Shown: positions 1 through 64,000 of the stretch, piece after piece
Position numbering within the stretch: position 1 is the first letter of the stretch
How the letters are laid out: every line of letters begins with the position of its first letter
Sequence record: PX393109.1
From: a phage
DNA length: 64,000 nt
Direction: 5' to 3' (one strand)
The notes under the pieces: model-generated
Databases searched by the model: none
The model's input: only the letters and a program-made list of their open reading frames with translations
What the model was told of the DNA's origin: nothing
Program-made: the position numbers and the translations under genes

Positions 1-756
1 CTCGACGAGCTGAACGAATACAATCACTGGAAATACGGTCTGAAGTACAACATCCTGTTCTACTTCTTCCTGCAGAAAACCGACACTCCGTCTGATAACT
101 GGAAGCCGAATACTCTGTATGCGGTGATCGGTAACGGTAAGGTGGCTAACGCACTGACCGACTTCATTACGGCGCTGGCGGAAGACTCTCCGGAAGTTCT
201 GGAAGGTATGCTGGATAAAGACATCAAAGGCTCTCCGGTTAAGATTACCGTAGTACGTGGTAATCAGGGTTCTGTAACCTTCACTCCGCTGTTCAGCAAA
301 GCTGATCCGGTAGTTGCAGATCAGACCTACCAGCCGCTGGCTCAGGCGTACATCCGTGAAGGCTTCGACAAAGACAAATACGTAGGTCTGGTCAAGCGTG
401 TCCGTAAAGATCTGGACGAAATTCGTTCCCAGCGTAAGGCTAAAGGTCTGCCGCTGGTTGGCGAAGATGGCTTCGAAGAGCTTAAAGCTGAAGAAGAGGC
501 TAAGGCCGAAGAATCTAAGGAAGAGTCCGGTGATCAGAAAGCCGACGACAAATCTGACGCTAAGTCTGATGTTAAGTCCGACGCGAGCTCTGCCGAAGAT
601 AAGTCTGAAGATAAAGGCGAGTCTAAAGAAGACGCTGCTGACGACAAATCTGACGCCAAATCTGAAGATAAAACTGAAGATGCCGGCGACGATAAGTCTG
701 ACGAAGACAAAGAAGAAGGTGGTGCTGCCTCTCGCTTCGCCAAATTCCGTAAATAA
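1..756 (+). CDS. hypothetical protein, 5' partial (continues upstream of window); Lys/Ser/Asp/Glu-rich low-complexity C-terminal tail; possible ssDNA-binding/accessory protein
   Basis: Open frame from window edge to TAA at 754-756; C-terminal KSDAKSD-type repeats; followed by hairpin terminator. Function is inference only. Confidence 0.5.
   Translation, partial: LDELNEYNHWKYGLKYNILFYFFLQKTDTPSDNWKPNTLYAVIGNGKVANALTDFITALAEDSPEVLEGMLDKDIKGSPVKITVVRGNQGSVTFTPLFSKADPVVADQTYQPLAQAYIREGFDKDKYVGLVKRVRKDLDEIRSQRKAKGLPLVGEDGFEELKAEEEAKAEESKEESGDQKADDKSDAKSDVKSDASSAEDKSEDKGESKEDAADDKSDAKSEDKTEDAGDDKSDEDKEEGGAASRFAKFRK
532..714 (+). repeat. imperfect tandem coding repeat (AAR-TCT-GAC type units encoding K-S-D/E-D-K)
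   Basis: Repeated gacgacaaatctgacgc / aagtctga units visible in sequence; gives rise to spurious alternative-frame ORFs 398..760(+) and 534..743(-). Confidence 0.6.
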
Positions 757-769
757 TTAATTAACTAAT

Positions 770-795
770 AAAGGGACTTCGGTCCCTTTATTTTT
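770..795 (+). terminator. rho-independent terminator (GGGAC-TTCG-GTCCC + T-run)
   Basis: Perfect hairpin with UUCG tetraloop followed by tttattttt. Confidence 0.7.
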
Positions 796-812
796 GACGC
801 TCTAGGTAGACT

Positions 813-1670
813 ATGAATGATATACCGTTAATACCAGTCGATTGTCAGTGGTTGACGCTTCGTAACTGGTTCGCAGCCGGTAAGTCTCAGGATTTAGGTC
901 CTACAGTCGCCTCTACTATCGGTAGTGTAGCGAAGTTGATTAAGGAAGACGGATATAGCTCCGAACTAATCATGCTGTACGATCGGGGTAAGTGGCGATA
1001 CAGACCTAAGGATAAGAATCCAGAGTATAAGGCCAATCGTGAGTACGACGAGAGTTTCGAAGCATTGTGGGCTGCTATGAATGTTCTTCACGAGCAGATC
1101 TTCCCGTCGCTGGGTATTAAATGTATCCAGGTGTCTGGTGTGGAAGCCGATGATTTAGGCTACTACTATGCTCATTCTGGTCGTCCGGTCATGTTACACT
1201 CACGAGACCGAGACTGGTACTTATCCATTAATGAGAATACTTGTGTCCTGAATCCGGATGATGGTTTAGTAGATCTTCCCTGGTTGATGAAGACCTACGA
1301 TCTGGATGATCATAAGGATTACCTCATCTACAAAGCCATCGTCGGGGACGGCTCCGACAACATTCCAGGAGTGGCTACTGGCTTGAAGACTGTTAAGGAA
1401 GCGATTAACGCTTACAAAGATGGTTCGCTAAGCCAATCGGTAGAGTTCCGTGTTCGTTCCAATATGGAGCTAATGCGACTCGACAGGATTCTGACTGATA
1501 CCGAAGTCCACAACATCATTAAGGAGCAGGAGTCTAAGGTACAGATGCAACAGCGTATCTTACCGACTCTGGAAGAGTTCTGTCCAGGTCACAGATTTCC
1601 TCCGTATTTCCATGGTGTACTGGGTAAGTACAACAGATGCGTTACGGCTAAGATACTGGAGTCGGCATGA
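813..1670 (+). CDS. 5'-3' exonuclease / flap endonuclease (FEN family)
   Basis: H3TH-type motif IVGDGSDNIPGV and acidic metal-binding clusters typical of T5 D15/T4 RNase H/Pol I 5' nuclease domain. Confidence 0.8.
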   Translation: MNDIPLIPVDCQWLTLRNWFAAGKSQDLGPTVASTIGSVAKLIKEDGYSSELIMLYDRGKWRYRPKDKNPEYKANREYDESFEALWAAMNVLHEQIFPSLGIKCIQVSGVEADDLGYYYAHSGRPVMLHSRDRDWYLSINENTCVLNPDDGLVDLPWLMKTYDLDDHKDYLIYKAIVGDGSDNIPGVATGLKTVKEAINAYKDGSLSQSVEFRVRSNMELMRLDRILTDTEVHNIIKEQESKVQMQQRILPTLEEFCPGHRFPPYFHGVLGKYNRCVTAKILESA

Positions 1671-4432
1671 AAATGTTAATTGCTGCTGATATTCATATTC
1701 ATGAGTTTCAGCAACATAACTCGGAAGGGTTTCGGCTAAAGCAGTTTATCAGATTGGCTCATCGTATGGTGGAGATGGGTAAGGAACATAAAGTTACTTG
1801 CCTATCTATCGCTGGCGACTTGGTGCATAAGGCTCAGCACGAGCCTAAGATTGCACATGCTACTTCCCAGTTTATGGACATCCTCGGTGAGCAGTTCTCC
1901 GAGATTTACTACATTCTGGGTAACCACGACATTAACTCCAAATCGGTAGATGCTGATCACTATCAGAACTCGCTGGTGCCGATCCTGGCTGGTAAGGCGG
2001 AGTATGTCGATGGTAAGATCCTGAACTTAGGTGGCCGTAAGGTCGCCTTCAGCGACTGGCGTCCGACTCAGGACTTTAGCTTCATCCAGGATAAAGTAGA
2101 TGTCCTAATCGGCCATATTACCCTGTCCTCGATGTTCGGTCAGGAGTTCGACGATACTAAGTACGATCTGGGATTTGCGGGTGACATCCACCGTCCTATC
2201 AGCATCGGTCATACTCACTCGGTGAACGTGCCTATTCCTCATGGGATGGGTGATAGTCAGGAAGGCAGTCTGGTACTGCTGGATCTCAAAGATCTTTCCT
2301 GGCAGCGGGTTCCGGTAGAGTCTGATTCCTTTAAGTACTTAAAGATGTACTGGGAAGATGAGGTTCCTGTCGGATTGGACAATTACCCACATCTGGTAGT
2401 TCGTGAACGAGCTCAGATGATGGATGCTTCACGCATCTCGGTTAAGTCTATTGATGTCGAAGAAGTTATCGATAAAGTCGTTCGGGCTAAAGGTCTTAAA
2501 GATATCCATGATGAGATGTCTACCCACGTTGATCGTTCCGAGTCGGTATTCGACCTCAACTTTACCTTAAATAGCATTAAGGTAGAGAACTTCCGTAGCA
2601 TCGATAAGTTGGAGCTGGACTTTAAGAAAGGTCTGACTTATCTCTACGGCGAAACCGGTAATGGTAAATCCTCGCTGTTACGAGCTCTGAACTACTGCTT
2701 AACTGGTAGCGACAGTCCTCGTAACGTGGTGAGACTCGGTCAGGACCATCTTCTGGTAGAAGTGATGCTGGAGTATGGTGGTCGTGAATTCCTGATCAGT
2801 CGCCATTGGGCTGGTGGTCAGACGTTCCGAGTCTGGATTGATGGCGATGAGATGGATGGCGGAAGTATTCGTGAGCGTGAAGCTAAGCTCTGGGAGATGC
2901 TGCCATTCCTCGAACACTTCGATCTTCTGTACCGCTCCCAGAACAGTCCTCCGTTCCTTAGCCAGTTCGGATTCAACGAGCGTATCAACCTGATAACGAA
3001 GATGCTTGGTCTTACCGTAATTAACCAGTACGAAGCTGTCGCAAAGGCCTCGGCTAAGAACTGTAAGGTAGAGATCGGTAATCTCCAGACTCAGGTTACT
3101 GCTCAGGAAGAAGTCCTTAAGACGATGGAGGATCACGATTTCTCCAGACTCAAGGACGTAAGTGATCTGGAAGAGGCTAAATCCCGAATCCTTCCTCAGA
3201 TTGATGATATTCGTCAGAAGATCCGGGAGCTGGGTAATTTGGATAGTAAGCTACAGAGTCTTCAGATGTTGGAAGACTCGCTGGCTGCGTTCAATATAGA
3301 CTTTAGCGAAGAAGAGGTTAACTCCGCACTCGCTAATGTCCGTGGCGAAATTACTCTGCTAGATGCCGAAGTGTCGGAAGTAGAAGGGAATATTCGTTCG
3401 CTCCATAACCAGAGCGAATCTCTAACTAAGGAGTTGACTCGTCTGGAACAGGAGTTGACTAAGTTAGAGACAGAAATGCGGAATATTCCCACTACCTGTC
3501 CTACCTGTAAACAGTCTCTTAAGGAAGAGGACATTAAGCAGGTACAGAGCTCTATCAGAAGTAAGATGGATGAGCTCGAGACACAGGGATCTGTATCTGT
3601 GTCTAAGTTGGATGCTGTGGAAGCTGAGATAAGTAAGGCTCCTAAGTCTGATGAAATCCGACAGAAGCTGGCTCTTAAGAATAACGAATTAGTCGAACTC
3701 CGTCGTAAGTCCGGTCTGCTAAACGATGTGGCCACTCTTCGCCAGAAGATTCATACCGTCAATAGCGATGTGGAAGTGCTTAAGAATAAGACTAAGTCCT
3801 ATTCCTCCGTGCAAGTTCTGGAAGAGGAAGTCGCTAAGCTGGAACAAGAGCTTATCGAGATTAACTCCACTATCGGAGCTATGGCTACTCTTCGTAGTCT
3901 TAAGTCTCGTATGGACGATGCTCAGACGAAGCTGGATAAGGCTAACTCTGAGCTGGCTACTCTTCAGCCTAAGTATCAGAAGCTGGTGGAGTATCAGAAT
4001 CTGTTCACTAATAGCGGTGACGTAACTGCTTCTATCTTTAAGGAAGTGGCTGCGATGATGACTGGTGGTGATATGGTCATCTCTACCGTTCGTGAACAGG
4101 CTAATGGAAATATCAAGATTGACTTTGATGTTCAATACAAAGTCGGTGAGTTCCTGATTCCGTATTCTGATCTCTCTGGTGGTCAGCAGAACCTGGTGGA
4201 CGTACTGTTCATCGGTAAGCTGATTAGCCTTAGTAAAGGTGCTGGATGCCTGATTCTGGATGAGTCGTTGAAGAATCTGGATGTGAATACTCTGGACATA
4301 GCTATCGATGCTCTCCAGGACATTCCGGTTAATCACATCATCCTGGTTACTCATGTACCTACGTTCCAGAGATATAATACTAAAATCGGTGCCTACCTTT
4401 CCAATAACGTAACTACGTTTATGGAAGAGTAG
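1667..4432 (+). CDS. fused SbcD(Mre11)-like nuclease / SbcC(Rad50)-like ATPase
   Basis: N-term calcineurin-like phosphoesterase motifs (ADIHIHE, GDLVH, GNHD); then Walker A GETGNGKSS, coiled-coil region with CPTC zinc-hook-like motif, signature LSGGQQ and Walker B LILDE at C-term. Confidence 0.75.
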   Translation: MKMLIAADIHIHEFQQHNSEGFRLKQFIRLAHRMVEMGKEHKVTCLSIAGDLVHKAQHEPKIAHATSQFMDILGEQFSEIYYILGNHDINSKSVDADHYQNSLVPILAGKAEYVDGKILNLGGRKVAFSDWRPTQDFSFIQDKVDVLIGHITLSSMFGQEFDDTKYDLGFAGDIHRPISIGHTHSVNVPIPHGMGDSQEGSLVLLDLKDLSWQRVPVESDSFKYLKMYWEDEVPVGLDNYPHLVVRERAQMMDASRISVKSIDVEEVIDKVVRAKGLKDIHDEMSTHVDRSESVFDLNFTLNSIKVENFRSIDKLELDFKKGLTYLYGETGNGKSSLLRALNYCLTGSDSPRNVVRLGQDHLLVEVMLEYGGREFLISRHWAGGQTFRVWIDGDEMDGGSIREREAKLWEMLPFLEHFDLLYRSQNSPPFLSQFGFNERINLITKMLGLTVINQYEAVAKASAKNCKVEIGNLQTQVTAQEEVLKTMEDHDFSRLKDVSDLEEAKSRILPQIDDIRQKIRELGNLDSKLQSLQMLEDSLAAFNIDFSEEEVNSALANVRGEITLLDAEVSEVEGNIRSLHNQSESLTKELTRLEQELTKLETEMRNIPTTCPTCKQSLKEEDIKQVQSSIRSKMDELETQGSVSVSKLDAVEAEISKAPKSDEIRQKLALKNNELVELRRKSGLLNDVATLRQKIHTVNSDVEVLKNKTKSYSSVQVLEEEVAKLEQELIEINSTIGAMATLRSLKSRMDDAQTKLDKANSELATLQPKYQKLVEYQNLFTNSGDVTASIFKEVAAMMTGGDMVISTVREQANGNIKIDFDVQYKVGEFLIPYSDLSGGQQNLVDVLFIGKLISLSKGAGCLILDESLKNLDVNTLDIAIDALQDIPVNHIILVTHVPTFQRYNTKIGAYLSNNVTTFMEE

Positions 4433-4436
4433 TTAG

Positions 4437-4462
4437 ATGGGGTCTTCGGACCCCATTTTTGT
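4437..4462 (+). terminator. rho-independent terminator (GGGGTC-TTCG-GACCCC + T-run)
   Basis: Hairpin plus atttttg directly after stop of 1667..4432. Confidence 0.7.
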
Positions 4463-4470
4463 GTAGATTA

Positions 4471-4560
4471 TTTTATTTTTCAAATAATGAAAAATAAAAC
4501 GATTTATGAGCCGTCTTTAAGCCCGTTCTTTTGGGTGGCGGGGCGTTCCCGCTGCGGCTC
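4471..4560 (+). promoter_or_regulatory. class B conserved intergenic element (TTTTTCAAATAA...AAAGCCCGTTCTTTTGGGTGGGGCG + GC-rich segment)
   Basis: One of 6 near-identical elements; upstream of small gene 4581..4823 with leader TAATTTGGGATAAAATC-ATG. Confidence 0.55.
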
Positions 4561-4580
4561 TTCTAATTTGGGATAAAATC

Positions 4581-4823
4581 ATGGCTATAATCAAAAGTTC
4601 ACGTGGTGGTGCTGTTCTGGTTGCAATCGCTAACTCTGCTGAAATTCAGCACACCCCAGGCCTCGATACAAAGTTCAATGTTCACTTCTCTAGCCAAATC
4701 GGTGGTTATGACTCCAGCTTCAATACCCTGTTCGAAGCGGTTATGGAATGCGCTAAGTTTTCCTGCAAATTTGATGCAGAAGAAGTGGCCGAGTTCCTGA
4801 AAGTCACAGGGGAAGCTGCATAA
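4581..4823 (+). CDS. hypothetical small protein (80 aa)
   Basis: ATG preceded by class B element and GGGAT SD-like leader. Confidence 0.5.
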   Translation: MAIIKSSRGGAVLVAIANSAEIQHTPGLDTKFNVHFSSQIGGYDSSFNTLFEAVMECAKFSCKFDAEEVAEFLKVTGEAA

Positions 4824-5086
4824 TGGTTAAGCTTCTCGAAGTCACTAAATTCAATACGGTGGTGGTTATGTCGGTAAACCTGAAATGCGCCATTGTATAT
4901 TACCCTAACCAGGATCAGTACGAAGTGGTTAAGGAGCCCATGAAGGAAGCTCGTGTGGTTATGTCGACCGAATCTGGTCGCTTCGCCAGGGAAATGGCTA
5001 AGGAGTTGGACTCCTTCTTTAATGGAACTCTGGATGAGTTCTTTGAGCTGTCTGGTTGGTACGCTCTTCCAGAACCGCTCCTTTGA
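4823..5086 (+). CDS. hypothetical protein (87 aa)
   Basis: ORF with ATGG overlap to upstream stop; class A motif overlaps its 3' end. Confidence 0.45.
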   Translation: MVKLLEVTKFNTVVVMSVNLKCAIVYYPNQDQYEVVKEPMKEARVVMSTESGRFAREMAKELDSFFNGTLDEFFELSGWYALPEPLL

Positions 5087-5110
5087 GCCCTCCAAAGGCT
5101 GTTAAACTGT
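5075..5110 (+). promoter_or_regulatory. class A conserved promoter-like motif (CCGCTCTTT-N~9-AAAGGCTGTTAA-RNTGT), copy 1
   Basis: Motif recurs 16 times, always + strand and 25-90 nt upstream of a start codon. Confidence 0.6.
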
Positions 5111-5141
5111 GCGAGCTTATTTAAACCTGACCGGAGAAACT

Positions 5142-7127
5142 ATGTCAGAACATGCTATTGAAATCACAAGATTGCGTTACCCTGATAACGTTCGTCAGAA
5201 CGTGTCGATGTATCTGGGCGACCCGATTAACTACACTCATCCTCTCCAGGAAATAATCAATAACGCGGAGGATGAGCTGCTTAATGGTCATGCCAACCTG
5301 GTGCAGATCATTAACCGTGAATCCTATAAATTGGTTACCGACAACGGTCGCGGCATTCCTATCTACGCTGATCCGGAAGATCCGACTAAGTCAATCCTGT
5401 TCTCTACTGTAACAGATCTTCACGCAGGTTCCAAGCTGGGTGATAACCGCGAAATCACTTCCGGTACTCACGGTGTAGGTAGCTCTGCTGTTAACGCAGT
5501 GTCTGAGCGCTTTATCGTGATTCGCCGTGTTATGCAGGGTGATAAGGCACACATCCCTATGGAGCCTGGTCAGTTCTACGTGCTTGGCTTCCGTCGTGGT
5601 ATCATGCAGATTGATGCCGTAATCAATGATCTGAACGATCTTCACGATGACGGTATTCCGGATGAAGTGCTGGAGACCTTAAAGGCTACTGACTTCTCTA
5701 CAGCAGTCTTCCTGGTTCCTGATGCTACTCTGTACCGCAGCATCTGGTCTGATGTGGACACGGTTCCTCTGAAGATCTCCCTGATTGGTCGAGATGCCAC
5801 TATCACCGTAAATGGTGAAGCTCTGGCTACCTGGGACTTCCGTGCGGATGTTGCCGAAAATGAGAAGCTGTTCCTGGACTCTACTGTTAAGTATGAGTTC
5901 TCGTTCAACGATCGTCTGACATTCTCCGGAGAGCTGGGCTATTCTGATAAGAATATGTCTTACTCCCACGTGGACATGATCAACTTGATCAATAACCCGC
6001 ATGGTGGTCTGCATGAGAAATTGGTCACGAGAGCGCTCGGCGGCATGCTGAATAAAATCAACTCGGCCATCACTGTTGGTGATGCTAAGCTGGGTCTGAT
6101 CGTGTTCACTAACGTCTTCTCCAGCTACCGTACTGCATTCTCCTCCCAGACTAAGGAGAAGCTGACTGGTCTCGGTATGTCCTGGAGCGACTGGGAAATC
6201 TATGCCAAGAATCAGCTGATGCTGGATGATGAGCAGATCAATGATTACGACTATTATGGCGAGTACTTCTTCTATGAGAAAGAATGCCTTAGTCAGCTCA
6301 CATTCTACTTCAGCCTGGTTTATGAGCAGAATAAGCAGTTCTTCGATGCTCTGATTGCCAAGATCCTGGCTTACAAAGCCAGCCTGAATAAACTCTCCAA
6401 CATGGACTTCATTAAATCCAAGCTGGTGATGGGTGACGATCATCGTAAGGCCGCTATGGACGGAGACATGGCGAAGATCTACGAATCTCCGTCTGACCGC
6501 TGGGATCTTCGTGAACTGTTCATCACAGAGGGTCCGTCTGCTTCGGGTAACATCATCAAACTGCGTAACGAGTATCAGTCGGTGCTTCCGCTCCGTGGTA
6601 AGATGCGTAACTCGGCTTCCATGGATATTATGGAGTTCGTGAATAACCCAGAACTGCTGGCGATCATTAACACTATCGGCTGCGGCATGGGTTCTATGTT
6701 CGACCTGGATAAAGCACGCTACGGTAAGGTCATCATTATGACTGACCTGGATGTGGATGGTCAGCACATCAGTAATCTCATCAGTTCAATCTTCCTCATC
6801 CATGCTCCTGAGCTGGTTAAGGATGGTCGTCTGTATAAACTCGAAGCTCCGTTCTATGTGGTCAAGAACGGTAAGAAGACCGAGTTCTACTACGCCGATG
6901 AGAAGGATAAGATCGACTTCGATAAGTCCTATGTCGAACGTCGTAAGGGTCTCGGTTCCTACACAGAGGAAGAGACTGAGCAGTTCATCGTGAATGCGAA
7001 GACTCGCCGTCTTATCCAGGTCACCTACGATGATAACGAAGAGCATCTCGATGCCGCTCGTAAATTGTTGTACTCATCTCGTGCTCGTCGCCAACTGTTA
7101 GAAGACTACGGTCTGTTTAAGGAGTAA
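5142..7127 (+). CDS. type II DNA topoisomerase large subunit (GyrB-like ATPase + Toprim; T4 gp39-like)
   Basis: GHKL ATPase boxes (NNAEDE, DNGRGIP, GTHGVGSS) and Toprim LRGK...YGKVIIMTDLDVDGQHI. Start moved to ATG 5142 (track start 5109 is GTG). Confidence 0.8.
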   Translation: MSEHAIEITRLRYPDNVRQNVSMYLGDPINYTHPLQEIINNAEDELLNGHANLVQIINRESYKLVTDNGRGIPIYADPEDPTKSILFSTVTDLHAGSKLGDNREITSGTHGVGSSAVNAVSERFIVIRRVMQGDKAHIPMEPGQFYVLGFRRGIMQIDAVINDLNDLHDDGIPDEVLETLKATDFSTAVFLVPDATLYRSIWSDVDTVPLKISLIGRDATITVNGEALATWDFRADVAENEKLFLDSTVKYEFSFNDRLTFSGELGYSDKNMSYSHVDMINLINNPHGGLHEKLVTRALGGMLNKINSAITVGDAKLGLIVFTNVFSSYRTAFSSQTKEKLTGLGMSWSDWEIYAKNQLMLDDEQINDYDYYGEYFFYEKECLSQLTFYFSLVYEQNKQFFDALIAKILAYKASLNKLSNMDFIKSKLVMGDDHRKAAMDGDMAKIYESPSDRWDLRELFITEGPSASGNIIKLRNEYQSVLPLRGKMRNSASMDIMEFVNNPELLAIINTIGCGMGSMFDLDKARYGKVIIMTDLDVDGQHISNLISSIFLIHAPELVKDGRLYKLEAPFYVVKNGKKTEFYYADEKDKIDFDKSYVERRKGLGSYTEEETEQFIVNAKTRRLIQVTYDDNEEHLDAARKLLYSSRARRQLLEDYGLFKE

Positions 7128-7129
7128 TT

Positions 7130-8377
7130 ATGGAACAGGTAAAGATTTCTGAATTCATCACCAAGAACTACACTGACTACAGTGTGTACTGTGCTCTTCA
7201 TCGTGTAGTTCCTGGTATCGATGGCCTGATTCCTGCTCAGCGTCGTATCTACATGGCGCTGAATAGCATTGCTCGCGGGAAGCTGGTTGGGACTCTGAGT
7301 GCTATCTCCGAGACTCAGTCGCTCCACCCATTCGGCGACCAGTCTATCGATGGAACTATCTCTCGTCTGGCTCGTATCGGAGCTATTGATGGTCAGGGTT
7401 CCTTCGGTGTGAAACTGTTGGAAGAAGTACCTGGTGCGGCTCCTCGTTACACGAAGGTTGGCCTGAACGAAGATCGTGCAGAGTACTACTTCGGCTTAGC
7501 GGACTATGTTCCGCAGGTGGAAGGTGAAGAGAAGATGGAATATGCGTACCTTCCGGTGCCGATTCCGTATGCTCTGATGTACGGTACCTTCTCATGGGCT
7601 ACGGGGATTCAGTCTCGTATTCCAGCGTTCACCTATGAGTCACTGCTGGATGCTTATGAGCATGATGACTACAATCTGCTTAAGGCTCAGTACGGTTACG
7701 ATATCGTGCCTGCTAAGTCTGACCTTAAGCAGCTGTGGGAAACTGGTGTAGGTCGCCTCGGTCTTAGCCTTAAGGTGACTCGTGTCAATACCGATACCAT
7801 CGACATCATCGGGTCTGGTGAGGTGATTACTCCTCGCATCGGCTTCCTGAATAAGTGGCTGTCCGAAGGTAAGATCCTGGTCAAGAACATGTCCAAGGAT
7901 AAGATCTATATCCGAGTAATGAAGGCTCCACGTATCAGAACCATCGATATGGACGAGGTTCACGAAGCATGCATGAATATTGCTTACATGAACCGCTCGC
8001 ATCGTATCCAGGTAGCTTATAATGGCCAATTGGTGACGATGGGTATTCGCGACTGGATTGCAGTCACGATGGCTCTCTACAATCAGGCATTCTCCGTCCA
8101 TAAGACTGAGTCGCTTAAGAAGATTGACCGAGACATCGAGATTTACCAGATTCTTCCTAAAGTGGGCGAGCTGGTTATGCAGGATAAGTCTGATGCTCAG
8201 ATCATCAAAGCTCTCGGTATTACCCAGGAAGTGTTGAATTCCTGCCTTAGCCGTAGCATTAGCATGTTGCGTAAGAAAGATCACGACGACCGCATTGCTA
8301 ATCTGCAAGAGCGTCGTGCTAAGGTAGAGAATCAGACTTCTGATGAGATGATTCAGAAGATGATCGGTAAACTGTAA
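7130..8377 (+). CDS. type II DNA topoisomerase DNA-cleavage subunit (GyrA N-terminal-like; T4 gp52-like)
   Basis: IPAQRRIYMAL and active-site-Tyr region AAPRYTKV resemble GyrA/ParC breakage-reunion domain. Confidence 0.75.
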   Translation: MEQVKISEFITKNYTDYSVYCALHRVVPGIDGLIPAQRRIYMALNSIARGKLVGTLSAISETQSLHPFGDQSIDGTISRLARIGAIDGQGSFGVKLLEEVPGAAPRYTKVGLNEDRAEYYFGLADYVPQVEGEEKMEYAYLPVPIPYALMYGTFSWATGIQSRIPAFTYESLLDAYEHDDYNLLKAQYGYDIVPAKSDLKQLWETGVGRLGLSLKVTRVNTDTIDIIGSGEVITPRIGFLNKWLSEGKILVKNMSKDKIYIRVMKAPRIRTIDMDEVHEACMNIAYMNRSHRIQVAYNGQLVTMGIRDWIAVTMALYNQAFSVHKTESLKKIDRDIEIYQILPKVGELVMQDKSDAQIIKALGITQEVLNSCLSRSISMLRKKDHDDRIANLQERRAKVENQTSDEMIQKMIGKL

Positions 8378-8382
8378 CTAAC

Positions 8383-8410
8383 TAGGGTGACTTCGGTCAC
8401 CCTAATTTTT
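8383..8410 (+). terminator. rho-independent terminator (TAGGGTGAC-TTCG-GTCACCCTA + T-run)
   Basis: Perfect 9-bp stem, UUCG loop, aattttt. Confidence 0.7.
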
Positions 8411-8424
8411 GGATATGTACAATA

Positions 8425-8460
8425 CCGCTTCTTTTACGGCTCCAAAGGCTGTTAAGGTGT
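8425..8460 (+). promoter_or_regulatory. class A conserved promoter-like motif, copy 2
   Basis: CCGCTTCTTTTACGGCTCCAAAGGCTGTTAAGGTGT upstream of 8482. Confidence 0.6.
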
Positions 8461-8481
8461 CGAAACTAATGAGGACAGAAC

Positions 8482-9222
8482 ATGTTTGGTAAACATATCG
8501 AGTGTAACTTCGTTCCTGGTACTAAGGTCACGAAGGCTTCACTGGGCAACGGAGGTACCTCCTACTTAGTCCAGAAGCACTTTCTCCAATGGATGCTCCG
8601 TAACGAAATTATCTCCGGGCCAATCCTGGATATGGGATTAGGTCGTGGAGAGATCGGTCTAGCTCTCCGTAACGCAGGATTCGAAGGTCAGATCACAGGT
8701 CTGGACATCTGCGAAGACTACATCAAAGGCAGTGTAAATGTATATAGCGATATCTACATCTGCAATATCGTTGAACTGCTGAAAGATCTTCCTATTGAAG
8801 AGCTGGATAAATTCGGCACTATTATCTGGCTAGATGTGTTGGAGCATCTGGATAGCGAAGATGGGCTTATGGTGTTGTCTAAGCTATTCCAGTCTAAGGC
8901 TAAAATCGTGATCGGTACTCCTAACTACGAGTATCGTCAGCGTGGTACGGAGACTAATCCTTTCGAGGAACATAAATCTCACTGGGACTGCCGACTCCTT
9001 ACCCAGTTTAATCCAGATCTCGCACTGTTCGATAACATTGGTGCTGCTACTTATCTGTGGGATCAATCGGATAAGACCGGTAATATTCCTCTGCTTAAGT
9101 ACGAGCAGTCTAAGGTACAGAAACGTGAAGTGCCTAAGCTGCTGGAAGATACCGGATTTGGTGAAGGAATCTGGGATGTAACAGCTAAGGTGAAGATAGC
9201 AGATCTCTCCGAATTAAAGTAA
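8482..9222 (+). CDS. class I SAM-dependent methyltransferase
   Basis: Motif I ILDMGLGRGEIG, acidic post-I GLDICEDY, motif II-like IIWLDVLEHL. Confidence 0.6.
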   Translation: MFGKHIECNFVPGTKVTKASLGNGGTSYLVQKHFLQWMLRNEIISGPILDMGLGRGEIGLALRNAGFEGQITGLDICEDYIKGSVNVYSDIYICNIVELLKDLPIEELDKFGTIIWLDVLEHLDSEDGLMVLSKLFQSKAKIVIGTPNYEYRQRGTETNPFEEHKSHWDCRLLTQFNPDLALFDNIGAATYLWDQSDKTGNIPLLKYEQSKVQKREVPKLLEDTGFGEGIWDVTAKVKIADLSELK

Positions 9223-9265
9223 TATATACATAGCCATCTTACGAGGTGGCTAGATATCTATTATT

Positions 9266-9301
9266 TCGCTCTTTTTAGGGTTCGAAAGGCTGTTAGGTTG
9301 T
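9266..9301 (+). promoter_or_regulatory. class A conserved promoter-like motif, copy 3 (GTTAGG variant)
   Basis: TCGCTCTTTTTAGGGTTCGAAAGGCTGTTAGGTTGT upstream of 9324. Confidence 0.55.
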
Positions 9302-9323
9302 ACAAGTTAACTGAGGAATTAAA

Positions 9324-10232
9324 ATGAAGAAGTTAGATTTGATGATTGGCTGCACTAACCACACAGCAGCTACACTATCCCAGATTCTTAAGATGGGTGT
9401 AAGTCTGGACCAGGTTATGGTAGTTGATCAGGATCATACCAAGCATGGTTCAGTAGCGTTAACTGCTCCTCGTGAGGGATCAGTACGACTTCCTTATTTC
9501 GACTCGGTTATCGAAGAGCTGAATCAGGGTAAGTACCGCAATCCGGAAAGCTACATCTATACCAAAATCGGTAACGATCTGCACGCTATCGAAAGTACGT
9601 GGTCTAAAGCTGACCAATTATCCTGCCTTCGCTCCGAAGCTAATCTGGGAACTATGCCTGATTCGCTGATTGTACCGTCGTTTAGACTGTACCAGAAGCC
9701 TCAGGAGGCGTTTGTACGCCGTGATCGTGTTCACGGGGGCAAGGGTGCAGGCACTATGTCGGACCTTCTGGGGGACTCCCCAATTTTGGTCTGTGATAAG
9801 GCGCCGGACGAATATACTACTTCTCTGGTACTTCAAGCAGATGTTATCGACGGTATGGTAGTTGCCTGGGATCTTCTGGTTAGCCCGAGCGGGTTCAAGG
9901 ATTATGCAGATATTTTCACTATCCAGGGTAAATCCTACGAAGATACTGACTTCACTCCGTACTGCCATAACTACGTTATATCTACTGATGCCCGTGGATT
10001 CGGCTATAGTCATTCGGTAGACCACTTCGAAGATGTTGCGCAATTCGTTGCAGACGCATGTAACGTACGCGAGGGTATGATGAGCACTGAGCTCTTCTGT
10101 ACTCGGGATCTTCAGGAGTGCTTCTATATCGAAACCAACTTCCGTAGTGCGGACATCGTCCTCGCTACTTCACCTGCTGGCTACGCATACGTCCGTCGCC
10201 AGTTAATCGCTAAGGGCGTAATTGAGGAATAA
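9324..10232 (+). CDS. hypothetical protein (302 aa), member of putative modification cluster
   Basis: ORF with own class A motif and RBS; no confident domain assignment from sequence alone. Confidence 0.5.
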   Translation: MKKLDLMIGCTNHTAATLSQILKMGVSLDQVMVVDQDHTKHGSVALTAPREGSVRLPYFDSVIEELNQGKYRNPESYIYTKIGNDLHAIESTWSKADQLSCLRSEANLGTMPDSLIVPSFRLYQKPQEAFVRRDRVHGGKGAGTMSDLLGDSPILVCDKAPDEYTTSLVLQADVIDGMVVAWDLLVSPSGFKDYADIFTIQGKSYEDTDFTPYCHNYVISTDARGFGYSHSVDHFEDVAQFVADACNVREGMMSTELFCTRDLQECFYIETNFRSADIVLATSPAGYAYVRRQLIAKGVIEE

Positions 10233-10235
10233 TCA

Positions 10236-11618
10236 ATGTCAGATTCAAAGGTAGTTACCTGGGGGACGGTGCTAGTAACGGTGGGTATCATACTCGCCAT
10301 TATGTTAGCTCCCACCCAGTTTGGTGCTGTAATGGACTGGAGTAAGTCTGTATTCATATCTCAGTATGGATTCATATTTACCTGGTCTTCGCTGATCTTC
10401 CTAGCGTTCCTGGCATTCTTTGTATTCAGCAAGCATGGTAACATTAAGCTGGGTAAAGGTGCTCCGAAATATAATCGCTTTACCTATTACTCCATGATGT
10501 TTAGTACCGGTATGGGTGTATCCATGATTTATTATGGTGTACTCGAACCTATGTACCATCAGCAGGAGGGTATGTCCGAACGTCAGAATATGGTAACTAC
10601 CTTCTTTGACTGGGGACTTAACGCATGGGCAGTTTATGCAGTCGTAGGGGTGGCATTCGGGTACTTACTGCATGTACGTGGTGAAGACCGTCCGCTTAAT
10701 CAGTTATTCAAGTCCCGAGCTCTGAATAACCTTAATACGATAAGCTTACTCTTCTCTACCATCATAGGCTTAACCCTGTCGTTCGTCTACGCAGTAGGCC
10801 CGATCAGTTCCGGATTTAAAGAGTTCCTGGGAGTGGATGTTGGTCCTTACACCATTATCGCGCTCCTGACTCTGGGTACTGTACTTAGTGCCGTAACTGG
10901 TGTCGATCGTGGGGTTAAGTGGTTATCCAGATATAATGTAATCGTAGCTCTATCTATTATGGCATTCGTTGCTGTAAGTGGTACATTCTTCGAATACCTC
11001 TGGAAGACCATCACCTATTCTGGTAGCTATCTGCTCCAGATTATTCCTATGTCAGTAAACATCGGCAGTACTGCTGAAGAGAAGCAATGGCTGGCTAGCT
11101 GGCCTTATGCTTACTATGCAGCCTGGGTAGGTTGGGCATTATTCGTCGGAGCGTTTGTGGCACGTATCTCTTACGGCCGTACTATTCGCGAACTGATCCT
11201 CGGATGTGTACTGTTCCCTACCATCATCAGTAACGTCTGGTTTACCGTATTCGGTGTAGCTGGTCTACAACATGGTGCTCAGGATATCTTCCAGCTTCTG
11301 GCTAATTTCCCAGGCGGATGGATATTCTCGGTAATTACCCTCGTGTCTGTGATCCTGTTCTTTATTACAGGTCATGACTCAGCAGGTATTACGGTAGAGT
11401 CCATGACCGCTCCTAGAACTCGTGTATTCTGGATTGTAAGCATGGGTGTAGTTGCTGCTGCACTTAACTGGGCAGGTGGCGACGTAGTAACTGTAACGAA
11501 GACTCTGGTAGCTGTATCGGCTGTTCCGGTACTGATTGGGGTATTGTGTATTCTATTCGGGTTCCTCAAGATCTTTGTACCTAAAGTATTCTTGGCTAAG
11601 GAAACTCCGCCTGTTTGA
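10236..11618 (+). CDS. BCCT-family transporter (betaine/carnitine/choline transporter-like)
   Basis: Multi-TM protein with Trp-rich BCCT signature region AWVGWALFVGAFVARISYGRTIRELILG, as I recall it from BetT/CaiT/OpuD. Confidence 0.7.
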   Translation: MSDSKVVTWGTVLVTVGIILAIMLAPTQFGAVMDWSKSVFISQYGFIFTWSSLIFLAFLAFFVFSKHGNIKLGKGAPKYNRFTYYSMMFSTGMGVSMIYYGVLEPMYHQQEGMSERQNMVTTFFDWGLNAWAVYAVVGVAFGYLLHVRGEDRPLNQLFKSRALNNLNTISLLFSTIIGLTLSFVYAVGPISSGFKEFLGVDVGPYTIIALLTLGTVLSAVTGVDRGVKWLSRYNVIVALSIMAFVAVSGTFFEYLWKTITYSGSYLLQIIPMSVNIGSTAEEKQWLASWPYAYYAAWVGWALFVGAFVARISYGRTIRELILGCVLFPTIISNVWFTVFGVAGLQHGAQDIFQLLANFPGGWIFSVITLVSVILFFITGHDSAGITVESMTAPRTRVFWIVSMGVVAAALNWAGGDVVTVTKTLVAVSAVPVLIGVLCILFGFLKIFVPKVFLAKETPPV

Positions 11619-11642
11619 TGACCTAAAAGGCTGTTAAGGTGT
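11607..11642 (+). promoter_or_regulatory. class A conserved promoter-like motif, copy 4
   Basis: CCGCCTGTTTGATGACCTAAAAGGCTGTTAAGGTGT overlapping 3' end of transporter gene. Confidence 0.55.
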
Positions 11643-11653
11643 CAGAGGCGTAC

Positions 11654-11686
11654 GGGGTTAGGTCTCTACGGCCTAACCCCATTTTT
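11654..11686 (+). terminator. hairpin terminator (GGGGTTAGG...CCTAACCCC + ATTTTTG)
   Basis: 9-bp stem and T-run located between class A copy 4 and the next gene; shares CCCCATTTTTGTGTAG tail with terminator at 4437. Confidence 0.6.
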
Positions 11687-11704
11687 GTGTAGCGAGGATT
11701 AATA

Positions 11705-12316
11705 ATGAAGTCACGACTGATTATCAGCCCACATCACGATGATGAGATTCTGGGTTGCGGAGGTATTATGAGCAAATTCCGCGATGACCAATTCTTCATC
11801 CTCGAAGTAACTGCTCCGGACGAGACCCGTCGTGGCGAAGCCGAAGCAGCATTCGGTGTCTATCCGAATATCAAAGAAGTACATTGCCTGGAGCGTAACG
11901 ATGCCTCCACAGGCGATGGTATGACTCAGAAGGATATTCCGCAATTGGCTAAGGATATTGCGGACTATGTTGCTAAAATCAGGCCGGATGTAGTCTATAT
12001 TCCGTTCAGTAGCCTACACCAGGACCATCAACTAGTTAATCATGCTGCTCGTGTAGCTCTCCGAGCGTATAACTGGCTTATCCTGGAATATGAGTATGCC
12101 GAGTCCCTGACCCAGTTCGGTCAGATGGAACCTAATTACTTCGAGCGTCTGAATAAGGACGATATTGAGTGTAAGTGCCAGGCTATGGGACGATTCGACT
12201 CCCAGATTAAGTCAGACCGAGATACCCAGAGTATCTTAGCCCTAGCCACCTTACGTGGATATTCCGCCCAGTGGCCGTACGCCGAAGGGTTTCGCTTAGT
12301 TCGTCAAATTGGATAA
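11705..12316 (+). CDS. PIG-L/LmbE-family deacetylase (N-acetyl-sugar deacetylase-like)
   Basis: N-terminal ISPHHDDEILGCGG and HQDH motifs characteristic of the zinc-dependent LmbE/PIG-L fold. Confidence 0.65.
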   Translation: MKSRLIISPHHDDEILGCGGIMSKFRDDQFFILEVTAPDETRRGEAEAAFGVYPNIKEVHCLERNDASTGDGMTQKDIPQLAKDIADYVAKIRPDVVYIPFSSLHQDHQLVNHAARVALRAYNWLILEYEYAESLTQFGQMEPNYFERLNKDDIECKCQAMGRFDSQIKSDRDTQSILALATLRGYSAQWPYAEGFRLVRQIG

Positions 12317-12322
12317 ATAATT

Positions 12323-13357
12323 ATGACCACCAAAGTAGCTTTTATCATCCCAACCTATCATCGTCTGAAGTCGGTACTCCGTCAGATTCAGTCGTTCAAA
12401 GATGCTAAAAAGACTGACGACTCTATTGAGTATCGCTTCTTCTACTTTATTCAGGATGCCTCCGAAGAAGATAAGGCAATTCTGGAAGAGCAGTTTGGTG
12501 GGGATGAGCAATTTAATTTCTGTCATAGCCCTAAGTACGAAAATCCGGTAATCGGAGAAATCCGTGCCCATGCTCTGGATAAAGCATGGATTGTAATGGA
12601 GAAGCAGGACTGGTGCCCAGACATCTGCTACTTCGTGGATGATGATGTCTGGTTCGCCGACGATATCTTCCATCTGGATCGGTCCATTATCGACTTCGAG
12701 GGATCTGAGTTTGAGATGGCGTTCGTCCGTAGCTTCAAGAACCGTAACTACAAGATTGTTGAACTCTGCGATCGTCAGTCCCATAATAACACTGCTCCGG
12801 CTACTGACCTGGGTATTATGGTCAAGACTAGCGAGAAGATGTTCTGGCTGTTCGATAAGACCTTCCAGCAACTCACTGTAGGTGAGGATTGCTACCTGTT
12901 GTTTAAAGGTATGGCGATGGGATGGAAAGTGGGCCAGGTAACCGGTACTGGTAGCTCGTTCTACTGGGATGAGAACTGGTTAATGGACACCTCTTCTAAT
13001 GGCGGTGGTATTCACGAAGTCACCGTAGCTAAGCTAGGCTACTCTCCGAAAGATATGGTAACTCGTAATGAGCTGCTTAGCCGTCCAGATAAGTCCTACG
13101 TACAGTGGCATTGTGCAGATATGTTCCACTATGACTCTGCAGATAGCTCGTTCCGTCGTATTCGTCCCAACATCCAGGAATACTTGAAAGAGTATTGTAC
13201 GGCTACCGAAGATGCAATTATCCGAGCTCCTGGTGCTGGGGTAATGAAGTTCGATGGAACTAACCGTACGGTATTCGGATTAAACAAAGACTATTCCTAC
13301 TTAACTGATCTCAATGATAAGTGGCTGAGTTGGGCATCAGCTAATTCGCTTCTTTGA
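12323..13357 (+). CDS. GT-A fold glycosyltransferase (family 2-like)
   Basis: N-terminal AFIIPTYHR and DXD-type YFVDDD motifs. Confidence 0.5.
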   Translation: MTTKVAFIIPTYHRLKSVLRQIQSFKDAKKTDDSIEYRFFYFIQDASEEDKAILEEQFGGDEQFNFCHSPKYENPVIGEIRAHALDKAWIVMEKQDWCPDICYFVDDDVWFADDIFHLDRSIIDFEGSEFEMAFVRSFKNRNYKIVELCDRQSHNNTAPATDLGIMVKTSEKMFWLFDKTFQQLTVGEDCYLLFKGMAMGWKVGQVTGTGSSFYWDENWLMDTSSNGGGIHEVTVAKLGYSPKDMVTRNELLSRPDKSYVQWHCADMFHYDSADSSFRRIRPNIQEYLKEYCTATEDAIIRAPGAGVMKFDGTNRTVFGLNKDYSYLTDLNDKWLSWASANSLL

Positions 13358-13382
13358 TGAGCTAAAAGGCTGTTACATTGTG
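13346..13382 (+). promoter_or_regulatory. class A conserved promoter-like motif, copy 5 (core embedded in hairpin GGCTGT..ACAGCC)
   Basis: TCGCTTCTTTGATGAGCTAAAAGGCTGTTACATTGTG. Confidence 0.55.
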
Positions 13383-13404
13383 ACAGCCTACGGAGAAATT
13401 AAAT

Positions 13405-14484
13405 ATGAAAATTGCAGTAACTAACTTTTCGCCATGCAGCGATAAATCCATCATCGCCAGTAACACTCTGGCATCCTGGTTAGCCTACGGACTTCAGGCG
13501 GACTTGCTGGATGATACTCCTAAGTTTGTTAAGGCTATGGAAGATGGCACCAAATATGACGTGATCATCGCCGTCAATGGTGTTCCTACCTTCTGTAAGT
13601 TCCGCGATGAGATGTATAAATTCTGGGTAGACCAGGCGGACCTCGGAGCTAAGTTTTACTGGATTGGTCAAGATTATTCATCACGTATGCGTATCCAGGG
13701 TCCGCAGTGGCGACACATCACAGCAGCTACGACATTTAAAGTAGTAGCAGCATTCGAGCGTACTTCCTGGGGTAATCAGTACTCCCCTAGCGAAGAGAAC
13801 TATCACCACATTAACTGGAACCGTCTTACCTACGTTCCTGGTCGTAAGCCTCGCTACGGCTCATCTGATAAACCAGACAATAGCCTGCTGTATTACGGTG
13901 CTGCTCGTGAAGGTCGCTTCCATAAGTTCACTCAGTACTTCTCCCAGCAGGATGGTCTGGAACTGTTTATGTCGGTGCCTAGCTACAAAGCTCAGATGTC
14001 TATCGCTAAACATACTGGTGGTCTTGCTGGATTTGACGGCTACGAGCAGGAAAACTGGGAAGAGCTGGATCCTAAAGAACGTAAGTGGCTGGGGCCTGCT
14101 GCTCCTATTAACTGGCTGCCTAAGTTTAAGCTGTCAGAGATGCTGGATGAAGTGGCTAAATACGCAGCGGTACTGCTTATTGAAGACTGGAACTCTAGTA
14201 ACTCGTTCTATACCAGCCCACCTAACCGTTATTATGAATACCTGAGCTCTGGTACTCTGATGTTGGTGGATAAAGATGCTGCCGGAACAATAATCCGGAG
14301 CGGCGTCCCCGAAGAGCTGCTGGCTCCTCTGATCGTCTCCAGTAATGCGGAGATTGCAGAGAAACTGAAAGATCGTGATGCTCTGCTGAAACATCAGTAT
14401 GAGAATCTGTATCTGCGCAAGGATTACGCACAAGAACTTCAGGATGAAGTAATCGACTACTTTACCAAAGAAGGTATTCTTTAA
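13405..14484 (+). CDS. DNA beta-glucosyltransferase-like protein (T4 BGT-like, GT-B fold)
   Basis: Several colinear blocks resemble T4 beta-glucosyltransferase as I recall it (MKIAVTNFS vs MKIAIINMG; YDVIIAVNG; YYGAAREGRFHK vs YGGSFRSGQRE; RYYEYLSSGTLMLVD vs RVWETMASDAVMLID). Recall-based, needs alignment. Confidence 0.5.
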   Translation: MKIAVTNFSPCSDKSIIASNTLASWLAYGLQADLLDDTPKFVKAMEDGTKYDVIIAVNGVPTFCKFRDEMYKFWVDQADLGAKFYWIGQDYSSRMRIQGPQWRHITAATTFKVVAAFERTSWGNQYSPSEENYHHINWNRLTYVPGRKPRYGSSDKPDNSLLYYGAAREGRFHKFTQYFSQQDGLELFMSVPSYKAQMSIAKHTGGLAGFDGYEQENWEELDPKERKWLGPAAPINWLPKFKLSEMLDEVAKYAAVLLIEDWNSSNSFYTSPPNRYYEYLSSGTLMLVDKDAAGTIIRSGVPEELLAPLIVSSNAEIAEKLKDRDALLKHQYENLYLRKDYAQELQDEVIDYFTKEGIL

Positions 14485-15455
14485 TGTCAACACCGTTAGG
14501 TCTGCATTACGAAGGACTCCTTGGGATGATAAATCCTGAGGAGTTACGGGAGTATGTGGAGTATAACCGTGAACGTACAGAGGTTTATTATAAGAAGGAG
14601 GTGCTTAAGCTGCCTCCTCCGTGGACGGAACATAAGTGGATTAGTAAGTTCAAATTCACTAACGTGTTCCGTAAGCACGATCGTGAAACAGTGTGGGCTA
14701 TTAAGAACATTCTGGAGAACGATTCTTTAAGCTGGGAGAGTAAAGCACTTAATGTAGTACTCTTCCAGATGATAAACCGTGGTGATTCATATATGGATCG
14801 CTTCCGCAGAGTCCTTCCTCTTTATGAGATGAGCTATGACGACATACATAACATGGGTCGCGAAGAGCTACGTCGTTATGAGGATGGTCCTCCGTTCACC
14901 GCTCCACAGCAATCAAATGCCTACTTCCTTAGCACAGCAGTTAAGATGGCTAATGAAGTATGTCCAGAGGATATTAAGTACAGTGTAGCTGCCAGAGCCT
15001 ATCTGGTGAAGACCTACAGTGATCCTATCTTATGGGCATGGAAGTCTCCGTTCGCTACCGAGGCTATCGAGCATCTGTTACAGGTATCTGGATTAGGTCC
15101 GTTCATGGCATATCAATGCTGGGCAACTATGTCCTACTCTAAAGAGACTGCGTATACAGATAATGACGCTATCGTATGTGGACCTGGGACTCAGGATGGG
15201 GTATGGTACATGATTAATGACCAGAATCCTCCCTGTGGTTATCAGGTATTCGTGGAATGGTGGTATCAGAACATCAAAGAGATATGTGCACATTTCGGGT
15301 ATTCATGGGAACCGGAGAAATGGTTCCACTTCATGCCAGAGGATGAGCGATTCTATACTCGCCAGATGTTCACCAACTCATTCTGCGAATTCTCGAAACT
15401 ACATAAACTGAATCACGAGATCCGTATGAGACCTCGCTGGTATAAGTTTAGCTAG
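14484..15455 (+). CDS. hypothetical protein (323 aa), member of putative modification cluster
   Basis: ORF translationally coupled (TAATG) to upstream gene; no confident domain. Confidence 0.5.
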   Translation: MSTPLGLHYEGLLGMINPEELREYVEYNRERTEVYYKKEVLKLPPPWTEHKWISKFKFTNVFRKHDRETVWAIKNILENDSLSWESKALNVVLFQMINRGDSYMDRFRRVLPLYEMSYDDIHNMGREELRRYEDGPPFTAPQQSNAYFLSTAVKMANEVCPEDIKYSVAARAYLVKTYSDPILWAWKSPFATEAIEHLLQVSGLGPFMAYQCWATMSYSKETAYTDNDAIVCGPGTQDGVWYMINDQNPPCGYQVFVEWWYQNIKEICAHFGYSWEPEKWFHFMPEDERFYTRQMFTNSFCEFSKLHKLNHEIRMRPRWYKFS

Positions 15456-15481
15456 TTCACATTTACACCAGCCTTTTTAGT

Positions 15482-15517
15482 CCGCTCTTTTAGGGTCTTG
15501 AAAGGCTGTTAAAATGT
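15482..15517 (+). promoter_or_regulatory. class A conserved promoter-like motif, copy 6
   Basis: CCGCTCTTTTAGGGTCTTGAAAGGCTGTTAAAATGT. Confidence 0.6.
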
Positions 15518-15544
15518 GGGAAAGATTCTTAATTGGAGAGAATA

Positions 15545-16267
15545 ATGAGAGACTATAGTATCCCAGGCTACAGTGTAATTATGTCTGGTGCGCAGGGTAC
15601 CGGTAAATCTACCCTGGCTAAAGGTTGGGAAGAATCAACCGAATGTACCTTCCGTGCAGTACAGACTCGTGACCATCTTCCTCTGGGAGTAACATCCCAT
15701 ATGGATATTCTGCGCTTAGCTGTAGAAGATCCTATGGAAGCGGTAGAGTTCCAGCTGCGTCTTATTCGTCAGCGAACTCAGATGTTCAAGGATGCCTACA
15801 ATCGTGGCGAGTTGATCGTCAGTGATCGTGCGGTATTCGATTCGTACGTTTACTTCCTGCTGCATAACAGTATGTTTGCCAGCCAGGAAGCTCGTGATGA
15901 GGCATTACGTCTCAGTAACGAGTCTATTGATTATTATAACATGACTCTGTTCTTCAATACGAAGGATAAGAGTATTGAGGACAATAACTTCCGTGTTGTT
16001 GATCCTGAATACTCTGTAGCAGTCAGTTCTACTCTCCTTAAGGTAACTATGCGTGCCTACGAGGAGCGATTCGGTGCTGCGTTGTGTAATTCTGTAACTC
16101 TGAATCATCCGGTGTATCCTGGATCAATCACAGCTCGTTTTACTAATACTGGTAAAGGTATTATGATCCTGAACGAGCCATCTGGTATGATCCCTCAGGA
16201 GGCCCGTCTGGAGTTACTGTCCTCTGCAGTTAAGTCTATTGATTCAGTGCGTAAGGACTCTAAATGA
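15545..16267 (+). CDS. P-loop nucleotide/deoxynucleotide kinase (dNMP kinase-like)
   Basis: Walker A MSGAQGTGKST near N-terminus, DR..FDSYVY lid-like region; size and layout resemble dNMP/dNK kinases. Start at ATG 15545 (track start is TTG). Confidence 0.55.
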   Translation: MRDYSIPGYSVIMSGAQGTGKSTLAKGWEESTECTFRAVQTRDHLPLGVTSHMDILRLAVEDPMEAVEFQLRLIRQRTQMFKDAYNRGELIVSDRAVFDSYVYFLLHNSMFASQEARDEALRLSNESIDYYNMTLFFNTKDKSIEDNNFRVVDPEYSVAVSSTLLKVTMRAYEERFGAALCNSVTLNHPVYPGSITARFTNTGKGIMILNEPSGMIPQEARLELLSSAVKSIDSVRKDSK

Positions 16268-17337
16268 TCTCGGTAATTCGCGGTAACAGTAATACTGAAA
16301 TCCTGGTTAACAGCATCAATACTATGGATAAGGCTGGTGAGTTGCAGAAGTCCAGAACTTCTGTTAACTCTTCGGCGGTAGTATCCATCGGTCATGCTGT
16401 AGTTGAGTTAAGTAATCCGATTAATCGTTGGATGGCTCATCCAGAACGTAAAGACAATATCCTCGGAATTATGGGGGAAGTATTGTGGGTACTGTCTGGT
16501 GGCTATGCAATCGATAACTGGATGTCGATTATGGTTCCTCGCGCTAAGATGTTTAGCGATGATATGGTTACCTGGCGTGGTGCTTACGGTGAGCGTCTGT
16601 ATAACTACGATCAACTCCAGACTGTAACAGACCGCCTCCGTTCTGACCTGGGTAACCGTAAGTGCGTGGCTACTATTCACGATCCCAGCCGTGATTCTGA
16701 TGTAGGTCTGGTAAACAGCATTGGCAGCATCAATACCGCAGATATGATCTGCAACATTGCTCTATCGTTTAAGTACCGTAATGGTGGTCTGGACTGCACG
16801 GTATTCAACCGTAGTAATGATCTAATCTGGGGATTGACTAACGTTAATCTGGTGGAGTTCACGATCATCCAGGAAATCATCGCAACTATGCTCAAAGTAG
16901 ATATGGGCAACTATGTGGTGATGACGGATGATCTCCACTGGTATCCGGAAGTGTCGAACATCAAGAAGCAGGTAAGTAATATCCGAGCTTATGTTGACGA
17001 CATTAATGAAGCTCCGGTAACTACGATTGATCTCGGATCACTTAATTCCTGGTATAAGATCCGTACCTACTTCCAGCATTACATCGCTACTCTTGAAGAT
17101 GCTGCTTCTCGTTATAATAGCGATCACAGTATTCTAGAATACGTAATGGAAGATGTTGGTCGAGAGTTCCAACCAGGATCAACTCTGGATGTGATGATGT
17201 GGTTAGCAGGCGCTCATTATCTATGTAAGACTACTGGAGCTCACATGTCTATCCAGTGCGAGCATCTGGTTAATTCACCATTCGTGAAATGGGTCGCGAA
17301 CCGCCTCGGGGATAAGTCTCCGTTTATTCTGGAATAA
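16264..17337 (+). CDS. thymidylate synthase / deoxypyrimidylate hydroxymethylase superfamily enzyme (ThyA-gp42 fold)
   Basis: Colinear ThyA-family motifs: EVLWVLSGG, WRGAYGERLY, DQLQ..RKCVATIHDP, catalytic-Cys region MICNIAL, NRSNDLIWGL, DDLHWY. The RSND and C-x-N features resemble T4 dCMP hydroxymethylase more than canonical ThyA. Confidence 0.7.
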   Translation: MISVIRGNSNTEILVNSINTMDKAGELQKSRTSVNSSAVVSIGHAVVELSNPINRWMAHPERKDNILGIMGEVLWVLSGGYAIDNWMSIMVPRAKMFSDDMVTWRGAYGERLYNYDQLQTVTDRLRSDLGNRKCVATIHDPSRDSDVGLVNSIGSINTADMICNIALSFKYRNGGLDCTVFNRSNDLIWGLTNVNLVEFTIIQEIIATMLKVDMGNYVVMTDDLHWYPEVSNIKKQVSNIRAYVDDINEAPVTTIDLGSLNSWYKIRTYFQHYIATLEDAASRYNSDHSILEYVMEDVGREFQPGSTLDVMMWLAGAHYLCKTTGAHMSIQCEHLVNSPFVKWVANRLGDKSPFILE

Positions 17338-17373
17338 CCGCTCTTTTTAGGGCTCGAAAGGCTGTTAAGGTGT
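17338..17373 (+). promoter_or_regulatory. class A conserved promoter-like motif, copy 7
   Basis: CCGCTCTTTTTAGGGCTCGAAAGGCTGTTAAGGTGT. Confidence 0.6.
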
Positions 17374-17420
17374 GGGAGGCAACTTCCATACCTTTATTTT
17401 TGTAACTTAGGAGAAATTAC

Positions 17421-18020
17421 ATGAAAGATCTTTTTAAGGTACCAGTGTGTACCAATAACGTGAATCGTTTCGCAGGTAAGCAAGTACTGTCTCATCGCTC
17501 TACTATCTCGGAGCATAGCTTCGAAGTTACTTACTACTCTACTCTGATTGTTCAGAAACTGGTGATGGATGGATTTTTAACTGCTGAGCAGGGTCTGGAA
17601 GTAAATCAGTACTCGTTGGTTCACGACATTCCAGAGATCTTTACAGGTGATGTCCCCTACACTGCTAAGGCTCGCTTCCCAGAGTTAAAAGAGACTCTGA
17701 ATAAAGTTGAGCAGGAAATCTGGGAAGAGGTACTTCCTACTTTCCGCACTCCTGCATCTGCCGAAGCTAAGTTCATCTGTAAAGTTGCAGATGCTATTGC
17801 GGTATCTCGTGAGATCATGACTGAGTTCAGCATGGGTAACATCTTCTTTGGCGAAAGCGAGCTGGAGAACTGCCGCAACATCTTCAGTACCTGCTTCAAT
17901 AAGTACAAAGACGAAGTGAGTGATGATGTATGGATGGGTACTCTCCAGTCTCTTCTCCATATGGCACATGGTAGTTCAATAGAGCACCTGGTTAAAGAGA
18001 CTATTGGCAATGCAGATTAA
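17421..18020 (+). CDS. HD-domain phosphohydrolase (YfbR-like 5'-deoxynucleotidase)
   Basis: HSFEV...VHDIPEIFTGDVP...KVADAIAV matches H...HD...D metal-binding pattern of YfbR-type HD nucleotidases. Confidence 0.65.
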   Translation: MKDLFKVPVCTNNVNRFAGKQVLSHRSTISEHSFEVTYYSTLIVQKLVMDGFLTAEQGLEVNQYSLVHDIPEIFTGDVPYTAKARFPELKETLNKVEQEIWEEVLPTFRTPASAEAKFICKVADAIAVSREIMTEFSMGNIFFGESELENCRNIFSTCFNKYKDEVSDDVWMGTLQSLLHMAHGSSIEHLVKETIGNAD

Positions 18021-18330
18021 TATTCCTGAAACTGTTTACGTTGAGAGCTCGTTCGCTCGGACAATTGGTGCTGACGATCAGCACAGTAGTCGTATTGCTC
18101 CAATGAAGCTGCGTAAGAGTGGCTACATTGTTGGAGCTGGCTCATCGGTAGAGTTTCCGGTAGATAGTACGGTAACTGTCGACTCTATCTCTAATCTTTC
18201 TGTATCTTACCTGGGCTTAACTGCTCAGGTATTCTCTACAGACGAAGGTAAGTGGATTCGTCTGACTAACTCTAACAAGAACCATGCAGTACGCATCCAT
18301 GCGGGTCAGAGTTTAGTCTATGGAAATTGA
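18010..18330 (+). CDS. hypothetical protein (106 aa)
   Basis: ORF overlapping 3' end of HD gene; no domain recognised. Confidence 0.4.
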   Translation: MQINIPETVYVESSFARTIGADDQHSSRIAPMKLRKSGYIVGAGSSVEFPVDSTVTVDSISNLSVSYLGLTAQVFSTDEGKWIRLTNSNKNHAVRIHAGQSLVYGN

Positions 18331-19312
18331 GTCTCTAACTCGTATAAATGAATACTTGGTTAGGGTTACTCCCAGAGTTTACATGTTCGAAGCAGATAAG
18401 TATCCTGGTAATGTCCAGATAGCTAACGAACATAAGGGGGAGGAGCTCCGACTGTGTCCCACCTGTGAACTTATGGGGGAACCGAACTCTAAGTGGACAT
18501 TTTACTGGAACTACAATAAGCAGACTGGAATATGCCATCGTTGCCATTGTAAGTTCATACCTTTCTCGAATAAGAGTAAGGAAGAGTTAGAATTAGAGCT
18601 AACTATCCGTGGGTGGATAGCTCATTCTGATAAGCAGGTAGTCCGGAGTTTATCTTCGGTGCCAGAGATTCAGTATGAGAGGATGTTTGATCCTCCTTCT
18701 GATTTCTGTAAAGAGTATTTGGCTAACCGCAACCCGCTCCTACAGGGTATGGAAGATTATTTCCAGATCCGCGAACTTAAGGGAGTAGGTGTGGCAGCTC
18801 CGATGTATTTTAAGGGTAAGATCATATCTTATACGATGCGTCTGTACGAGCCGATAGGTAAAAGGAAATACCATATTCCTCCTGGGGATAAGTATATCTA
18901 TAGTCCGAATCGTGCTCTGAAGACTAGTCTATACGGAGGTATGACTAAGTTCAGCTTATGCGAGGGTATGTTTGATGCTTTCGCAATGTTGCTGTTAGGC
19001 TACGATAACCCATTAGCTGTCCAGGGATCTTTCCTCACCGATACCCAGGCCAGGATGATGAGTCAGTTCTTCCCGGAAGAAGGTCAGATATTTCTTGACA
19101 GTACGGATTTATCTTTTGAACTGCGCAATAGCGTAAGACAGAAGGTGAAGAGTATTCGTCAACTGCGAGTAGTCTACAGCGATGGTGAGGATCCTGAGGA
19201 ATTACTAATACGGAAACTGCAGAATGGTACTGATGAGTTCATCCAGTCCGTATTAGACAGAAGAGAGAACTTAATATGCAATATGATGTCGAAGGAATCC
19301 TCGATAGCGTAG
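18320..19312 (+). CDS. DNA primase (zinc-ribbon + Toprim, DnaG-like)
   Basis: CPTC...CHRCHC zinc-binding motif followed by Toprim-like CEGMFDA and DSTD acidic motifs. Confidence 0.6.
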   Translation: MEIESLTRINEYLVRVTPRVYMFEADKYPGNVQIANEHKGEELRLCPTCELMGEPNSKWTFYWNYNKQTGICHRCHCKFIPFSNKSKEELELELTIRGWIAHSDKQVVRSLSSVPEIQYERMFDPPSDFCKEYLANRNPLLQGMEDYFQIRELKGVGVAAPMYFKGKIISYTMRLYEPIGKRKYHIPPGDKYIYSPNRALKTSLYGGMTKFSLCEGMFDAFAMLLLGYDNPLAVQGSFLTDTQARMMSQFFPEEGQIFLDSTDLSFELRNSVRQKVKSIRQLRVVYSDGEDPEELLIRKLQNGTDEFIQSVLDRRENLICNMMSKESSIA

Positions 19313-20913
19313 TGGAGGAGACGTTCCCGGACTTTAGCTATCGAGCTAATCAGCGCGAAACTATCATCAAGATTCTGGATGCGTTCATTAATAAGAATAA
19401 GAAGACGGTGCTGCTGAATGCTCCTACCGGTGCTGGTAAATCGTGGATCTCTCGAATCGTAGCCGAAGTAATTAATCAGCTGTTCGAGACCGATTCTCTA
19501 TTCATTACCAAGACGATTGCTCTCCAGCAGCAGTATCTTCGCGACTTTAAGGATATGAAGCAGTTGATGGGTGCTACGAACTATAGCTGCCACACAGACC
19601 TGACTCTGCCCATTCCTCCGAAGAAGAAACATCACCCTACCTGTCGCTATCGTAAGACGGACGGGTGCTGTGAGTATGCGGCAGCTCGTAATGCGTGGAA
19701 AGATTCACCACTTAAGAACCTTAACTATGCATTCTTCTTTACTGCGGATGGTAAGTACACTGCAGAAGGACTGCTGGTGGCGGACGAAGCCCATACTCTG
19801 CCAGGATCTCTTATTGATCGCTCCGAAGTTACTATCAACATCAGTCGTCTTATGGACCTAACTCCAGAATTCGACATGGGGGATTACATTCCGGTTGCTG
19901 AGATTCAGAGGACTAAGCACTTCAAGATCAACTACATCTTCGACCTGCTACCATATCTTACCCAGGCTAAATCTGTTCTATACGCTCAGATTCGTGATCT
20001 GGAGAAGGCTATCGAGAAGTTCGATGCTATCGGTAACAAGGCTCAGGTAGAGTCGCTGATCGCGAGTAAACTGGGACCTCTGGAATCTCGAGCTAGCCTG
20101 GCTTCAGAGACCGTGTCCGGGATTAATACAATCATCGCTACGGATCCAGATCAGTGGGTACTGTACGAAGATACTGGTGAGCGAGATCTGATGTTTAAGT
20201 TCAAGCCACTGGAAGTACTGGACTCTTCAGCTAGCTTGATTATGCATCCAGAGTATCGTCTGCTGATGACTGCTACTCCGTTTAATCTTATCTATGATCT
20301 GAAACTGAGCATGGATGATACGGAAGTAATCACTACTGATTATGCATGGCCTCTGGAGAATCGTCCGTTTATTGTGGAACGTTCTCTTCCTAGCATGAAC
20401 TTCAAGACTAAGGCGGATGTGTTCCCGGAATATGTAGAAGCTCTGGATAACTTCCTGGAGGGACTGGGAGATGACACTGCTTGCGGACTGGTTCACTCTG
20501 CATCGTATGCTAATGCTGAGGAGATCAAGAAGTTAAGTAAGTATGCCGACCGTATGTACATTCCCACCTCTAGGGAAGTGCGAGACATCACTAAGCTGAT
20601 GACTCCTGGTCGCATTATCGTGTCTCCGTCTATTCTGGAGGGCGTGGACTTACATGGCGATCTTGCCAGATTCCAGGTATTCTTCAAGATCTCCTATCCT
20701 AACCTGGGTGATCTCTGGGTAGAGCGCAAGAAAGTGCGTGATCCGGAGTGGTATAATATCCAGCCTATGATAGCCATCATCCAGGGTAGTGGTCGTGCTG
20801 TACGTAGCCATGACGATTTCGCAGTAACCTACATGATGGACCCATCCTTCCAGAGACTGCTGGATAACCTTAAGGGACAAGTGCCCGAGTGGTTCCTACA
20901 GACCCTCATCTAA
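19276..20913 (+). CDS. SF2 DEAH-box helicase (DinG/Rad3-like)
   Basis: Walker A LLNAPTGAGKS, DEAH box LVADEAHTLP, C-terminal EGVDLHG and QGSGRAVR motifs. Confidence 0.7.
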   Translation: MQYDVEGILDSVVEETFPDFSYRANQRETIIKILDAFINKNKKTVLLNAPTGAGKSWISRIVAEVINQLFETDSLFITKTIALQQQYLRDFKDMKQLMGATNYSCHTDLTLPIPPKKKHHPTCRYRKTDGCCEYAAARNAWKDSPLKNLNYAFFFTADGKYTAEGLLVADEAHTLPGSLIDRSEVTINISRLMDLTPEFDMGDYIPVAEIQRTKHFKINYIFDLLPYLTQAKSVLYAQIRDLEKAIEKFDAIGNKAQVESLIASKLGPLESRASLASETVSGINTIIATDPDQWVLYEDTGERDLMFKFKPLEVLDSSASLIMHPEYRLLMTATPFNLIYDLKLSMDDTEVITTDYAWPLENRPFIVERSLPSMNFKTKADVFPEYVEALDNFLEGLGDDTACGLVHSASYANAEEIKKLSKYADRMYIPTSREVRDITKLMTPGRIIVSPSILEGVDLHGDLARFQVFFKISYPNLGDLWVERKKVRDPEWYNIQPMIAIIQGSGRAVRSHDDFAVTYMMDPSFQRLLDNLKGQVPEWFLQTLI

Positions 20914-20921
20914 AGATACCT

Positions 20922-20957
20922 CCGCCTTTTTAGCGGCCTAAAAGGCTGTTAAATTGG
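20922..20957 (+). promoter_or_regulatory. class A conserved promoter-like motif, copy 8
   Basis: CCGCCTTTTTAGCGGCCTAAAAGGCTGTTAAATTGG. Confidence 0.6.
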
Positions 20958-20982
20958 CGGAGGTTTATTTTTGGAGTTAAAC

Positions 20983-23900
20983 ATGTTTCTGAATCACAAT
21001 TTAGTTGGCGAAGTAGACTATGTCATTATCGGGGACGAGCGCGAGAATAATGATGCTCCTCCGTTTGCTGCATCGAATGCTGGCCAAACTCTTGATGTAG
21101 CGCTAATTACAGCTGGGGTACATAACAAAGTTGGTCTGATAGAGATCAACAGAGATGGTACTTTCGAAGAGCTGTCTAACATAGACGAAATCCGTGATAA
21201 GGATGGTCTCAACTTTTACGAGCTGTGTGAAAAGCATGGCGTTAAGCATGTAATGACTTTGGGTCGCCAATTAGCTGCGACTATATCCCCAGGCTATACG
21301 CATAAGAAGACTCTGGATAAGCTACTGAAGTTCCCTCTGGGTAACATACCGGAGTATAACTTTAAGCTAGCTGTAGTCATGCACCATGCCCAGGTTGAAC
21401 GTAATCTGGATTCTGATCCTGGTATACTTGATTCGTGGATTGATCGTTTTAAGTTTCTGGTATTCGGCCAGAAAGAATCCGAATATAATGTAGAGTGGGA
21501 ATTCGTCGACTGGAACGGCCTCCAGGAGTTCCTTAACGACATTATGTGGTCTGGGTACAAAGGCTATCTCGGCCTCGACTATGAGTCTAACGCAGCTGAT
21601 TTATTCTCGGTAGACTTCCGGATCACTGGATTCAGTATCGCTAAGAAGATTGGTGATAAGGATGCCAAGTCCGTATGGTACAATGTTACCGGTAAAGAGA
21701 CTCCGGAACAGCTAGGATTCTTGCGTGACTTCCTGGTTAAGTTCCAGGAGCAGATCGTGGCGTTTAACTGTCCGTACGAGATTAAGACTACGTGGCATTG
21801 GTTAGACGTATTCTGCAAGTTTATCGATGCGATTGTAACTCTGACTATGCATGGCGAACGGAGCTCGTTGAAAGATGCTGCTCGTCGTTATTTACATGCA
21901 GACTTCTGGGAAGGGTCGGTACACGAATGGAAGGATCGTTGGGCAGCTATCTTCAAGGATATGAAGAAGCGTTGTACTCCTGAGCAGATTGCAGAGATTC
22001 AGTCTGGCGAGTTCAATATTGAGCATCACCTAGCTCTTAAAGCTGAGTACGAGAAACTCGTGGAAGCGGCTCCGACTAAGGCGGCTAAGAATCGTATTCC
22101 TGTTAACTTCAACCAGTTTATGCTGGATAAGATAGCCGAACTATCGGAGGAGCTCGAAGAATCCGAGATTATTTACTTGGCATCGTTCTACCCATATGAG
22201 TGGGGTGCGATTCCTCGTGAGATTCTTGGGGAGTACTGCTGCTATGACTCCGCGTACGGTGTGTTCATCCACGAGATGTTTTACGATAAGTATAAGGATG
22301 GGTATAACGTATATATGTTACATCCATACCTGGCATCTATCTTCGAAGCTAACGGTATTCGTTGGGATGACGAAGAGGCGACTAAAGAGTACGACTATTG
22401 CATGAGCAAAATGTCGGAGCACTTGGTTAGCCTAATCCCTAACCTTAAGTTACCTCCTGACCAGATGCTTACAGCTCGCGACTTTATCTATCGAGAGTTG
22501 CCGTACGAGAACGTATGGTACACTCCTGGTGGACAAGAGCGCCGTAAGATGGTTACTACTCTGGCTGGGAAGATTGCTGATCTGTCAGGATTCTTCAACC
22601 CTAACAGTAACGATAAGGCTAATAAGGAGAAGTTCTGGAAAGCCTATCTTACTGATGAAGTAGAGATGTGTACCATGCTATGGTCTGTAATGGACCAGCT
22701 TAAGGTGCATGACTACTGGGATAAAACCCTGCTGGCGATCTCTAAGGGGTTCGTGCCTAAGGATTCGGAGAAGCTGGAGAGGGAATTCTTCCGGGAGTTT
22801 CCGGTAGATGAGATCTTAACCAGGATCATCCAATTCGGGGATACTGCTGAGTCTAAGCATGTTCGGGAGTTAATTGCCATGTGCGTCCAGGACGGTCTGG
22901 AAGCTTATGAAGAGCGATTCACGAATAAGTTTAAAGCGGATGTTCTCGATGCCCAATTGGCTATTCACCAGTTGATGTTGGGAGTTAATCCGGATGACGA
23001 GTCTACCTGGAATACATCGTTCCGTATGATGGTTGACCTGAAGATGTATAAGCGTCACTACAAACAGATTGCTACATACATTGATGGTAAGGTAGGACGC
23101 CAGACGGTATGGGCAGCTAAACTACGTGATGGTTTACCTCCGCTGCGAGTTCGTAAGTACGACTGGGATAATCCGAAGTTGCAGGATGGTGAAGATTGCT
23201 ACATCATGACTCCGGACTTTAACTCGTTGGCTGCGATTACATCTCGTTGGCAGGCAGGTATTCATAACGTTCCTGGCGACAGTACTCTGCGTAACATCTG
23301 GGTATCTAAGCCGGAGGGTGGCCTGTGGTACCACCAGGACTTTAGCCAGGCTGAGCTGGTGATGGTTAGCGTGTTCGCCGATGACTCGGATATGAAGAAC
23401 GTATTCTTATCTGGTGGCGACATGCACCGATTCGTTAGCTCGATTGCATACCAGAAGTCTGAACCTGAAGTAACTGATGTTGAGCGTAAGGGTGGTAAGG
23501 CGATTAACTTCGCATTAGTATACCAGTCTAGCCTTGAATCGGTAGCGATGGTTGCTACTGGTGGTGATATGGAGCGTGCTCAGAATCTGATGGACACGGT
23601 ATTCGGTAAGTTTACCGGTCTTAAGGCATGGATTGATGCTACCAAGAAAAATGGCTTCGAGACTGGGTATGCTTATGGTTACTTCGGTAACCGTATCAAC
23701 CTGGAAGGTACCAACGTTAACTCTACTTCGGTGAACTATCCTATCCAGAATACTTCGTCGATGGTTGCTGGCGCAGGTATGTACTTCCTGGATGAGGACT
23801 TTAAGCAGTCCAATATGGAGGCCGAGACTCACATCATGGTCCACGACTCCTTGGATACCACATCCGGAATCAACGAGATGTTCAAGGTGTTCCAGAAGAC

Positions 23901-24270
23901 TCGTGAGAATATGGAGGGGGCTATTCGTGAACTCTGGGATATGCCTATGCGCACTGATATCGAATTCGGTGCTCGGGGCGGTTCCTTGATGGGTCTGGAT
24001 GACTATGGAGTTAACGAAGATGGTTCCGGATGGCTGATCGTTGAGGGTCGTGAGTCTGCATTGGAGAAACTACTGGAAGCTCTCGATCAGTATAGCCAGT
24101 GGACTCCATACGTAGAGATCCTTAAGGAGAAGGAGAAGTTAAACTCTATAGCTAACAGCTTCAACTCCAAATCCGGTATTCGTTCCGACGGTACAGGCTG
24201 GGGATGTAAGTATATCGAGCTTAAGGCTAAAATAACTCTGGAGCCTAAACATGGCGAGAAAGCAGCGTAA
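20983..24270 (+). CDS. family A DNA polymerase (Pol I-like) with N-terminal extension
   Basis: Motif A DFSQAELVMVS, motif B KGGKAINFALVYQ, motif C VHDSLD; N-terminal region has DEDD-like exonuclease motif LGLDYES. Start at ATG 20983 (track start is TTG). Confidence 0.8.
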   Translation: MFLNHNLVGEVDYVIIGDERENNDAPPFAASNAGQTLDVALITAGVHNKVGLIEINRDGTFEELSNIDEIRDKDGLNFYELCEKHGVKHVMTLGRQLAATISPGYTHKKTLDKLLKFPLGNIPEYNFKLAVVMHHAQVERNLDSDPGILDSWIDRFKFLVFGQKESEYNVEWEFVDWNGLQEFLNDIMWSGYKGYLGLDYESNAADLFSVDFRITGFSIAKKIGDKDAKSVWYNVTGKETPEQLGFLRDFLVKFQEQIVAFNCPYEIKTTWHWLDVFCKFIDAIVTLTMHGERSSLKDAARRYLHADFWEGSVHEWKDRWAAIFKDMKKRCTPEQIAEIQSGEFNIEHHLALKAEYEKLVEAAPTKAAKNRIPVNFNQFMLDKIAELSEELEESEIIYLASFYPYEWGAIPREILGEYCCYDSAYGVFIHEMFYDKYKDGYNVYMLHPYLASIFEANGIRWDDEEATKEYDYCMSKMSEHLVSLIPNLKLPPDQMLTARDFIYRELPYENVWYTPGGQERRKMVTTLAGKIADLSGFFNPNSNDKANKEKFWKAYLTDEVEMCTMLWSVMDQLKVHDYWDKTLLAISKGFVPKDSEKLEREFFREFPVDEILTRIIQFGDTAESKHVRELIAMCVQDGLEAYEERFTNKFKADVLDAQLAIHQLMLGVNPDDESTWNTSFRMMVDLKMYKRHYKQIATYIDGKVGRQTVWAAKLRDGLPPLRVRKYDWDNPKLQDGEDCYIMTPDFNSLAAITSRWQAGIHNVPGDSTLRNIWVSKPEGGLWYHQDFSQAELVMVSVFADDSDMKNVFLSGGDMHRFVSSIAYQKSEPEVTDVERKGGKAINFALVYQSSLESVAMVATGGDMERAQNLMDTVFGKFTGLKAWIDATKKNGFETGYAYGYFGNRINLEGTNVNSTSVNYPIQNTSSMVAGAGMYFLDEDFKQSNMEAETHIMVHDSLDTTSGINEMFKVFQKTRENMEGAIRELWDMPMRTDIEFGARGGSLMGLDDYGVNEDGSGWLIVEGRESALEKLLEALDQYSQWTPYVEILKEKEKLNSIANSFNSKSGIRSDGTGWGCKYIELKAKITLEPKHGEKAA

Positions 24271-24520
24271 GGGTGGCCGAAAGACCTCCCCTAAAGTCTT
24301 GGTATCTAATCCGAGACGTCCTGGTAAGACAACTGCTCATAAAATAGCTATGGGCATTGATCCGGCTAAGCCTGGGTCTGAGAAGACTGTGGTAGCTAGC
24401 ATGGCTGATATGATGGGAAATAAGCCGTGTTTGGTGCTTACTACCAAGAAGGGTACCGCATTCTTCGCTCATAACGAACCTGCGCATGTAATGGCATGGA
24501 AGTATGGGCTAATTCGATAA
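24251..24520 (+). CDS. hypothetical basic protein (89 aa)
   Basis: ORF overlapping polymerase 3' end; Lys/Arg-rich N-terminus. Confidence 0.35.
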   Translation: MARKQRKGGRKTSPKVLVSNPRRPGKTTAHKIAMGIDPAKPGSEKTVVASMADMMGNKPCLVLTTKKGTAFFAHNEPAHVMAWKYGLIR

Positions 24521-24522
24521 AA

Positions 24523-24558
24523 CCGCTCTTTTGATGACTCGAAAGGCTGTTAAAGTGT
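24523..24558 (+). promoter_or_regulatory. class A conserved promoter-like motif, copy 9
   Basis: CCGCTCTTTTGATGACTCGAAAGGCTGTTAAAGTGT; followed by 5' UTR hairpin GATGGTG..CACCATC. Confidence 0.6.
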
Positions 24559-24632
24559 TTGGGCGAAAAGGGTAGCTCCCCTGATGGTGCCGCTTCACCA
24601 TCTAGCCCATTTTATTCTAAGCGGAGAATATT

Positions 24633-25358
24633 ATGACACATGAAGAGTTTCTGAGTAAGTATTACAACTTTACCACGCAAAGATGGATTTGTCCGTATTG
24701 CGACGATCCAGATACCTCTTATAATTATAAGAGATCATTTGGTGTCCATCTCCGGAAGTGCCACAATAAAACTGCGCTAGACATACCTAAGGATATTATA
24801 ACTGATCCTGGGTATGGCGTATGTCTAAACTGTGGAGGAGAGTCTACTTTCCGTGGATTAGTTCAAGGTCACTCTAACTTCTGCAGCACCACATGCAGTA
24901 ATAATTATCCTAAACATAGAGATGTCGTTAGGAAAATATTTGTAGAGAATCAGAAGGATCCAAATTTTAGATTAAAGAATGCAGAATCTATACGTAAAAC
25001 TTACTCTGATCCAGAGAAACGAGCTAGCTGTGATAGGCAGATAGCTCTAGCCTCTCTTAATGAAGAGTGCTATTTTTATATTTGGGTAGTGGACGACTCG
25101 TTCGTGAAAATAGGAGTGACTAACGATCCACACTCCAGGATACGTAATGTTATTCCCGAATTCTTTAAGATGAATAAATTAGATGCCACTGACTTAGAGT
25201 ATGATATTAAAGTATCTACTCCTAGAGTCGACTACGACCTAGTCAAGCATATTATCCAGAGTGGCCATACAGAAGTTAGGAGAATAGAATTCCTTCCGTT
25301 AATACGGGAGAAATTAGAAGCTAAACTTAAGGAAGGAGCTTCTACCCAGGATGACTGA
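24633..25358 (+). CDS. Cys-rich (zinc-finger-like) protein with T5orf172/GIY-YIG-like region; AT-rich, atypical codon usage
   Basis: CxxC/C2HC clusters at N-terminus; central FYIWVVDDSFVKIGVTN resembles the GIY-YIG-like T5orf172 core; heavy AGA/ATA/TTA codon use unlike flanking genes. Confidence 0.4.
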   Translation: MTHEEFLSKYYNFTTQRWICPYCDDPDTSYNYKRSFGVHLRKCHNKTALDIPKDIITDPGYGVCLNCGGESTFRGLVQGHSNFCSTTCSNNYPKHRDVVRKIFVENQKDPNFRLKNAESIRKTYSDPEKRASCDRQIALASLNEECYFYIWVVDDSFVKIGVTNDPHSRIRNVIPEFFKMNKLDATDLEYDIKVSTPRVDYDLVKHIIQSGHTEVRRIEFLPLIREKLEAKLKEGASTQDD

Positions 25359-25394
25359 TCATCATCCTTTTATGTCGACATATTGGAGAAAATA

Positions 25395-26846
25395 ATGACT
25401 AAGGCCCAAAATTTACTCACTCTGTTGATGAGTGAACAAATAGTGGACGAGGATCTAGCCTCGGTAGAGCGTTTCATCGACCAGCGTATGATTGATCACG
25501 CTGTCGCTGACATCGAGAAGAATGGTAAGAGCAGTCAATGGTATACTATGTTCCGCAAGATGCAGAATACCAGTGATGCTAACCTGCGTGACTACTATTC
25601 TTATCTTATGATGATGCCCCAGCAGATGGCTAAGAATTTGCTACGAGAGTTCGTACAGAAAGAAGTTCGTTCTGGTACGTTCTCTGCTGATGCATTCTTT
25701 GCGGAAGATGGCGAAGGTGGCTCTACCCAGCTGAACATGATGGATGCTTATGAGACTCCGGATGGTTCTGCTATGGGTATGTTCACAGAGTTGGCTGCCA
25801 GCAACAGAAATAATAACCCTGAAGAGATCACTACGATAAACGATTTTTTAGATAAGTTTATCAACCATCCTAAACTATCTTCCAGCTCTAAGCTAGTGGT
25901 AATTGCCCGATTGATTACTGGTGATGCGGCAGGTCGTGGTAGCATGACGAGTGGTGCTGGTCTGCAGCTCAACGAGTTTGTGGACGATCTACCGAAGGAG
26001 TATGATCAGGTCATGGCTCAGATCAAGCGTCTTATCGATGCTGGATTCACTATGGACCAGATTAACTCCACCATGATCTTACGTGGTGCAGAACGTACCG
26101 ACGATCAGGGTAATAAGAAGTCCGTAGCGCAGCTGGTGACTAACCATAAGATCAACCAGACTGGCGATAACGTAACTCAGGTAATTAAGGATCTGACTGG
26201 CCAGGATGTGAAGGTTACTCCTGACGGTCGCTGGGATCTGAAACCTGTTTACCGCTGGTTGATGGGACGATCTGTCAACGAAGATCTGTCTAAGGGAGAA
26301 GTCCCTGATATGATCAAAGACGATGGTGGTCGCTGGTACATTAAGTACAAGGACATGGTTTGGAACCCGACTAAGAACGAGTTCATGAATCTGTCCGAAG
26401 CATCCGACGATGATCTGTCCGCATGCTACACTACCGATATGGCTACTGCTAACTCCTGGAAGCTATCTGCTGCTGAGAGTACGGCTATGCCTGAGGGAGT
26501 AGACGAAGCGGCTCCGTCGGAAGTGCTCCGTCGCGTTAACAAGGTTATCGAAGTACTGATGGGCGGTAAAGGTTCTGTACGTACCTCCGACCTTATCAGC
26601 ACTCTGGTCATCTTCGTAGCGCTGGCTAAGCAGGTTAAGTCACCAGTCATTAAGACCTGGCCATCCCAGGATATTAAAACTGTGGCTCGTAAATACCTGA
26701 AGGATGCTAAGTCTGGTAGTCCTAAGGCTAAGCGCGGAGTACTAGCCATGATTATGTCTGTAATCATGAAGCTTAATCCTCGTCTGCAGCAATCCTGGCG
26801 TAAACAGTCCCAACGTATTACCCAGGCAATCAGCAAAGCTCGCTGA
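25395..26846 (+). CDS. hypothetical protein (483 aa)
   Basis: Long ORF with RBS GGAGAAAATA-ATG; no domain recognised. Confidence 0.5.
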   Translation: MTKAQNLLTLLMSEQIVDEDLASVERFIDQRMIDHAVADIEKNGKSSQWYTMFRKMQNTSDANLRDYYSYLMMMPQQMAKNLLREFVQKEVRSGTFSADAFFAEDGEGGSTQLNMMDAYETPDGSAMGMFTELAASNRNNNPEEITTINDFLDKFINHPKLSSSSKLVVIARLITGDAAGRGSMTSGAGLQLNEFVDDLPKEYDQVMAQIKRLIDAGFTMDQINSTMILRGAERTDDQGNKKSVAQLVTNHKINQTGDNVTQVIKDLTGQDVKVTPDGRWDLKPVYRWLMGRSVNEDLSKGEVPDMIKDDGGRWYIKYKDMVWNPTKNEFMNLSEASDDDLSACYTTDMATANSWKLSAAESTAMPEGVDEAAPSEVLRRVNKVIEVLMGGKGSVRTSDLISTLVIFVALAKQVKSPVIKTWPSQDIKTVARKYLKDAKSGSPKAKRGVLAMIMSVIMKLNPRLQQSWRKQSQRITQAISKAR

Positions 26847-26852
26847 TTCACT

Positions 26853-26875
26853 AGGCCAAGGATGGCCTATTTTTC
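26853..26875 (+). terminator. hairpin terminator (AGGCCA-AGGA-TGGCCT + T-run)
   Basis: Stem-loop plus tattttt after stop at 26846. Confidence 0.55.
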
Positions 26876-26975
26876 AAAAATATTTTTCACTATTGAATGT
26901 TTTTGAAAAATAAAACGAACTTTGAACCTCCTCAAAGCCCGTTCTCTTGGGTGGGGCGGGTTGGCCGCTTCACGG
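26869..26975 (+). promoter_or_regulatory. class B conserved intergenic element, copy 2
   Basis: TTTTTCAAAAATA...GAAAAATAAAACGA...AAAGCCCGTTCTCTTGGGTGGGGCGGG followed by TATAAT 12 nt before the RBS. Confidence 0.55.
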
Positions 26976-26999
26976 TTCATTATAATACGGAGTTAAATC

Positions 27000-27239
27000 A
27001 TGACAATCATTTCTCAATCCCGCTACGATGAAATCATCACCACCACCTCTTTCGGCGAACTGGTTGAGGCAATCCCAGCTGAGTCTTGGGAAGAGTTTGA
27101 TAAAGGTAACCATGCTGCTCTGGTTCCGGCTATCCGTGAGCATGTTCCTGCAGAAATCCTTAAAGGAATCGGCCTTGATTCCTCGGATGAGGCTGGGATA
27201 ACTAACCTGGTCTACATGATCGCTACCCAAGGATTCTAA
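27000..27239 (+). CDS. hypothetical small acidic protein (79 aa)
   Basis: ORF flanked by class B elements on both sides. Confidence 0.5.
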   Translation: MTIISQSRYDEIITTTSFGELVEAIPAESWEEFDKGNHAALVPAIREHVPAEILKGIGLDSSDEAGITNLVYMIATQGF

Positions 27240-27242
27240 TCA

Positions 27243-27326
27243 AAAATAAGTTTCAAAAAGACGCTTCCTGGCGAAGTCTGAGACGTCCCACAGCCCGTTA
27301 ACTTGGGGCGGGGCGTTTCCCCGCCG
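27243..27326 (+). promoter_or_regulatory. class B conserved intergenic element, copy 3 (variant core ACAGCCCGTTAACTTGGGGCGGGGCG + hairpin GGCGGGG/CCCCGCC)
   Basis: Core and perfect 7-bp GC hairpin 27307-27325. Confidence 0.5.
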
Positions 27327-27372
27327 AATGATCCGTCGCGTTTCCTGCGACCTTGAAAGACTGGAGAAAGTC

Positions 27373-27840
27373 ATGTATACATCCCTTTTCGCTGCCTTCC
27401 AACAAGCTGCTCCTTCTATCGCTGAGCAGTTCCGTCCTAATGCCGATCCTCAAGCTCGACTGGTCTCTCGGACCAAGCATGGTCGAGAAATCCCCGATCA
27501 AGAATTCTCAGAGTTATGGAACGTTCAGTCCGCCATCTTTCGCCGTAAGATGAAAGGTAGGAAGGAAATTGAATCAGTTCCAGCTACAGACTGGGCTGCT
27601 CGTATGAGTGGTGGAATTAAGTCTGTAAGCCTCATGTACCGTGATCTCATAAATCTTCTGAAGACCCATGAAATAGACTACGACTGGCTTAATGAAGTTG
27701 CAGTGGTTGGTTCTGACCGAGTGTATATTCCGGTGATTCACATGACAGATGTGATCAACGAAATGTATAAGTTTAAATCCCATATCGTTGTAAATGATAG
27801 CGTAGGGAATAACGTCCACTTAGTTCTGGAGGCTTTATGA
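27373..27840 (+). CDS. hypothetical protein (155 aa)
   Basis: ATG with GGAGAAAGTC spacer; ORF to 27840. Confidence 0.45.
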   Translation: MYTSLFAAFQQAAPSIAEQFRPNADPQARLVSRTKHGREIPDQEFSELWNVQSAIFRRKMKGRKEIESVPATDWAARMSGGIKSVSLMYRDLINLLKTHEIDYDWLNEVAVVGSDRVYIPVIHMTDVINEMYKFKSHIVVNDSVGNNVHLVLEAL

Positions 27841-28181
27841 TTAGTGACGAGTTCAAGAAGGAACATGGTCTGGTGACCTTGGCAGATGTTGATGGCTTCG
27901 AGGAGGCCGCTCTGCGTAAGTTCGCCGACCTGATCCTCACCGAGCCTGATAAGGTTGTGGCTGGGTCGTCTCATAACGATCACTGGGCCATGGTGATTGA
28001 GCAGTATATCCTGTCTGGCCGTTACCCAGTGATTCGTTCTGGTGAAACTGATCCTATCGATGGGATATCAGAGGTTATTACTGTGTACGGCTTTAATGCA
28101 CAGCGTATTGGTTATGATGGTCAGTGTGGAGTATTCCTGGTTGATCATCAGGCTGAGGAGATTATCAATGCAGTACTTTGA
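27837..28181 (+). CDS. hypothetical protein (114 aa)
   Basis: Start overlaps upstream stop (ATGA). Confidence 0.45.
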   Translation: MISDEFKKEHGLVTLADVDGFEEAALRKFADLILTEPDKVVAGSSHNDHWAMVIEQYILSGRYPVIRSGETDPIDGISEVITVYGFNAQRIGYDGQCGVFLVDHQAEEIINAVL

Positions 28182-28482
28182 TCTGTCTAAGGCTACTTTC
28201 CGCCAGCGTAAATCGTATCAGATGCTCAGTAATCTGTTCGACCGTGTTAACTACCGTGGGGTATTTGCTTCCTCTACAGGTTTCCCGTATATCCTGGTGG
28301 ATAAGGGAGATCAGACTATTTCCATAACTGTTCGAGTTCCTCATAAGAACGACGAGCAGCGTCGGGAGATCTACTACAAGATCTTCCACAACTTCGCTAC
28401 TGACTTACCTCAGGATCCGAAGATTTTCCGCCATTCCGACCGAGTGGTTAGTTACCTTGAAAACTTATCCGTAGCTGCATAA
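28168..28482 (+). CDS. hypothetical protein (104 aa)
   Basis: In-frame ATG overlapping upstream stop; the longer track ORF from 28042 overlaps the upstream gene. Confidence 0.4.
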   Translation: MQYFDLSKATFRQRKSYQMLSNLFDRVNYRGVFASSTGFPYILVDKGDQTISITVRVPHKNDEQRREIYYKIFHNFATDLPQDPKIFRHSDRVVSYLENLSVAA

Positions 28483-28501
28483 TAATTTGGAGAATTAAGT
28501 A

Positions 28502-30016
28502 ATGATCGTATCAAAGTCCTTGAATGAATTACACCGTCTTATTGATATGAAAGAAGCAACCTACACCACTCCGGTGCGTTTTTACTTCTCTGATGGTCCT
28601 AAAGAAACTACTATCGGTCGACTGTTTATTTGGGAAATCAGCGGCTATCTTCCAGAGAAAGAAATAGATAAGAAGGAATCTGCGAAGATCGTCTCTTACA
28701 TCAATAATAACTATACTCCGGAAGTGGCTGGTCGCCGACTGCATAAGTTGCAGCAGTTCGGATTTCATAAGGCTACTCAGTCTGGTCTGAGTTTATGTTA
28801 CGACGACACTAAGTTTGACTTCGGTATAGACTTTCCAGCCATGACTCAGGAACTCGGTAAGATGGGGTACGAGGATCGTCTGGCTGCTGCGGATAAAGTC
28901 ATCAACGAATGTACCGATCGCTGGTTTAAGGAAGTAGACCGTCATAATCCGCTGTATGCGATGGGTGTATCTGGTGCTCGTGTATCTCCTCCCCAGGTTC
29001 GTTCGATGGTGGTGGCTAAAGGCCTTCTGGTGGGCATGACTGGCAAGATCATGCCGATGCCGATCATGGAGAACTTAAGCTCTGGATTATCTCCCATCAA
29101 CTACTTCAATACCTGCGGACCTGCTCGTAAGGGTCTGGCTGGTAACTTCTTCCTGGTACCTGCGACTGGTTGGTTTGCTCGCCAGCTGGTTAACTGTTCC
29201 AGAGAGTTGTCTATTGTAGAAGAAGACTGCGGAACTAAGGAAGTAATCACCTTACCTAAGAAATCAGCACTGTATCGATTCACTAGCGACCGAATAATGG
29301 TTACTAAAGAGAATGTGGATCAGCTGGCGGATGAAGAAGGTAATGTGAAAGTCCTTAGCCCTATCACCTGTGAATCAACTAAGGGTGGGGTATGTCAGCA
29401 TTGCTGTGGTATGGATCCCGCTAAGCCTGCTAACTTCTTCCCTATTAACTTCGGTATTGGAACGGCGTCGGCGCAACATATCTCCGAACCATCTACTCAG
29501 GCTGGTCTCCGTGGTAAGCATACATCTGGTTCGACTACGCTTAAGGAATTCGGTACTTCGGTAAGTAACTCCTTAGCCGATATCCTGAAGACGGTAGGTG
29601 GCCGAGGAACTGCGGTGGCTCAGGTATCTGAGTCTAAGTATAAGTGCATCACGGATCTTGCCCACGAAACTGGATCAGCAATTAAAGGTGCAGAGTTAGC
29701 TGCGATTCAGCTTAAGCACATCTTCGACGACATCGGTATCGGTATCGCATCGATTCACCATGAGATCATTGCTCGCGGTTGTACTGATCTGGTTAAGATG
29801 AATAATGGACGAATCGGTGTTCGCAGCATGGGAGATAAGGGTGAGGTACTGGCGATTAAAGCCGATGCCATCCCTACGAAGCATCCCAGCTGGTTGAAGT
29901 CTATTGGCCATGGTAACGTTAAACGTAGACTTACTGATGCAGTGCTTAATGGTGATGTTAGCTTCGGAACCCGTTCCGAGATGATCATTGCTGGGTTAAA
30001 TCTGAATAACAAATAA
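28502..30016 (+). CDS. RNA polymerase beta-prime-like subunit, C-terminal half (bridge helix/trigger loop region)
   Basis: NTCGPARKGLAGNFFLVPATGWFARQLV resembles beta-prime region F (STHGARKGLADTALKTA..GYLTRRLV); ASAQHISEPSTQAGLRGKH resembles trigger-loop AAQSIGEPGTQLTMRTFH. Confidence 0.75.
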   Translation: MIVSKSLNELHRLIDMKEATYTTPVRFYFSDGPKETTIGRLFIWEISGYLPEKEIDKKESAKIVSYINNNYTPEVAGRRLHKLQQFGFHKATQSGLSLCYDDTKFDFGIDFPAMTQELGKMGYEDRLAAADKVINECTDRWFKEVDRHNPLYAMGVSGARVSPPQVRSMVVAKGLLVGMTGKIMPMPIMENLSSGLSPINYFNTCGPARKGLAGNFFLVPATGWFARQLVNCSRELSIVEEDCGTKEVITLPKKSALYRFTSDRIMVTKENVDQLADEEGNVKVLSPITCESTKGGVCQHCCGMDPAKPANFFPINFGIGTASAQHISEPSTQAGLRGKHTSGSTTLKEFGTSVSNSLADILKTVGGRGTAVAQVSESKYKCITDLAHETGSAIKGAELAAIQLKHIFDDIGIGIASIHHEIIARGCTDLVKMNNGRIGVRSMGDKGEVLAIKADAIPTKHPSWLKSIGHGNVKRRLTDAVLNGDVSFGTRSEMIIAGLNLNNK

Positions 30017-30024
30017 CTTGGGAG

Positions 30025-30717
30025 ATGGATGTGGGCAAGATCTATAATCCCCTGCTGATCCATACAGTAGGGGACAGTATATGCTACGAGGGACGTAAGT
30101 TCATAGGTACAGATGCCCTACAACCAGTCTGGTATAATGGGATAGAGTCGCATATAGACGACATAGACGACTTTTGGACTACCGATTGGTATCCTATCAG
30201 AAACTTCACTATCGCAGGAAGTAAGGCGGTACTCCGGAGAAATCTGGCATGTGAAGGGTTCGGTGGTATGCAACTGTACTATCTGTTGGCTACTCACAAA
30301 ACCTATATTAATGAAAAATATCGACATAATCTTATTGACGATATTAGTAATCGGCGGTATTACGGAATGGGCAATGGTATTCTACGGATTGTGGAAGAAC
30401 TATTGAAGTCGTTCCCTACTATCATAACAGATGATCGTTTCATAATTAAGGAACTAGGGGATATGGTGGTCCCTATAGAAGACGTGATTACTTGCGGACG
30501 TAGAGATCGTAAGCTGTACTCTAAGGAAACCGTAAGAGACTACATCAATAAGCAGCGCATCCAGGATCTGTCTTCCCAAGGTCGGGTAATGACTCTGCTA
30601 TTGTCTAATGTGGAATTATCCAGCGCAATTATCTATGAGACTCAGGATAAGCGTAACTGTGCATGTACGATGATTAACTATCGTCGCTCTCGCAAGATGC
30701 CTCCTAACCAAAAATAA
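30025..30717 (+). CDS. hypothetical protein (230 aa), AT-rich with atypical codon usage, inserted between RNAP subunit genes
   Basis: ORF with GGGAG RBS; rich in ATA/AGA/AAA codons relative to flanking genes. Confidence 0.45.
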   Translation: MDVGKIYNPLLIHTVGDSICYEGRKFIGTDALQPVWYNGIESHIDDIDDFWTTDWYPIRNFTIAGSKAVLRRNLACEGFGGMQLYYLLATHKTYINEKYRHNLIDDISNRRYYGMGNGILRIVEELLKSFPTIITDDRFIIKELGDMVVPIEDVITCGRRDRKLYSKETVRDYINKQRIQDLSSQGRVMTLLLSNVELSSAIIYETQDKRNCACTMINYRRSRKMPPNQK

Positions 30718-30720
30718 TTG

Positions 30721-30798
30721 AAATTTATTTTTCAAATAACCGATTTTTGGGAACTCATAAAGCCCGTTCTTTTGGGTGGGGCGCGGTCGCGCTTCACT
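30721..30798 (+). promoter_or_regulatory. class B conserved intergenic element, copy 4
   Basis: AAATTTATTTTTCAAATAACCGATTTTT...AAAGCCCGTTCTTTTGGGTGGGGCGCGGTCGCGC. Confidence 0.55.
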
Positions 30799-30824
30799 GG
30801 ATAATCTAATTTGGAGCTAATACT

Positions 30825-31580
30825 ATGTCGCGTTTATGGTGGCTGGTATTACTTCGCGCTTTGATAGCAGGTAACCGAGCGACTGAGAGGTCGCTCTTTG
30901 AATTCTCTAATTGGGATAGACCAATGACCGCTAACTATAAGTTCCATGAAACATTCAACATTGCTAACACTGGGGACGAGTACATCGACTTATCCTTCTA
31001 TGATAGCGCACTAGATTCAGGAGATTTACGTTCGCTAGACCGTAACATTGCTCGTGTTAACAATAATCCATATGTTGCCGATTCTATCGTATCGCATGAG
31101 TATCTTCGGGTAGTTAACCCAACTGGTTATATGGCTAAAACTGGTGATACTCGTCACGAAGATAAAGAAACGATGGATCGTCGTCACATAATGTCCTTTA
31201 ACGAGTCTACTCTCGTAACGGACGATGATGGCGAAAGTCGTGTGGAATTAATCGATCCTGCTTCCATTAGCCCAGACCAGAAATCACCCATAGCGCGTTC
31301 TCGTGATCTGAAGCTCCTGGTGAACGGTGTAATCGATTACATCATGCAGAAATATCCTGCTAAACGTGAAGCTAGTTTGAAGATGTTTGCGTTTATGATG
31401 GTAGTGAGTGGTGCTGACCAGAGTGTCACACATCCTACTCTTCGTCGCTACATCAATCATCTTCGCCAACAACAACCTGTGCAGTTCAAATACATGCATC
31501 AGTATTGTGGTACTCAGCATGCGGCTAAAGTAGCTCGTGAAATCGTTCGTGAAGCCTATACTGTCGTCGCTAAGCCTTGA
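30825..31580 (+). CDS. hypothetical protein (251 aa)
   Basis: ATG preceded by TAATTTGGAG leader and class B element. Confidence 0.5.
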   Translation: MSRLWWLVLLRALIAGNRATERSLFEFSNWDRPMTANYKFHETFNIANTGDEYIDLSFYDSALDSGDLRSLDRNIARVNNNPYVADSIVSHEYLRVVNPTGYMAKTGDTRHEDKETMDRRHIMSFNESTLVTDDDGESRVELIDPASISPDQKSPIARSRDLKLLVNGVIDYIMQKYPAKREASLKMFAFMMVVSGADQSVTHPTLRRYINHLRQQQPVQFKYMHQYCGTQHAAKVAREIVREAYTVVAKP

Positions 31581-31595
31581 TTAGGAGAAATTAAA

Positions 31596-33164
31596 ATGAA
31601 ATTAAAGTTATCTATTGCAACTGATGATGTAATCCGTGCCGAGTCCAGTGGTGAAGTAACCAGTATGGGCATGTATAACCTTAAGTTCCATGATCCTAAG
31701 CCATTCACTGGTGGGTTATTCTGCCAGCGTATCTTCGGACCTCTGGTAACTGGTAAGTGTGAGTGTGGTAACCAGCTGGTTATGGGAGCGCCTCCGTGTA
31801 ATGTGTGCGGTATGGTAGCTATGCATCGTGAATCTCGTCGCCGCCGTATGGGTCACATCGAGACGATCGTTCCTTATGTGAATCCATTAGCTATCAAACG
31901 TATGGCTGCGCTATTCGGATTCCCAGAGCGAGAATTCGGTCAGTTCCTTATCGGTAAATATCGCTTCGTAGTTCAGGAAGCTGGTCTGGCAGCTAAGATG
32001 GTTGGTGATGATCGGGAGCGGGTTCGTGAGGCTAATGCTGCTCTTCCGGAATATGAAGATCGTGAGAAGTATGCGATGTTCTACTCTAACACTATCCCAG
32101 TTCAGGATAGCACGAAGCGCCTCGCAGTGGTAATGATTAAGATCCGCCGTATGTCAGAGCACGAGTCATCAGAGTTAGGTCTTCTGAGTCTTATCCAGGC
32201 ATTGGTAGCTAATCATGCTGATATGAAAGCCTATATCGAAGAGTGCGAAGATCCTACAGTAATCAATAGTGGTTATACAGAGTTCAGCGACTTCTATAAC
32301 ACTACGGTGCTGGTGAATCCTCCTAGCTATCGTGATGTTGGCATCAGCAATGGGGTAATGTCGTATCATCCGACTAACTTACTCTACCTGCGAATCCTGC
32401 GCCATGCTATCCGTATCAGAAGTATTCGCGATACTGCCGAGGCCAGCGAAGCGTTGTTATCTCTGATTCCTCGTGAATCTATTGTAATGCAGAAGATGGT
32501 TAACGGACTAATCCTGGAGGGCACTAAGGACTATCGAGGTAACTTAATTAAGCCGATGATCAATAATCTTAAAGGTAAGGGTGGTCGAATCCGTGGTAAC
32601 CTGTTAGGTAAGCGCGTTGATTACTCCGGTCGTTCTGTAGTTACTTCGGCTCCGCATCTTCCGCTGGATACTCTTGGTGTACCGTTCAAGATGATGTACG
32701 AATTACTTCAGCCAGACATCCTGGGTGAGCTGGAGAACTTATATGGTGGCCCGACTAACGAAGGGTACAACATGTACGACATCAGCAATAAAGTCCAGCG
32801 TATGTACAAGAATAAGTCCCGAGTAGCTCTGGAAGTATGCTGGAGACTGTGTGAGAATGCCACGGTGTTCATGAACCGTGCACCATCCCTACACCGTTAC
32901 TCAGTATGGGGATTTAAGGTCAGACCTCACATGGGTAAGGAGATTCAGGTTCCTCCGATGGCTATGGGTGGTCAGAACATGGACGTGGATGGTGATACCG
33001 CAGCAATTCACCGTGTACTGACTGATCGTGCTTGCTGGGAAGTACGTAGCCTGATGATGGTTAACCAGAACATCAACAGCTCTATTGACTTCGATAGTCC
33101 GGTCGTGAAGCCGTCCCACGAAATGGTGGTAGGTCTGTTCCAGGCAACTACGGTGGATATGTAA
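31596..33164 (+). CDS. RNA polymerase beta-prime-like subunit, N-terminal half (zinc ribbon to catalytic loop)
   Basis: GGLFCQRIFGP...CECG...CNVCG...RRRRMGHIE resembles the beta-prime N-terminal zinc-binding region; NMDVDGDTAAIH matches catalytic NADFDGDQMAVH near C-terminus. Confidence 0.75.
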   Translation: MKLKLSIATDDVIRAESSGEVTSMGMYNLKFHDPKPFTGGLFCQRIFGPLVTGKCECGNQLVMGAPPCNVCGMVAMHRESRRRRMGHIETIVPYVNPLAIKRMAALFGFPEREFGQFLIGKYRFVVQEAGLAAKMVGDDRERVREANAALPEYEDREKYAMFYSNTIPVQDSTKRLAVVMIKIRRMSEHESSELGLLSLIQALVANHADMKAYIEECEDPTVINSGYTEFSDFYNTTVLVNPPSYRDVGISNGVMSYHPTNLLYLRILRHAIRIRSIRDTAEASEALLSLIPRESIVMQKMVNGLILEGTKDYRGNLIKPMINNLKGKGGRIRGNLLGKRVDYSGRSVVTSAPHLPLDTLGVPFKMMYELLQPDILGELENLYGGPTNEGYNMYDISNKVQRMYKNKSRVALEVCWRLCENATVFMNRAPSLHRYSVWGFKVRPHMGKEIQVPPMAMGGQNMDVDGDTAAIHRVLTDRACWEVRSLMMVNQNINSSIDFDSPVVKPSHEMVVGLFQATTVDM

Positions 33165-33694
33165 TGAAGAAACATGCTATCGGTGAGAAAGATGTTGGTA
33201 GAGTTATCCACTTCGAGGGTACTCCCGAACGCGGTCTGGACCCTGCGGGCTATATAACAATCTTCTCAGATGCATCGTACTGTCATAAGAGTAAGGCTGC
33301 TGGTTTCGGAGGATGGATTCGTCTTCCTGGTGAGCAGCGAGCTCATATAACTCGCGGAGGATTTACTGCTGTAGATAATAACTGGGCAGAGCTAGAAGGG
33401 ATCATGAAGACCCTATGGTTTGCCATGACTAAGACAGCATTCGATGGTGTTAGGGTAGTCGTCCAATGCGATTGCGAATGGGCATTAAAGGAATTCATAG
33501 ATAAGCATATGGAAATGCTTCGCGATCTTAACCCTAAGTCCATTAAGGTTAAGCATGTCAAAGGTCATCAGAAGTTCAATAATCCTCGCTACAAAGTAAA
33601 TAATCTCTGTGATGAGATAGCTAAGCAGGAAATGGTTAAGTATAGAAATAAACTTAAAGGATACACAGATGCTGGGATTTTTAGTGGTGCATAA
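33164..33694 (+). CDS. rnhA: ribonuclease H (type 1)
   Basis: ITIFSDASY..AGFGGWI, NNWAELEG, VVVQCDCEWA, VKGHQKFNNPRYKVNNLCDEIAKQ align with RNase HI catalytic D-E-D-D/H motifs. Confidence 0.7.
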   Translation: MKKHAIGEKDVGRVIHFEGTPERGLDPAGYITIFSDASYCHKSKAAGFGGWIRLPGEQRAHITRGGFTAVDNNWAELEGIMKTLWFAMTKTAFDGVRVVVQCDCEWALKEFIDKHMEMLRDLNPKSIKVKHVKGHQKFNNPRYKVNNLCDEIAKQEMVKYRNKLKGYTDAGIFSGA

Positions 33695-33968
33695 GGAGCA
33701 CGGTGCTCTCTGTGGAGTAAACGAGTTTTACACCTCATGGACCGGTCTCGGCTGTAATCCAGATACCACCGCAGCATTCTTCGAGACTTATGAAGAGGCT
33801 GGATTAATATCTGAACTGTTGCAAGATCCAAACGTATCAGTATTCGGACCAATCTATCAAGACTCTGAAGTAACTGATAAGATTCCTGTAAGTATTGTGG
33901 AATCGTTGGGTATCAAATGCTCCTACTATAGGCAGGAGCCCGAAAATAAACTACCATGGCCATGGTGA
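33669..33968 (+). CDS. hypothetical protein (99 aa)
   Basis: ORF overlapping RNase H 3' end; weak evidence. Confidence 0.3.
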   Translation: MLGFLVVHKEHGALCGVNEFYTSWTGLGCNPDTTAAFFETYEEAGLISELLQDPNVSVFGPIYQDSEVTDKIPVSIVESLGIKCSYYRQEPENKLPWPW

Positions 33969-33973
33969 TAAAA

Positions 33974-34480
33974 ATGAATAAAGCTGAAGTAGTGTTAGGA
34001 CTTGTACAGTCCGTGGACGAGGGTTACTCCTCGGTAAAATTCTGTCCAGACTCTGATGCCTGGATAGATAATCTTAAGCAGGTTATCTCTGAAGTAGCTG
34101 ATTATGATAAGCTTAACTTCGATACCGGTCACGATAACCACTGCACCCTTATGTATGCTCCGGGGACTGGTGCTCCGGATGAGGGAACTATTGCTGATCT
34201 GGTAGGTAGCAAACTTCATCTGAAGAATCCTCGCTATGAGATCTTCGGTGAGAATGCTAACTACCTGGTGCTGGCGTTCGATAGCGATCTGCTACAATCG
34301 TTTAACTATCGACTCCGTGCATCTGGGGAGGTACCGTCTGAGATCAGTGCGGAATACTCTCCTCACATAACTCTGGCCAAGGACGTAGAGAATCTGGATA
34401 TCTCTACTCTACCAGAATTACCGACCGATCTGTATTTAAACATCACTAGCGTAACTGCTGAGGAAATCAAGAATGACTAA
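33974..34480 (+). CDS. hypothetical protein (168 aa)
   Basis: ATG after GGTGATAAAA; ORF to 34480. Confidence 0.45.
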   Translation: MNKAEVVLGLVQSVDEGYSSVKFCPDSDAWIDNLKQVISEVADYDKLNFDTGHDNHCTLMYAPGTGAPDEGTIADLVGSKLHLKNPRYEIFGENANYLVLAFDSDLLQSFNYRLRASGEVPSEISAEYSPHITLAKDVENLDISTLPELPTDLYLNITSVTAEEIKND

Positions 34481-34817
34481 GAAGACTACTGGTAACAAAA
34501 TTAACCTGGACATGTTTCATCTGATGTATGCTAAGCAACTGGGTATGGAACCTGCTGCTTACGCTGCTAAGGTTAATTCAGACCAGGAGTTCCGTCACCA
34601 GGTAGAGACTGCGTTCTCTGGGTATGCAGTAGCTGTAAATGCTCTTCGCCTCCAGATCATCGGTGGCTCTAAGCTGTCTATTGAAGAGATAGCTCCTGGT
34701 GTGGCTAAGATCCGTCTGGGAGTGGGTGAGTGGGAGTTAGACAATACTCCTAAGAATACAGAAGTAGCTCTGGATGATTTCCTGATCTCCAGTAACTTTC
34801 TGACTGCCGCCGTTTAA
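34473..34817 (+). CDS. hypothetical protein (114 aa)
   Basis: Overlapping start (ATGACTAA); ORF to 34817. Confidence 0.45.
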   Translation: MTKKTTGNKINLDMFHLMYAKQLGMEPAAYAAKVNSDQEFRHQVETAFSGYAVAVNALRLQIIGGSKLSIEEIAPGVAKIRLGVGEWELDNTPKNTEVALDDFLISSNFLTAAV

Positions 34818-34842
34818 TACGGTCCAAAGGCTGTTAACTTGG
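34808..34842 (+). promoter_or_regulatory. class A conserved promoter-like motif, copy 10 (core forms 5' arm of terminator hairpin)
   Basis: CCGCCGTTTAATACGGTCCAAAGGCTGTTAACTTG. Confidence 0.55.
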
Positions 34843-34876
34843 GGAACGCCCTCGGTTAACAGCCTATTTTTATTTA
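34830..34876 (+). terminator. hairpin terminator whose 5' arm is the class A core (GGCTGTTAAC...GTTAACAGCC + T-run)
   Basis: 10-bp perfect inverted repeat followed by tatttttattt. Confidence 0.6.
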
Positions 34877-34892
34877 CTCGTTAAGGTACGAT

Positions 34893-35198
34893 ATGAAGTC
34901 CACTAAACCAGTCGAATTCTTTGACTTACTGACCACCATGGCCATAGCTGGTTACACATCCGATGATCCCAACATGGTGGTTAAGAATATTGCTCGTCGG
35001 AATAAGAAGTTCTTCCCATCTGCTGATCGTAAGATGCTGGATGTGGTAATTAACCATAAACACCCAGCAGCAACTGTAATTAAGGCGGTATCTAATCTGC
35101 TAGGCACTGAAGTGGACGCTAAGTACATAGCTACTGTAATCCACACTACCGGAAGATTTTATCATAAGGTGGTAGCTAATGATTCTGTATCATCGTAG
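34893..35198 (+). CDS. hypothetical protein (101 aa)
   Basis: ATG after AAGGTACGAT; ORF. Confidence 0.45.
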   Translation: MKSTKPVEFFDLLTTMAIAGYTSDDPNMVVKNIARRNKKFFPSADRKMLDVVINHKHPAATVIKAVSNLLGTEVDAKYIATVIHTTGRFYHKVVANDSVSS

Positions 35199-35529
35199 TA
35201 AGCATAAATGGGATTGGCCTAGTTATGAGCTCATCCAGACCTTATCGCAGGGATGGGGTCCGGAGTTAGGCCTATATACCTGTAATGTAGATAATCTCTA
35301 CAATAGCCATGGGACCTATCTTTACGAGATAACTCTGAAGAAGTTCATTCGTCCCAGAGTGATTACAGTTACCGAGCTTAAGCATGTGCGAGATCTTGCC
35401 GCTATGAGAGAAGTCTTTATGGAGCAAGGATGGCAGGTGCTTAAGGTAGTGGAAGATAATGGGGAGTCTGTAATCTTCGTTATCATGGATATGGACTGTA
35501 TTGATACCATCGTTCGACACGAAAAATAA
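35179..35529 (+). CDS. hypothetical protein (116 aa)
   Basis: Overlapping start; ORF to 35529. Confidence 0.4.
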   Translation: MILYHRSKHKWDWPSYELIQTLSQGWGPELGLYTCNVDNLYNSHGTYLYEITLKKFIRPRVITVTELKHVRDLAAMREVFMEQGWQVLKVVEDNGESVIFVIMDMDCIDTIVRHEK

Positions 35530-35530
35530 A

Positions 35531-35610
35531 ACGTTTTATTTTTCAAATAAACGATTTTTGAACCGTCCTAAAGCCCGTTCTTGTGGGCGGGGGCGTCAAG
35601 GCGCTTCCCG
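35531..35610 (+). promoter_or_regulatory. class B conserved intergenic element, copy 5
   Basis: TTTTATTTTTCAAATAAACGATTTTT...AAAGCCCGTTCTTGTGGGCGGGGGCG. Confidence 0.55.
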
Positions 35611-35642
35611 GTTCATCAAATCGTCTAATTTGGGATAAAACT

Positions 35643-35927
35643 ATGAAAATCGCTCAACTGCTCGCTGCTCTGGCAAATGACACTCTGGTAACTGACTACA
35701 TGGGTGTTTCAGTAAACTACAATTCCAACTGGGTAAGTGCGGTTGGTGAAAAGATCATCGGTTTCAAAGCTTACACTGGTCCAGAAGTGTTTCCTGAAGA
35801 AAGTCACTTCGCTTCCGACGGTTCTGATACAGTCGAGATGCTGGACCCAGGTACCGGTGCAGTGGTGGCTAAGTGTGAGGATGGTCTGTTCGAAGCGATC
35901 TTCGAAGAAGTAGACGTCCAGTTCTGA
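35643..35927 (+). CDS. hypothetical protein (94 aa)
   Basis: ATG after TAATTTGGGATAAAACT leader identical in style to gene 4581. Confidence 0.5.
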   Translation: MKIAQLLAALANDTLVTDYMGVSVNYNSNWVSAVGEKIIGFKAYTGPEVFPEESHFASDGSDTVEMLDPGTGAVVAKCEDGLFEAIFEEVDVQF

Positions 35928-35936
35928 TTCCAATCT

Positions 35937-35960
35937 GGAGGACTTCGGTCCTCCTAATTC
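35937..35960 (+). terminator. hairpin (GGAGGAC-TTCG-GTCCTCC), terminator-like
   Basis: Perfect stem with UUCG loop; weak T-run. Confidence 0.45.
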
Positions 35961-35986
35961 TTCCCCTTTATAATTTGGAGCTAATT

Positions 35987-36361
35987 ATGACTAACCAAGA
36001 ATTCATTCAAAAGTTCGACGCTAAAACTGCTTTCGAGAACATGCTGGCAGAAGTAGAATCAATGATCAATATGTCCGATTTGGTGGCTACTCCAGAAGTC
36101 CGCGAAGTACGTGGTCAGGTTTACGTGAGTGGTTCTACCGAGGACGTTATGTGCCAGATGAACATCCCGATGTTCAAATCCATGTGGATCCATATCTCCG
36201 GAGGCCCTCTGGATGACAAGACTGGTGCATGGTTCGAAGTTGGTTACCGCTACGAGCACCACGATGGTGGTTCGAATGGCCACCGTATTGCCCAGTTCGT
36301 GGTTGATATGAGTGGCGAAATCACGGTTCGTCGTCCGACTTTCACTAAAGAAGCAAAATAA
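35987..36361 (+). CDS. hypothetical protein (124 aa)
   Basis: ATG after TAATTTGGAGCTAATT (track start is TTG). Confidence 0.5.
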   Translation: MTNQEFIQKFDAKTAFENMLAEVESMINMSDLVATPEVREVRGQVYVSGSTEDVMCQMNIPMFKSMWIHISGGPLDDKTGAWFEVGYRYEHHDGGSNGHRIAQFVVDMSGEITVRRPTFTKEAK

Positions 36362-36371
36362 GGGGATCCTC

Positions 36372-36590
36372 ATGAACAAGCTCCGCTACCGTCTTGCTGT
36401 CCAGGTCAATGGTGTCCACTCCTTCACCATCCAGGGTAATGCTCCGAGTGCTCGTAAGCTGATAGAGCAATTCCAGACGTGGTACAAATTTATGGAGCCG
36501 GAGCTTGCTTATCAGGAGATAGAGTATCTACCGATGCGTGCTGACACACGCGACGTTAAAACCGAACTTTCCGTAACTCGTATTGCATAA
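36372..36590 (+). CDS. hypothetical protein (72 aa)
   Basis: ATG after AAGGGGATCCTC. Confidence 0.4.
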   Translation: MNKLRYRLAVQVNGVHSFTIQGNAPSARKLIEQFQTWYKFMEPELAYQEIEYLPMRADTRDVKTELSVTRIA

Positions 36591-36602
36591 CTTGGTGATA
36601 AA

Positions 36603-37016
36603 ATGAAGAAATTAATTGCTGCTTCTTTGATTCTGGCATCAGTCACAGCCCATGCTGGTAAAGATCCTCGTGTAGCTTCTGCTATGGAAGCTGATGTCAT
36701 TACTGCACTGTTGGCTAAGTCGTATGTTGAAGAGTGCCCAGAGTACAGTCTTGCTGAAGTGTTGTACTCTGCTAAAGAAGCGATGGTCCTGCCTGTTATG
36801 GATCATGGGCATAAGTCAGCAATCGTCCAGTTTAATGGCATAGGGTCTGATGGTAAGCCAGCAGTGATCCGCTCCCTGATTCATCTGGATCCGGTAGAAG
36901 TAGTTACAACTTTATCCGTAGAGAAAACTGGTGCGACTAAGGAAGATCTCAGTGACGCTAATGATCTGATCCTTCCATCCCTATGCACCGTAGCTGCGAA
37001 CGAATCTTTCCGTTAA
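36603..37016 (+). CDS. putative secreted/periplasmic protein (signal peptide)
   Basis: N-terminal MKKLIAASLILASVTAHA signal-peptide-like sequence. Confidence 0.5.
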   Translation: MKKLIAASLILASVTAHAGKDPRVASAMEADVITALLAKSYVEECPEYSLAEVLYSAKEAMVLPVMDHGHKSAIVQFNGIGSDGKPAVIRSLIHLDPVEVVTTLSVEKTGATKEDLSDANDLILPSLCTVAANESFR

Positions 37017-37047
37017 TATAGTATAATCTAATCTGTTAGGAGTTATT

Positions 37048-37359
37048 ATGAAAAACATCGATATCGCTAAACTGTTCCTTATATCTCGTCTGTATCGTCT
37101 GTCTAATTCTTCCTCGATGATTCTGTGGTATATCTCCGGAACCGCTTCGGGAGCCACGATCAACGAGTTAACTGTCTTTGCTGATAGCAAAGCATCACTG
37201 GGTCAAATCCCTCGTACGTCCATCTATTATGTATGTAATAAGTTGGAGAAGGATGGCTGGTTGATCAAAACGACCACTGCCTCGGAAGAGGGTGGTCGTC
37301 CGTGCAATTTATACTCTCTGAGCCATCGTGCTCGTTTCTTCCTCGACCTGAATAAGTAA
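37048..37359 (+). CDS. hypothetical protein, possible winged-helix DNA-binding protein
   Basis: Small protein; wHTH assignment is a weak guess from pattern (LYSLSHRARFF). Confidence 0.4.
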   Translation: MKNIDIAKLFLISRLYRLSNSSSMILWYISGTASGATINELTVFADSKASLGQIPRTSIYYVCNKLEKDGWLIKTTTASEEGGRPCNLYSLSHRARFFLDLNK

Positions 37360-37368
37360 GGTGCCGCT

Positions 37369-37749
37369 ATGTCTGTATACTTCAGAGCCGTAGTTGGTGG
37401 TCACGTAGTCGATGAAGATAACGTCAAGATCGTAACGACGAGTCTTGTTGGGTTACGGGACACTATTAACAAGGATGACCTCCTCCCGATTCACTACAAC
37501 ACTATTGTAGACCAATTAATTCAGGTGGAAACCGAAGATGGTCTATGCGGAAGCTTAGCGGAGCGAGTTGCTCAACCTATAGATCTGCTGGGTCTGTCCT
37601 TAAGGACCTCAGCTCTTCTTGATGAGCAACATGAGAATATGACTGTGGATCAAATTAAGTTCCTGGTCAAATTATCGAAGATGCTTACTGCCTTAGCTGC
37701 AATCAGTCATACCTATACACTGATAACAACAAATCTAATGTGGAGCTAA
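37369..37749 (+). CDS. hypothetical protein (126 aa)
   Basis: ORF with RBS. Confidence 0.4.
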   Translation: MSVYFRAVVGGHVVDEDNVKIVTTSLVGLRDTINKDDLLPIHYNTIVDQLIQVETEDGLCGSLAERVAQPIDLLGLSLRTSALLDEQHENMTVDQIKFLVKLSKMLTALAAISHTYTLITTNLMWS

Positions 37750-37751
37750 CC

Positions 37752-46651: not shown

Positions 46652-46894
46652 ATGGGAGAACGTCAGGAATTGACTCTTAACGATAAGATGCGTAGCGCTA
46701 TGCATCGTGAGATGGAAGAAGCTATTAATGGTATGCGTAAGAATACCAGACGTAACCAGGATCGCGTAGTTCAGAAGATCCGCAAGAAATACCAAAAGAT
46801 GGGAGTTAAATTACATGCCTTCTCTTGGTGGCCGATTAGGTGTATCGGTACATGTGGATATGGTGGTGGAGAAAGCCATCATTCATCCCAATAA
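46652..46894 (+). CDS. hypothetical protein (80 aa)
   Basis: ATG after GAGGAGGACAC; 3' end overlaps next ORF by 80 nt. Confidence 0.35.
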   Translation: MGERQELTLNDKMRSAMHREMEEAINGMRKNTRRNQDRVVQKIRKKYQKMGVKLHAFSWWPIRCIGTCGYGGGESHHSSQ

Positions 46895-47072
46895 CACCAT
46901 AGAAGCAACTATTCTTGAGCCTGAAGATAAACGTGGCGAGAGGGTACGTGCTGATAACTACAAACTGATCAACGAAGATGGTGTTCAGTACGCAGTCACC
47001 AGTAAAGGTAAGCTGGGTCTGGTAACTCGTACCGAGCATCAGAACTATGTCTACACGGATCTCCGTAAATGA
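46815..47072 (+). CDS. hypothetical protein (85 aa)
   Basis: ORF overlapping upstream gene in another frame. Confidence 0.35.
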   Translation: MPSLGGRLGVSVHVDMVVEKAIIHPNNTIEATILEPEDKRGERVRADNYKLINEDGVQYAVTSKGKLGLVTRTEHQNYVYTDLRK

Positions 47073-47254
47073 AGTTTGTGCAGATCAGAGTAAAGACTGA
47101 TGACTATGTTAAGTTATCAGAGCTACTTACCCAGATGCAGGTAGGCCATGAGTTAATCGGTAACTTCGGAGAGATGGCTAGCGCTATTGCTAATCCCATG
47201 ACTCCGGAACAGCAGGATGTCATTATTCGTGAAGTGGGAGCACATTGCACATAA
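47069..47254 (+). CDS. hypothetical protein (61 aa)
   Basis: ATGA overlap start. Confidence 0.35.
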   Translation: MKFVQIRVKTDDYVKLSELLTQMQVGHELIGNFGEMASAIANPMTPEQQDVIIREVGAHCT

Positions 47255-47442
47255 TGAGCATGTTTAATCCTGGGGATAAAGTCCTACACGAGAAGTCTGG
47301 TAATCATTATCATATTCTGGATGATGAAGTATATCTGGAAGAAACTAATGAGCGTGCCTATGTCTATCGTGGTAAGGACTTTAAGAAATGGGTCCGACGC
47401 GCCTCCGAGATGGAGGATGGGCGATTTACTAAAATAGGGTAA
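47245..47442 (+). CDS. hypothetical protein (65 aa)
   Basis: ORF. Confidence 0.35.
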   Translation: MHIMSMFNPGDKVLHEKSGNHYHILDDEVYLEETNERAYVYRGKDFKKWVRRASEMEDGRFTKIG

Positions 47443-47443
47443 T

Positions 47444-47689
47444 ATGGTTAAGGCAGCCGATGTAGATAAGATTCACTACGGTATGCAGGCTCTTAAAGAA
47501 CTGGAAAGGCAGTACAATATCATCGAAGAAAGTACTGGTCATGTGGCGTTGGGTATCACTATCCAGTCTCAGTACCAGGACGATGCCTTCATTGATGCAA
47601 TACGTCCAGCAGTTCTTGCCGAGTTATCTCGCCGTATTGATGATAAGCGACTAGAGCTGGAGAGGTTAGGCGTTAGTTTCTCTGAGTAG
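47444..47689 (+). CDS. hypothetical protein (81 aa)
   Basis: ORF. Confidence 0.4.
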   Translation: MVKAADVDKIHYGMQALKELERQYNIIEESTGHVALGITIQSQYQDDAFIDAIRPAVLAELSRRIDDKRLELERLGVSFSE

Positions 47690-47750
47690 TATTATCGATG
47701 GTACTTACGAGTGCCATCTATTAATATTGCTGTTAATCTTAGGAGATATT

Positions 47751-48083
47751 ATGAGCAACATTATTGCAACTGCAGAACACGTACGTCTGGCTCGTGAACA
47801 TAAGCAGCAGGTAGATAAAGAGAATGCCCTGAAGTTCCTGGACGAACACTGGAACGATGGTTTCGACGCTATCAATAAGATGCTGATCACTCACTTCAGT
47901 GCGGATGTACATCTTACCCAGCTGGACGAAGCATTTAAGGGAGACCGAGCACTCCTGAATAAGGATGGCAAGACTACCAACACTACGGTGCTGTCTAATC
48001 TGTACCATGCTCTAGGATTTAAGGTAAGCTACTCTATGTCCTCTAACTACCGCAACGAGAGGATATTCATCGAACTGGGGTAA
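47751..48083 (+). CDS. hypothetical protein (110 aa)
   Basis: ATG after TTAGGAGATATT. Confidence 0.45.
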   Translation: MSNIIATAEHVRLAREHKQQVDKENALKFLDEHWNDGFDAINKMLITHFSADVHLTQLDEAFKGDRALLNKDGKTTNTTVLSNLYHALGFKVSYSMSSNYRNERIFIELG

Positions 48084-48085
48084 CC

Positions 48086-48295
48086 ATGGCTATAACGATA
48101 GGAGTATTGATAGGGGTAGTTATGATACTCCTGTTCAGATTGGCTTTATTAAAAGATCGCTTATCTAAGCTAAACTCAGATCTTAATTCCGTTAAGACTT
48201 TGCTGGGTAAGTGTAACGATTTACGTAAAACGAAAGGAACTAACGATGAAAAAGATTCTTGTAGTTGCTCTTCTTGCAACAAGCGGAATGGCTAG
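48086..48295 (+). CDS. small membrane protein (69 aa)
   Basis: N-terminal TM helix ITIGVLIGVVMILLF. Confidence 0.4.
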   Translation: MAITIGVLIGVVMILLFRLALLKDRLSKLNSDLNSVKTLLGKCNDLRKTKGTNDEKDSCSCSSCNKRNG

Positions 48296-48464
48296 CGCAT
48301 CAGTAAATATCGAATGCTTCGGTCCGGATGGTCGGTCTCTGTATAGTGAGCCTAATGCTCAACGCTATGTAATCGAGACTGCGGCAACCACCATCTGGGA
48401 CAGTAGTGGTAATCCAGTAGTGATCACTGCTGCGGCACCATGCATCATTACTCCGAATAAGTAG
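48246..48464 (+). CDS. small secreted protein (signal peptide, 72 aa)
   Basis: MKKILVVALLATSGMASA signal-peptide-like N-terminus; RBS GAAAGGAAC. Confidence 0.45.
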   Translation: MKKILVVALLATSGMASASVNIECFGPDGRSLYSEPNAQRYVIETAATTIWDSSGNPVVITAAAPCIITPNK

Positions 48465-48654
48465 GAGCTACTGTGGACCGCAAACTTATAGAAGTAACCG
48501 TAGTCGTCGAAGTACCAGACACAGCATCCGATTCCGATATTAAGGACTTTGTAGATGTGGAGTTCGGAGAATGTGGAGGTATGAGACTGGATAACCCATG
48601 CCTAGACGACTACGATATTGAATCAGCAACATGGAAACATATTAAGGAGTAACG

Positions 48655-48942
48655 ATGCAGATCTTAGATGAGAACATCGTATCTGAAGCTCAAAAATTGA
48701 TCGAATCTGGACGAATCATGCCTTACATTAACGAGGTATGGAAGGGGTGGACTGACTGGGATACAGTAGCTAAGCGGACCGGATTCGATATTCGCACTGA
48801 TAAGGTTACTGATCTGGAGTCCGCTAAGAGGTTCGCGAAATGGTGTCACCATCTATGGGAAACCCTTCCGGATAAACCATGGATTCGTCATGGTCCATTC
48901 TTCCAGATCTGCGATTTCGCCGAATATCACTGCTGGGAGTAA
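48655..48942 (+). CDS. hypothetical protein (95 aa)
   Basis: ATG after AAGGAGTAACG. Confidence 0.45.
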   Translation: MQILDENIVSEAQKLIESGRIMPYINEVWKGWTDWDTVAKRTGFDIRTDKVTDLESAKRFAKWCHHLWETLPDKPWIRHGPFFQICDFAEYHCWE

Positions 48943-48943
48943 T

Positions 48944-49234
48944 ATGAAATTATCAGCTATTGGTGGGTTTCTACCGGTAATTATGGTGATCGTTATAATC
49001 TTCATTTTAAGCATCTTCATTTTAAGCAGGTGTTACGACGAATCTGGAGCAACTAAAACCCTAAATAACAGTGGATTCACCAATGTAACGATACATGGGA
49101 GATCCTGGTTTAAGTGCTCCAAGAATGGTATGTTCTCCACTAAATTTTCAGCAACTAGTCCTACTGGCACCAAAGTAACAGGAGCAGTATGCGGAGGATG
49201 GTTAGCTGGTAATGTAATCAGACTGGATGACTAA
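48944..49234 (+). CDS. membrane protein (96 aa)
   Basis: N-terminal TM LPVIMVIVIIFILSIFIL; ATG after GGGAGTAAT. Confidence 0.45.
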   Translation: MKLSAIGGFLPVIMVIVIIFILSIFILSRCYDESGATKTLNNSGFTNVTIHGRSWFKCSKNGMFSTKFSATSPTGTKVTGAVCGGWLAGNVIRLDD

Positions 49235-49235
49235 T

Positions 49236-49340
49236 ATGCTGGACGGCGCTGGATTTCTTATAGTGATCGGATTCTTCCTGGGATTGCTCTTCTGCTCATT
49301 CTGTGTAGCTATGGGATGGGAGATTCATCCGTTATGGTAG
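49236..49340 (+). CDS. small hydrophobic peptide (34 aa)
   Basis: ATG 2 nt after upstream stop; MLDGAGFLIVIGFFLGLLFCSFCVAMGWEIHPLW; below track cutoff. Confidence 0.3.
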   Translation: MLDGAGFLIVIGFFLGLLFCSFCVAMGWEIHPLW

Positions 49341-49531
49341 ATAAGATTCCGATTCATATGACTACTGGTATGCATTTTGAATATAACGGAGAGATGGTCT
49401 GTATGGTACGTGGTAGCCTGGTTATGGACGAACACACCGCTACATGTTCCGTGGCTAATGACGATGTTATATTCGAGAATGTAGACGCAACAACCATGGT
49501 GGAACCTAGACCAGGAACACTGTACGGTTAG
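49334..49531 (+). CDS. hypothetical protein (65 aa)
   Basis: ORF; start overlaps upstream stop. Confidence 0.35.
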   Translation: MVDKIPIHMTTGMHFEYNGEMVCMVRGSLVMDEHTATCSVANDDVIFENVDATTMVEPRPGTLYG

Positions 49532-49589
49532 CATAGCCTATAGGGTATTTCGGTGCCCTATGTGAAATGTTAACGTTAGGAGTAATCAA

Positions 49590-49778
49590 ATGCATACGTT
49601 AGATATATCTGACGAGGCTAAACGAATTTTAGAAGAGTTAGACGACTGGAGTGGTCCTATCTCTAAGCTGATCGCCAAGCTGAAAGATGTAGAGAACATT
49701 GAAGGTGATATCGATGTTACCTTCGATGCTGGTTATAATAATGTATCTATAATTGCAGGAGTTGATGATGAACAGTAA
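49590..49778 (+). CDS. hypothetical protein (62 aa)
   Basis: ATG after TTAGGAGTAATCAA. Confidence 0.4.
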   Translation: MHTLDISDEAKRILEELDDWSGPISKLIAKLKDVENIEGDIDVTFDAGYNNVSIIAGVDDEQ

Positions 49779-50322
49779 ACTTAGGTTAGCTCCTCATCTG
49801 TACAATAGAATGCTGAAAGAGTTGATGGATGCCGTAATGACTTATGGCCAGACTCAGCAGCTCCGTACACATCTGGCTAAGGTAGTGGATCAATACGTAG
49901 AGCCGGACCATCCACATACCAGACCCGCTCCTCAGTTTTATCAGGCAACATGGTCTTGGCGTAGCTGGGAAGTAAATGCCGTAATTACTGCAGAAGATTA
50001 CAAACTACTAGAATCTCGTCCGGATGTTAAGGTAGTCATGAGAGACTTCCGTGGCTATGGTAACGATGAGGAGTTCTCCTTCTCAGATTTATCGTTTACT
50101 CCCATCGATGCTGGTATGGCATCTAACTTCGCGGTAATGAGTTGCTCAGTAAACGAAGAGGTACTATTCGATCTCTTATCCGCAGTTAAGTTACAGATTC
50201 AGAGAGATGAGGTAATTGAAGAGATCGGATGCAACCGCTGCGGTGGTGCTGGTCAAGCAGTGATAGACCATGGCGAGCTCGGTATTGAGCATATGGTATG
50301 TCCTCATTGCAATAAGAAATAA
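49765..50322 (+). CDS. hypothetical protein with C-terminal CxxC..CxxC zinc-ribbon (185 aa)
   Basis: GCNRCGG...CPHCNKK at C-terminus. Confidence 0.4.
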   Translation: MMNSKLRLAPHLYNRMLKELMDAVMTYGQTQQLRTHLAKVVDQYVEPDHPHTRPAPQFYQATWSWRSWEVNAVITAEDYKLLESRPDVKVVMRDFRGYGNDEEFSFSDLSFTPIDAGMASNFAVMSCSVNEEVLFDLLSAVKLQIQRDEVIEEIGCNRCGGAGQAVIDHGELGIEHMVCPHCNKK

Positions 50323-50332
50323 GGAAGTATCT

Positions 50333-50887
50333 ATGAGTAGTAATCGTAATGTAGTGGAAGAGACTCTGGACTTAATCAACAATCTCTTCCGCAGTAAATT
50401 AAGTGGTGATCTCAATGCTATGGAGTTCACCATGAGCCGTAAAGAAGTAGCAGACATCCTCAATCACGTGAAGATGTCTATCACGAATAACTGCGTCGCT
50501 ATTCCTGATGGTCTGCATCCTGATACTCGTGAGTTGGTTCTGGACTTCGCTGGGAAGATGGCTAAGAAGTTACATAAAGCCCAGGTTAAGTATGGATTCA
50601 CCAACGGATGGCGTCATCCTAACTGGGATACGGCTAAGGGTAATGATCAGTTCGAAGACCCTACCCAGTGCATCATCGCATTTAGCCACCATATCGATAA
50701 GGGTGATCCTGTCGACGTGGCTAACTACTGCGCATTCATGGATTGGCATGGATGGTCCGCTAAATATGTCCCTGCCCCACACACTGTCACCATCGACAAT
50801 AAGGGTATGGTAGGGTCCATTAAACCAGCAACCGAGCCTGGATATGGGACCGATTATGTTGGTAGCATAGGAGACATGCCTCAGTGA
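50333..50887 (+). CDS. hypothetical protein (184 aa)
   Basis: ATG after AAGGAAGTATCT. Confidence 0.45.
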   Translation: MSSNRNVVEETLDLINNLFRSKLSGDLNAMEFTMSRKEVADILNHVKMSITNNCVAIPDGLHPDTRELVLDFAGKMAKKLHKAQVKYGFTNGWRHPNWDTAKGNDQFEDPTQCIIAFSHHIDKGDPVDVANYCAFMDWHGWSAKYVPAPHTVTIDNKGMVGSIKPATEPGYGTDYVGSIGDMPQ

Positions 50888-50895
50888 ATAAAATA

Positions 50896-51111
50896 ATGAT
50901 GATGGGTATACTCGAAAATATTGTAACCCTTATCTGCATGACTGTTCTAGTATTGGGCCTTTATTATATGGGAGCATCATGGTGGTCGGCTATACCTGGG
51001 CTATTGGTATTCAATCTTAGTTCTGTTAAGTATAAGGAAACTAAGTCTGTTGGTCACCCAGAGAATACCACACCAACTGGGGAGGTTGCTGCTCCTCCTA
51101 AGGACAGATAA
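50896..51111 (+). CDS. small membrane protein (71 aa)
   Basis: Two hydrophobic segments; start uncertain (GTG 50884 possible). Confidence 0.4.
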   Translation: MMMGILENIVTLICMTVLVLGLYYMGASWWSAIPGLLVFNLSSVKYKETKSVGHPENTTPTGEVAAPPKDR

Positions 51112-51422
51112 TGGAACAGTTCCGCATTGAATTAAAGATATGGAGCGCAGATATCGGGGAACGCCCTCCGGAGGGGGACGTTAACTGGAGAACTGCCTAC
51201 TGCATTTTAGGTCCTGTTAATGAAGAAGACTGGACTTTAGATAAAGATAAGGCTACTTTGCTTAGTTATGACCGTCTGGATGAGCTAAATCTGTTCGGTT
51301 TAGCTGCAAGATGCCGTAATTCCCTACGTTTATCTAACTGGGAACTAGGCTCCGTGAACATAATTAAGCTGGTAGATCCTGAGCTTATCCATATCAACAT
51401 AACGATAGATAAAGAGTATTAA
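51111..51422 (+). CDS. hypothetical protein (103 aa)
   Basis: ORF, overlapping start. Confidence 0.4.
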   Translation: MEQFRIELKIWSADIGERPPEGDVNWRTAYCILGPVNEEDWTLDKDKATLLSYDRLDELNLFGLAARCRNSLRLSNWELGSVNIIKLVDPELIHINITIDKEY

Positions 51423-51432
51423 GGAGCTTAAA

Positions 51433-51666
51433 ATGGATAAAGAGTTAAATGGTGCAGAAGAAGATGTTCTGTACAAATTATTCTGGTTCGGACCAGCAGC
51501 AGACGGAGACCTACCATCTAAATCTGGAGCATCTGGCTTGGTAGATAAAGGATTAGCTGCCTGGTTTAAGGGTAATAATCTCTGCCCTAAGATTTATGAT
51601 GACCGTAACATGTGTATGCTTACTTCCCTTGGGGTAGACTTAGCCAGAAATAAGTATACTAAATAA
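51433..51666 (+). CDS. hypothetical protein (77 aa)
   Basis: ATG after AAGGAGCTTAAA. Confidence 0.45.
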   Translation: MDKELNGAEEDVLYKLFWFGPAADGDLPSKSGASGLVDKGLAAWFKGNNLCPKIYDDRNMCMLTSLGVDLARNKYTK

Positions 51667-51668
51667 AA

Positions 51669-51704
51669 CCGCTCTTTTGTACGGTCAAAAGGCTGTTAAA
51701 CTGT
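51669..51704 (+). promoter_or_regulatory. class A conserved promoter-like motif, copy 13
   Basis: CCGCTCTTTTGTACGGTCAAAAGGCTGTTAAACTGT; followed by 5' UTR hairpin ATAGAGCA..TGCTCTAT. Confidence 0.6.
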
Positions 51705-51778
51705 AGAGGTTATTCCTATAGAGCATCTGATGGTGCTCTATGTGAATAGTCTTAGGAGATATTAGGAGATATTAAGAT

Positions 51779-52138
51779 ATGTTTGAGAAATTAAAATCTA
51801 TATTTAAAACTGTTCCAGCAATTCCCTTACTGACTAAATCGGAAGAGCGACTAGCTTATGAGAATATGATCCGTACTGGGGACCCTACCGAATTTATCAG
51901 AATGTTGGATAATGACGAAATCCGGATGATTCGTAAAGATACATGGACTTGGGTAAGCGCTAATGGTGTAATCCATGTCTATAACGATATTTACGGTCCG
52001 GAAGTTAAGCTGGGAGGAGTAAGTGCGTTAATTGACTGTAATGGTGATGCTTACGGTCTATCTTACGAAGATGGTAAGAGAGTATATAACGCAATCTGGG
52101 ACTCCTGCGACCGCTCCAGGAGGATGGCTCATGTTTAA
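51779..52138 (+). CDS. hypothetical protein (119 aa)
   Basis: ATG after duplicated TTAGGAGATATTAGGAGATATTAAGAT. Confidence 0.45.
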   Translation: MFEKLKSIFKTVPAIPLLTKSEERLAYENMIRTGDPTEFIRMLDNDEIRMIRKDTWTWVSANGVIHVYNDIYGPEVKLGGVSALIDCNGDAYGLSYEDGKRVYNAIWDSCDRSRRMAHV

Positions 52139-52301
52139 GTTACTTATTATAAGTAGTATTGTTGCTCGGGATGCTCCATCAGTTCACTCGGTAATTGCGG
52201 AATTTGAGACTAAAGATCAAGCAGATCGTGCCTACGACAAAATGGTGGAATCTGCCAACCCTCAGTCCTGGGTATCTAACAAAGTAGTGAAACTTTACTA
52301 A
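52131..52301 (+). CDS. hypothetical protein (56 aa)
   Basis: ATG after GGAGGATGGCTC; overlapping upstream gene end. Confidence 0.35.
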   Translation: MFKLLIISSIVARDAPSVHSVIAEFETKDQADRAYDKMVESANPQSWVSNKVVKLY

Positions 52302-52830
52302 TAGCTGAGTTCTATTAAGGCACCTAACGGCCTAATAGTTGCTCTTCCGTAAAACAGATTCGATAGTCTGGGAAGAGCAGCTATATACTCTCATTAAGTA
52401 ATGCGTATACATAGGGCACGATTAAGTTACGTCTCCGGCTATGGTTGCATTACGAATAGTTAGGTAGTGTCCCTATTCAGATTGTCCGGAACTGGATAGA
52501 GGATGAAGGTATTGTCGAGACCTTAGTGGGGACTGATGCGAACTACACTAAGGTTTATACCCTCTCAACATTCTTAGGGGCATCTACGTAGTATACCTTG
52601 CGTCACGCGTAGGGTGAGCGAGTTAAAGCCCAAAGTGGCTTTAGGGAGCGAATCCCAGGGGGAGGCTCGGGTGGGCAAGGTCAGAGTCTCCGGAGGAGCT
52701 TAGTCTCGTGTACGCGGCGGCTCTGCCAGCCGCCGCTACACTCCAATTGGTTAAATTAGATAAGGGGCCGGTAGTTCCTACGTCCATTAGTTTAGGAGTT
52801 ATTATTTGATTATGTTGAGGAACACTATTA
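52302..52830. other. 529-bp non-coding region with multiple GC-rich hairpins (candidate structured RNA or cis-acting element)
   Basis: No convincing ORF/RBS on either strand; hairpins GCTCTTCC..GGAAGAGC (52341-52378), AAAGCC..GGCTTT (52626-52643), GCGGCGGCT..AGCCGCCGC (52714-52736); lacks class A/B motifs. Confidence 0.4.
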
Positions 52831-53064
52831 ATGATCGTAGTTACTGAAGAGTATATTACCTCCCAGTCTAAGGCTGGTGGGAAGGCTGTTGGAAGAGTAG
52901 CAATAGCTAAACTAACCAATATGGGTTATGTTCCTAAGGACACTCCTAAGCCACCAGCACCATGGATATGGGAAAAGGAGAATGGCAGGATTATGGCTAT
53001 TACCCAGTATATGGGGCCATTCAGACTCAAGATCGAATACTTAGTAGATCTGGAAGATTCGTAG
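52831..53064 (+). CDS. hypothetical protein (77 aa)
   Basis: ORF. Confidence 0.4.
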   Translation: MIVVTEEYITSQSKAGGKAVGRVAIAKLTNMGYVPKDTPKPPAPWIWEKENGRIMAITQYMGPFRLKIEYLVDLEDS

Positions 53065-53065
53065 G

Positions 53066-53101
53066 CCGCTCTTTTTAGGTGCTGAAAGGCTGTTAAGGTG
53101 T
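53066..53101 (+). promoter_or_regulatory. class A conserved promoter-like motif, copy 14
   Basis: CCGCTCTTTTTAGGTGCTGAAAGGCTGTTAAGGTGT. Confidence 0.6.
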
Positions 53102-53124
53102 CAGAACTACTGTTAGGAGAAATT

Positions 53125-53319
53125 ATGACTACTGAAGAAAAGATGATCCATATGTACAATCAGGTTCATGGTCCTATCTCTGCTTCCTGTTACTGGGAGT
53201 ATGATGAAGAGACTAACGAATTGATCTGCATGAAAGATGGCCATGAATGCTGGCGGACATCTAGAGAAGAGATTCTGTTTGACTATATCACTAAGGATAT
53301 GACAGATGCCACAGTTTAA
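53125..53319 (+). CDS. hypothetical protein (64 aa)
   Basis: ATG after TTAGGAGAAATT. Confidence 0.45.
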   Translation: MTTEEKMIHMYNQVHGPISASCYWEYDEETNELICMKDGHECWRTSREEILFDYITKDMTDATV

Positions 53320-53458
53320 GTGCTCCTGGTGTAAACAACATAAGGATGAGACTCCTATCGATATGTCGGAGTATGGTCTCGAACCAGTATGTCTTACCTG
53401 TATGCAGGTAATCGAAGAGCAGGCTATGGGAGGAGGCTCCGATGATGACGAGGAGTAA
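53306..53458 (+). CDS. small zinc-ribbon protein (50 aa)
   Basis: CSWC...CLTC pattern, acidic C-terminus; below track cutoff. Confidence 0.35.
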   Translation: MPQFKCSWCKQHKDETPIDMSEYGLEPVCLTCMQVIEEQAMGGGSDDDEE

Positions 53459-53663
53459 TCCCGTACAGATTAATGCTCTCTGTCTAGATGGTGTCTGGAT
53501 GGCGAGTTGGGAATATTACAAAGCTAAGGATGCTAAGAAAGAGGCTGAGTTTACTGGAGAGCCGAAAGTAATTAAGCGTAGTAAGGCTAACGAAGATTGC
53601 TACTGCGGATCTGGCAAGAAGGTAAAGAATTACCCATGTAAACAATACGTCCTGAAAAGATAA
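53442..53663 (+). CDS. hypothetical protein (73 aa)
   Basis: ORF overlapping upstream small gene. Confidence 0.35.
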   Translation: MMTRSNPVQINALCLDGVWMASWEYYKAKDAKKEAEFTGEPKVIKRSKANEDCYCGSGKKVKNYPCKQYVLKR

Positions 53664-53672
53664 GGAATAATT

Positions 53673-53927
53673 ATGTACTTTACTGATAATATGATCGTAG
53701 GACTGATGATTGCTTATGTCATCGGTGGGATCATCGTTTATCCGATTGCTGCTTATGTTACTGGCAGATTCCGTATTAAGCATGGTGGCTACACAGTATT
53801 GGCTACGGTATTTTGGCCGTTAATCCCTTTCGTGATCGTGGCAGTTATCATAACTAAACTGGCCGAAATAGCTTGCACGAAAGGGTTCCACTACCTCCGC
53901 GATCTCGGTGAGAAACATGCCAATTAA
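53673..53927 (+). CDS. membrane protein (84 aa, 2 TM)
   Basis: Hydrophobic segments IVGLMIAYVIGGIIVYPIAAYV and LATVFWPLIPFVIVAVII. Confidence 0.45.
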   Translation: MYFTDNMIVGLMIAYVIGGIIVYPIAAYVTGRFRIKHGGYTVLATVFWPLIPFVIVAVIITKLAEIACTKGFHYLRDLGEKHAN

Positions 53928-54486
53928 TTTCAGTATGCAGAGTCTTGAAGACTTTGTACCAGAGCATGGTAAGAGCGTAGTAGTCTTCTACCACGAGCGA
54001 TTCTATTCCCGAGTAGAAATGCTACAGATGCAAGTAGAGTTCCACTACCAGATGATAGATGGCGATGGCTGCCCAGTTCCTCAGTGGGCATGCTATGATA
54101 ATCGTGACGACATACCGTTCGATAAGCCATTCATCTGGAAAGATAAGCAGGTTAAGTTCCTTACTCTGGACGACTGTATGGAAATACATAATCGTCATCC
54201 CAAGCACCACTATCGTTACTGGTGGGTTAAGGACTGGTTCCTAACTGGCGGAGGAAATAGCCAGTTAAATAGGGAACAGCTGGCGGAGATGTCGTTAGGG
54301 ATTATGAGTGCCGAACAGTTTAGTGCTGAGCTGGATAAGGGATGTGCTGATCTGGAAGCCAAGCGTATCTTACGTGAATTAACTCGTGAATCCCGTACTG
54401 GATATTGTGAGAAGCATGGCACTCGTCAGCTGGGTAAGGACCTATGTGATGTGTGCCGTATTGAACGTGCATTTATGGAGGGATGA
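53917..54486 (+). CDS. hypothetical protein with Cys-rich C-terminus (189 aa)
   Basis: ATG 53917 (track start is GTG); C-terminal CEKHG...CDVC. Confidence 0.4.
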   Translation: MPINFSMQSLEDFVPEHGKSVVVFYHERFYSRVEMLQMQVEFHYQMIDGDGCPVPQWACYDNRDDIPFDKPFIWKDKQVKFLTLDDCMEIHNRHPKHHYRYWWVKDWFLTGGGNSQLNREQLAEMSLGIMSAEQFSAELDKGCADLEAKRILRELTRESRTGYCEKHGTRQLGKDLCDVCRIERAFMEG

Positions 54487-55142
54487 TGCGGATCTGGACC
54501 GACAAGAACTCTATTCTGGAGTTTATCGGAGAGTACCGATTCCTATCTAACTTTTATCCTGTTCCTATTGAGGATAAGAATCCTTACGGGAACGAGACTC
54601 TTCCCTCCCTTACTTACCCTAGTGTGGAGCATGCCTATCAAGCATCTAAGTCTCCATCACTAGCCCATCGTCTTATCATAGCTAGACTTCATACTCCTGG
54701 TGAGGCCAAGAGATATGGACGTAAGCTGCCCATTACTGAATCGTGGAAGGAACAGAGAGTAGATGTGATGGAACACCTACTCCGGATTAAATTCGCGAAA
54801 GGTGGGGAGCTAGCTCAAAAATTGACCGATACTTGGCCTAAGGAGCTGGTCGAAGGAAATACCCACGGAGATTCCTTCTGGGGTATGACTCGTGAGGAGT
54901 ACAAGTCCGTCCTCACTGGTATTAATATGCTCGGACGATTACTGATGAAACTTCGGGAGGAGTTAGTTATGGAACAAATGACCAAGGAGACAGGATCGTT
55001 TGCGGAGTGGCATAAACTGCTGCACCAATACGCTCAGTCTCGTGGCGGTAGCGCTGCTGATGCGGAAGCCTGGCGGGATGATTACGATGAAGGTAAGACC
55101 CCTAAGCAGGCCTACGACGATGAGTGGGGCGAAGAAGACTAA
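54483..55142 (+). CDS. NADAR/YbiA-family protein (DUF1768; N-glycosidase / ADP-ribose-processing fold)
   Basis: FLSNFYPVPI...YPSVEHAYQASKS...GEAKRYGRKLP..SWKEQRVDVMEHLLRIKF...HGDSFWG colinear with E. coli YbiA as I recall it. Confidence 0.7.
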   Translation: MMRIWTDKNSILEFIGEYRFLSNFYPVPIEDKNPYGNETLPSLTYPSVEHAYQASKSPSLAHRLIIARLHTPGEAKRYGRKLPITESWKEQRVDVMEHLLRIKFAKGGELAQKLTDTWPKELVEGNTHGDSFWGMTREEYKSVLTGINMLGRLLMKLREELVMEQMTKETGSFAEWHKLLHQYAQSRGGSAADAEAWRDDYDEGKTPKQAYDDEWGEED

Positions 55143-55150
55143 CCTATCTT

Positions 55151-55180
55151 AGCGCTCTTTAGGGAGCGCTATTTTTATTT
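55151..55180 (+). terminator. rho-independent terminator (AGCGCTC-TTTAGGG-GAGCGCT + T-run)
   Basis: 7-bp stem then atttttattt; loop contains the CTCTTTAGGG core shared with class A/B motifs. Confidence 0.65.
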
Positions 55181-55196
55181 AATGTTGGGAGTAATT

Positions 55197-55436
55197 ATGG
55201 AACAACCTATCCAAGCAGTAACTAATGCGGTTGGGAGCATGCAGATCGTGGGTTATGATACCTATGAGCAAGTAGCTCAATCAGTTAAACTCGATCCTCG
55301 CAAGAAGCGTCGTGGTCATCGTCGAGCAGCTAAGAGTCTGCTTAGTAATGGTGGGGTCTTCAATAACTACTCTGCACCAGGAACTACATTCTGGTGGGTC
55401 GCACAATGGCATCTTAAGAAGGCACGTAATGGCTGA
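55197..55436 (+). CDS. hypothetical protein (79 aa)
   Basis: ATG after TGGGAGTAATT. Confidence 0.45.
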   Translation: MEQPIQAVTNAVGSMQIVGYDTYEQVAQSVKLDPRKKRRGHRRAAKSLLSNGGVFNNYSAPGTTFWWVAQWHLKKARNG

Positions 55437-55782
55437 AGATACTGGGATTCATGACGGACGCTGGGAAGATCGATATAACTCAGTACGACAGGAATTAGAC
55501 ACTACTAAGGCTAATCTGAGTAAGGCTAGAGTAGAGAATGCTGAAAACCGAGCTATGCATCATCGTATTATTCAGATGGCTATTGATGATGGCTGGACTG
55601 GTGATCATAATAGTAATGTTGAGGATGCAGTAAAATTCCTATCGGGTAGAGAGCGTAAAGTAACTACCCCTAAAATTCATTACACAGATCATATCACAAT
55701 AGGTAAGGCATCTCCAGTATATGATGCCGTTGAAGTAGATACATTATTAACCAGTCTAGGGTATACTGTGGATAAGGATTAA
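55429..55782 (+). CDS. hypothetical protein (117 aa)
   Basis: ATGGCTGA overlap start. Confidence 0.4.
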   Translation: MAEDTGIHDGRWEDRYNSVRQELDTTKANLSKARVENAENRAMHHRIIQMAIDDGWTGDHNSNVEDAVKFLSGRERKVTTPKIHYTDHITIGKASPVYDAVEVDTLLTSLGYTVDKD

Positions 55783-55784
55783 TT

Positions 55785-55820
55785 CCGCCGTTTCTTACCC
55801 TCGAAAGGCTGTTAAATTGT
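55785..55820 (+). promoter_or_regulatory. class A conserved promoter-like motif, copy 15
   Basis: CCGCCGTTTCTTACCCTCGAAAGGCTGTTAAATTGT. Confidence 0.6.
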
Positions 55821-55846
55821 TGCACCTCAACTGATAAGGATAACCG

Positions 55847-56560
55847 ATGTCTACTAAGATGATGCCACACCATCTGGCTCCGAATAAACTGTTTAACCGA
55901 TTCCTGTCATATCACGACTCCTACCACTGCGCAATTGACATCGAGACCGAGTATCTCGATTTTAAAGAGCCTGGGGTAGTTCTATCTGTAGGTATGGTGA
56001 CGGTTGGTCCTGATCACTACTCCCACGTCTACTTCACTATTGATCGAGAAGAGTCGCTGGCTCTGGGTATGAAGTCTGACCCTAACGTAGTTGAATGGCT
56101 CAACACTCTCCCGAAACCCGTCCGTGATGCTGCATATGCTAATCCAGTATCTGTTGACGAAGCTCTGGATATCATCGAAGAGTACGTAGCTAAGGTACTA
56201 CAGGATCCTGGTTGCCAGATGTTGAACTTCATCGGTAACGCACCAGAGTTCGACCAGGGATTCCTGGATTGGTACTTTAAGGCTAAAGGACGTAAGACCC
56301 CGTTCCTACACTGGATGAATCGAGATTACCGCACTCTGGCTAGTCTGCAGCTGATCTCATTCGATGATCGTCGCATGATTAAAGAAGAACTGAGTAGCCA
56401 GCACGAGTCTATGTCTGATCACCATGCATTGTTCGATGCGATGCTGGAAGCTAAGACTTGGGTTCGCACCATCAATCGTGTAAAAGAGTTACAGGATCTG
56501 GAGCACGAGGTGAATACCATGATTGCTATGCAGGGTAACTCTGTGGAAGATGGAGAGTAA
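55847..56560 (+). CDS. DEDDh 3'-5' exonuclease (DnaQ/RNase T-like)
   Basis: Exo I CAIDIETEY, and C-terminal H...D motif HHALFDAMLEA. Confidence 0.65.
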   Translation: MSTKMMPHHLAPNKLFNRFLSYHDSYHCAIDIETEYLDFKEPGVVLSVGMVTVGPDHYSHVYFTIDREESLALGMKSDPNVVEWLNTLPKPVRDAAYANPVSVDEALDIIEEYVAKVLQDPGCQMLNFIGNAPEFDQGFLDWYFKAKGRKTPFLHWMNRDYRTLASLQLISFDDRRMIKEELSSQHESMSDHHALFDAMLEAKTWVRTINRVKELQDLEHEVNTMIAMQGNSVEDGE

Positions 56561-56873
56561 GCTTTGTCGGGTGGTTAATATACGTACCAATCCTAACTAC
56601 GATTTATATGTTGGGAGAGGTACTATATTCGGGAATAAGTGGAGCCATAAAGATTTACCTAACGCTATTAACGTAGGTTCCCGAACATTAGCCATCGCGA
56701 AATACAGACTATGGTTCCACCAGCAAGTAAAAGATGGCCACATAAGCATCTCCTACTTACGGACTCTTAAGGGTAAGACTTTAGGGTGCTCCTGCTTACC
56801 GTTACCATGTCATGCTCAAGTTATAGCTGACTTCGTTAATTCATTACCTGACGAAGATTCCGCTCTTTCGTAG
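56550..56873 (+). CDS. hypothetical protein (107 aa), Cys-rich C-terminal region
   Basis: ATG overlapping upstream gene; LGCSCLPLPCHA motif; family not assignable with confidence. Confidence 0.4.
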   Translation: MESKLCRVVNIRTNPNYDLYVGRGTIFGNKWSHKDLPNAINVGSRTLAIAKYRLWFHQQVKDGHISISYLRTLKGKTLGCSCLPLPCHAQVIADFVNSLPDEDSALS

Positions 56874-56895
56874 CCTCCAAAGGCTGTTAAACTGT
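56860..56895 (+). promoter_or_regulatory. class A conserved promoter-like motif, copy 16
   Basis: CCGCTCTTTCGTAGCCTCCAAAGGCTGTTAAACTGT overlapping stop of upstream gene. Confidence 0.6.
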
Positions 56896-56911
56896 TGGAA
56901 AGGAAATCTCT

Positions 56912-57136
56912 ATGCAATCACGTCGTATTGGTTTGTTAAGCGGTATCGGTATGGTTCTGGCTGGATTAGGTCATATGTGGCCCACCCCAGCAGTGTCTGC
57001 TAAAGGCTATGACGGATTCCGTCGCGCCTGTACCAAGGTAAGCTGCCCTAAGACTACTACAGCATCTGCATTAAAGCGTGCGGCTAAGAAGGCTAAAGGC
57101 CGTAAGGTTAATAAGCAACGTCACAAGGGTAAATAA
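56912..57136 (+). CDS. small protein with N-terminal hydrophobic segment and basic tail (74 aa)
   Basis: GLLSGIGMVLAGLG hydrophobic; C-terminal KKAKGRKVNKQRHKGK. Confidence 0.4.
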   Translation: MQSRRIGLLSGIGMVLAGLGHMWPTPAVSAKGYDGFRRACTKVSCPKTTTASALKRAAKKAKGRKVNKQRHKGK

Positions 57137-57516
57137 TGTCTCATATGACCCGAGAAGAAATCGTATTGATGGTGGCTAAGGTGTGTCACGAAGCTAATCG
57201 TGCATACTGCCATTCTATCGGAGACTTCACCCAATTAAGCTGGGAAGCAACATCCGATGAAATAAAACAGTCGGCTATTGATGGAGCGTATAACTGCTTA
57301 CACAATAACCGTATCAGCCCAGAAGAGTCCCATGAATTCTGGGTTAAAACTAAAAAGGAGCAGGGCTGGAAGTATGGAGAAATCAAAGATCTCGCAGCTA
57401 AGACGCACCCGTGTATGGTTCCATATTCACGGTTGCCGGAAGAGCATCGAGTCAAAGATCACCTCTTCACCAGCATCTGCGCAGCATTCATTAAACAGTA
57501 CAAAAGGGCATCATGA
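57136..57516 (+). CDS. hypothetical protein (126 aa)
   Basis: ORF with ATGTCTCATATG start region. Confidence 0.4.
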
Positions 57517-57983
57517 TGACCGTAGTTCAAGTAAAGAAAACTATTAACTGGGACGACTCTCTGGAGTTACCGAAATACGCTAAAGCTGGTGATGCTGGTC
57601 TTGATCTTCGTGCGATGATTAAGACTGACGAAATCGATAAAATCGCTGTAAATCCTGGCGAAACTATCCTGGTCCCTACCGGTCTAGCGATCAACATCGG
57701 CGATCCGAACATCGCTTCTGTGATTCTTCCCCGCAGCGGCCTCGGCCATAAAAATGGCATCGTACTGGGTAACTTGGTTGGTCTTATCGACTCCGGCTAT
57801 CAAGGAGAACTGATGGTGTCTGTGTGGAACCGTAGTAACGAATCTTTCGTTATTAACCACGGCGACCGTATCGCTCAAATGGTGTTTCTTCCCGTTATCC
57901 ATCCAGAGCTCCAGCTTGTGGATAAATTCTCTGATGTTTCTGAACGTGGCGACGGTGGGTTTGGCCATTCCGGGATTAAGTAA
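57513..57983 (+). CDS. dut: dUTP diphosphatase (trimeric dUTPase)
   Basis: Canonical dUTPase motifs [27 protein letters not shown], and C-terminal [10 protein letters not shown]. Confidence 0.85.
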
Positions 57984-58065
57984 TCCTGGGGTAGTTAGAC
58001 TACGGTAATTACTATTGACCTCTTTGCGGAGAGGTCAATGTTATTCTACCATAGAACCGAGGAAT

Positions 58066-58269
58066 ATGATGGATATTGAGCAACTAACTAAGGATCTTAA
58101 TCGTAACCAGATTACGGTTATTCGTTCGGAGCACTTAGCTCCCAAGACTATGATCGTGTCTGATGATATCTGGGGCACATTCAAGAATAATAATAATAAT
58201 AATAATAATAATGCTACTGTAGAAGCTACAGATGAAGAATCTGTTAAGAACATGCTGGAGCATCCGTAA
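58066..58269 (+). CDS. hypothetical protein with poly-Asn tract (67 aa)
   Basis: ATG after CCGAGGAAT; contains (AAT)9 encoding N9. Confidence 0.4.
   Translation: MMDIEQLTKDLNRNQITVIRSEHLAPKTMIVSDDIWGTFKNNNNNNNNNATVEATDEESVKNMLEHP
58186..58212 (+). repeat. (AAT)9 trinucleotide microsatellite within coding sequence
   Basis: aataataataataataataataataat read directly. Confidence 0.9.
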
Positions 58270-58892
58270 TGATCCTTGGTAAATCTTATATTGAGCAGGC
58301 AATTACTCAAGGATTATGGACCTATCACAGTTATCTGGACAATCAGGAACCACGAATCGGACAGAATAGTGTAGATGTACGCTTAGCTCCGTTCTTCCTG
58401 GTTCCTCAAAAGATGCCTGATGGCCATGTAGTAGATCCCTATAAACCATGTACTCTTCCGGAGTATCGCGAGGTAGAGGCACTATACTACGATCTTAAAC
58501 CTGGGGAGTTCATCTTAGGCTCAGCATCTGAACGTATCGACTGTACTACCATGTTGCCTGAGAAGTGGTTCGAGCATTATGACCCACGATACCGTAACAG
58601 CACTGTAGACCGTGGTGTGGCATTCTGTCAGCATTACGACGGTCGCAGCACTATGGGTCGTCTGGGAATACTGAGCCATGTCAGTGCAGGTTTCGGGGAC
58701 TTTGGATTCAAGGGAGCATTTACTCTAGAGATTGTTAACCTAAGCCCTAACACTATCCGACTGCGTTCTAACATGCGCATCGGTCAGATTTACTTTACTG
58801 AGGTTGCTGGTGGTGGCTACGACCTTTACAAAGGTTACGACCAGACTGACTTTAAACCAGTCGCACCAATCATAGGTCGCGATCGTTTCTAA
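58269..58892 (+). CDS. dcd: dCTP deaminase-like (Dcd/dUTPase superfamily)
   Basis: NSVDVRLAPFF and GRSTMGRLGILSHVSAGFGDFGFKGAFTLEIVN colinear with E. coli Dcd (VDVRLG; GRSSLARLGLMVHVTA..DPGW.G...LEF.N) as I recall it. Confidence 0.65.
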   Translation: MILGKSYIEQAITQGLWTYHSYLDNQEPRIGQNSVDVRLAPFFLVPQKMPDGHVVDPYKPCTLPEYREVEALYYDLKPGEFILGSASERIDCTTMLPEKWFEHYDPRYRNSTVDRGVAFCQHYDGRSTMGRLGILSHVSAGFGDFGFKGAFTLEIVNLSPNTIRLRSNMRIGQIYFTEVAGGGYDLYKGYDQTDFKPVAPIIGRDRF

Positions 58893-58904
58893 TTAGGAGA
58901 AATT

Positions 58905-59282
58905 ATGTACAACGCATTCAACGGACCTCATCCAGAGGCTCTGCCGGTAATCGACGAAGCTAATCTGGTAAAGCGCTTCCGCGAGAGCTATGCTAGCCAG
59001 GTTGATTTAAAACAAATCATAGTTCTGGCATGTAATCAGCGTAAAGCTGCTATCCAGGATAAAATCGACCAGTTAAATAAGGCCAAAGTTCGTTTAATCG
59101 ACAGTCTGGCTGGTGAAGGTACTAAGTTGGGTGCGGCTGATATTAGCGACCAGGTCAGAGGCATGGTCGCAGATACCAATAATCTCCAATCGTTAATCAA
59201 AGAGATTGACGACTCGGTGAACATGGTATTCTCAGCTCTGGGTGGGCTACTGGAAGAGCCCACCACAGAGAAATCTCTGTAA
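58905..59282 (+). CDS. hypothetical protein (125 aa)
   Basis: ATG after TTAGGAGAAATT. Confidence 0.45.
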   Translation: MYNAFNGPHPEALPVIDEANLVKRFRESYASQVDLKQIIVLACNQRKAAIQDKIDQLNKAKVRLIDSLAGEGTKLGAADISDQVRGMVADTNNLQSLIKEIDDSVNMVFSALGGLLEEPTTEKSL

Positions 59283-59313
59283 TCCGTCACGGATGATTAA
59301 TTTGGAATGAACT

Positions 59314-59676
59314 ATGACTTCTGCCGATTGCGTAGCTATGGTCGTCTACTATGAGGCCAGGGGAGAGTCGGAACGTGGGCAGTTAGCTGTAGCCCACGTG
59401 GTACTCAACCGAGCGAAGAAATACGGTATAAGCCCATGTAAGGTAGTTAAAAACAGGAATACCTTTCCGTGGTACCGTCACATCTCTTACCAGAATATGA
59501 AAGATCCTAAATCTAAGGCATCTGCTATTCATATTGCGGCAAGAGTTAAATACAGTGAAGATCCCACATTCGGGGCTACTCACTTTCATAATGTAAAGGT
59601 TAGGCCTAACTGGAAGGGCTATAGAATGACAGCCAGAATAGGCGACCACAAGTTCTATAAGAAGGTAAAGAAATGA
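59314..59676 (+). CDS. cell-wall hydrolase, SleB/CwlJ-like (Hydrolase_2 family)
   Basis: AMVVYYEARGESERGQLAVAHVVLNR matches the SleB-type catalytic-domain start. Confidence 0.65.
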   Translation: MTSADCVAMVVYYEARGESERGQLAVAHVVLNRAKKYGISPCKVVKNRNTFPWYRHISYQNMKDPKSKASAIHIAARVKYSEDPTFGATHFHNVKVRPNWKGYRMTARIGDHKFYKKVKK

Positions 59677-60227
59677 CTTTGAGTAATATGGATATAGACA
59701 ACCTAATCGGTATGTTGGGAGGTACAGCAGTACTCGTTCTAACAGTCCGTCCTATCGACCAGGCTGAGAGCTATGATATAGTAGTCCGAGAGTCTAGCTT
59801 TGAATTCGAGCAAGCTCTTCGTCATGCTATGCACGATCTGACTATTACCAATAACGGTATTAAGCACCGTCTACTTAAAGTGTCGATAGGTATTAAATCG
59901 TCCGATGTATTCGCTAATCCTGATATCGTAAAGACCTGGGAAATCTGCGATAATCCACACACTCCTAAGATGAACGAAGCTATCGAGCGCGACCAGCAGT
60001 ATCAAGAAGTCGTTCATCAGGCGGTAGAGCTAGTATTTTTACTTAGCAACTGCCAGACTATTTATTCAGCGTATGAAGGCAAGGTCGATATGACTCAAGA
60101 GTCGGTTCGGGAGGCCGTTCGTGTATCTCTTTTCAATATCTTATCTGGTAAGTCAGAAACCAAGATGGATGCTGAAGTAGAGAAGGTAATTAAACCATTC
60201 CGGGAATTATTTGTACGGAGTATCTGA
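59673..60227 (+). CDS. hypothetical protein (184 aa)
   Basis: ATGA overlap start; N-terminal hydrophobic segment. Confidence 0.4.
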   Translation: MTLSNMDIDNLIGMLGGTAVLVLTVRPIDQAESYDIVVRESSFEFEQALRHAMHDLTITNNGIKHRLLKVSIGIKSSDVFANPDIVKTWEICDNPHTPKMNEAIERDQQYQEVVHQAVELVFLLSNCQTIYSAYEGKVDMTQESVREAVRVSLFNILSGKSETKMDAEVEKVIKPFRELFVRSI

Positions 60228-60469
60228 TGGACTTGATGAAATTAAACATCAAACTAGAGGGAGTGTGTAAGGCAGGGATAGTGAAGGTATGCTATAACTG
60301 TAAAGAGCACCCCACTCTACGTCTTGACGAGAATAACCACTTACATCTGGAGTGTCCTAACTGTAAATGGGACGACCATGAAGTGGTTACTGATTTAGAT
60401 ATGGAAGATGAAGCAGTTGCTGATCGTGAGCTGGGGCTTATGGTCGAGATGTGGAATCGTCATAACTAA
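60227..60469 (+). CDS. small zinc-ribbon protein (80 aa)
   Basis: CYNC...CPNC motifs. Confidence 0.4.
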   Translation: MDLMKLNIKLEGVCKAGIVKVCYNCKEHPTLRLDENNHLHLECPNCKWDDHEVVTDLDMEDEAVADRELGLMVEMWNRHN

Positions 60470-60480
60470 ATTAATCTACA

Positions 60481-60523
60481 CAAAAATGGGACTCACTCTA
60501 TCACGAGTGAGTCCCATTTATTT
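60481..60523. terminator. bidirectional rho-independent terminator at strand switch (GGGACTCACTC-TATCAC-GAGTGAGTCCC flanked by A-run and T-run)
   Basis: 11-bp perfect stem between convergent + and - gene blocks; aaaaat upstream, atttattt downstream. Confidence 0.75.
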
Positions 60524-60854
60524 AGTGCTTAAAGATGCCGATGATGGCGTCGTTAAACAATCCTACCAGTACACTAATAATTGCTAACGCACCACTCCAG
60601 AATTTAATCTTGTCATTTACTTCCTTAATCTCCTTCCTTAGATCATCCTGCTCATCTTCAAGGTCAGAAATCTTCTTAGACATGAAATTCTGTGCAACGA
60701 CTAGCTCACGGATATCCGCTAATATCTCCGTCTGCTTACGAGAAGACTCCATAAGTTGATCAAGGATTACTCCCTGAAACTTCTGGTTAGATTCAAGTCT
60801 CGCTAGCCTATCGAGTTGGTGTCCACCGAACTCAGACTCTTCCCTCTCGCGCAT
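60522..60854 (-). CDS. coiled-coil protein with C-terminal TM segment (110 aa)
   Basis: Charged helical region then hydrophobic ALAIISVLVGLF at C-terminus; last gene of the minus-strand block. Confidence 0.4.
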   Translation of the reverse strand: MREREESEFGGHQLDRLARLESNQKFQGVILDQLMESSRKQTEILADIRELVVAQNFMSKKISDLEDEQDDLRKEIKEVNDKIKFWSGALAIISVLVGLFNDAIIGIFKH

Positions 60855-60864
60855 ACAAGATTCC

Positions 60865-61074
60865 TCACTTCTGATTGCTCTCTAGGCAATCTATATAAGA
60901 TACCAATTTAGCTAATTCAGCGTTAGGAATCCTGATCCCGTCTTTTTCCGCTATCGCTGCTATCGGTGGACGGTCGCACCTTACCTTCGGCGTCTGCATC
61001 TGTACCGGTAGGCTGTTGCAGCTTACCAAACTTAGACTCCCAAGCACCAGTAGGGTCATTTTTAATTTCTTCAT
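60865..61074 (-). CDS. outer-membrane lipoprotein, o-spanin-like (Rz1-like)
   Basis: Signal peptide with lipobox LVSC and Pro-rich mature region; embedded/overlapping in a different frame with 60923..61153. Confidence 0.5.
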   Translation of the reverse strand: MKKLKMTLLVLGSLSLVSCNSLPVQMQTPKVRCDRPPIAAIAEKDGIRIPNAELAKLVSYIDCLESNQK

Positions 61075-61153
61075 CTTTCTTCTCCCGAGAGCGAGTCTGC
61101 ATAGCAGATACGAGTAGGGTAATAAGCTGAAGAATAAGAGTAAGAGCTTTCAT
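60923..61153 (-). CDS. small protein with N-terminal TM/signal segment (76 aa); possible spanin partner
   Basis: Strong RBS AAAAGGAG before ATG; MKALTLILQLITLLVSA hydrophobic N-terminus. Confidence 0.4.
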   Translation of the reverse strand: MKALTLILQLITLLVSAMQTRSREKKDEEIKNDPTGAWESKFGKLQQPTGTDADAEGKVRPSTDSSDSGKRRDQDS

Positions 61154-61156
61154 ACC

Positions 61157-61573
61157 TTACTCCTTTTTACCCTCTGGATTTTTGATCAGAGACTTACCGT
61201 AATCAAGGGCATCAATAGCCTGGGTAGCCTTACTCACTAGGTGCGGATCATCCTGAGTTTGGACTACGTCGGAAAGAACCTGCTTAGCTTTATCCATGGT
61301 CTGCACTTTCTGCTCATCCTGAGCGGCAGCTTTCTTATCTACCCTGGCAGCTGATTTAGGCAAGTTCAGAGCGACGAAGTTTAAGATGGACGATGCATAA
61401 CCGAGGTATTTCTTAATTACCCCAATGTATTCGTCGTCTTTAGTATTAGGAGTGATCTTAGCGATCTTCTCCAGAGCTTGCACCAGCACTGATGCGAAGC
61501 CGATGATGGCTAGTGCAAGAGCGATGTAATCATCGATCTTGGATCCATCAAGTACATCCAGGATATTGTCCAT
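61157..61573 (-). CDS. membrane protein, holin- or i-spanin-like (138 aa)
   Basis: N-proximal TM YIALALAIIGFASVLVQAL followed by helical charged domain; immediately downstream of endolysin gene. Confidence 0.45.
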   Translation of the reverse strand: MDNILDVLDGSKIDDYIALALAIIGFASVLVQALEKIAKITPNTKDDEYIGVIKKYLGYASSILNFVALNLPKSAARVDKKAAAQDEQKVQTMDKAKQVLSDVVQTQDDPHLVSKATQAIDALDYGKSLIKNPEGKKE

Positions 61574-61587
61574 TATTGATCACCATA

Positions 61588-62235
61588 TTAAAGAGTTAAA
61601 GTCTGATTTGCTCTGCGTAGTACAGGCAGTCGGTCAGGTACGGTCGCAGCAGACCCATTTATCTTCTGGGTTACTTTGGTGAATGCGTCCTGATCTGCTA
61701 ATTGATTTAATTTATTTTTATCCCAGAACCACCCTGCAGTAAGCATGATCGTTTCGAAATCCGTCTCTACTAACTCTGGATCTTCTACCAAACGGTCATC
61801 GCCAAAGATACTCAAAGAGGCCTCTCGATAGTTAGCTTTGCCAGTTAGATGCATAGCTCCACGGCCAATGTACTTATACCCATCTCCGCTAGCTGGAGTT
61901 CCGTTACCCATGCGATTAGCATACACCTGATTGGCTAACTTCTCAGGGTCGCGTATGTAAGCATTAGCATTAAGCTTACCAGGTTCACCGCGAAGAGTAA
62001 ATCTACTCGGCCACACAGCTACCAGACGAGACGCAGAGGTATAATACAGGGACTCCACAAACTTAGTGTAGTCCCGAGTTTCAAAGGCAGTCTGCGCCAT
62101 AAAATAGCGCAGACGACGATTGGTATTGATACCGTAACGCTCGATAGTAGTATTAATGGCGGGTAGCAGCTTTTCCAGCACTTCCGTTGAAGTTGTCGGG
62201 AGGAACTTCTTCAGCTGGTCAAGTGTAACGCTCAT
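61588..62235 (-). CDS. endolysin, glycoside hydrolase family 19-like (chitinase-class lysozyme)
   Basis: YFMAQTAFET, YKYIGRGAMHLTGKANY typical of phage GH19 endolysins. Confidence 0.7.
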   Translation of the reverse strand: MSVTLDQLKKFLPTTSTEVLEKLLPAINTTIERYGINTNRRLRYFMAQTAFETRDYTKFVESLYYTSASRLVAVWPSRFTLRGEPGKLNANAYIRDPEKLANQVYANRMGNGTPASGDGYKYIGRGAMHLTGKANYREASLSIFGDDRLVEDPELVETDFETIMLTAGWFWDKNKLNQLADQDAFTKVTQKINGSAATVPDRLPVLRRANQTLTL

Positions 62236-62259
62236 ATTATACCCCTACCTAGTTAAGGC

Positions 62260-62436
62260 TCACTTCTGAGCCTGTTTTCTCTGGAGAGCCACCTGTAGTG
62301 ACTCTATTTCGACCCATCCCTGGCCATCGAATCTCCATCTTTTACCCTGCAAAGACTGGAAGATTGAGTTTACCGGCGCTACTGCCGGTATTTCTGTTTC
62401 GAATCCAGTCTTGAACCATGGTTCGTTGCTAGACAT
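62260..62436 (-). CDS. hypothetical small protein (58 aa)
   Basis: Minus-strand ATG with GGAGTAAAC RBS between tail-fiber-like and endolysin genes; below track cutoff. Confidence 0.35.
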   Translation of the reverse strand: MSSNEPWFKTGFETEIPAVAPVNSIFQSLQGKRWRFDGQGWVEIESLQVALQRKQAQK

Positions 62437-62445
62437 GTTTACTCC

Positions 62446-64000
62446 TTAACTAAAGTATGCGCGAACGTTCTTAACGAACGGACGGTTAACTGGGTTGGAT
62501 AGAGACAGGGTGATACGGATGCGGGTATTAGCCACATTTACTCCTGACAGTTTGTAAGGTACAGTGTACCACCCATCTCCCAGAGCGGTTCCGGTACTCC
62601 CTGACAAGGCTACCCATTCGCTATCCTTCTGGTACTGAACGGTTACGCTAGCACCAGATGGTACATACTGATCCAGGATGACGTTAAGAGTTACCGGAGT
62701 AATGTTACCGTTAGGGATACTGAACTGACGCTGGGTATATACCCCAGGAGTATCAGTAGTACCAGAACGGAAGATGACGCCACCGAAGACCTTCGGAGAT
62801 ACGGTAGGATCACCGGTATTAAACTCAGCCATCAGACTGAAAGTACCAGAGAAGTTCTCAGTATACGTTTCAGAGTTAACGTTGAGGTTAATGTTATCAG
62901 TACCGTTAGTGAGATAGAATCTCACGGAGGTATTTGCCGGAGTCTCAATATCAGCAGTAAGCGAAAGACTGTTGGTATTGCTAGCTACCGTTACAGAACC
63001 CAAGTTAACAGTGCGAGTAGAACTATAGTCAGCAGCATGGAGACGATACACCAAGTCTTCATCCTGAACTGGAGACCAGGTAGATTCGTTCGCAGAAGTC
63101 AGAAGAACACCCTGAGCTGGCTGATTCACTACATACTGCTGCTTATCGGGATCATATCCGTTTATCTTAGCTGTGGCTACCTTACCCTGATAGTTAGCCG
63201 TAGCAACTATGATGGCATACTCAGTACCACCAGTCACTGTTACTGGATAACGAAGATTGATCTTGTTCCACCCCAGTACACACTTATTAGCCGGAACTTC
63301 ACCGAAGCCATAAAGCTGAGTGGAGTTAGGGATACCTACCAAAGTAGGGACCAGTTTAATCTGGAGTGTGTTAGTAGGCAGCTCAGTCAGATAGATAGAT
63401 ACTGCGTTAATATCACGAGTAGCCTGGATAGTGAAGGTCTGAGCCACTGGATCGTAACCCCACGGAACAGCACCACCAGTCCAGTTCTGACCGTAGTCGA
63501 CTTTACCAGAGTTGTAGATGGTTACGGTACCGCGAGTAATAGCCTTAGTGGTCTTACCAGTAGCAACATACTGATACGTACCGTTAACCAAACCACCAGA
63601 CAGCATATGAGCATACTGTACAGCACCGTTATCATCCGCAGTCAAGGTAACCACTGGCAGGTTACGGAAAGTAAGATCAATCTGTTCGTTGGCAGCATAC
63701 CCAGATAGCTTAATCGTGATCGTAGTATCTACCGGCAGAAAGCCACCATGGAAGTACGACCAGAAGCTACGAGTATCGATCTTAGCTGGTGAAACAGAGA
63801 TCATCGCCTGAGGTACCTGACCAGACCCAGCATACGGGTTGATGCGGGTGTCCTTAGTACGGAATTCCTGAGACTGAATTACGGTATCAGTGAATGATAA
63901 CATAATACCATCAGGAGCCAGACTGGACTGCCGTGAGAAAGATGCTCCGATGAACAGCTGACCATCATCGATAATGGCGTTGTTGGTTAATCCAGCATCA
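62446..64000 (-). CDS. virion structural protein, tail-fiber/receptor-binding-like, 5' partial (frame stays open to window edge)
   Basis: Long Ser/Thr/Asn/Gly/Val-rich beta-type sequence; the in-frame reading upstream of the first Met (63903) has no stop to position 64000. Confidence 0.55.
   Translation of the reverse strand, partial: DAGLTNNAIIDDGQLFIGASFSRQSSLAPDGIMLSFTDTVIQSQEFRTKDTRINPYAGSGQVPQAMISVSPAKIDTRSFWSYFHGGFLPVDTTITIKLSGYAANEQIDLTFRNLPVVTLTADDNGAVQYAHMLSGGLVNGTYQYVATGKTTKAITRGTVTIYNSGKVDYGQNWTGGAVPWGYDPVAQTFTIQATRDINAVSIYLTELPTNTLQIKLVPTLVGIPNSTQLYGFGEVPANKCVLGWNKINLRYPVTVTGGTEYAIIVATANYQGKVATAKINGYDPDKQQYVVNQPAQGVLLTSANESTWSPVQDEDLVYRLHAADYSSTRTVNLGSVTVASNTNSLSLTADIETPANTSVRFYLTNGTDNINLNVNSETYTENFSGTFSLMAEFNTGDPTVSPKVFGGVIFRSGTTDTPGVYTQRQFSIPNGNITPVTLNVILDQYVPSGASVTVQYQKDSEWVALSGSTGTALGDGWYTVPYKLSGVNVANTRIRITLSLSNPVNRPFVKNVRAYFS

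Follow-up and report, generated by a model that had tools for sequence, protein, structure and literature searches.

A single gene of the phage record PX393109.1, which we analyzed over a stretch of 64,000 nucleotides (the window), belongs to a known class, the single-chain Mre11-Rad50 fusions, known from a 2011 description and common among viruses. Its product is very probably (at a probability of roughly 0.8) a functional SbcDC-type enzyme that unites Mre11 and Rad50 in one chain, in a lytic myovirus whose DNA is hypermodified at thymidine. What the analysis shows directly is the ORF, the identity of its domains, motif conservation, purifying selection, synteny and the presence of a single copy in the genome. 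The initial annotation had proposed one polypeptide that joins an SbcD/Mre11-like nuclease to an SbcC/Rad50-like ATPase, and independent profile and fold tests upheld each half; the Walker A motif, CPTC hook-like motif, LSGGQ signature and Walker B motif that it listed were all present in the same ORF (Table 1). Domain prediction agreed, with Pfam matches to Metallophos (1.5e-8) in the nuclease half and to AAA_23 (5.8e-14) and SMC_N (1.9e-11) in the ATPase half of one ORF.

Table 1. Features of the fusion gene and its immediate flanks (positions in the window)
Feature	Positions	Strand	Basis or remarks
FEN-family 5'-3' exonuclease gene, 285 aa, upstream of the fusion	813..1670	+	Pfam 5_3_exonuc_N 2e-12; PHROG 107 exonuclease 2.5e-25
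Shine-Dalgarno-like GGAG, 5 nt ahead of the fusion ATG	1658..1661	+	Direct sequence reading
Mre11-Rad50 (SbcD-SbcC) fusion gene, complete	1667..4432	+	Uninterrupted ORF; ATG at 1667, 921 codons, TAG at 4430-4432
Mre11/SbcD-type phosphodiesterase domain, residues 1-245, including a small β-strand capping-like subdomain (~200-245)	1667..2401	+	Pfam, profile and AF2 fold matches
Predicted disordered linker, residues 246-258	2402..2440	+	pLDDT <50 in the full-length model
Helix-loop-helix (HLH), presumed Rad50-binding domain of Mre11, residues 264-285	2456..2521	+	Helices in both AF2 models
Short tether from the HLH to the first Rad50 β-strand, residues 286-299	2522..2563	+	Length conserved in homologues
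Rad50 ABC-ATPase head, N-terminal half, residues 300-449; Walker A G328-S335 at nt 2648-2671	2564..3013	+	Pfam AAA_23, SMC_N, AAA_29; PDB Rad50 3aux 1.3e-10
Ascending coiled-coil arm, residues 450-605	3014..3481	+	AF2 helices 450-488, 499-540, 548-605
Zinc-hook apex, residues 606-619; C611-P-T-C614 at nt 3497-3508	3482..3523	+	Pfam Rad50_zn_hook; cysteine conservation
Descending coiled-coil arm, residues 620-778	3524..4000	+	AF2 helices 620-657, 661-708, 715-778
ATPase head, C-terminal half, residues 779-921	4001..4429	+	PDB alignments; motif conservation
Signature L836-SGGQ840, nt 4172-4186; Walker B C861-LILDE866, nt 4247-4264; D-loop D872; H-loop H896, nt 4352-4354	within 4001..4429	+	
Terminator-like hairpin, 10-bp stem, UUCG loop, U-run; starts 3 nt past the fusion stop	4435..4458	+	RNA fold

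The nuclease half carries the motifs expected of this fold (I, D8-x-H10; II, G50-D51; III, G85-N-H87-D88; IV, H150; V, G172-D173-I-H175), and residues D8, H10, D51, H87, D88, H150 and H175 were 96 to 100% conserved in an alignment of 101 homologues. When the N-domain profile was compared with PDB sequences, only SbcD/Mre11 proteins and nuclease MPE scored below 1e-3, with values of 7.6e-9 for E. coli SbcD and about 1e-7 for Mre11. Structure prediction was in accord, as the AF2 model of the nuclease domain (pLDDT of 89) had Mre11/SbcD structures as all 50 of its top 50 PDB fold matches, the best being 6s85_A (6.9e-11). These results support the assignment of residues 1-245 as a predicted nuclease of the Mre11/SbcD fold. 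The first ~270 residues had been attributed to the phosphoesterase; its motifs are indeed there, but they end at residue 175 and the fold at about residue 245, and residues 246-299 form the linker and HLH. The predicted β-strands between motif V and the linker (201-246) span only about 45 residues, far fewer than the capping domain in solved Mre11 structures. Motif V reads GDIH and not GHxH: in 100 of 101 family members an Asp occupies the position of the first canonical His, so that metal binding could differ from that of the canonical enzymes.

The ATPase half shows a Walker A motif of the form G328-ETGNGKS335, and its key residues were found in most of the 101 aligned sequences (K334 in 101, S837 in 101, G839 in 99, Q840 in 97, D865 in 101, E866 in 100, D872 in 75 and H896 in 89). 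A Q-loop glutamine (Q425) is present and is shared by 35 of the 101 homologues as aligned, in a region where the alignment is possibly unreliable. The hook cysteines C611 and C614 were conserved in all 101 sequences and correspond in alignments to the CPxCG motif found in gp46 and in the stand-alone SbcC of phages; the Pfam Rad50_zn_hook match (2.5e-4) lay below the gathering score. On sequence grounds, C611 and C614 are the predicted zinc hook. The catalytic and hook motifs are conserved far beyond chance, because their residues show at least 90% conservation, up to invariance, in a family alignment with a mean column identity of 21%. The C-terminal family profile matched archaeal Rad50 (2.8e-35) and E. 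coli SbcC (6.7e-29) in the PDB, with SMC3 (3.7e-27) and LmuB (1.7e-12) behind, and the PDB Rad50 alignments spanned both halves of the ATPase head. Additionally, PHROG 77 (SbcC-like) was matched at 8e-50 and 171 bits, and the top Foldseek match was Rad50 of the C. thermophilum MRN complex (9e-17). Together these matches support the reading of residues 300-921 as a Rad50/SbcC ATPase, nearer to Rad50/SbcC than to other SMC-like ATPases.

The coiled coil has about 155 residues per arm in the AF2 model. The initial annotation regarded it as very short and atypical, a view that did not hold: the length is normal for Rad50 homologues of phages and matches that of a 639-aa stand-alone SbcC-like protein, and T4-type gp46, with 560 aa, is an even smaller protein. 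The 639-aa protein, from the Staphylococcus Twort-like phage 184DA, is collinear with the ATPase half over profile positions 4-615 of 617 (162 bits), hook included, and this end-to-end match indicates that the coiled-coil length and the head are equivalent.

Between the two halves, an HLH lies at the place expected for Mre11, after the disordered linker, in a full-length AF2 model that has a pTM of 0.45 and in which the relative placement of the domains is poorly determined. Its helices (264-274 and 278-285) were predicted in both the full-length and the nuclease-domain models, and L277 and H281 were conserved in 86 and 89 of the 101 homologues, respectively; the element is presumed to be the Rad50-binding element of Mre11. 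The tether that follows measures 13 to 21 residues (median, 15) in these homologues, which is compatible with the gap of ~28 Å in the T. maritima Mre11-Rad50 complex (PMC3175470).

It had been raised as a possibility that a frameshift or misassembly had joined adjacent sbcD-like and sbcC-like genes. Cells, T4-like phages and Twort-like phages encode Mre11 and Rad50 in two genes, with the nuclease gene ahead of the ATPase gene, and one relative, Rhizobium phage RHph_TM39, is annotated with two genes. However, the split in RHph_TM39 proved to be an assembly artifact rather than a natural variant, as this partial genome is gapped (N) and a second, 81%-identical copy was scaffolded in. About 20 phage genomes carry the same fused architecture over its full length, with 23 to 38% identity, and the continuous ORF occurs in independent genomes with hosts from several phyla. 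Our survey gave 215 cluster representatives at E values of ≤1e-30, and 151 of 163 retrieved metagenomic homologues have both domains in one ORF, always nuclease and then ATPase. Compared with the closest relative, Escherichia phage IME392, the gene has 230 synonymous and 57 nonsynonymous codon differences, with 11 synonymous and no nonsynonymous differences at the junction (residues 246-299); the fusion is under purifying selection, junction included. The junction also lacks homopolymer runs of six or more and holds the conserved HLH and the length-constrained tether. Because the fused ORF is conserved across distant phages and metagenomes and purifying selection extends across the junction, an artifact can practically be dismissed. 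Inteins interrupt some homologues, either in the nuclease domain or at the P-loop, a trait typical of important genes. Long homologues (1,146 to 1,344 aa) were considered as possible long-coiled-coil forms like Mimivirus R555, but three of the four, P0062, P0155 and P0060, owe their size to intein or LAGLIDADG insertions, the fourth being P0123.

The fusion as such had also been called atypical, but in viruses it is frequent, and the class was published in 2011. Yoshida, Claverie, and Ogata described natural fusions in Mimivirus (R555), Bacillus phage 0305phi8-36, and C. kluyveri and Deferribacter plasmids and found them to be polyphyletic (PMC3175470). In the searched literature on IME392, YerA41/RP13/phiLo and phage fused SbcCD, only that 2011 paper described the fusion. 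Those fusions resemble ours in having an Mre11-like N-terminal and a Rad50-like C-terminal part in one ORF, with a spacer of capping/HLH length and a short tether. The viral ones are the sole copy in their genomes, and the family HMMs likewise detected no second Mre11 or Rad50 homologue in the window or the whole IME392 genome, although a highly divergent copy could escape them. R555 shares the Asp that replaces the first His of motif V (PMC3175470) and also the His ending motif II (GDxxH), the latter present here but in only 27 of 101 family members, and models of mimivirid "DNA repair exonuclease" proteins match the query along its entire length at E values of ~1e-29 to 1e-26. The shared motif V Asp and these full-length fold matches are leads to a possible common descent with R555 from a single fusion event. 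In contrast, R555 has 1,351 aa versus the 921 aa and phage-length coiled coil found here, and the present clade is distinct, large, composed of myoviruses with hypermodified thymidine and outside the coverage of the 2011 paper. Its marks are the Asp-for-His motif V and the linkage to genes for the FEN exonuclease, topoisomerase II and thymidine hypermodification.

Among the two-gene systems, the T4-type gp47/gp46 pair (Krischvirus Delraymugoa) has the same domains in the same nuclease-upstream order and likewise combines a CPTC hook with short coiled coils. Matches of the family profiles scored 56 bits for gp47 (nuclease half) and 84 bits for gp46, and a role in recombination-dependent replication is presumed for both systems. 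However, the T4-type proteins are two polypeptides, with small ORFs between their genes, and gp47 has a canonical GHxH motif V compared with GDIH here. The Twort-like genes are also separate, with a 125-aa ORF between them, and the SbcD-like protein of that pair was not detected by the N-domain profile of the fusion family. For both halves, the top matches in sequence and in fold were E. coli SbcCD and archaeal Mre11-Rad50 (6s85, 6s6v, 3av0 and 3aux). Their catalytic motifs and overall arrangement of head, coiled coil and hook recur in the fusion, and the ATP switch proposed below is modeled on them. These complexes differ in having separate subunits, about twice the coiled-coil length (SbcC has 1,048 aa), a full-size capping domain and a GHxH motif V.

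The window is related to IME392, which is a thymidine-hypermodifying myovirus, and the phage encodes a hypermodification pathway that includes a 5-hmdU DNA kinase and a thymidylate-synthase homologue; such genes accompany the fusion in distant relatives too. The fusion is located in a replication/recombination module, the conserved content of which is a DnaB-like helicase, a RusA resolvase, the FEN exonuclease, the fusion and topoisomerase II, and its own neighbors are small ORFs, FEN and topoisomerase II. FEN lies directly upstream of the fusion also in Acinetobacter phage Ab1-TPeters and the metagenomic contigs P0007 and P0005, and near it in the P0009 contig and the Rhizobium phage. In the window, the FEN stop codon overlaps the fusion start (ATGA, 1667-1670), so the two genes are probably cotranscribed and translationally coupled. 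The hairpin behind the fusion (-15.9 kcal/mol; z = -3.6; none of 200 shuffles equally stable), which a consensus scan did not list, is the probable end of this transcription unit.

We infer the oligomeric state, the HLH docking, the enzymatic activities and the biological role of the protein, which is most likely a homodimeric, ATP-driven DNA-end/hairpin nuclease serving recombination-dependent replication. Each chain would contribute one nuclease and one ATPase, and two chains would form an M2R2 equivalent held by Mre11-Mre11 dimerization, ATP-driven engagement of the Rad50 heads and Zn-joined CxxC hooks. The HLH would dock at the base of the coiled coil, probably that of its own chain, because the tether to the first Rad50 strand has only about 15 residues. 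ATP binding and hydrolysis would toggle the head between clamping DNA and cutting it. In the latter state, the Mn-dependent nuclease would nick or trim DNA ends, hairpins and protein-blocked ends; the fusion would set a 1:1 stoichiometry and coexpression. In the phage, the nuclease most likely begins end resection, the cotranscribed FEN-type 5'-3' exonuclease may extend it, and the product would feed recombination-dependent replication and break repair, as with gp46/gp47 in T4. No recombinase of the UvsX/RecA/Sak type was recognized next to the fusion, and two conserved upstream proteins of ~340 aa, considered as a possible recombinase or SSB, had no Pfam, PHROG or PDB matches; the role in recombination-dependent replication therefore rests on the T4 analogy.

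Mre11-Rad50 and SbcCD cut protein-blocked ends, and the enzyme might instead be a specialized partner of the neighboring topoisomerase II, clearing trapped covalent complexes or protein-blocked ends during rapid replication rather than starting recombination-dependent replication. Topoisomerase II B and A subunit genes stand shortly downstream of the fusion in the window, Ab1-TPeters and the P0007 contig, and topoisomerase II genes stand upstream of it in P0009; the same idea was raised for R555 by Yoshida et al. (PMC3175470). However, between the fusion and the topoisomerase genes lie the terminator-like hairpin and a variable spacer, no topoisomerase gene was annotated or recognized by Pfam in the examined flanks of Ralstonia phage RP13 and of the P0005 contig, and phages generally cluster their replication genes. 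We consider this role unlikely as the main one, and it and recombination-dependent replication are not mutually exclusive.

An offensive or defensive main task, in which a modification-discriminating nuclease would degrade unmodified host or competitor DNA and the phage's own hypermodified thymidines would be protective, appears somewhat less probable still. The hypermodification genes described above would suit such a task, and T4 gp46/47 contributes to the breakdown of host DNA. The best PADLOC match was Lamassu LmuB, a Rad50-like ATPase of similar size with a short coiled coil, at 3.5e-29 over the whole ATPase half (residues 298-903), and LmuB and Lamassu structures were among the PDB matches. 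However, similarity to Rad50/SbcC clearly exceeded that to LmuB both for the single protein (171 versus 100 bits) and for the family profile (125 versus 50 bits). The partner domain has the Mre11 fold plus HLH and is no Lamassu effector, LmuA- and LmuC-like neighbors are lacking, and the gene is surrounded by replication and recombination genes of a lytic phage and does not belong to a bacterial defense locus. Membership in Lamassu was ruled out by the relative scores and the context of FEN, small ORFs and topoisomerase II. Giant viruses also have the same architecture, as do phages with no known thymidine hypermodification. Equally doubtful is a more specific version of the single-chain enzyme, adapted to bulky hypermodified thymidines, that would process ends which cellular SbcCD cannot or would discriminate modified phage from unmodified host DNA; if true, it would tie DNA hypermodification to a dedicated break-processing machine.

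The practical value of the gene is modest, and it opens no new mechanistic question. The fused form, which seemed a sporadic curiosity in 2011, is one of the major variants in viruses and comprises hundreds of clusters at 50% identity, and a compact whole unit of 921 aa with a fixed 1:1 ratio could suit structural or single-molecule study of the ATP-driven nuclease switch. Close relatives currently carry annotations such as "hypothetical protein," "SMC family ATPase," "coil containing protein," SbcC-like only or SbcD-like only, and the label "single-chain Mre11-Rad50" would better the annotation over a large clade of hypermodified-DNA phages.

The gene encoding the fusion is uninterrupted, and its product is a genuine, selected, single-chain Mre11-Rad50. 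Its start codon and the stop of the gene before it overlap in an ATGA (positions 1667 to 1670). The hairpin that follows the stop had a folding energy of -15.9 kcal/mol, with 0 of 200 shuffled sequences equally stable, and was not picked up by a consensus terminator scan. Every motif listed in the initial annotation was found in its place, but the nuclease region is shorter than the approximately 270 residues given there: residue 175 is the last in the phosphoesterase motifs, and the nuclease fold extends to about residue 245. The single-polypeptide reading itself was confirmed by the homologue survey, codon changes, profiles, and models.

An artefactual long ORF is excluded, as the fused frame recurs across distant phages and metagenomic homologues and the junction lacks nonsynonymous changes. 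With tblastn, the fusion was matched in one piece over its full length in phages of Acinetobacter (38% identity), Ralstonia (RP13, 35%), Rhizobium (29%), Vibrio (26%), and Cobetia (23%), in two pieces in Thermus phage phiLo, and at 79 to 92% coverage in Yersinia phages; query coverage was 80% or more in 20 records. When 1.84 billion cluster representatives were searched exhaustively, 215 matched at E ≤ 1e-30. Both domains were present in 151 of 163 retrieved homologues (median length, 931 amino acids), always with the nuclease first. Compared with the gene of the close relative Escherichia phage vB_EcoM_IME392, codon differences were 230 synonymous and 57 nonsynonymous, and those in the junction (residues 246 to 299) were 11 and 0, respectively. 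Rhizobium phage RHph_TM39 (MN988559.1, 87216-97217) was considered as a split relative and rejected: the record annotates two genes, but the assembly is gapped, and the split arises because the locus was scaffolded over N gaps together with a second, 81%-identical copy, a database assembly problem rather than biology. Three metagenomic homologues of 1,227 to 1,344 amino acids (P0062, P0155, and P0060) carry intein or LAGLIDADG homing-endonuclease insertions in the Walker A region or the nuclease domain, and another (P0123, 1,146 amino acids) has an extra segment.

The identities of the two domains are clear. The N-terminal half matched Pfam Metallophos, and a profile of residues 1 to 295 built from 22 sequences matched only SbcD, Mre11, and the Mre11-like nuclease MPE in the PDB at <1e-3. 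The top 50 fold matches of its AlphaFold model (pLDDT 89) were all Mre11/SbcD, led by SbcD of the E. coli SbcCD head complex. The C-terminal half matched PHROG 77 ("SbcC-like") at 8e-50, and its family profile ranked archaeal Rad50 (2.8e-35) and E. coli SbcC (6.7e-29) above SMC proteins in the PDB; for the full-length model (pLDDT 80), the best-matching fold was that of Rad50 in the C. thermophilum MRN complex. In a 101-sequence alignment with a mean column identity of 21%, H87, H150, G172, H175, K334, C611, C614, S837, and D865 were invariant, and D8, H10, G50, D51, G85, D88, D173, G839, Q840, and E866 were conserved in at least 95%.

Between the halves, a predicted disordered linker (residues 246 to 258) is followed by a helix-loop-helix (helices 264 to 274 and 278 to 285) predicted in both models, in which 86 of the 101 sequences retain L277 and 89 retain H281. 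A tether of 13 to 21 residues (median, 15) leads from there to the first Rad50 β-strand, a length that fits the approximately 28-Å gap in the T. maritima complex (PMC3175470). This layout is as would be expected if the Rad50-binding domain of Mre11 had been retained, putatively docked at the base of the coiled coil (full-length model pTM, 0.45). The two predicted coiled-coil arms, of about 156 and about 159 residues, are not atypically short as initially proposed: the ATPase half aligns end to end, hook included, with a 639-amino-acid SbcC-like protein that a Twort-like phage of Staphylococcus encodes as a separate chain (162 bits), and T4-type gp46, the phage Rad50, is even shorter at 560 amino acids. 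Thus, the coil is ordinary among phages and short only against cellular Rad50/SbcC.

The fusion type is also already described. The first description of natural Mre11/Rad50 fusions (Yoshida, Claverie, and Ogata, Virol J 2011; PMC3175470) covered proteins of Mimivirus (R555) and Bacillus phage 0305phi8-36, others encoded on plasmids or in a small number of bacteria and eukaryotes, and numerous metagenome reads from viral fractions; its authors argued that having Mre11 N-terminal and Rad50 C-terminal accords with the known complex. The window protein has every feature of that class. It shares with R555 an Asp-for-His replacement in motif V, a family hallmark present in 100 of 101 members, whereas T4-type gp47 (phage Mre11) has GHFH without the substitution. 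Full-query alignments with predicted structures were to mimivirid "DNA repair exonucleases," Tenacibaculum jumbo-phage proteins, and one Listeria phage protein. Database names of the fusion proteins are inconsistent, and our literature search found no paper on the fusion in the IME392/YerA41/RP13 group.

Over its first 9 kb, the window is 90% identical to two phages, EP_H11 and the 116-kb myovirus IME392. A 2025 survey of genes for synthesis of 5-hmdU, a precursor in thymidine hypermodification, grouped IME392, YerA41, Carin-5, RP13, phiLo, and RHph_TM30 by their related polymerases (PMC12686479). The fusion lies in a block that runs from a DnaB-like helicase through a RusA resolvase (Pfam, 5e-7), two proteins of about 340 amino acids, a FEN-type 5'-3' exonuclease, and the fusion itself to topoisomerase II B and A; IME392 and Acinetobacter phage Ab1-TPeters have this order in common with the window. 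One metagenomic contig (P0007) has the same order as far as topoisomerase II and runs on into the thymidine-hypermodification genes ADDT and HMUDK; proteins of the shared block are 31 to 38% identical. Another (P0005) keeps the order up to the fusion, and no topoisomerase gene was recognized in the flank read. FEN and topoisomerase genes are still close by in a 23%-identical family member. Family HMMs run on the window and on the complete IME392 genome found no second homologue of either Mre11 or Rad50.

Features of the window
Feature	Position	Strand	Remarks
C-terminal part of one ~340-aa protein	124..756	+	Long acidic tail rich in Ser/Asp/Lys
GGAG			5 nt before fusion ATG
Fusion ORF	1667..4432	+	ATG 1667 to TAG 4430-4432; 921 codons
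Hairpin	4435-4458		UUCG loop, 10-bp stem, U-run; starts 3 nt past fusion stop
Spacer	4433..5108		Fusion terminator to topoisomerase genes
Short ORFs in spacer	4581..4823, 4823..5086
BCCT (betaine/carnitine/choline) family transporter	10236..11618	+	460 aa; Pfam 4e-92
Thymidine-hypermodification cluster	11705..17337	+	Also holds two ~350-aa proteins of unknown kind and an AAA_28 protein
PIG-L-family deacetylase (in cluster)	11705..12316
5-hmdU DNA kinase	14484..15455	+	HMUDK_hel 5e-35
Thymidylate-synthase homologue	16264..17337	+
Family A DNA polymerase	20971..24270	+	1099 aa; Pfam polymerase domain at residues 766-1001 only
RNA-polymerase beta' (Rpb1) domain genes	28502..30016, 31596..33164	+	Different domains
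Family X DNA polymerase (pol-beta thumb, HHH_8), then NAD-dependent DNA ligase	39788..42569	+	Directly adjacent

The analysis establishes the domain identities, conservation, and genomic context; we infer activities, oligomeric state, and biological role by homology with SbcCD and Mre11-Rad50, and the function is probably conventional. Two chains would assemble as an M2R2-equivalent, ATP-switched nuclease, with a 1:1 ratio of Mre11 to Rad50 guaranteed by the fusion. The dimeric nuclease would clamp DNA ends, hairpins, and blocked ends and cut them. Its most likely role in the phage would be to initiate resection for recombination-dependent replication and repair, like gp46/gp47 in T4, possibly handing resection over to the probably cotranscribed FEN exonuclease. 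A role in Lamassu-like activity or host DNA degradation is suggested by a PADLOC match to the Lamassu ATPase LmuB (3.5e-29) and by the hypermodified genome; however, similarity to Rad50/SbcC exceeds that to LmuB, the partner genes are wrong for Lamassu, and the genes around the fusion are replication genes. A specific role with the neighboring topoisomerase II is possible and compatible with resection as the main function. Adaptation of the fusion to hypermodified DNA, or discrimination of such DNA, appears improbable.

The two proteins immediately 5' of the FEN gene (2947-3987 and 4084-5094 in the IME392 locus, L001) are kept across the clade and had no match in Pfam, PHROG, or PDB; their position makes them candidate SSB, recombinase, or mediator proteins. 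The spacer downstream of the fusion is variable: IME392 carries about 640 nt, with a 218-amino-acid CDS among them, that the window lacks; the window instead has two short ORFs, with only 76% identity to IME392 where alignable. The BCCT transporter, also annotated in IME392, is unusual cargo for a phage as a full-length membrane transporter and, since it adjoins the deacetylase and thymidine-modification genes, might import a DNA-modification precursor. YerA41/phiLo-type PolA enzymes carry a uracil-DNA glycosylase fusion (2025 preprint, 10.1101/2025.03.26.645540), and thus the long N-terminal region of the window PolA may be such a glycosylase. The two Rpb1-domain genes indicate a phage RNA polymerase that is multisubunit and split, as known from phages of the phiKZ/AR9 type, here in a 116-kb phage. 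The family X polymerase and ligase look like a gap-filling/ligation repair pair, which could work downstream of the fusion.

Follow-up and report, generated by a model that had tools for sequence, protein, structure and literature searches.

The middle promoters of phage T4 (MotA/AsiA) are bipartite: a sigma70-like -10 element (TAnnnT, often TGn) is combined with a phage box that replaces the -35 element, and these promoters are scattered over the early/middle part of the genome, in a phage that is large and virulent and has modified DNA. This layout is shared by a recurrent gene-junction element, here denoted class A, in a 64,000-nt stretch of phage DNA (PX393109.1; hereafter, the window) with about 95% identity to the Escherichia phages EP_H11 and IME392. 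The MotA box, (a/t)(a/t)TGCTTtA, is centred at -30, whereas class A has CCGCTCTTTT at about -40/-31 and AAAGGC at -21/-16; the MotA box is absent from class A, where positions -35 to -27 consist of CTTTT and variable spacer, with no TGCTT. Class A is also far more conserved than the T4 middle promoters (about 48 bits, summed over 55 aligned positions of 16 copies), and its -10 likeness is lost in distant relatives. A search of roughly 90 ORFs with Pfam or PHROGs, which covered the small ORFs in part in the case of MotA and AsiA, detected no homologs of these two proteins and no sigma70_r2, sigma70_r4 or gp55-like domains.

Promoters of the T7 type resemble class A in forming many near-identical, co-oriented copies in very short intergenic spaces, often with adjacent hairpins and with purine-rich sequence after the conserved block, but each is a single 23-bp block as opposed to a bipartite motif of 36 nt. 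Furthermore, no T7-type or other single-subunit RNA polymerase (RNAP) was found among the ORFs of at least 450 aa in the window and the EP_H11 late arm, all of which have other functions or no family match; the only polymerase-related genes are fragments of beta-prime. The jumbo phages (phiKZ and AR9, non-virion RNAP) are similar to the phage analyzed here in that they encode multisubunit RNAP homologs, including a split beta-prime, and have phage-specific promoters with no recognizable sigma factor. However, the jumbo phages have genes for beta as well as beta-prime, often in duplicate sets, and their subunits are very divergent, whereas here beta-prime is encoded alone and shares about 31% identity with bacterial RpoC. 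The phiKZ and AR9 promoters are short AT-rich elements near the start site (AACA-N6-TW, read on the template strand, in AR9), unlike the 36-nt bipartite class A motif. The RNA-seq paper on phage YerA41 does not report promoters. We found no published description of the class A motif, and no Rfam family matches it.

The class A element at gene junctions

The first-pass annotation listed 16 copies of the motif between positions 5075 and 56895, all on the + strand, and both the number and the span (copy starts from 5075 to 56860, with each end 35 nt later) are confirmed (Table 1). The gap-free alignment of the copies spans 36 nt and comprises an upstream box, CCGCTCTTTT, and a downstream box, AAAGGCTGTTAA-RN-TGT, separated in all 16 by a spacer of exactly 9 nt; the boxes contain imperfect direct repeats (GCTCTT/GCTGTT, 21 bp apart), and a purine-rich C(G/A)GAGG follows many copies. 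The strict pattern CCGCTCTTTT-N5-14-AAAGGCTGTTAA has six exact matches in the window and none in 100 shuffles, and 16 of the 19 matches to AAAGGCTGTTAA with at most two mismatches (4.8 expected) belong to the class A family. A weight matrix made from the 16 copies assigns them scores of 38 to 54 bits, and outside these copies no site on either strand of the window reaches 12 bits. Class A is thus a sharply bounded family, found on the + strand only and with no intermediate scores.

The placement of the copies shortly before genes, here those of replication and metabolism, is confirmed as well. The motif ends 16 to 74 nt before the next start codon in all 16 cases (median about 26, after some start codons were adjusted by eye to those annotated in EP_H11), four copies share 11 to 14 nt with the 3' end of the preceding ORF, seven begin 0 to 8 nt past the upstream stop codon, and the stop-overlapping sequence TAAAACCGCTCTTT occurs three times.

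Several of these junctions contain hairpins. Separate terminators at 8383 and 9231 precede their motif copies, terminator hairpins lie downstream of or overlap copies 11607, 17338, 24523 and 34807, and at three copies (13346, 17338 and 34807) the motif supplies the hairpin's 5' arm, so that transcripts begun there would lack this arm and would escape termination. Within class A itself, no conserved GC-rich hairpin with a U run was found, and separate terminators adjoin only some copies. The hairpins with T runs at copies 11607 and 24523 are complete within the predicted leaders, where a polymerase of the bacterial type should terminate, an observation that counts against the explanation proposed below.

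The gaps between class A copies are occupied by a second, promoter-like class of elements, class B. Pooled, the two classes are spaced at 0.6 to 6 kb, with class B filling a 10-kb gap in class A. Both beta-prime genes are located behind class B rather than class A, a placement that blurs the order of events and is a further point against this explanation.

Table 1. Class A and class B copies and candidate transcription genes in the window
Feature	Position	Strand	Next start codon	Context
Class A copy 1	5075..5110	+	30 nt, ATG 5141	topoisomerase II/GyrB-like gene; 49.4 bits (weight matrix)
Class A copy 2	8425..8460	+	21 nt, ATG 8482	methyltransferase-like gene; terminator hairpin 8383-8404 upstream
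Class A copy 3	9266..9301	+	22 nt, ATG 9324	TCGC variant; hairpin 9231-9252 upstream
Class A copy 4	11607..11642	+	62 nt, ATG 11705	shares last 12 nt of ORF 10236-11618; intrinsic terminator 11654-11680 downstream
Class A copy 5	13346..13381	+	23 nt, ATG 13405	overlaps upstream ORF end; core AGGCTGTTAC is 5' arm of perfect hairpin with GTGACAGCCT
Class A copy 6	15482..15517	+	27 nt, ATG 15545	dTMP-kinase-like gene; orthologous copies in L085, L084
Class A copy 7	17338..17373	+	47 nt, ATG 17421	begins directly 3' of ThyA-like stop codon; motif 3' end belongs to terminator hairpin 17367-17394
Class A copy 8	20922..20957	+	25 nt, ATG 20983	family A DNA polymerase gene; orthologous copies in L085, L084
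Class A copy 9	24523..24558	+	74 nt, ATG 24633	terminator-like hairpin downstream; head of operon with 487-aa ORF
Class A copy 10	34807..34842	+		overlaps upstream ORF end; core AGGCTGTTAAC pairs with downstream GTTAACAGCCT, then T run; motif itself builds terminator
Class A copy 11	40564..40599	+	26 nt, ATG 40626	DNA ligase gene
Class A copy 12	46600..46635	+	16 nt, ATG 46652	shortest leader; Shine-Dalgarno sequence begins 7 nt 3' of motif
Class A copy 13	51669..51704	+	74 nt, ATG 51779	stable leader hairpin downstream, no T run
Class A copy 14	53066..53101	+	23 nt, ATG 53125	
Class A copy 15	55785..55820	+	26 nt, ATG 55847	Rv2179c-like exoribonuclease gene
Class A copy 16	56860..56895	+	16 nt, ATG 56912	overlaps upstream ORF end by 14 nt
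Class B copy 1	4471..4559	+		AT-rich TTCAAA...TTTGAA palindrome, core AAAGCCCGTTCTTTTGGGTGG, GC hairpin
Class B copy 2	26887..26975	+		head of operon with beta-prime C fragment
Class B copy 3	30712..30800	+		head of operon with beta-prime N fragment
Class B copy 4	35523..35611	+		
Class B copy 5	39022..39110	+		
Beta-prime C-terminal fragment	28502..30016	+		matches RpoC residues about 563-990
Beta-prime N-terminal fragment	31596..33164	+		matches RpoC residues about 20-514
487-aa ORF	25383..26846	+		beside beta-prime C fragment across lineage; predicted mostly helical

Selection and conservation in related phages

In the complete genome of EP_H11, the class A copies are confined to the non-structural (+) arm of 73 kb. 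This arm carries 24 copies, every one in the direction of its genes; copy 1 is located 50 nt before the first gene of the arm, at a divergent junction, and none was found in the 38-kb structural arm or after the last + gene, where the arm is closed by an ordinary bidirectional hairpin terminator. The element thus shows the features generally expected of phage promoters, namely, co-orientation with genes, proximity to start codons, presence at the head of its arm and absence from other arms. Comparison with EP_H11 and IME392 reveals 7 substitutions among 828 motif positions and 100 among 2760 positions of the 60-nt flanks (Fisher p = 6e-6); the rate of change in the boxes is about a quarter of that in the flanks. 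As judged from these substitution counts, class A boxes are subject to purifying selection.

Relatives with 79% and 59% protein identity for the 487-aa ORF share four motif-bearing junctions with the window: those ahead of the DNA polymerase gene, the 487-aa ORF, and the dTMP-kinase-like and YfbR-like genes. There, the downstream box does not vary and the upstream box degenerates. Variants of the upstream box among relatives include ACAACTGATA and ACAATCTTTT in the relative L084 and ACGACTCTAT in Ralstonia phage RP13. The coding strand of the non-structural arm carries similarly built motifs also in distant relatives, with 35-37% beta-prime identity for Acinetobacter phage Ab1-TPeters and RP13, and about 30% for Vibrio phage Va2. 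The respective motifs are CCTGTTTCTTAA-N10-AArCCTGTTAAATTGT in Ab1-TPeters, ACGACkCTAT-N9-mAGACCTTGTAAG in RP13, and AACCyy-N4-5-AACCTTGCT in Va2. In Ab1-TPeters, no 7-mers are more strongly enriched in intergenic DNA than [GC]CTGTT, and the motif again precedes topoisomerase, ligase, helicase and DNA polymerase genes. Altogether, motifs of this architecture occur in related phages of unknown host and in those of Acinetobacter, Ralstonia and Vibrio, at orthologous junctions wherever the gene order is comparable, and their boxes vary in step with the phage and not with its host.

The orientation and placement of class A, its presence at the start and absence from the end of the arm, the selection on its boxes, the lack of RNA structure (see below) and the homologous motifs at orthologous junctions of relatives all support a promoter, and the element is best read as a lineage-specific promoter acting at the DNA level.

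RNA polymerase genes and the sigma70-like core

The first-pass annotation suggested that a phage-specific transcription system, for example, the phage RNAP homolog, reads the motif. The promoter part of this suggestion is supported by the observations above, and the phage indeed encodes beta-prime, but an autonomous phage RNAP finds no such support. What is encoded is not a full polymerase but two beta-prime fragments (E = 1e-51 and 1e-27), of which the N-terminal one retains the zinc-binding cysteines and the catalytic aspartates (as NMDVDGD) and is a candidate component of the motif-reading enzyme. With Salmonella RpoB, the YerA41 beta and a two-sequence profile as queries, no beta subunit was detected in the complete EP_H11 genome and the window, or in 100 kb of Ab1-TPeters, 50 kb of RP13 and 50 kb of Va2, and a tblastn search of all phage records with RpoB returned no beta for this clade among the best 60 of 89 matches and the organism counts. 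Because beta-prime alone is encoded, with no detectable beta, it would be too simple to attribute the motif to an autonomous phage enzyme, and host subunits, at least beta, appear to be needed. The 487-aa ORF is a speculative candidate for a specificity factor; its structure model is of low confidence (pLDDT 55) and yields no fold match.

The original description also held that the motif does not resemble a sigma70 -35/-10 pair, which is accurate only with regard to the -35 element. A TTGACA-like sequence 16-18 bp 5' of the -10 is absent, this position being CTCTTT or CTTTTN, and a consensus scan for canonical sigma70 promoters calls no class A copy. In contrast, the downstream box can be written TG-T-TAARNT, with the TG at -15/-14, one base 5' of the -10 hexamer, as in extended -10 sigma70 promoters, which likewise do without a -35. 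The extended -10 pattern (TGnTAnnnT) occupies one fixed register in 16/16 window copies, 22/24 EP_H11 copies and, among the closer relatives, 4/4 copies of L085 and 3/4 of L084. Moreover, the per-position conservation of the core parallels that of the sigma70 -10 hexamer (T-12, A-11, T-7), being high at the -15/-14, -12, -11 and -7 equivalents and free at -9/-8.

This register would fit a -35-less extended -10 promoter for the unmodified E. coli sigma70 holoenzyme, probably early, with the upstream and spacer boxes serving as binding sites for a phage regulator or as a strength-tuning element. A phage without beta requires host subunits, and its first genes need some transcriber although canonical sigma70 promoters are not enriched (27 versus 32 expected, 23 versus 21, 3 versus 7). 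Nevertheless, we consider this explanation unlikely: the hexamers (TAAGGT, TAAACT) match TATAAT at just 3-4 of 6 positions, which, with no -35, predicts weak activity; about 30 conserved bits fall outside the sigma70 contacts; the boxes follow the phage rather than the host; and the TAnnnT register fades in the distant motifs (6/12 in Ab-A, 6/12 in Ab-B, 4/11 in RP13, at most 1/10 in Va2) even though the primary sigma factors of the respective hosts share the -10. Conservation of the hexamer wherever the element is conserved, the expectation for a host sigma70 promoter, fails in all four of these motif sets.

Alternative functions and the proposed promoter

Class A could instead be solely an operator beside unrecognized promoters, bound by a regulator of the phage (repressor or activator) or by a protein of DNA modification or of the nucleoid. 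The direct repeats, which recur in Ab1-TPeters (CCTGTT/CCTGTT, 24 bp apart) and RP13 (GACTCT/GACCTT), are expected of a protein that binds twice, and at copies 13346 and 34807 the core lies within a palindrome in the DNA. This is improbable, given that no other candidate promoter lies between the motif and the gene, with leaders down to 16 nt, that sigma70-type promoters are not enriched anywhere in the arm, and that strict gene co-orientation and fixed start-codon proximity are properties of promoters.

Even more doubtful is an RNA-level antitermination or processing signal, with the upstream box as a boxA-like NusB/NusE loading site at which the arriving polymerase would become resistant to the terminators 3' of several copies. 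The boxA consensus of lambda nutL/nutR and rrn is CGCTCTT(T)A, and CCGCTCTTT(T)A contains it in about 9 of the 16 copies; the likeness is broken in the variants CCGCCGTTT and CCGCTTCTTT. The terminator hairpins at four copies would be in keeping with such a role, but the 16-copy alignment holds no boxB-like hairpin or other conserved RNA fold (-0.85 kcal/mol, 3 invariant pairs). Furthermore, recognition of boxA by NusB/NusE is conserved among bacteria, yet in relatives no part of the element varies more than the upstream box, and it is the downstream box that is invariant. The first EP_H11 copy cannot be reached by upstream + strand transcription, and 24 copies per genome compare with two in the known nut or put systems.

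The gene-end half of the combined gene-end/gene-start signal originally offered as an alternative, a sequence-specific pause or termination site marking the 3' ends of upstream transcripts, is barely credible: the motif often adjoins or overlaps the upstream stop codon, hairpins adjoin several copies, and the core CTGTT resembles ATCTGTT, the class II termination signal of the unrelated single-subunit T7 enzyme, but class A has no terminator features of its own, precedes the first gene of the arm and is missing after the last one, keeps a tight distance to start codons and a loose one to stop codons (-14 nt to hundreds of nt), and is preceded by separate terminators at copies 8425 and 9266.

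Under the promoter reading, class A would function as double-stranded DNA, its two boxes always 9 bp apart, in which the downstream box would be the essential core and the upstream box, at about the -35 position, a lineage-variable auxiliary element. Transcription would start a few nucleotides past TGT, in C(G/A)GAGG, yielding leaders of roughly 10-70 nt; at crowded junctions, terminators of upstream transcripts overlap the promoter or come after it. The predicted reader would combine host subunits (at least beta) with the phage split beta-prime and/or a phage specificity factor, and would thereby differ both from a self-sufficient phage enzyme and from the sigma70 holoenzyme of the host in its unmodified form. 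The arm so driven would be expressed as an early/middle set.

The interest of the element stems from its setting, a phage in which canonical sigma70 promoters are not enriched and which, of RNAP, encodes the beta-prime half alone. In this phage, class A is probably the main promoter of the non-structural arm, presumably read by a bacterial-type multisubunit RNAP that the phage has re-programmed.

Placement and polarity of class A

The 16 copies of class A, the bipartite gene-junction motif, align without gaps over 36 nt as CCGCTCTTTT-N9-AAAGGCTGTTAA-RN-TGT (about 48 bits) and, judging from sequence and placement, almost certainly represent a phage-specific promoter class; the explanation developed here as a whole is, in our estimate, probable. 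The strict bipartite pattern yields 6 exact matches in the window compared to none in 100 shuffles, and AAAGGCTGTTAA with up to two mismatches is found 19 times compared to the expected 4.8. A weight matrix derived from the 16 copies and scanned on both strands of the 64-kb window assigns 38 to 54 bits to these copies and less than 12 bits to the rest of the window on either strand; therefore, the family has no degenerate fringe and is confined to the + strand. In every copy, a start codon follows the motif end at a distance of 16 to 74 nt (median of about 26 nt); four of the 16 copies overlap the upstream ORF by 11 to 14 nt, seven start 0 to 8 nt past the upstream stop codon, and TAAAACCGCTCTTT is found three times. 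The existence of the motif, its restriction to the + strand and its location before start codons, often at the stop codon of the preceding gene, agree with the first-pass annotation. The two boxes are imperfect direct repeats in all 16 copies (GCTCTT/GCTGTT).

At about 95% identity, the window matches two poorly annotated myoviruses of Escherichia, EP_H11 (111 kb) and vB_EcoM_IME392 (116 kb). The genes are organized in two arms, one of about 73 kb that is non-structural (the + strand of the window) and includes replication, nucleotide-metabolism and small unknown genes, and the other one, of 38 kb and on the opposite strand, encoding structural and lysis functions. In the complete EP_H11 genome, the weight matrix detects 24 copies, all within the non-structural arm and on the strand of that arm, and none in the structural arm. 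The first of these copies lies at the divergent junction, 50 nt upstream of the first gene of the non-structural arm, where no upstream transcript of the same strand could reach it. Class A does not occur past the last + gene; instead, the convergent arm junction contains a bidirectional hairpin terminator and neither a class A nor a class B element (class B is a second, promoter-like cassette). Given that class A is present at the head of the arm and missing at its tail, it is a start signal rather than an end signal, so that of the two options initially considered, a promoter or a combined gene-end/gene-start signal, the start component stands and the end component is not supported. Inspection by eye of the late-arm intergenic regions of EP_H11 yielded some TATAAATA-like strings and no convincing common motif.

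Outside the window, at 98.4-101.7 kb of EP_H11 (pieces L005, ~48490-49999, and L007, 1-1700), four class A copies (98492, 99097, 99279 and 100981) are packed within 2.5 kb that are nearly free of annotated ORFs. An analogous cluster, with about 700 nt spacing and only tiny ORFs, is present at 16.8-19.6 kb in Acinetobacter phage Ab1-TPeters. Both clusters may produce non-coding or very small early transcripts.

Conservation, relatives and associated hairpins

Compared with EP_H11 and IME392, the motif accumulated 7 substitutions over 828 positions and the 60-nt flanks 100 over 2760 (Fisher p = 6e-6). For the 16 copies, RNAalifold gives -0.85 kcal/mol, with three invariant pairs, no covariation and no conserved fold, and searches of the window detect no Rfam family and no tRNAs; readings of class A as an RNA element were dropped on these grounds. 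The fixed 9-bp spacing, together with the lack of pairing, suggests that the motif is read in the form of double-stranded DNA.

The N-terminal beta-prime fragment, used as a protein query, retrieved a phage lineage whose hosts are Ralstonia, Acinetobacter, Vibrio and Rhizobium (about 29-37% identity). The top enriched intergenic 7-mers of Ab1-TPeters (GCTGTTT, CCTGTTT and CTGTTAA) fall into two families, both located in the non-structural arm on its coding strand: CCTGTTTCTTAA-N10-AArCCTGTTAAATTGT, which precedes a G run, and a palindrome, AACTCnAAATTGAGTT, adjoining CAAAAGCTGTTTAAAGTG. The corresponding motif in Ralstonia phage RP13 is ACGACkCTAT-N9-mAGACCTTGTAAG, where the spacing is 9 bp as in class A, and that in Vibrio phage Va2 is AACCyy-N4-5-AACCTTGCT. 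The Ab1-TPeters motifs precede genes for topoisomerase, ligase, helicase and DNA polymerase, and class A in the window likewise precedes those for topoisomerase, ligase and DNA polymerase. Two intermediate relatives from public assemblies, with 79% and 59% protein identity as measured on a 487-aa ORF next to the C-terminal beta-prime fragment, share with the window four class A junctions, those ahead of the dTMP-kinase-like, YfbR-like and DNA polymerase genes and of the 487-aa ORF itself. In these relatives, the downstream box stays nearly constant as AAAGGCTGT(T/C)A(A/G), whereas the upstream box degrades from CCGCyyGTTT to barely nnnnyCTTTw; the downstream box is thus the core and the upstream box is auxiliary. 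The comparison of the motifs among relatives further shows the element to be a heritable trait of the lineage, one whose variation follows the phage and not the host. The paired boxes change together among phages (CCTGTT/CCTGTT in Ab1-TPeters, GACTCT/GACCTT in RP13), which hints at a single recognition module for both. An exact-pattern scan of IMG/VR with AAAGGCTGTTAANNTGT retrieved 70 contigs with one match each, which look like chance matches, and no multi-copy relative.

K-mer counting revealed class B, a cassette of about 130 nt that is repeated five times in the window and consists of an AT-rich TTCAAA...TTTGAA palindrome, a core AAAGCCCGTTCTTTTGGGTGG that is similar to the class A core (AAAG-sC-yGTT), a GC hairpin and a conserved TCTAATTTGGAG ribosome-binding region. 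The class B copies fall exactly where class A copies are far apart, such that elements of the two classes taken together are 0.6 to 6 kb apart, and both beta-prime operons are headed by class B, not by class A. Class B-like elements are also found in one of the intermediate relatives (L084), in RP13 and in Va2; such elements are located ahead of the beta-prime gene in Va2 and ahead of both beta-prime operons in the 59% relative.

Several class A copies are intertwined with hairpins. Those at 8383 and 9231 precede the motif; in copy 17338, the 3' end of the motif falls in the 5' arm of a hairpin, and copies 34807 and 13346 each contain a perfect inverted repeat that has the motif core as its 5' arm, so that the reversed core appears on the other strand and the promoter itself forms a terminator or hairpin. 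These hairpins are more readily understood as terminators or stabilizers that serve the upstream transcript and are crowded against the promoter than as part of an antitermination site; transcripts started from the motif at 17338, 34807 and 13346 would lack the 5' arm. In the terminator stem that precedes copy 8425, IME392 has an A to G change on the 5' arm and a G to C change on the 3' arm, in what looks like a compensatory pair that would support a functional hairpin. Furthermore, the predicted leaders of copies 11607 and 24523 contain full hairpin and T-run terminators, in the order promoter, terminator, gene, which the promoter model can accommodate only with incomplete termination or an enzyme that resists it.

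Features of the window associated with class A, class B and the predicted transcription and modification genes
Feature	Position (nt)	Strand	Details
Class B copies	4471-4559, 26887-26975, 30712-30800, 35523-35611, 39022-39110	+	
Stem before copy 8425	8383-8404		
Inverted repeat, copy 13346	13365-13390		AGGCTGTTAC-ATT-GTGACAGCCT; one arm is the motif core
Inverted repeat, copy 34807	34826-34867		AGGCTGTTAAC...GTTAACAGCCT, then T run; one arm is the motif core
Leader terminator, copy 11607	11654-11690		
Leader terminator, copy 24523	~24575-24625		
Bidirectional terminator	~60485-60515		Convergent arm junction; A run, GGGACTCAC...GTGAGTCCC, T run
487-aa ORF	25383-26846	+	Beside beta-prime C fragment
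Beta-prime C fragment	28502-30016		RpoC residues ~563-990
Beta-prime N fragment	31596-33164		RpoC residues ~20-514
5-hmdU DNA kinase domain	14484-15455		PF18723
Predicted thymidine hypermodification gene set	14484-15455, 16264-17337, 11705-12316, 8482-9222, 13405-14484, 45009-46597, 58269-58892		
Other annotations	33956-34480, 54483-55142, 55847-56560, 1667-4432		

Candidate polymerases for class A

The downstream box (TG-T-TAARNT) matches an extended -10 element (TGnTAnnnT) in 16 of the 16 window copies and 22 of the 24 EP_H11 copies, and its conservation profile is that of a -10 hexamer. The initial view that class A bears no likeness to a sigma70 promoter accordingly holds for the -35 element, which is lacking, and had overlooked the extended -10. 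This fit speaks for an unmodified host holoenzyme, a reader that we nevertheless consider quite improbable: the class A hexamers match weakly, a -35 is lacking, conservation worth about 30 more bits lies beyond the sigma70 contacts, and the TAnnnT register is kept in just 6/12, 6/12, 4/11 and <=1/10 of the copies in the distant relatives. For these reasons, we favour a phage-reprogrammed polymerase of the bacterial type. Canonical sigma70 promoters are not enriched in window positions 1-20000 or at the start of the EP_H11 arm. A nut-like antitermination role, to which one could relate the terminators downstream of some copies and the presence in the upstream box of CGCTCTT(T)A, the lambdoid boxA consensus, is unlikely given the lack of a boxB, the variability of the upstream box among relatives and the location of one copy where upstream RNA is absent.

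Among known systems, T4 middle promoters, in which a -10-like element is combined with a phage-specific box in place of the -35, are the closest in layout, but class A has no MotA box, and neither MotA nor AsiA was found. T7-type promoters are the closest in copy number, near-identity and packing, but no single-subunit polymerase was found here. More generally, Pfam or PHROGs detected no sigma, MotA, AsiA, gp55-like or single-subunit polymerase domains in about 90 ORFs.

The phage does encode beta-prime, split in two pieces. The N-terminal piece, for which the top PDB match is E. coli beta-prime (E = 3e-51), retains the cysteines that bind zinc, and its catalytic motif reads NMDVDGD. Bacterial-type beta-prime with intact catalytic aspartates is shared by EP_H11/IME392, Ab1-TPeters and RP13, where it is split in two, and by Va2, where it is a single protein. 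Pfam on large ORFs revealed no beta. Nor was one detected by tblastn with Salmonella RpoB, phmmer with YerA41 beta or a two-sequence profile, in searches covering the complete EP_H11, the window, 100 kb of Ab1-TPeters and, for RP13 and Va2, stretches of 50 kb, or by phmmer --max with Salmonella RpoB, which covered EP_H11 and Ab1-TPeters; the same searches recovered the beta-prime pieces with E = 1e-20 to 1e-53. A tblastn search of all phage records with RpoB found beta in a sister group that includes YerA41, Carin-5, Arash and Vibrio D69, with the YerA41 operon order being beta-prime N, beta-prime C, beta; the clade of the window was absent among the matches listed (the best 60 of 89, and the organism counts). 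The Rhizobium RHph phages probably also belong to the beta-prime-without-beta lineage, as does Vibrio phage 1.031.O. With no phage beta, sigma, activator or single-subunit polymerase found, we infer that the enzyme acting on the phage DNA contains host subunits, at least beta; beta-prime without beta suggests a hybrid polymerase that uses the host beta. The earlier suggestion that a phage RNAP homolog may read class A needs revision: the homolog consists of two beta-prime fragments and is not a full polymerase. phiKZ and AR9 have a phage beta, whereas none was found in this phage. The RNAP subunits of YerA41 are reported to be packaged in the virion, and components may be injected here too.

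Tentatively, the enzyme could be a chimera in which the phage beta-prime pieces replace host beta-prime on alpha2-beta-omega, setting class A/B specificity, a scheme that we regard as unlikely. The hybrid core would confer this specificity alone or with an unrecognized partner, such as the 487-aa protein, and small conserved ORFs adjoining the beta-prime genes could be further parts of the enzyme. One conceivable route is that the zipper and zinc-finger region of phage beta-prime makes sequence-specific contacts to the invariant AAAGGC at -21/-16; in bacteria, this part of the promoter spacer is touched by the beta-prime zipper (PMC3173786). The 487-aa protein, apparently all-helical, is conserved beside the beta-prime C fragment, a position that makes it a candidate specificity factor. 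Only four homologs were found, the AlphaFold pLDDT is 55, and Foldseek against PDB returned nothing below E = 0.28; its 230-aa and 251-aa neighbors have no sequence match in PDB.

Modified DNA and implications for the lineage

IME392 has been grouped with thymidine-hypermodified phages (PMC12686479), and the window encodes, in addition to the 5-hmdU DNA kinase domain, ThyA-like, methyltransferase and dCTP deaminase-like proteins, glycosyltransferases and a PIG-L-type deacetylase, which together make up a thymidine hypermodification set. Because the conserved motif positions are T-rich, the polymerase may encounter the promoter with its bases modified. Other annotated products include an Acb1-like (anti-CBASS) or RNA-ligase-like 2H protein, a NADAR domain protein, an Rv2179c-like 3'-5' exoribonuclease and a 921-aa protein in which a metallophosphoesterase (SbcD-like) N-terminus is joined to SbcC/Rad50.

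Searches of the literature for the motif string, IME392, EP_H11, RP13, Ab1-TPeters and YerA41 retrieved nothing that describes the motif, or promoters and transcription in phages of this group, and the interest of class A is raised by the unusual machinery it implies. The motif can aid operon annotation in these poorly annotated genomes and, should its specificity factor be found, would offer synthetic biology a candidate orthogonal promoter. If the polymerase is chimeric, promoter choice would be exercised through the swap of a catalytic core subunit, not through a sigma, an activator or an autonomous polymerase, and such an enzyme could also be an adaptation to a thymidine-hypermodified template. 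If class A is a promoter, its 16-24 near-identical sites with a defined core provide a handle on an uncharacterized transcription strategy, in a lineage with Escherichia, Acinetobacter, Ralstonia, Vibrio and Rhizobium hosts that combines thymidine-hypermodified DNA with no canonical host-type promoters, no recognizable sigma and only the beta-prime half of the polymerase. The motif makes it possible to test who transcribes these genomes and how specificity arises without beta and sigma.

Follow-up and report, generated by a model that had tools for sequence, protein, structure and literature searches.

A candidate thymidine hypermodification island with glycosyltransferase and sugar-tailoring genes in an Escherichia coli phage

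What does an Escherichia coli phage make with ten adjacent genes that include a nucleotide kinase, a hydroxymethylase, a T4-like glycosyltransferase, a deacetylase and a transporter? We addressed this question in a window of 64,000 nucleotides (the whole stretch of DNA analysed, from record PX393109.1). An earlier note on this DNA had listed ten consecutive plus-strand genes as a base hypermodification island and likened them to the T-even pathway to glucosylated hydroxymethylcytosine. All ten are present where it had placed them (Table 1). The island as such stood, with a ThyA-type hydroxymethylase and a T4-BGT-like glycosyltransferase, but cytosine as its base did not. Judged from sequence, the phage very probably has 5-hydroxymethyluracil (5hmU) in place of thymine, and a sugar is then added to it in the DNA. 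We give a probability of roughly 70% to the reading of the island as a thymidine hypermodification cluster with a nucleotide-pool stage, a DNA-polymer stage and a tailoring stage.

Table 1. Positions of the island genes and of related features in the window
Feature	Position	Strand	Description
Promoter-like motif AAAGGCTGTTA	8444..8454	+	Upstream of ORF1
ORF1	8482..9222	+	246 aa; probable small-molecule-type class I SAM-dependent methyltransferase; lineage-variable tailoring gene
ORF2	9324..10232	+	302 aa; no family match
ORF3	10236..11618	+	460 aa; BCCT-family transporter
ORF4	11705..12316	+	203 aa; PIG-L/LmbE-family metal-dependent N-deacetylase
ORF5	12323..13357	+	344 aa; possible GT-A-type glycosyltransferase (motifs only)
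ORF6	13405..14484	+	359 aa; GT-B glycosyltransferase, T4 beta-glucosyltransferase (BGT) homologue
ORF7	14484..15455	+	323 aa; PF18723
ORF8	15533..16267	+	244 aa; P-loop kinase
ORF9	16264..17337	+	357 aa; ThyA-superfamily pyrimidine hydroxymethylase
ORF10	17421..18020	+	199 aa; YfbR/DatZ-type HD-domain (deoxy)nucleotide hydrolase
Family A DNA polymerase	20971..24270	+	1099 aa; Pfam DNA_pol_A 7e-32
Second glycosylation-like cluster	43204-46597		
dUTPase	57513..57983	+	Pfam dUTPase 2e-35; would supply dUMP; outside the range of the earlier note
dCTP deaminase-like protein	58269..58892	+	Pfam DCD 1e-23; predicted dCTP to dUTP; outside the range of the earlier note

The island lies between the topoisomerase and replication genes. 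In the window, the phage-specific motif AAAGGCTGTTA has 16 exact plus-strand copies where 1.07 would be expected (0 of 100 shuffles reached 17), and it is common to all island units and the replication genes. Further island copies at 9285, 11626, 13365, 15501 and 17357 precede ORF2, ORF4, ORF6, ORF8 and ORF10. Every island copy is within an intergenic gap, and six of the ten genes have one directly upstream, in keeping with the 'class A motif' noted earlier before most genes. Each of the remaining four is the second gene of a tightly coupled pair, with either a short gap (3 and 6 nt) or an overlap (1 and 4 nt): the BCCT gene starts 3 nt after the ORF2 stop, the ORF7 start overlaps the ORF6 stop by 1 nt and the last 4 nt of ORF8 are shared with the start of ORF9. 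Phages IME392 and EP_H11 are 96.5% and 94.6% identical to the island region. In two relatives of ~75% identity (L004 and L005) the order ORF2-ORF10 is kept; ORF1 was not found there, and genes resembling a DXD glycosyltransferase, a PS-decarboxylase and, weakly, an ATP-grasp enzyme precede ORF2 instead.

The case for sugar transfer in DNA starts from ORF6. Structure and profile comparison bear out the proposed homology to T4 BGT, with catalytic and UDP-binding residues kept, at an identity of only ~18% and with no Pfam BGT assignment; BshA is among the structural neighbours. We surveyed the neighbourhoods of the ORF6 glycosyltransferase family on 80 viral contigs of IMG/VR. A 5hmU-making enzyme adjoined the family gene in 59 loci and was either ThyA-like (39) or Tet/JBP (20), never both; the two routes yield the same base, 5hmU. 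ParB was present in 25 loci, and at least one of ThyA-like, Tet/JBP, ParB and PF18723 in 74. ORF6 is thus predicted to be a 5-hydroxymethyluracil-DNA glycosyltransferase. Its neighbour ORF7, previously listed as an unknown protein, belongs to PF18723 (Pfam, 5e-35; now 'HMUDK_hel', formerly aGPT-Pplase clade 1 or aGPT-Pplase1), which is a marker of thymidine hypermodification. Phage RP13 has the nearest ORF7, along with an ORF8 homologue; identity to RP13 ORF120 is 33%. Among 31 homologues, C301-E302-x-x-K305 and G233-P234-G235 are invariant. PF18723 accompanied the ORF6-family gene in 42 of the 80 loci, always on the same strand and within 100 nt in 14. ORF7 is predicted to be a 5-hmdU-directed DNA enzyme or a partner of the glycosyltransferase.

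The first five genes differ in how far they can be assigned. ORF3 is a full-length BCCT protein of the betaine/choline/carnitine type (Pfam, 4e-92; profile positions 1-481 of 485), as had been claimed. Its substrate is not assignable; the nearest NCBIfam model, a glycine-betaine BCCT, scored 243 bits, with its cut-off at 650. ORF3 is 89% identical to its counterpart in the diverged relative L004, the highest value of the island proteins (PolA: 79%); beyond IME392 and EP_H11, its matches in phage collections share only 22-31% identity, and many come from records that are short, lack annotation or are very large. The PIG-L call for ORF4 likewise held (Pfam, 7e-14; 52.9 bits against a gathering cut-off of 28.2). 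Its best NCBIfam match is BshB1-like (1e-5) and its active site is intact (PHHDDE at residue 9, HQDH at 105), so that ORF4 is predicted to convert a GlcNAc-type residue to a free amine. ORF1 carries a DMGLGRG motif at residue 50, as expected of the SAM methyltransferase that had been named, but its matches to four class I families (Methyltransf_25/23/31/11, 4e-5 to 1e-3) all fall under the cut-offs; a UbiG-like match reached 1e-5. ORF5, labelled a GT-A glycosyltransferase, had no match in Pfam, PHROGs, NCBIfam or PDB. Its invariant IIPTY (residue 8), QDAS (44) and DDD (106) are spaced as in GT-A enzymes and make it a possible candidate; three homologue clusters are known, none in IMG/VR. ORF2 still has no match among the families and PDB structures searched, its AlphaFold model (pLDDT 35) is unusable, and only four homologue clusters were found among 5.8 billion proteins. 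The invariant motifs GGKG (residue 138) and ETNFR (270) suggest that it is possibly an ATP-grasp-like ligase. Of the genes on which the earlier note based a more elaborate substituent, the deacetylase suggests an amino sugar, the methyltransferase is below cut-off and the second glycosyltransferase shows motifs only. Transporter, deacetylase, ORF2 and ORF5 of the island type are confined to the IME392/EP_H11 lineage.

It is unlikely, in our view, that only ORF6-ORF10 modify DNA, yielding 5-hmdU with a simple sugar, and that ORF1-ORF5 are unrelated auxiliary genes, with the transporter serving the osmotic fitness of the infected cell and the deacetylase, ORF5 and the methyltransferase remodelling host envelope glycans or glycosylating virion proteins. 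Homologues of ORF1-ORF5 were found in none of the 80 ORF6-family loci, and their tie to DNA modification is one of position, common motif and kept synteny. PIG-L genes are also known from Campylobacter, Vibrio, Mycobacterium and Arthrobacter phages, and glycan genes also lie elsewhere in this phage, in a second glycosylation-like cluster (Table 1). However, the five genes sit between topoisomerase and replication genes behind the same motif, all but ORF1 keep their order in the ~75% identical relatives, and the transporter shows the highest conservation of any island protein. Moreover, the related Acinetobacter phage Ab1-TPeters has two GT4 glycosyltransferases in the corresponding slot after topoisomerase II.

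A second alternative concerns ORF8. Its listing as a P-loop nucleotide kinase agrees with matches to AAA_28 (2e-9), weakly to dNK and thymidylate kinase, and to phrog_2107 'thymidylate kinase' (1e-11); the IME392 annotation places its start at the equivalent of window position 15545. We rejected ORF8 as a canonical 5-hmdU DNA kinase: it did not match PF18748, and an HMM of true 5-hmdU DNA kinases (5-HMUDKs), which recovered the M6-like kinase at 2e-21, found nothing in the window. It is nevertheless conceivable, if quite unlikely, that the island follows the logic of phages ViI and M6. ORF8 would then be a non-orthologous 5-hmdU DNA kinase, and the Cys-Glu pair of ORF7 would swap the phosphate for a small nucleophile, which might be a compound with a hydroxyl or amine group brought in by the transporter, with the glycosyltransferases decorating the linker as in SP-15, YerA41 and Carin-5. 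ORF7 adjoins ORF8 as PF18723 adjoins the kinase in M6-like phages, and SP10 gp186 is a fusion of the two (PMC5889632). ORF8 also occupies the slot of true 5-HMUDKs in metagenomic loci such as L029. C301 and E302 recall the essential Cys and Glu of clade 2 transferases (PMC8989533). Phages with linker-sugar thymines belong to the polymerase clade (PMC12686479). Since a true 5-hmdU DNA kinase occurred in 24 of the 80 loci, the ORF6 family may come in after a phosphorylated intermediate instead of acting on 5-hmdU itself. On the other hand, family members are found beside Tet/JBP too, with neither kinase nor PF18723, as would suit an enzyme that acts on 5hmU directly. ORF7 does not belong to PF18724, and its hhalign comparison with an amino-acid:DNA transferase was not significant. 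In Ab1-TPeters, a phage that lacks PF18723, ThyA-like and HD genes accompany an ORF8 ortholog; the triad of kinase, hydroxymethylase and HD gene stands beside primase, helicase and PolA, and recurs in that phage. For ORF8, action on 5-hmdUMP is more likely than action as a DNA kinase.

The identity of the base depends on ORF9. It matches the ThyA superfamily (5e-12), its best PDB match is the CMP hydroxymethylase MilA (3e-13) and the best thymidylate synthase reached just 6e-5; in the alignment, the thymidylate-synthase-specific insertion is missing. The hydroxymethylase-like assignment thus held. ORF9 is 37-42% identical to Ackermannviridae homologues, one of them annotated as deoxyuridylate hydroxymethyltransferase, is also related to phiW-14, SPO1-like and M6-like enzymes, and clusters with phage dUMP hydroxymethylases. 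C163 (the catalytic Cys), R183, S184, D186, H225 and Y227 are conserved. At the base-specificity column (N177 of E. coli ThyA), ORF9 has Asn, whereas T4 gp42 and MilA have Asp. The predicted reaction is dUMP to 5-hmdUMP. ORF10 agrees with the 5'-deoxynucleotidase proposed earlier: it matches YfbR-like (2e-14), HD_3 (3e-6) and phrog_7076 'dATP triphosphohydrolase' (6e-19), with DatZ (2e-5) and then YfbR as best PDB matches and HD at residue 68; its predicted role is to lower the level of the canonical thymidine nucleotide. The deaminase-like gene is annotated as putative dCTP deaminase in IME392. The family A polymerase would incorporate 5-hmdUTP; that of IME392 and EP_H11 shares a clade with SP-15, YerA41 and RP13 (PMC12686479; bioRxiv 10.1101/2025.03.26.645540). 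A T-even-like route, with dCMP hydroxymethylase, dNMP kinase and BGT leading to glycosylated 5-hydroxymethylcytosine, could claim the homology of ORF6 to a 5hmC enzyme and MilA as best solved match of ORF9, but is very improbable given the Asn of ORF9, its dUMP-hydroxymethylase relatives, a deaminase-like protein and dUTPase that draw the dC pool towards dUMP, and the thymidine-modification markers PF18723 and polymerase clade.

We propose the following course for thymidine hypermodification. Its first stage is drawn from family membership and synteny and its second from homology and gene neighbourhoods; the third is speculative. In the nucleotide pool, the deaminase-like protein and dUTPase would provide dUMP, which ORF9 would convert to 5-hmdUMP and ORF8 would phosphorylate towards the triphosphate. 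In the manner of DatZ with dATP, ORF10 would remove the competing thymidine nucleotide, and the polymerase would place 5-hmdU in T positions. In the DNA, ORF6 would move a sugar from a UDP-sugar to the 5-hydroxymethyl group, giving a product that resembles base J, and ORF7, which is translationally coupled to ORF6 and has the invariant Cys-Glu pair, would probably recognize or process 5-hmdU. Against such a part for PF18723, gp54 and gp51 alone were needed for the glycine-adduct step in M6 (PMC8989533). The sugar might most likely be GlcNAc, a guess from the deacetylase; GlcNAc needs no phage-made donor. ORF4 might then deacetylate it and bare an amine with a positive charge. Extension or decoration of the sugar might fall to ORF5, ORF1 and ORF2, and the transporter might bring in a compound of the quaternary-ammonium type that this decoration either requires or incorporates. 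Such a product would shield the DNA from host nucleases.

Part of this picture has precedents. Papers from 2025 had marked IME392 and EP_H11 as probable T-modified phages because of their polymerase clade, aGPT-Pplase1, ThyA homologue and dCTP deaminase; the island and its chemistry are not described there (bioRxiv 10.1101/2025.03.26.645540; PMC12686479). A class of BGT-like DNA glycosyltransferases that adjoin ThyS or Tet genes has also been described (bioRxiv 10.1101/2023.12.21.572611). The earlier view that this is not a described pathway consequently applies to the remainder: the part comprising glycosyltransferase, PIG-L, BCCT, ORF2 and ORF5, and its product, are undescribed in the IME392/EP_H11 and phage DNA-glycosyltransferase papers cited. 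DNA of YerA41, RP13 and Carin-5 resisted standard sequencing (PMC12686479). Because IME392 and EP_H11, unlike these, have complete genome records, the modification may be small, partial or absent. The deacetylase, the extra tailoring genes and the strongly conserved betaine/choline-type transporter indicate that the final base is probably new chemistry.

Phage T4 makes glucosyl-hydroxymethylcytosine with gp42 dCMP hydroxymethylase, gp1 dNMP kinase and alpha- and beta-glucosyltransferases. The island resembles it in the ThyA-superfamily hydroxymethylase, the kinase, the exclusion of the canonical nucleotide and a GT-B enzyme that glycosylates a hydroxymethyl group in DNA. However, the T4 base derives from cytosine and that of the island, as predicted, from uracil, and T4 lacks PF18723, deacetylase, transporter and extra tailoring genes. 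Base J of kinetoplastids is made by the JBP thymidine hydroxylase and the JGT glucosyltransferase. The predicted core product of the island is also a sugar O-linked to 5-hydroxymethyluracil in DNA, and some ORF6-family members adjoin Tet/JBP dioxygenases. Unlike in base J synthesis, 5hmU would come from the nucleotide pool via a ThyA-like enzyme, ORF6 is GT-B whereas JGT is GT-A-like, and further tailoring is predicted. Mycothiol and bacillithiol synthesis employs a GT-B enzyme (MshA/BshA), a PIG-L deacetylase (MshB/BshB) and then a ligase (MshC/BshC). By analogy, the island may share this logic of GlcNAc addition, deacetylation and acylation of the free amine; BshA and BshB1 appear among the matches of ORF6 and ORF4. 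The parallel is an analogy only: here the sugar would go onto DNA, and ORF2 would be a putative ligase.

Phages ViI, M6, PaMx11, phiW-14 and SP10 share with the island homologues of ORF9 and ORF7, a dUMP hydroxymethylase, 5-hmdU in DNA and post-replicative modification (Lee et al. 2018, 2022; PMC5889632, PMC8989533). Their pathways are defined by PF18748 (5-hmdU DNA kinase) and PF18724 (amino-acid:DNA transferase), neither of which was detected in the window or the IME392 genome; the island has a BGT-like glycosyltransferase instead, and the groups appended in those phages are amino acids or polyamines, not sugars (PMC5889632, PMC8989533). SP-15, YerA41, Carin-5 and RP13 have oligosaccharide thymines and the polymerase clade of IME392 and EP_H11, and glycosyltransferases and a deacetylase are reported from the Carin-5 cluster. 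In contrast to the island, where no linker-making genes are recognizable, their bases have a pentyl-type linker with phosphate and their DNA is sequencing-resistant; BCCT, ORF2 and ORF5 are not reported in that group (PMC12686479; bioRxiv 10.1101/2025.03.26.645540). Finally, the phage DNA glycosyltransferase clusters that adjoin 5mYOX or ThyS genes (Pyle et al., bioRxiv 10.1101/2023.12.21.572611) and the phage T-dioxygenase systems (PMC13229309) combine BGT-like GT-B and GT-A enzymes with a hydroxymethyl-pyrimidine source. The characterized systems use 5hmC from methyltransferase and dioxygenase, unlike the island, and a text search of the former paper found no mention of a deacetylase; sugar-tailoring genes are sometimes present. 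The island belongs to this general class of phage DNA glycosyltransferase clusters.

The window is a segment of a myophage genome. In the island region it shares 96.5% identity with Escherichia phage vB_EcoM_IME392 and 94.6% with EP_H11, in whose records the ten island genes are labelled only as BCCT/choline transporter, thymidylate synthase or hypothetical proteins. All ten + strand ORFs described in the earlier note are present, and its 'class A motif' was likewise recovered: AAAGGCTGTTA has 16 exact + strand copies in the window, compared with ~1 expected. Six of these copies partition the island into six units. The first (ORF1) and the last (ORF10 onwards) each have their own copy, and one copy serves each of the pairs ORF2 and ORF3 (BCCT), ORF4 (PIG-L) and ORF5, ORF6 and ORF7, and ORF8 and ORF9. 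Within these pairs the genes are spaced by 3-6 nt or overlap by 1-4 nt. Copies of AAAGGCTGTTA also stand before the topoisomerase and polymerase genes, and the island therefore appears to be expressed with the replication genes. AAAGGCTGTTA(A) may be the class of promoter used by the multisubunit RNA polymerase of the phage.

The assignment of ORF9 to the ThyA superfamily was confirmed (Pfam Thymidylat_synt, 5e-12), and the catalytic Cys (C163), the phosphate-binding Arg, Ser and Asp (R183, S184 and D186), H225 and Y227 are invariant in the alignment. The objection raised in advance, that ORF9 might be an ordinary thymidylate synthase, was not borne out. Its best PDB match was the hydroxymethylase MilA (3e-13, versus 6e-5 for the top thymidylate synthase), it scored far below the cut-off of all NCBIfam thymidylate-synthase models, and the thymidylate-synthase insertion is missing. 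In the column of E. coli ThyA N177, ORF9 has Asn, as do the phiW-14, SPTD1 and M6-like enzymes, whereas T4 gp42 and MilA have Asp; Asn, not Asp, is the residue expected for specificity for uracil over cytosine. A dUTPase and a dCTP deaminase-like protein are also encoded in the window. The nearest phage relatives of ORF9 are found in Ackermannviridae (37-42% identity, one annotated as deoxyuridylate hydroxymethyltransferase), followed by enzymes of phiW-14, SPO1-like and M6-like phages, and the thymidine hypermodifications of all these phages are built from 5-hmdU (PMC5889632, PMC8989533). Taken together, the match to MilA, the dUMP-type relatives, the Asn, the missing insertion and the two nucleotide-pool proteins argue for a modified base derived from thymine and not, as the T-even analogy had implied, from cytosine. 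ORF9 is thus a predicted dUMP hydroxymethylase with 5-hmdUMP as its product. The HD nucleotidase proposed for ORF10 was recovered as a YfbR-like protein (2e-14; 54.4 bits versus a cut-off of 25.9) with the HD motif at residue 68, and its top solved relative is the dATPase DatZ (2e-5).

ORF6, which had been called BGT-like, has a GT-B two-Rossmann fold nearest to T4 beta-glucosyltransferase (BGT) and profile homology to it over the whole length. An exhaustive search yielded a family of 269 representatives, and the AlphaFold model computed with their alignment reached a pLDDT of 92. Using hhalign, a 74-sequence profile of the family matched BGT with 96.1% probability (E 3e-9, 282 columns). Residues R168, R171, R275 and E278 of ORF6 align with R191, R195, R269 and E272 of BGT, which we take to be its UDP-binding residues, and D90 aligns with D100; all five are invariant or nearly so across the ORF6 family. 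D100 is the catalytic Asp of BGT (bioRxiv 10.1101/2023.12.21.572611). No curated family in Pfam, PHROG or NCBIfam matched ORF6 except Glyco_trans_1_2 at E 0.017. T4 alpha-glucosyltransferase gave no sequence-profile signal, though its fold is similar. The nearest homologue outside the lineage (P0006, 40% identity) is located on contigs shorter than 2 kb, and its gene context is therefore uninformative.

We compared 80 IMG/VR loci that contain an ORF6-family gene, counting genes within 8 kb on each side of that gene with locally built profiles. A ThyA-like hydroxymethylase was encoded in 39/80 loci and a Tet/JBP dioxygenase in 20/80, so that 59/80 carried one or the other; the two were mutually exclusive (together in 0/80). 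PF18723 was found in 42 loci, an HD hydrolase in 26 and a genuine 5-hmdU DNA kinase in 24. ParB was present in 25/80; phage T-dioxygenase systems have been described as pairing ParB with Tet/JBP in this way (PMC13229309). In 36 loci (21 with a ThyA-like gene, one with Tet/JBP) there was a ~342-aa radical SAM/SPASM protein, which is missing from the window. The ThyA-like and Tet/JBP routes both yield 5hmU, which is our strongest argument that the ORF6 family glycosylates 5hmU in DNA. Judged by its neighbours, the family is a widespread candidate 5hmU-DNA glycosyltransferase across these 80 viral contigs.

The 323-aa product of ORF7, listed as unknown in the earlier note, proved to be a PF18723 protein (5e-35; 121.7 bits versus a cut-off of 25), with a match spanning profile positions 5-277 of 281. 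The current Pfam name of this family is HMUDK_hel, and it was formerly aGPT-Pplase clade 1. Homologues of ORF7 include RP13 ORF120, Kuttervirus proteins and M6 gp55-like proteins, and those of RP13, Kuttervirus and M6-like phages match PF18723 themselves. In all 42 loci, PF18723 and the glycosyltransferase gene share a strand, and the two often abut; 33 of these loci have a ThyA-like gene and none has Tet/JBP. The 5-hmdU DNA kinase was undetected in 23/42, and the combination of glycosyltransferase and PF18723 without this kinase, as in the window, is therefore a recurring arrangement. This repeated coupling to a BGT-like glycosyltransferase, only where 5hmU is derived from the nucleotide pool, provides a hypothesis for the role of PF18723. 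A Cys-Glu-x-x-Lys motif is invariant among the PF18723 homologues, and Cys and Glu are essential in the clade 2 transferases (PMC8989533). This likeness suggests that PF18723 may be catalytic rather than purely structural. A reading of ORF7 as an amino-acid:DNA transferase (PF18724) was not supported: it has no PF18724 match, and hhalign to an M6 gp51-like protein gave 0.5% probability.

ORF8 is a P-loop kinase, as had been claimed (AAA_28, 2e-9). Membership in the canonical 5-hmdU DNA kinase family (5-HMUDK, PF18748) was ruled out: PF18748 gave no match in ORF8 at E up to 10, the BLASTP alignment with the M6-like kinase was confined to the Walker A motif, and an HMM of 19 metagenomic 5-HMUDKs matched the M6-like kinase at 2e-21 and zero ORFs of the window. 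In Acinetobacter phage Ab1-TPeters, an ORF8 ortholog is linked to orthologs of the hydroxymethylase and HD genes, beside primase, helicase and PolA, and both PF18723 and the ORF6 family are missing from this phage. Because ORF8 falls outside the 5-HMUDK family and the triad occurs in Ab1-TPeters without either partner gene, we favour ORF8 as a putative 5-hmdUMP kinase. A possible alternative is a non-orthologous DNA kinase acting as a functional analogue of the 5-hmdU DNA kinase. In the metagenomic loci the DNA kinases occupy the position that ORF8 has here, and two more nucleotide kinases are annotated in Ab1-TPeters, but ORF8 lacks any match to the DNA kinase family by PF18748 or the 5-HMUDK HMM. 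Low-sensitivity single-sequence phmmer searches of the window and the whole IME392 genome found no PLP, radical SAM, Nmad5, PF18724 or M6-type kinase genes.

The remaining genes, ORF1 to ORF5, have zero homologues in the 80 ORF6-family loci. The BCCT assignment of ORF3 was upheld by a full-length Pfam match (4e-92, profile positions 1-481 of 485). All NCBIfam models that would specify a substrate scored below cut-off, the top one being a glycine-betaine BCCT (243 bits versus 650). No island protein is better conserved than BCCT (89% identity, versus 79% for PolA and 75% for topoisomerase A), and beyond IME392 and EP_H11 the BCCT matches in the phage collection share just 22-31% identity, many of them in short, unannotated or very large records. 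ORF4 agreed with its reading as a PIG-L deacetylase (7e-14; 52.9 bits versus a cut-off of 28.2), with PHHDDE at residue 9 and HQDH at 105. ORF1 matched four related class I SAM-methyltransferase Pfam models weakly (4e-5 to 1e-3, all below cut-off), and it has a DMGLGRG motif, a candidate for the GxGxG SAM-binding loop. ORF5 had no match in Pfam, PHROGs, NCBIfam or PDB sequence and profile searches, nor by hhalign with the DXD glycosyltransferase of L004, one of two ~75% identical relatives (Logan contigs L004 and L005); its invariant IIPTY, QDAS and DDD motifs, the sole GT-A indication, are compatible with such a fold. ORF2 gave no match in PDB (single-sequence and profile), in Pfam at E up to 10 or in a Pfam scan of a 36% homologue. 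Its AlphaFold model, from a 4-sequence alignment, had a pLDDT of only 35, and hhalign with the ATP-grasp-like protein of L004 found nothing; the idea of an ATP-grasp enzyme therefore comes from its GGKG and ETNFR motifs. A collection of 5.8 billion proteins yielded just 3-4 homologue clusters for ORF2 and ORF5, and IMG/VR yielded 0.

The order from ORF2 through ORF10 is kept in L004 and L005, and their methyltransferase slot holds genes for DXD glycosyltransferase-like, PS-decarboxylase-like (2e-7), weakly ATP-grasp-like and Cys-rich proteins. The conserved ORF2-ORF10 core and the variable tailoring end give the island the appearance of a biosynthetic cluster, and the PS-decarboxylase-like protein together with BCCT and the UbiG-like methyltransferase hints at serine, ethanolamine or choline-type chemistry. 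In the syntenic phage Ab1-TPeters, which has other genes in the island slot, the sugar modification of 5-hmdU is probably a different one.

From the observed gene identities, BGT homology, neighbourhood statistics and conserved synteny, we infer the chemistry of the product, all of it by prediction. dUMP would be converted to 5-hmdUMP and on to the triphosphate, with ORF8 as the putative 5-hmdUMP kinase; the HD enzyme would exclude the thymidine nucleotide, and 5-hmdU would enter DNA, where ORF6, together with ORF7, would glycosylate it. The sugar might, speculatively, be GlcNAc, because E. coli contains abundant UDP-GlcNAc and no gene for nucleotide-sugar synthesis is recognisable in the island. 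PIG-L could then expose an amine on the sugar, consistent with the thymine modifications described to date, which bear amines, and ORF5, ORF1 and ORF2 might attach further groups from a compound imported by BCCT. In the most far-reaching reading, IME392-like coliphages would carry a new thymine derivative in which 5-hydroxymethyluracil bears an O-linked amino sugar plus a further group, with part of the derivative coming from a BCCT-imported quaternary-ammonium compound (choline, betaine or similar), and PF18723 would be a Cys-dependent DNA enzyme partnering BGT-like glycosyltransferases in many phages rather than a passive 'helical domain of a kinase'. We regard this reading as tentative, with a probability of roughly one in five.

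Hypermodification protects phage DNA against restriction enzymes and against some CRISPR systems, can prevent its sequencing and yields new DNA-modifying enzymes. With the island, thymidine hypermodification would gain an amino-sugar branch. The transporter component of the island is unusual and raises the idea that a virus may import material for the chemistry of its own DNA; if true, BCCT would be the first transporter encoded by a virus specifically to supply a DNA modification. Since the isolates IME392 and EP_H11 exist, the E. coli phage should be easily grown.

Further features of the window and its relatives are compiled in the table. The second glycosylation-like cluster might serve to attach more sugars to the DNA or to glycosylate proteins of the virion, and the NADAR-domain protein and the Rv2179c-like exoribonuclease are possible counter-defence genes. 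Polymerase X and ligase are a repair pair reported to co-occur with the UDG-fused polymerase clade (bioRxiv 10.1101/2025.03.26.645540).

Coordinates of features in the window and in related loci
Record	Position	Feature	Details
Window	1667-4432	921-aa single ORF	Calcineurin-like phosphoesterase (Mre11/SbcD-type) and Rad50/SbcC-type ATPase with zinc hook; usually separate proteins
Window	5094-56889	AAAGGCTGTTA(A)	16 sites, upstream of many + strand genes; CCGCTCTTTT(T)AGGG often 5'
Window	8425-18020	Island	Ten + strand ORFs
Window	11619-11704, 17338-17420	Hairpin and T-run	Examples of those that follow AAAGGCTGTTA(A) in some cases
Window	18004-18330	108-aa ORF	Overlaps 3' end of HD gene (ORF10); 58% conserved in L004, weak match in Ab1-TPeters, no family match
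Window	28502-30016	Split gene resembling multisubunit RNA polymerase beta'	Rpb1 domains 3-5
Window	31596-33164	Split gene resembling multisubunit RNA polymerase beta	Called beta subunit in IME392 annotation
Window	39788-42569	Family X DNA polymerase and NAD-dependent DNA ligase	Adjoining genes
Window	43204-46597	Second glycosylation-like cluster	DUF7217 (2e-77), two weakly MptE-like/Maf-like proteins, 209-aa protein
Window	45009-45977	322-aa protein of the same cluster	Weakly GT1-like
Window	54483-55142	NADAR-domain protein	8e-27
Window	55847-56560	Rv2179c-like 3'-5' exoribonuclease	1e-18
L004	1956-5860	Methyltransferase slot	Five other genes
L005	3-2838	Methyltransferase slot	Five other genes
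L096 (Ab1-TPeters)	11704-15593	Island slot, right after topoisomerase II	516-aa protein and two GT4 glycosyltransferases

The view that the island is not a described pathway holds in part. A class of BGT-like glycosyltransferases encoded beside ThyS or 5mYOX has been described (bioRxiv 10.1101/2023.12.21.572611), and probable thymine modification was flagged in 2025 for IME392 and EP_H11, which share a polymerase clade with SP-15, YerA41, RP13 and Carin-5 and for which aGPT-Pplase1, a ThyA homologue and dCTP deaminase were reported and a 5-hmdU DNA kinase was not found (bioRxiv 10.1101/2025.03.26.645540; PMC12686479). The glycosyltransferase, PIG-L, BCCT, ORF2, ORF5 and the chemistry are unmentioned in these last two sources, and to that extent the claim stands. 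Complete genome records exist for IME392 and EP_H11, unlike for YerA41, RP13 and Carin-5, and for this reason the modification in IME392 and EP_H11 may be modest or partial.

Follow-up and report, generated by a model that had tools for sequence, protein, structure and literature searches.

The window, a 64,000-nucleotide stretch of E. coli phage DNA (sequence record PX393109.1), contains the following genes and features around a transporter of the betaine/carnitine/choline transporter (BCCT) family (window coordinates, with strand):

8383..8404, +, terminator-like hairpin and T-run after the topoisomerase genes, a pattern match only, from a consensus scan (9-bp stem, then ATTTTTGG)
8482..9222, +, class-I SAM methyltransferase-like protein (246 aa), an accessory, variable part of the cluster
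9324..10232, +, ATP-grasp-fold enzyme (302 aa; "hypothetical" in GenBank), the proposed ligase for the imported compound
10236..11618, +, BCCT-family secondary transporter reduced to a minimal core (460 aa, 12 TM segments, ATG start)
11654..11680, +, strongest terminator-like hairpin of the region by the scan, directly after the BCCT stop (11 bp, 7 of them GC, then ATTTTTGTG)
11705..12316, +, PIG-L/LmbE-type zinc de-N-acetylase (203 aa; Pfam PIG-L, E 6.7e-14, 52.9 bits against a cut-off of 28.2)
12323..13357, +, 344-aa protein with GT-A-like motifs (FIIPTYHR, DDD) picked out by eye only
13405..14484, +, 359-aa protein that hints only faintly at GT-B (Pfam Glyco_trans_1_2 at E 0.017, short of the cut-off)
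14484..15455, +, 5-hmdU DNA kinase-family protein (Pfam PF18723 HMUDK_hel, E 4.8e-35, 121.7 against 25 bits)
15533..16267, +, P-loop (AAA_28) nucleotide-kinase-like protein (Pfam AAA_28, E 2e-9; PHROG "thymidylate kinase", E 1e-11)
16264..17337, +, thymidylate-synthase (TS) homologue (Pfam PF00303 Thymidylat_synt, E 4.7e-12, 46 against 24.3 bits)
17421..18020, +, HD-domain YfbR-like 5'-deoxynucleotidase (Pfam YfbR-like, E 1.7e-14)

The methyltransferase-like, ATP-grasp and BCCT genes are flanked on both sides by terminator-like hairpins, and the one at 8383..8404 is a candidate upstream boundary of a transcription unit made up of these three genes. The RNA between the BCCT and PIG-L genes folds with a predicted energy of -28.2 kcal/mol, and the stem of the 11654..11680 hairpin is kept in phages IME392 and EP_H11 and in the divergent lineage L013, with one U-A to U-G change. 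Within the unit, the BCCT ATG lies 4 nt past the ATP-grasp stop and its Shine-Dalgarno sequence (GAGGA) sits inside the upstream ATP-grasp gene, while in L010, L019 and L020 the ATP-grasp stop and the BCCT start overlap. This arrangement predicts that the transporter gene is translationally coupled to the ATP-grasp gene. Genes for RNAP-like subunits are present in the phage as well.

The 460-aa product was described in the initial annotation as a multi-TM BCCT protein with a Trp-rich signature, and database searches bear this out. The protein matches Pfam PF02028 (BCCT; TC 2.A.15) with E 4.3e-92 and 309.5 bits (gathering cut-off 27), residues 7-446 covering model positions 1-481 of 485, so that the match is full length, and Kyte-Doolittle peak picking finds 12 hydrophobic segments. 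The best PDB match (phmmer) is BetP, the Na+/glycine betaine symporter of Corynebacterium glutamicum (PDB 2WIT, 4AIN and 3P03; E 3e-48), followed by TMA, choline, DddT and CaiT transporters. Residues 9-447 align to the BetP core (residues 60-544) with few gaps and at ~31% identity, and the 12-segment core is common to both. The phage protein lacks both cytoplasmic tails, with 8 and 13 residues outside the core compared with ~59 and 51 in BetP. These N- and C-terminal domains confer osmotic activation in BetP and BetT.

The aromatic binding box is conserved, with W126, W131, Y134, W297 and W300 corresponding to BetP W189, W194, Y197, W374 and W377; F380, R387 and R392 of BetP are kept as well. 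The Trp-rich signature singled out previously, AWVGWALFVGAFVARISYGRTIRE, occupies residues 296-319 and contains both TM8 tryptophans, W297 and W300. Five of the six BetP positions of the TM4 box and TM8 signature are therefore kept; W373 is replaced by Ala296 (A, N or S across the whole clade of short BCCTs to which the protein belongs), and nearby W371 by Y294. The TM3 glycine stretch is present as G92-M93-G94-V95-S96 (BetP G149-M150-G151-x-G153), the last Gly being a Ser. Throughout the short clade, the residues of the binding box and of the TM3 motif do not vary, and dN/dS of the gene is 0.02-0.05 among four orthologues (dS up to 1.6, which is saturating). Together, the phage transporter belongs to the BCCT family, has an intact aromatic box and is under purifying selection, which suggests that the gene encodes a functional BCCT-family secondary transporter. 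We also tried to read ion coupling and substrate from the Na+-site and G153 positions of BetP (T250 to L179, S468 to G379, G153 to S96 in the phage protein); these positions vary among the ordinary BCCTs aligned and are non-diagnostic, so that neither ion coupling nor specificity is readable from the sequence.

Narrower family models do not claim the protein. It scores 235.4 bits with NCBIfam TIGR00842 (cut-off 407.55), and a bacterial member of the short clade, P0007, also falls below this cut-off (204 bits); the short clade thus lies outside the core that the NCBI model captures. The glycine-betaine equivalog NF047988 (242.7 bits, cut-off 650), the CaiT antiporter model NF002887 (105.3, cut-off 541) and the BetT model NF007399 (154.7, cut-off 695) are likewise missed. 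GenBank names the product of the EP_H11 gene BetT. The host's own BCCTs, E. coli BetT (a choline:H+ symporter) and CaiT (a carnitine/gamma-butyrobetaine antiporter), are in the same Pfam family and largely share the aromatic box, but BetT is only ~25% identical, has an Asp where the phage protein has Ser96 (the BetP G153 position), and is 677 aa long owing to a long C-terminal domain, compared with 460 aa and 13 residues after the core in the phage protein; CaiT diverges throughout the TM3 motif. On these sequence features, the BetT label is over-specific.

BCCT genes are rare in phages, as the initial annotation had supposed. tblastn found matches in 27 of 50,697 phage records. Judged by record size, title or annotation, most of these appear to be bacterial contigs deposited as phage, and four, namely IME392, EP_H11 and two Vibrio phages, look like true phages. 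Scans of IMG/VR with the single BCCT protein, a BCCT clade profile and an ATP-grasp profile returned no relatives. The phage BCCTs are monophyletic (NJ bootstrap 87%) and yet only ~42% identical, and the short bacterial proteins P0006 and P0007 join their clade (NJ bootstrap 100%). A recent capture of a host BCCT was considered and rejected, since E. coli BetT is only 25% identical, the phage proteins form a clade of their own and GC and GC3 are phage-typical. P0006 and P0007 are similar in length (452-463 aa) and share the small residue at W373 and the non-Trp residue at W371, and P0006 also has the phage-type G153 to S change; they differ in being 38-43% identical, chromosomal and catabolic, with no ATP-grasp partner. 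P0007 (a "BCCT family transporter" of Zobellella aerophila) lies between an esterase gene and BKACE and carnitine-dehydrogenase-like genes, beside a gamma-butyrobetaine dioxygenase and GbcAB, i.e., in a carnitine/gamma-butyrobetaine/glycine-betaine catabolic island; the substrates of P0006 and P0007 are themselves only presumed, from gene context.

The transporter gene lies in a 5-hmdU hypermodification cluster, in agreement with the initial placement inside a DNA-modification cluster. A 5-hmdU DNA kinase is the hallmark of post-replicative thymidine hypermodification, and the window has both a gene of this kinase family (5-HMUDK) and a TS homologue. The 5-HMUDK, TS-homologue, nucleotide-kinase and HD genes are adjacent in the window and in L013, L021, L010 and L019; the AAA_28 kinase gene adjoins the TS-like gene, and the HD gene is syntenic, in L010, L013 and L019. 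L019 adds ADDT, HMUD2 and a GT4. In every contig long enough to judge, the ATP-grasp/BCCT pair is in or beside nucleotide and 5-hmdU-modification genes. The TS homologue of IME392 and EP_H11 is listed in Table 1 of PMC12686479, and is a candidate dUMP hydroxymethylase that would make 5-hmdUMP. Two papers infer modified T in the DNA of these phages and assign the phage PolA to the SP-15/YerA41 type (PMC12686479; preprint 10.1101/2025.03.26.645540). 5-HMUDK homologues occur in 375 phage records, including ViI-like, SPO1-like and M6-like phages, and just two of these records also have a BCCT gene from this clade, next to that for 5-HMUDK.

The immediate neighbours are partly as first described. 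The transporter had been placed between a methyltransferase and a deacetylase: the PIG-L gene does follow it, but the methyltransferase-like gene is two genes upstream and the ATP-grasp gene adjoins. The 246-aa protein matches Pfam Methyltransf_25, 23, 31 and 11 with E 4e-5 to 1e-3, all below gathering thresholds (best 24.6 against 27 bits), with weak UbiG/BchM-like NCBIfam matches. BLASTP found no homologue among the L013 genes compared, and L013 and L021 have other genes upstream of the ATP-grasp gene, including a PS-decarboxylase-like one. The PIG-L protein matches TT1542 and diacetylchitobiose deacetylase in the PDB, and a PIG-L gene comes after the BCCT gene in the window and in lineages L013, L021 and L010 (46% identity), whereas L019 has none at this place, so that a deacetylase step would not be universal. 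Further downstream, the 344-aa protein has no Pfam, PDB or PHROG match, and its homologues are found only within this phage group, with a paralogue in L013; its motifs are a tentative lead to a glycosyltransferase. The 359-aa protein has no PDB match and no significant family match, and its homologues are also restricted to this phage group. Both proposed glycosyltransferases thus stand without a significant family match.

The ATP-grasp neighbour (9324-10232) has a three-domain ATP-grasp fold. AlphaFold2 gave a pLDDT of 35 with a 4-sequence alignment and a usable model once five remote homologues were added; Pfam searches at E<=5 with all nine family members found no match, and PDB profile searches with the family returned only noise. 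R132, G138, K140, E256 and E270 are invariant and N272 is kept in eight of the nine sequences; these residues presumably fall near the expected ATP/Mg2+ motifs (Gly-rich-loop Lys; acidic...E-x-N). The top structural matches are ligases, with the kinases ITPK1 and PPIP5K also among the matches, and we propose ligase chemistry from the model. The "hypothetical" family, previously unrecognised as ATP-grasp, thereby gains a fold and a proposed ligase role.

Exhaustive search of 1.84 billion representatives recovered the ATP-grasp family in only eight lineages. The next gene encodes a BCCT in five of them and an MFS transporter in one, the latter beside the most distant ATP-grasp homologue; L016 and L018 show no transporter downstream on their short contigs. 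The pair is kept in five lineages while the rest of the cluster has been rearranged. Since the phage BCCTs are monophyletic despite ~42% identity, the pair is old and co-inherited, and the synteny search suggested in the initial annotation thus finds the pair conserved across lineages.

Clusters of this kind are known. In ViI, M6, PhiW-14 and SP10, and in the SP-15/YerA41/Carin-5 "RP13-like" phages (PMC12686479), TS homologue, 5-hmdU kinase, nucleotide kinase and HD nucleotidase genes likewise cluster with genes for tailoring enzymes. Related phages have bulky sugar or phosphate T modifications. The hypermodification pathways of ViI, M6, PhiW-14 and SP10 have reportedly been described (Lee et al. 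2018 PNAS; Lee et al. 2022 NAR), and ViI/M6-type and PhiW-14 differ from the pathway proposed here in that their building blocks are already in the cell (amino acids and putrescine, respectively). In an incomplete literature search, we found no paper linking a BCCT, a transporter or an ATP-grasp enzyme to hypermodification clusters. The masses of 184 Da and 104 Da reported for YerA41 were considered as phosphocholine and choline; this reading was rejected, as a phosphocholine residue would add ~165 Da rather than 184 and none of the YerA41 records gave a tblastn match to a BCCT.

The Vibrio phages 1.031.O and 150E35-1 have a second arrangement, in which a cytidylyltransferase and choline-kinase fusion is followed by a BCCT-like gene and then LicD, with overlapping genes. 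At this locus (L011), the scores against their cut-offs are CTP_transf_like 36.7 against 21 bits, BCCT 156.2 against 27, APH 25.2 against 23.2, LicD 23.3 against 22.6 and Choline_kinase 26.3 against 29, the last falling just short; kinase, cytidylyltransferase, LicD and permease are thus all present, several with marginal scores. In the lic pathway of Haemophilus and Streptococcus, LicB is the permease, LicA the kinase, LicC the cytidylyltransferase and LicD the transferase; to our knowledge, LicB is not a BCCT. The likeness is that an importer of quaternary amines is encoded with activating and attaching enzymes, the Vibrio phages using a BCCT-like protein as permease; the window phage differs in having ATP-grasp and PIG-L genes instead of kinase, cytidylyltransferase and LicD. 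The Vibrio pairing of a BCCT-like gene with choline-activating enzymes and LicD provides a precedent for import and attachment. In mycothiol and bacillithiol synthesis, the PIG-L deacetylases MshB and BshB act before an ATP-dependent ligase adds an acid to the freed GlcN amine. The phage similarly encodes a PIG-L de-N-acetylase beside an ATP-dependent ligase, although this is an analogy of mechanism only: the ligase is ATP-grasp rather than MshC-type, the proposed acceptor would be tethered to DNA, and the resemblance to BshB is slight (25 bits, cut-off 182).

Our preferred reading, to which we give a probability of about 0.5, is that the BCCT imports a quaternary-ammonium compound and the ATP-grasp ligase attaches it to modified thymidine; the transporter would thereby bring an outside nutrient into the building of the phage DNA modification, as the gene arrangement suggests. 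Reduced to its 12-helix core, devoid of osmosensing tails and co-produced with the ligase from one early/middle transcript, the transporter would insert into the host inner membrane during infection and bring in from outside a quaternary-ammonium or similar cationic compound that E. coli is unable to synthesise. E. coli is not known to produce choline, carnitine or glycine betaine de novo, and the uptake systems that it has (ProP, ProU, BetT and CaiT) are osmotically or metabolically gated, which provides a rationale for an unregulated phage importer. The substrate most likely carries a carboxylate (carnitine, gamma-butyrobetaine or glycine betaine), the carnitine/gamma-butyrobetaine-type class being suggested by the gene context of P0007. 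The ATP-grasp enzyme would activate a carboxylate as acyl-phosphate and couple the compound taken up to a nucleophilic group of the thymidine modification under assembly. For the window phage, this group would probably be an amine exposed by PIG-L on a sugar attached via the 5-hmdU/5-hmdU-kinase pathway, and in the L019 lineage the amine of an amino acid installed by an amino-acid:DNA transferase. The resulting DNA base would be bulky and carry a permanent charge, and it would block host nucleases. More tentatively, the cationic, nutrient-derived group may be amide-linked by the ATP-grasp enzyme to a sugar or an amino-acid side chain that 5-hmdU carries, with the pair acting as a portable "import-and-attach" cassette using either a BCCT or an MFS transporter. 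Against the preferred reading, BCCT substrates are normally inert osmolytes and are not known to serve as building blocks for modified nucleic acids, and a modification needing an external nutrient would tie the phage to its medium.

The imported compound could instead be consumed by the transporter and the ATP-grasp enzyme with the product ending up off DNA, as a metabolite left free (such as a conjugate resembling mycothiol, or a small anti-defence molecule) or as a protein or envelope decoration. Judging from the structural match lists, small molecules and peptides are the usual substrates of ATP-grasp ligases, PIG-L enzymes work in mycothiol, bacillithiol and GlcNAc-PI pathways, and LicD, present in the Vibrio module, classically decorates glycans and teichoic acids. 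The genomic setting argues against this: the pair is in or beside the HMUDK, TS-homologue, kinase and HD genes in every contig that can be judged, with ADDT and HMUD2 as well in L019, and it is on T that related phages bear their sugar and phosphate groups. We consider an off-DNA product unlikely.

Alternatively, a BetT-like protein might import choline, which the ATP-grasp enzyme, acting as a kinase, would phosphorylate for addition of a phosphocholine-type group in a lic-like manner. The low score with the BetT model, the 25% identity to E. coli BetT and the Ser in place of BetT's Asp weigh against this, whatever the EP_H11 product name implies. Although the Vibrio module is a complete choline kinase/cytidylyltransferase/LicD set next to a BCCT-like gene, neither a cytidylyltransferase nor LicD was found among the window genes scanned, and the operon that holds the closest bacterial member of the clade is one for carnitine rather than choline. 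ATP-grasp-fold kinases are among the structural matches, but the top ones are ligases; the phosphate in the T modification of related phages would fit. This route is rather unlikely.

The initial annotation had offered two functions, import of a modification substrate or osmotic manipulation of the infected cell. The ATP-grasp coupling, the conservation of the pair and the Vibrio precedent favour the former, while nothing specific speaks for the latter, which is hard to square with the missing regulatory tails at both ends of the protein and with the conserved synteny. As an auxiliary metabolic gene, the transporter would import compatible solutes for osmotic fitness or energisation until lysis, unrelated to DNA modification and only accidentally placed in the cluster. 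No characterised BCCT is known to move anything but osmolytes or their catabolic precursors, in agreement with the names of the PDB matches, and sewage and a pig farm, the sources of the phages, are assumed to vary in osmolarity. However, the BCCT is coupled to the ATP-grasp gene and stays with it in five lineages amid changing neighbours; the MFS protein beside the most distant ATP-grasp homologue suggests that the enzyme needs an imported substrate rather than the cell an osmolyte; the domains found at both termini of BetP and BetT are absent; and the two 5-HMUDK-bearing records with a clade BCCT have it beside that very gene. An osmolyte role is thus quite unlikely. That the protein is no longer a useful transporter, but a membrane-perturbing, exclusion or decaying passenger gene, as the missed TIGR00842 and NCBIfam equivalog cut-offs and the W373 to Ala change might hint, is very improbable given the low dN/dS at saturating dS, the full-length Pfam match, the binding-box and TM3 residues invariant across the clade and the small residue at W373 in bacterial clade members with normal chromosomal contexts.

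The described ViI/M6-type thymidine hypermodifications are built from molecules present in the infected cell. If import and attachment by the BCCT and ATP-grasp proteins is the correct reading, some phages would extend their DNA chemistry with compounds from outside the cell; the building block of such a hypermodification would be beyond host synthesis, and the modification would be present or absent according to the environment. The transporter would be a viral solute importer dedicated to nucleic-acid chemistry, and the analysis points to a second, independent phage module in the BCCT-like, choline kinase/cytidylyltransferase and LicD genes of the Vibrio phages. Protection of the genome would then be linked to the chemical environment, in particular that of the gut, where choline, carnitine and betaines are abundant.

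The ORF at 10236-11618 (plus strand, ATG start) encodes a 460-aa product that matches the Pfam betaine/carnitine/choline transporter (BCCT) family end to end (PF02028, E 4.3e-92, residues 7-446 on model positions 1-481 of 485), and the profile scoring proposed in the initial annotation gave 309.5 bits (cut-off 27), bearing out its family call. Among solved relatives, BetP ranks first (E 3e-48, residues 9-447); behind it come a trimethylamine transporter, choline transporters, DddT and CaiT. The multiple transmembrane segments proposed earlier appear as 12 hydrophobic segments in a hydropathy scan, and the Trp-rich string pointed out with them (residues 296-319) is, on alignment, indeed the TM8 signature. 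The family call is not new, because GenBank already names the gene in the two closest E. coli phages ('putative Bcct family transporter' in Escherichia phage vB_EcoM_IME392, 116 kb; 'high-affinity choline uptake protein BetT' in EP_H11, 111 kb), to which the 9-kb region around it is 96% and 94% identical, respectively; 7 or 8 of its neighbours carry the label 'hypothetical' in each record. The label 'BetT' is over-specific, since every NCBIfam cut-off is missed (TIGR00842, 235 bits versus 408; betaine equivalog, 243 versus 650; BetT, 155 versus 695; CaiT, 105 versus 541). The protein is a divergent new member of a known family.

In an alignment with BetP, E. coli BetT, CaiT and 20 other BCCTs, the BetP aromatic box W189/W194/Y197 is intact (W126/W131/Y134), as are W374/W377 (W297/W300), F380, R387, R392 and the TM3 G-M-G motif (G92-M93-G94); the functional roles of these residues are those we take from the BetP literature. 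Several of the positions that depart from BetP (W373 to A296, W371 to Y294, G153 to S96, T250 to L179, S468 to G379) also differ from one ordinary BCCT to another in this alignment, and ion coupling and substrate are therefore not read from them. The region aligned to BetP 60-544 leaves 8 residues before it and 13 after it, a bare core. The tails of BetP and BetT confer the response to osmolarity, and with so few residues beyond the core these are therefore absent.

A search of 5.8 billion proteins returned few close relatives (three, at 88-99% identity), then four short BCCTs (452-473 aa, 40-44%), beyond which lie ordinary BCCTs of 500-650 aa at ≤34% identity. In a neighbour-joining tree, the short BCCTs form one clade (100% of 100 bootstraps), within which the phage-encoded proteins are a sub-clade (87%). 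Purifying selection is evident among four orthologues (dN/dS 0.02-0.05, with dS up to 1.6). Judging from its sequence, the gene is functional and has long been kept in phages by vertical inheritance, and its product is almost certainly a functional importer. Recent host capture was rejected on phage-typical GC and GC3 and on 25% identity to E. coli BetT, and decay was rejected on dN/dS.

Among 2.9 million IMG/VR contigs scanned, there was no relative of the phage BCCT clade or of the family of the neighbouring ATP-grasp enzyme; several members of these families are present in Logan assemblies of raw runs. The IMG/VR result may reflect rarity, or the sequencing difficulty of heavily T-modified phage DNA, which is reported to be hard to sequence (PMC12686479). 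In the phage collection, the majority of the BCCT-matching 'phage' records (hits H5-H23 and H25-H28) resemble bacterial contigs filed as phage, among them a 386-kb 'Staphylococcus phage', a contig from a Salmonella Infantis genome, and 'Acinetobacter phage MD-2021a' WGS contigs with betT/betU/yeaV; phage-BCCT counts from such collections are inflated.

The surroundings of the gene in the window are as follows:
8383-8404, terminator-like hairpin (pattern match only), upstream bracket of the methyltransferase/ATP-grasp/BCCT genes
8482-9222, methyltransferase-like gene
9324-10232, ATP-grasp gene (302 aa)
10236-11618, plus strand, BCCT gene
11654-11680, terminator-like hairpin (pattern match only), downstream bracket of the same genes and the region's strongest
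11705-12316, PIG-L de-N-acetylase gene
12323-13357, gene for an unassigned 344-aa protein
14484-15455, 5-hmdU DNA kinase-family gene
28502-30016 and 31596-33164, RNA polymerase Rpb1/beta′-like ORFs, domains 3-5 in one and 1-2 in the other

The protein preceding the BCCT has an ATP-grasp fold, and genomic context was retrieved for every member of its family (8 lineages). A BCCT gene comes directly after the ATP-grasp gene, the stop of one often overlapping the start of the other, in the window group, L013/L021 (88-89% identity to the window BCCT), L010 (43%), L019 (42%) and L020 (partial; Pfam E 1e-18). In L017, which carries the most distant ATP-grasp homologue (P0108), the next gene encodes an MFS sugar-type transporter (Pfam E 3e-37):
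L017:204-1785, ATP-grasp P0108 and MFS pair, the MFS gene starting 2 nt after the ATP-grasp gene

The short contigs L016 and L018 have something else at this position or are uninformative. A transporter, from either of two superfamilies, is therefore paired with the enzyme in 6/8 lineages. The MFS gene in L017 suggests an 'import-and-attach' cassette in which the class of transporter can be exchanged; BCCT and ATP-grasp enzyme are probably functionally coupled.

The placement of the BCCT gene inside a modification cluster also holds: the 14484-15455 product matches the 5-hmdU DNA kinase helical domain (PF18723, E 4.8e-35). Homologues of this kinase occur in 375 phage records, mostly ViI-like Ackermannviridae, Vibrio, SPO1-like Bacillus and M6-like Pseudomonas phages, groups known for 5-hmdU-derived modifications; a clade BCCT lies beside the kinase gene in only IME392 and EP_H11 among them. 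In the synteny comparison, wherever a contig is long enough for a judgement, the ATP-grasp/BCCT pair is conserved amid genes for a thymidylate synthase (TS) homologue, a nucleotide kinase, an HD nucleotidase and a 5-hmdU kinase. A preprint finds aGPT-Pplase in EP_H11/IME392 and states that the associated 5-HMUDK 'could not be detected' (10.1101/2025.03.26.645540); the PF18723-matching ORF may be the same gene as aGPT-Pplase under an older name, or a missed kinase.

The genes around the pair differ from lineage to lineage. In the window, L013, L021 and L010 (46% identity), the gene after the BCCT encodes PIG-L; L019 has instead genes for a GT4 glycosyltransferase, a cupin, a small cytidylyltransferase, an amino-acid:DNA transferase (ADDT), an inositol-phosphate-synthase-like protein, HMUD2 and the 5-hmdU kinase HMUDK. 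Upstream of the ATP-grasp gene, L013:3674-7578 and L021:3-2838 hold five other genes, one of them for a phosphatidylserine-decarboxylase-like (pyruvoyl) enzyme and another for a paralogue of the 344-aa protein; BLASTP gave no homologue of the window methyltransferase among the L013 genes compared, and the 11654-11680 hairpin is kept there. The cluster seems to be modular at its tailoring end. The divergent phage contig L019 (1-14536) is itself unusually rich in hypermodification genes around the pair, its cupin being mannose-P isomerase-like, its cytidylyltransferase 148 aa long and its inositol protein inositol-1-phosphate-synthase-like, with both HMUD2 and the kinase present. In L010:9312-11708, a topoisomerase A-subunit gene carries an intein (Intein_splicing and weak HNH_3); the window orthologue (7130-8377, 415 aa) is without one.

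Elsewhere in the window, the split beta′-like ORFs indicate that the phage encodes pieces of a split multisubunit RNAP in the phiKZ/AR9-type style, and a sigma-70 promoter scan of the region is therefore of limited value. At 39788-42569, a Pol-beta/X-family polymerase-like ORF (HHH_8 and DNA_pol_B_thumb) immediately precedes the gene for an NAD-dependent DNA ligase; with a large 1099-aa PolA (20971-24270), the two could form a phage base-excision-repair set. Far from the main cluster, a 322-aa ORF (45009-45977) has a weak Glycos_transf_1 (GT-B) match that falls slightly short of the cut-off (E 2e-5); it may encode another glycosyltransferase, acting on DNA or on the surface.

Clues to the substrate come from the short bacterial BCCTs. 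In Zobellella aerophila, the P0007 gene lies between an acetyl-esterase-like hydrolase gene and BKACE and L-carnitine-dehydrogenase-like genes, which adjoin gamma-butyrobetaine dioxygenase (431 bits versus a cut-off of 415), and the neighbourhood also holds GbcA/GbcB glycine-betaine monooxygenase (both above cut-offs) and GbdR-like regulators, an arrangement we take to resemble the Pseudomonas cdh/hocS carnitine operon. This suggests, by guilt by association at 38-40% identity, that the short clade carries carnitine-type quaternary ammonium carboxylates; the context of P0006, a second short BCCT, is uninformative on substrate. A carboxylate-bearing betaine is a tentative candidate for the phage substrate.

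We favour, at a probability of about 0.5, an importer and an ATP-grasp ligase that supply thymidine hypermodification. E. coli is not known to synthesise choline, carnitine or glycine betaine de novo, and the tail-less transporter would import, free of osmotic control, a quaternary-ammonium compound that the host cannot make, which the ATP-grasp enzyme would ligate to the nascent modification. The imported molecule would provide the carboxylate and a DNA-tethered group the free amine, exposed in the window type through PIG-L de-N-acetylation of an N-acetyl-hexosamine and provided in the L019 type by an amino acid installed by ADDT, so that the scheme would fit both cluster types. Mycothiol and bacillithiol synthesis, as an analogy only, run in the same order, deacetylase then ligase. 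We lean slightly towards the product of the pair ending up on DNA; that it is made for another destination is unlikely, given the 5-hmdU cluster context.

The pairing of a transporter with enzymes for the imported compound has an independent precedent in Vibrio phages reached through distant tblastn hits:
L011:7824-10822 (Vibrio phage 1.031.O, MG592415), lic-type module of three overlapping genes
L012:7827-10828 (Vibrio phage 150E35-1, OX241562), lic-type module of three overlapping genes

There, a 411-aa protein annotated only as 'TMhelix containing protein' (Pfam BCCT, E 1e-45) is preceded by a cytidylyltransferase (E 6e-9) and choline-kinase/APH-like (E 6e-6, just below the Pfam cut-off) fusion and followed by a LicD-family protein. 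The module, carried by a ~150-kb phage, follows the lic phosphocholine pathway in its complete logic, the permease here being BCCT-like, and shows a second phage lineage joining such a transporter with predicted activating and attaching enzymes. For the window, another reading is that the transporter imports choline as BetT does and the ATP-grasp enzyme acts as a kinase, yielding a phosphocholine-type group. The Vibrio module shows that such chemistry exists in phages, but the window protein lacks the BetT features and neither a cytidylyltransferase nor LicD was found among the window genes scanned, making this reading improbable. An osmoprotection gene unrelated to DNA is quite improbable, in view of the conserved coupling to the ATP-grasp gene, the MFS in place of the BCCT in L017 and the missing regulatory tails. 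A non-functional or membrane-perturbing protein is barely credible, being contradicted by dN/dS.

IME392 and EP_H11 have been placed by PolA in the SP-15/YerA41/Carin-5 ('RP13-like') group, and their modified thymidine was inferred from gene content, in two papers that leave the transporter unmentioned (PMC12686479; 10.1101/2025.03.26.645540). Full-text literature searches, of incomplete coverage, found no BCCT or any other transporter linked with thymidine hypermodification. A rare phage cassette of ATP-grasp enzyme and transporter inside thymidine-hypermodification clusters appears to be unreported so far, as does its implication for externally sourced DNA chemistry.
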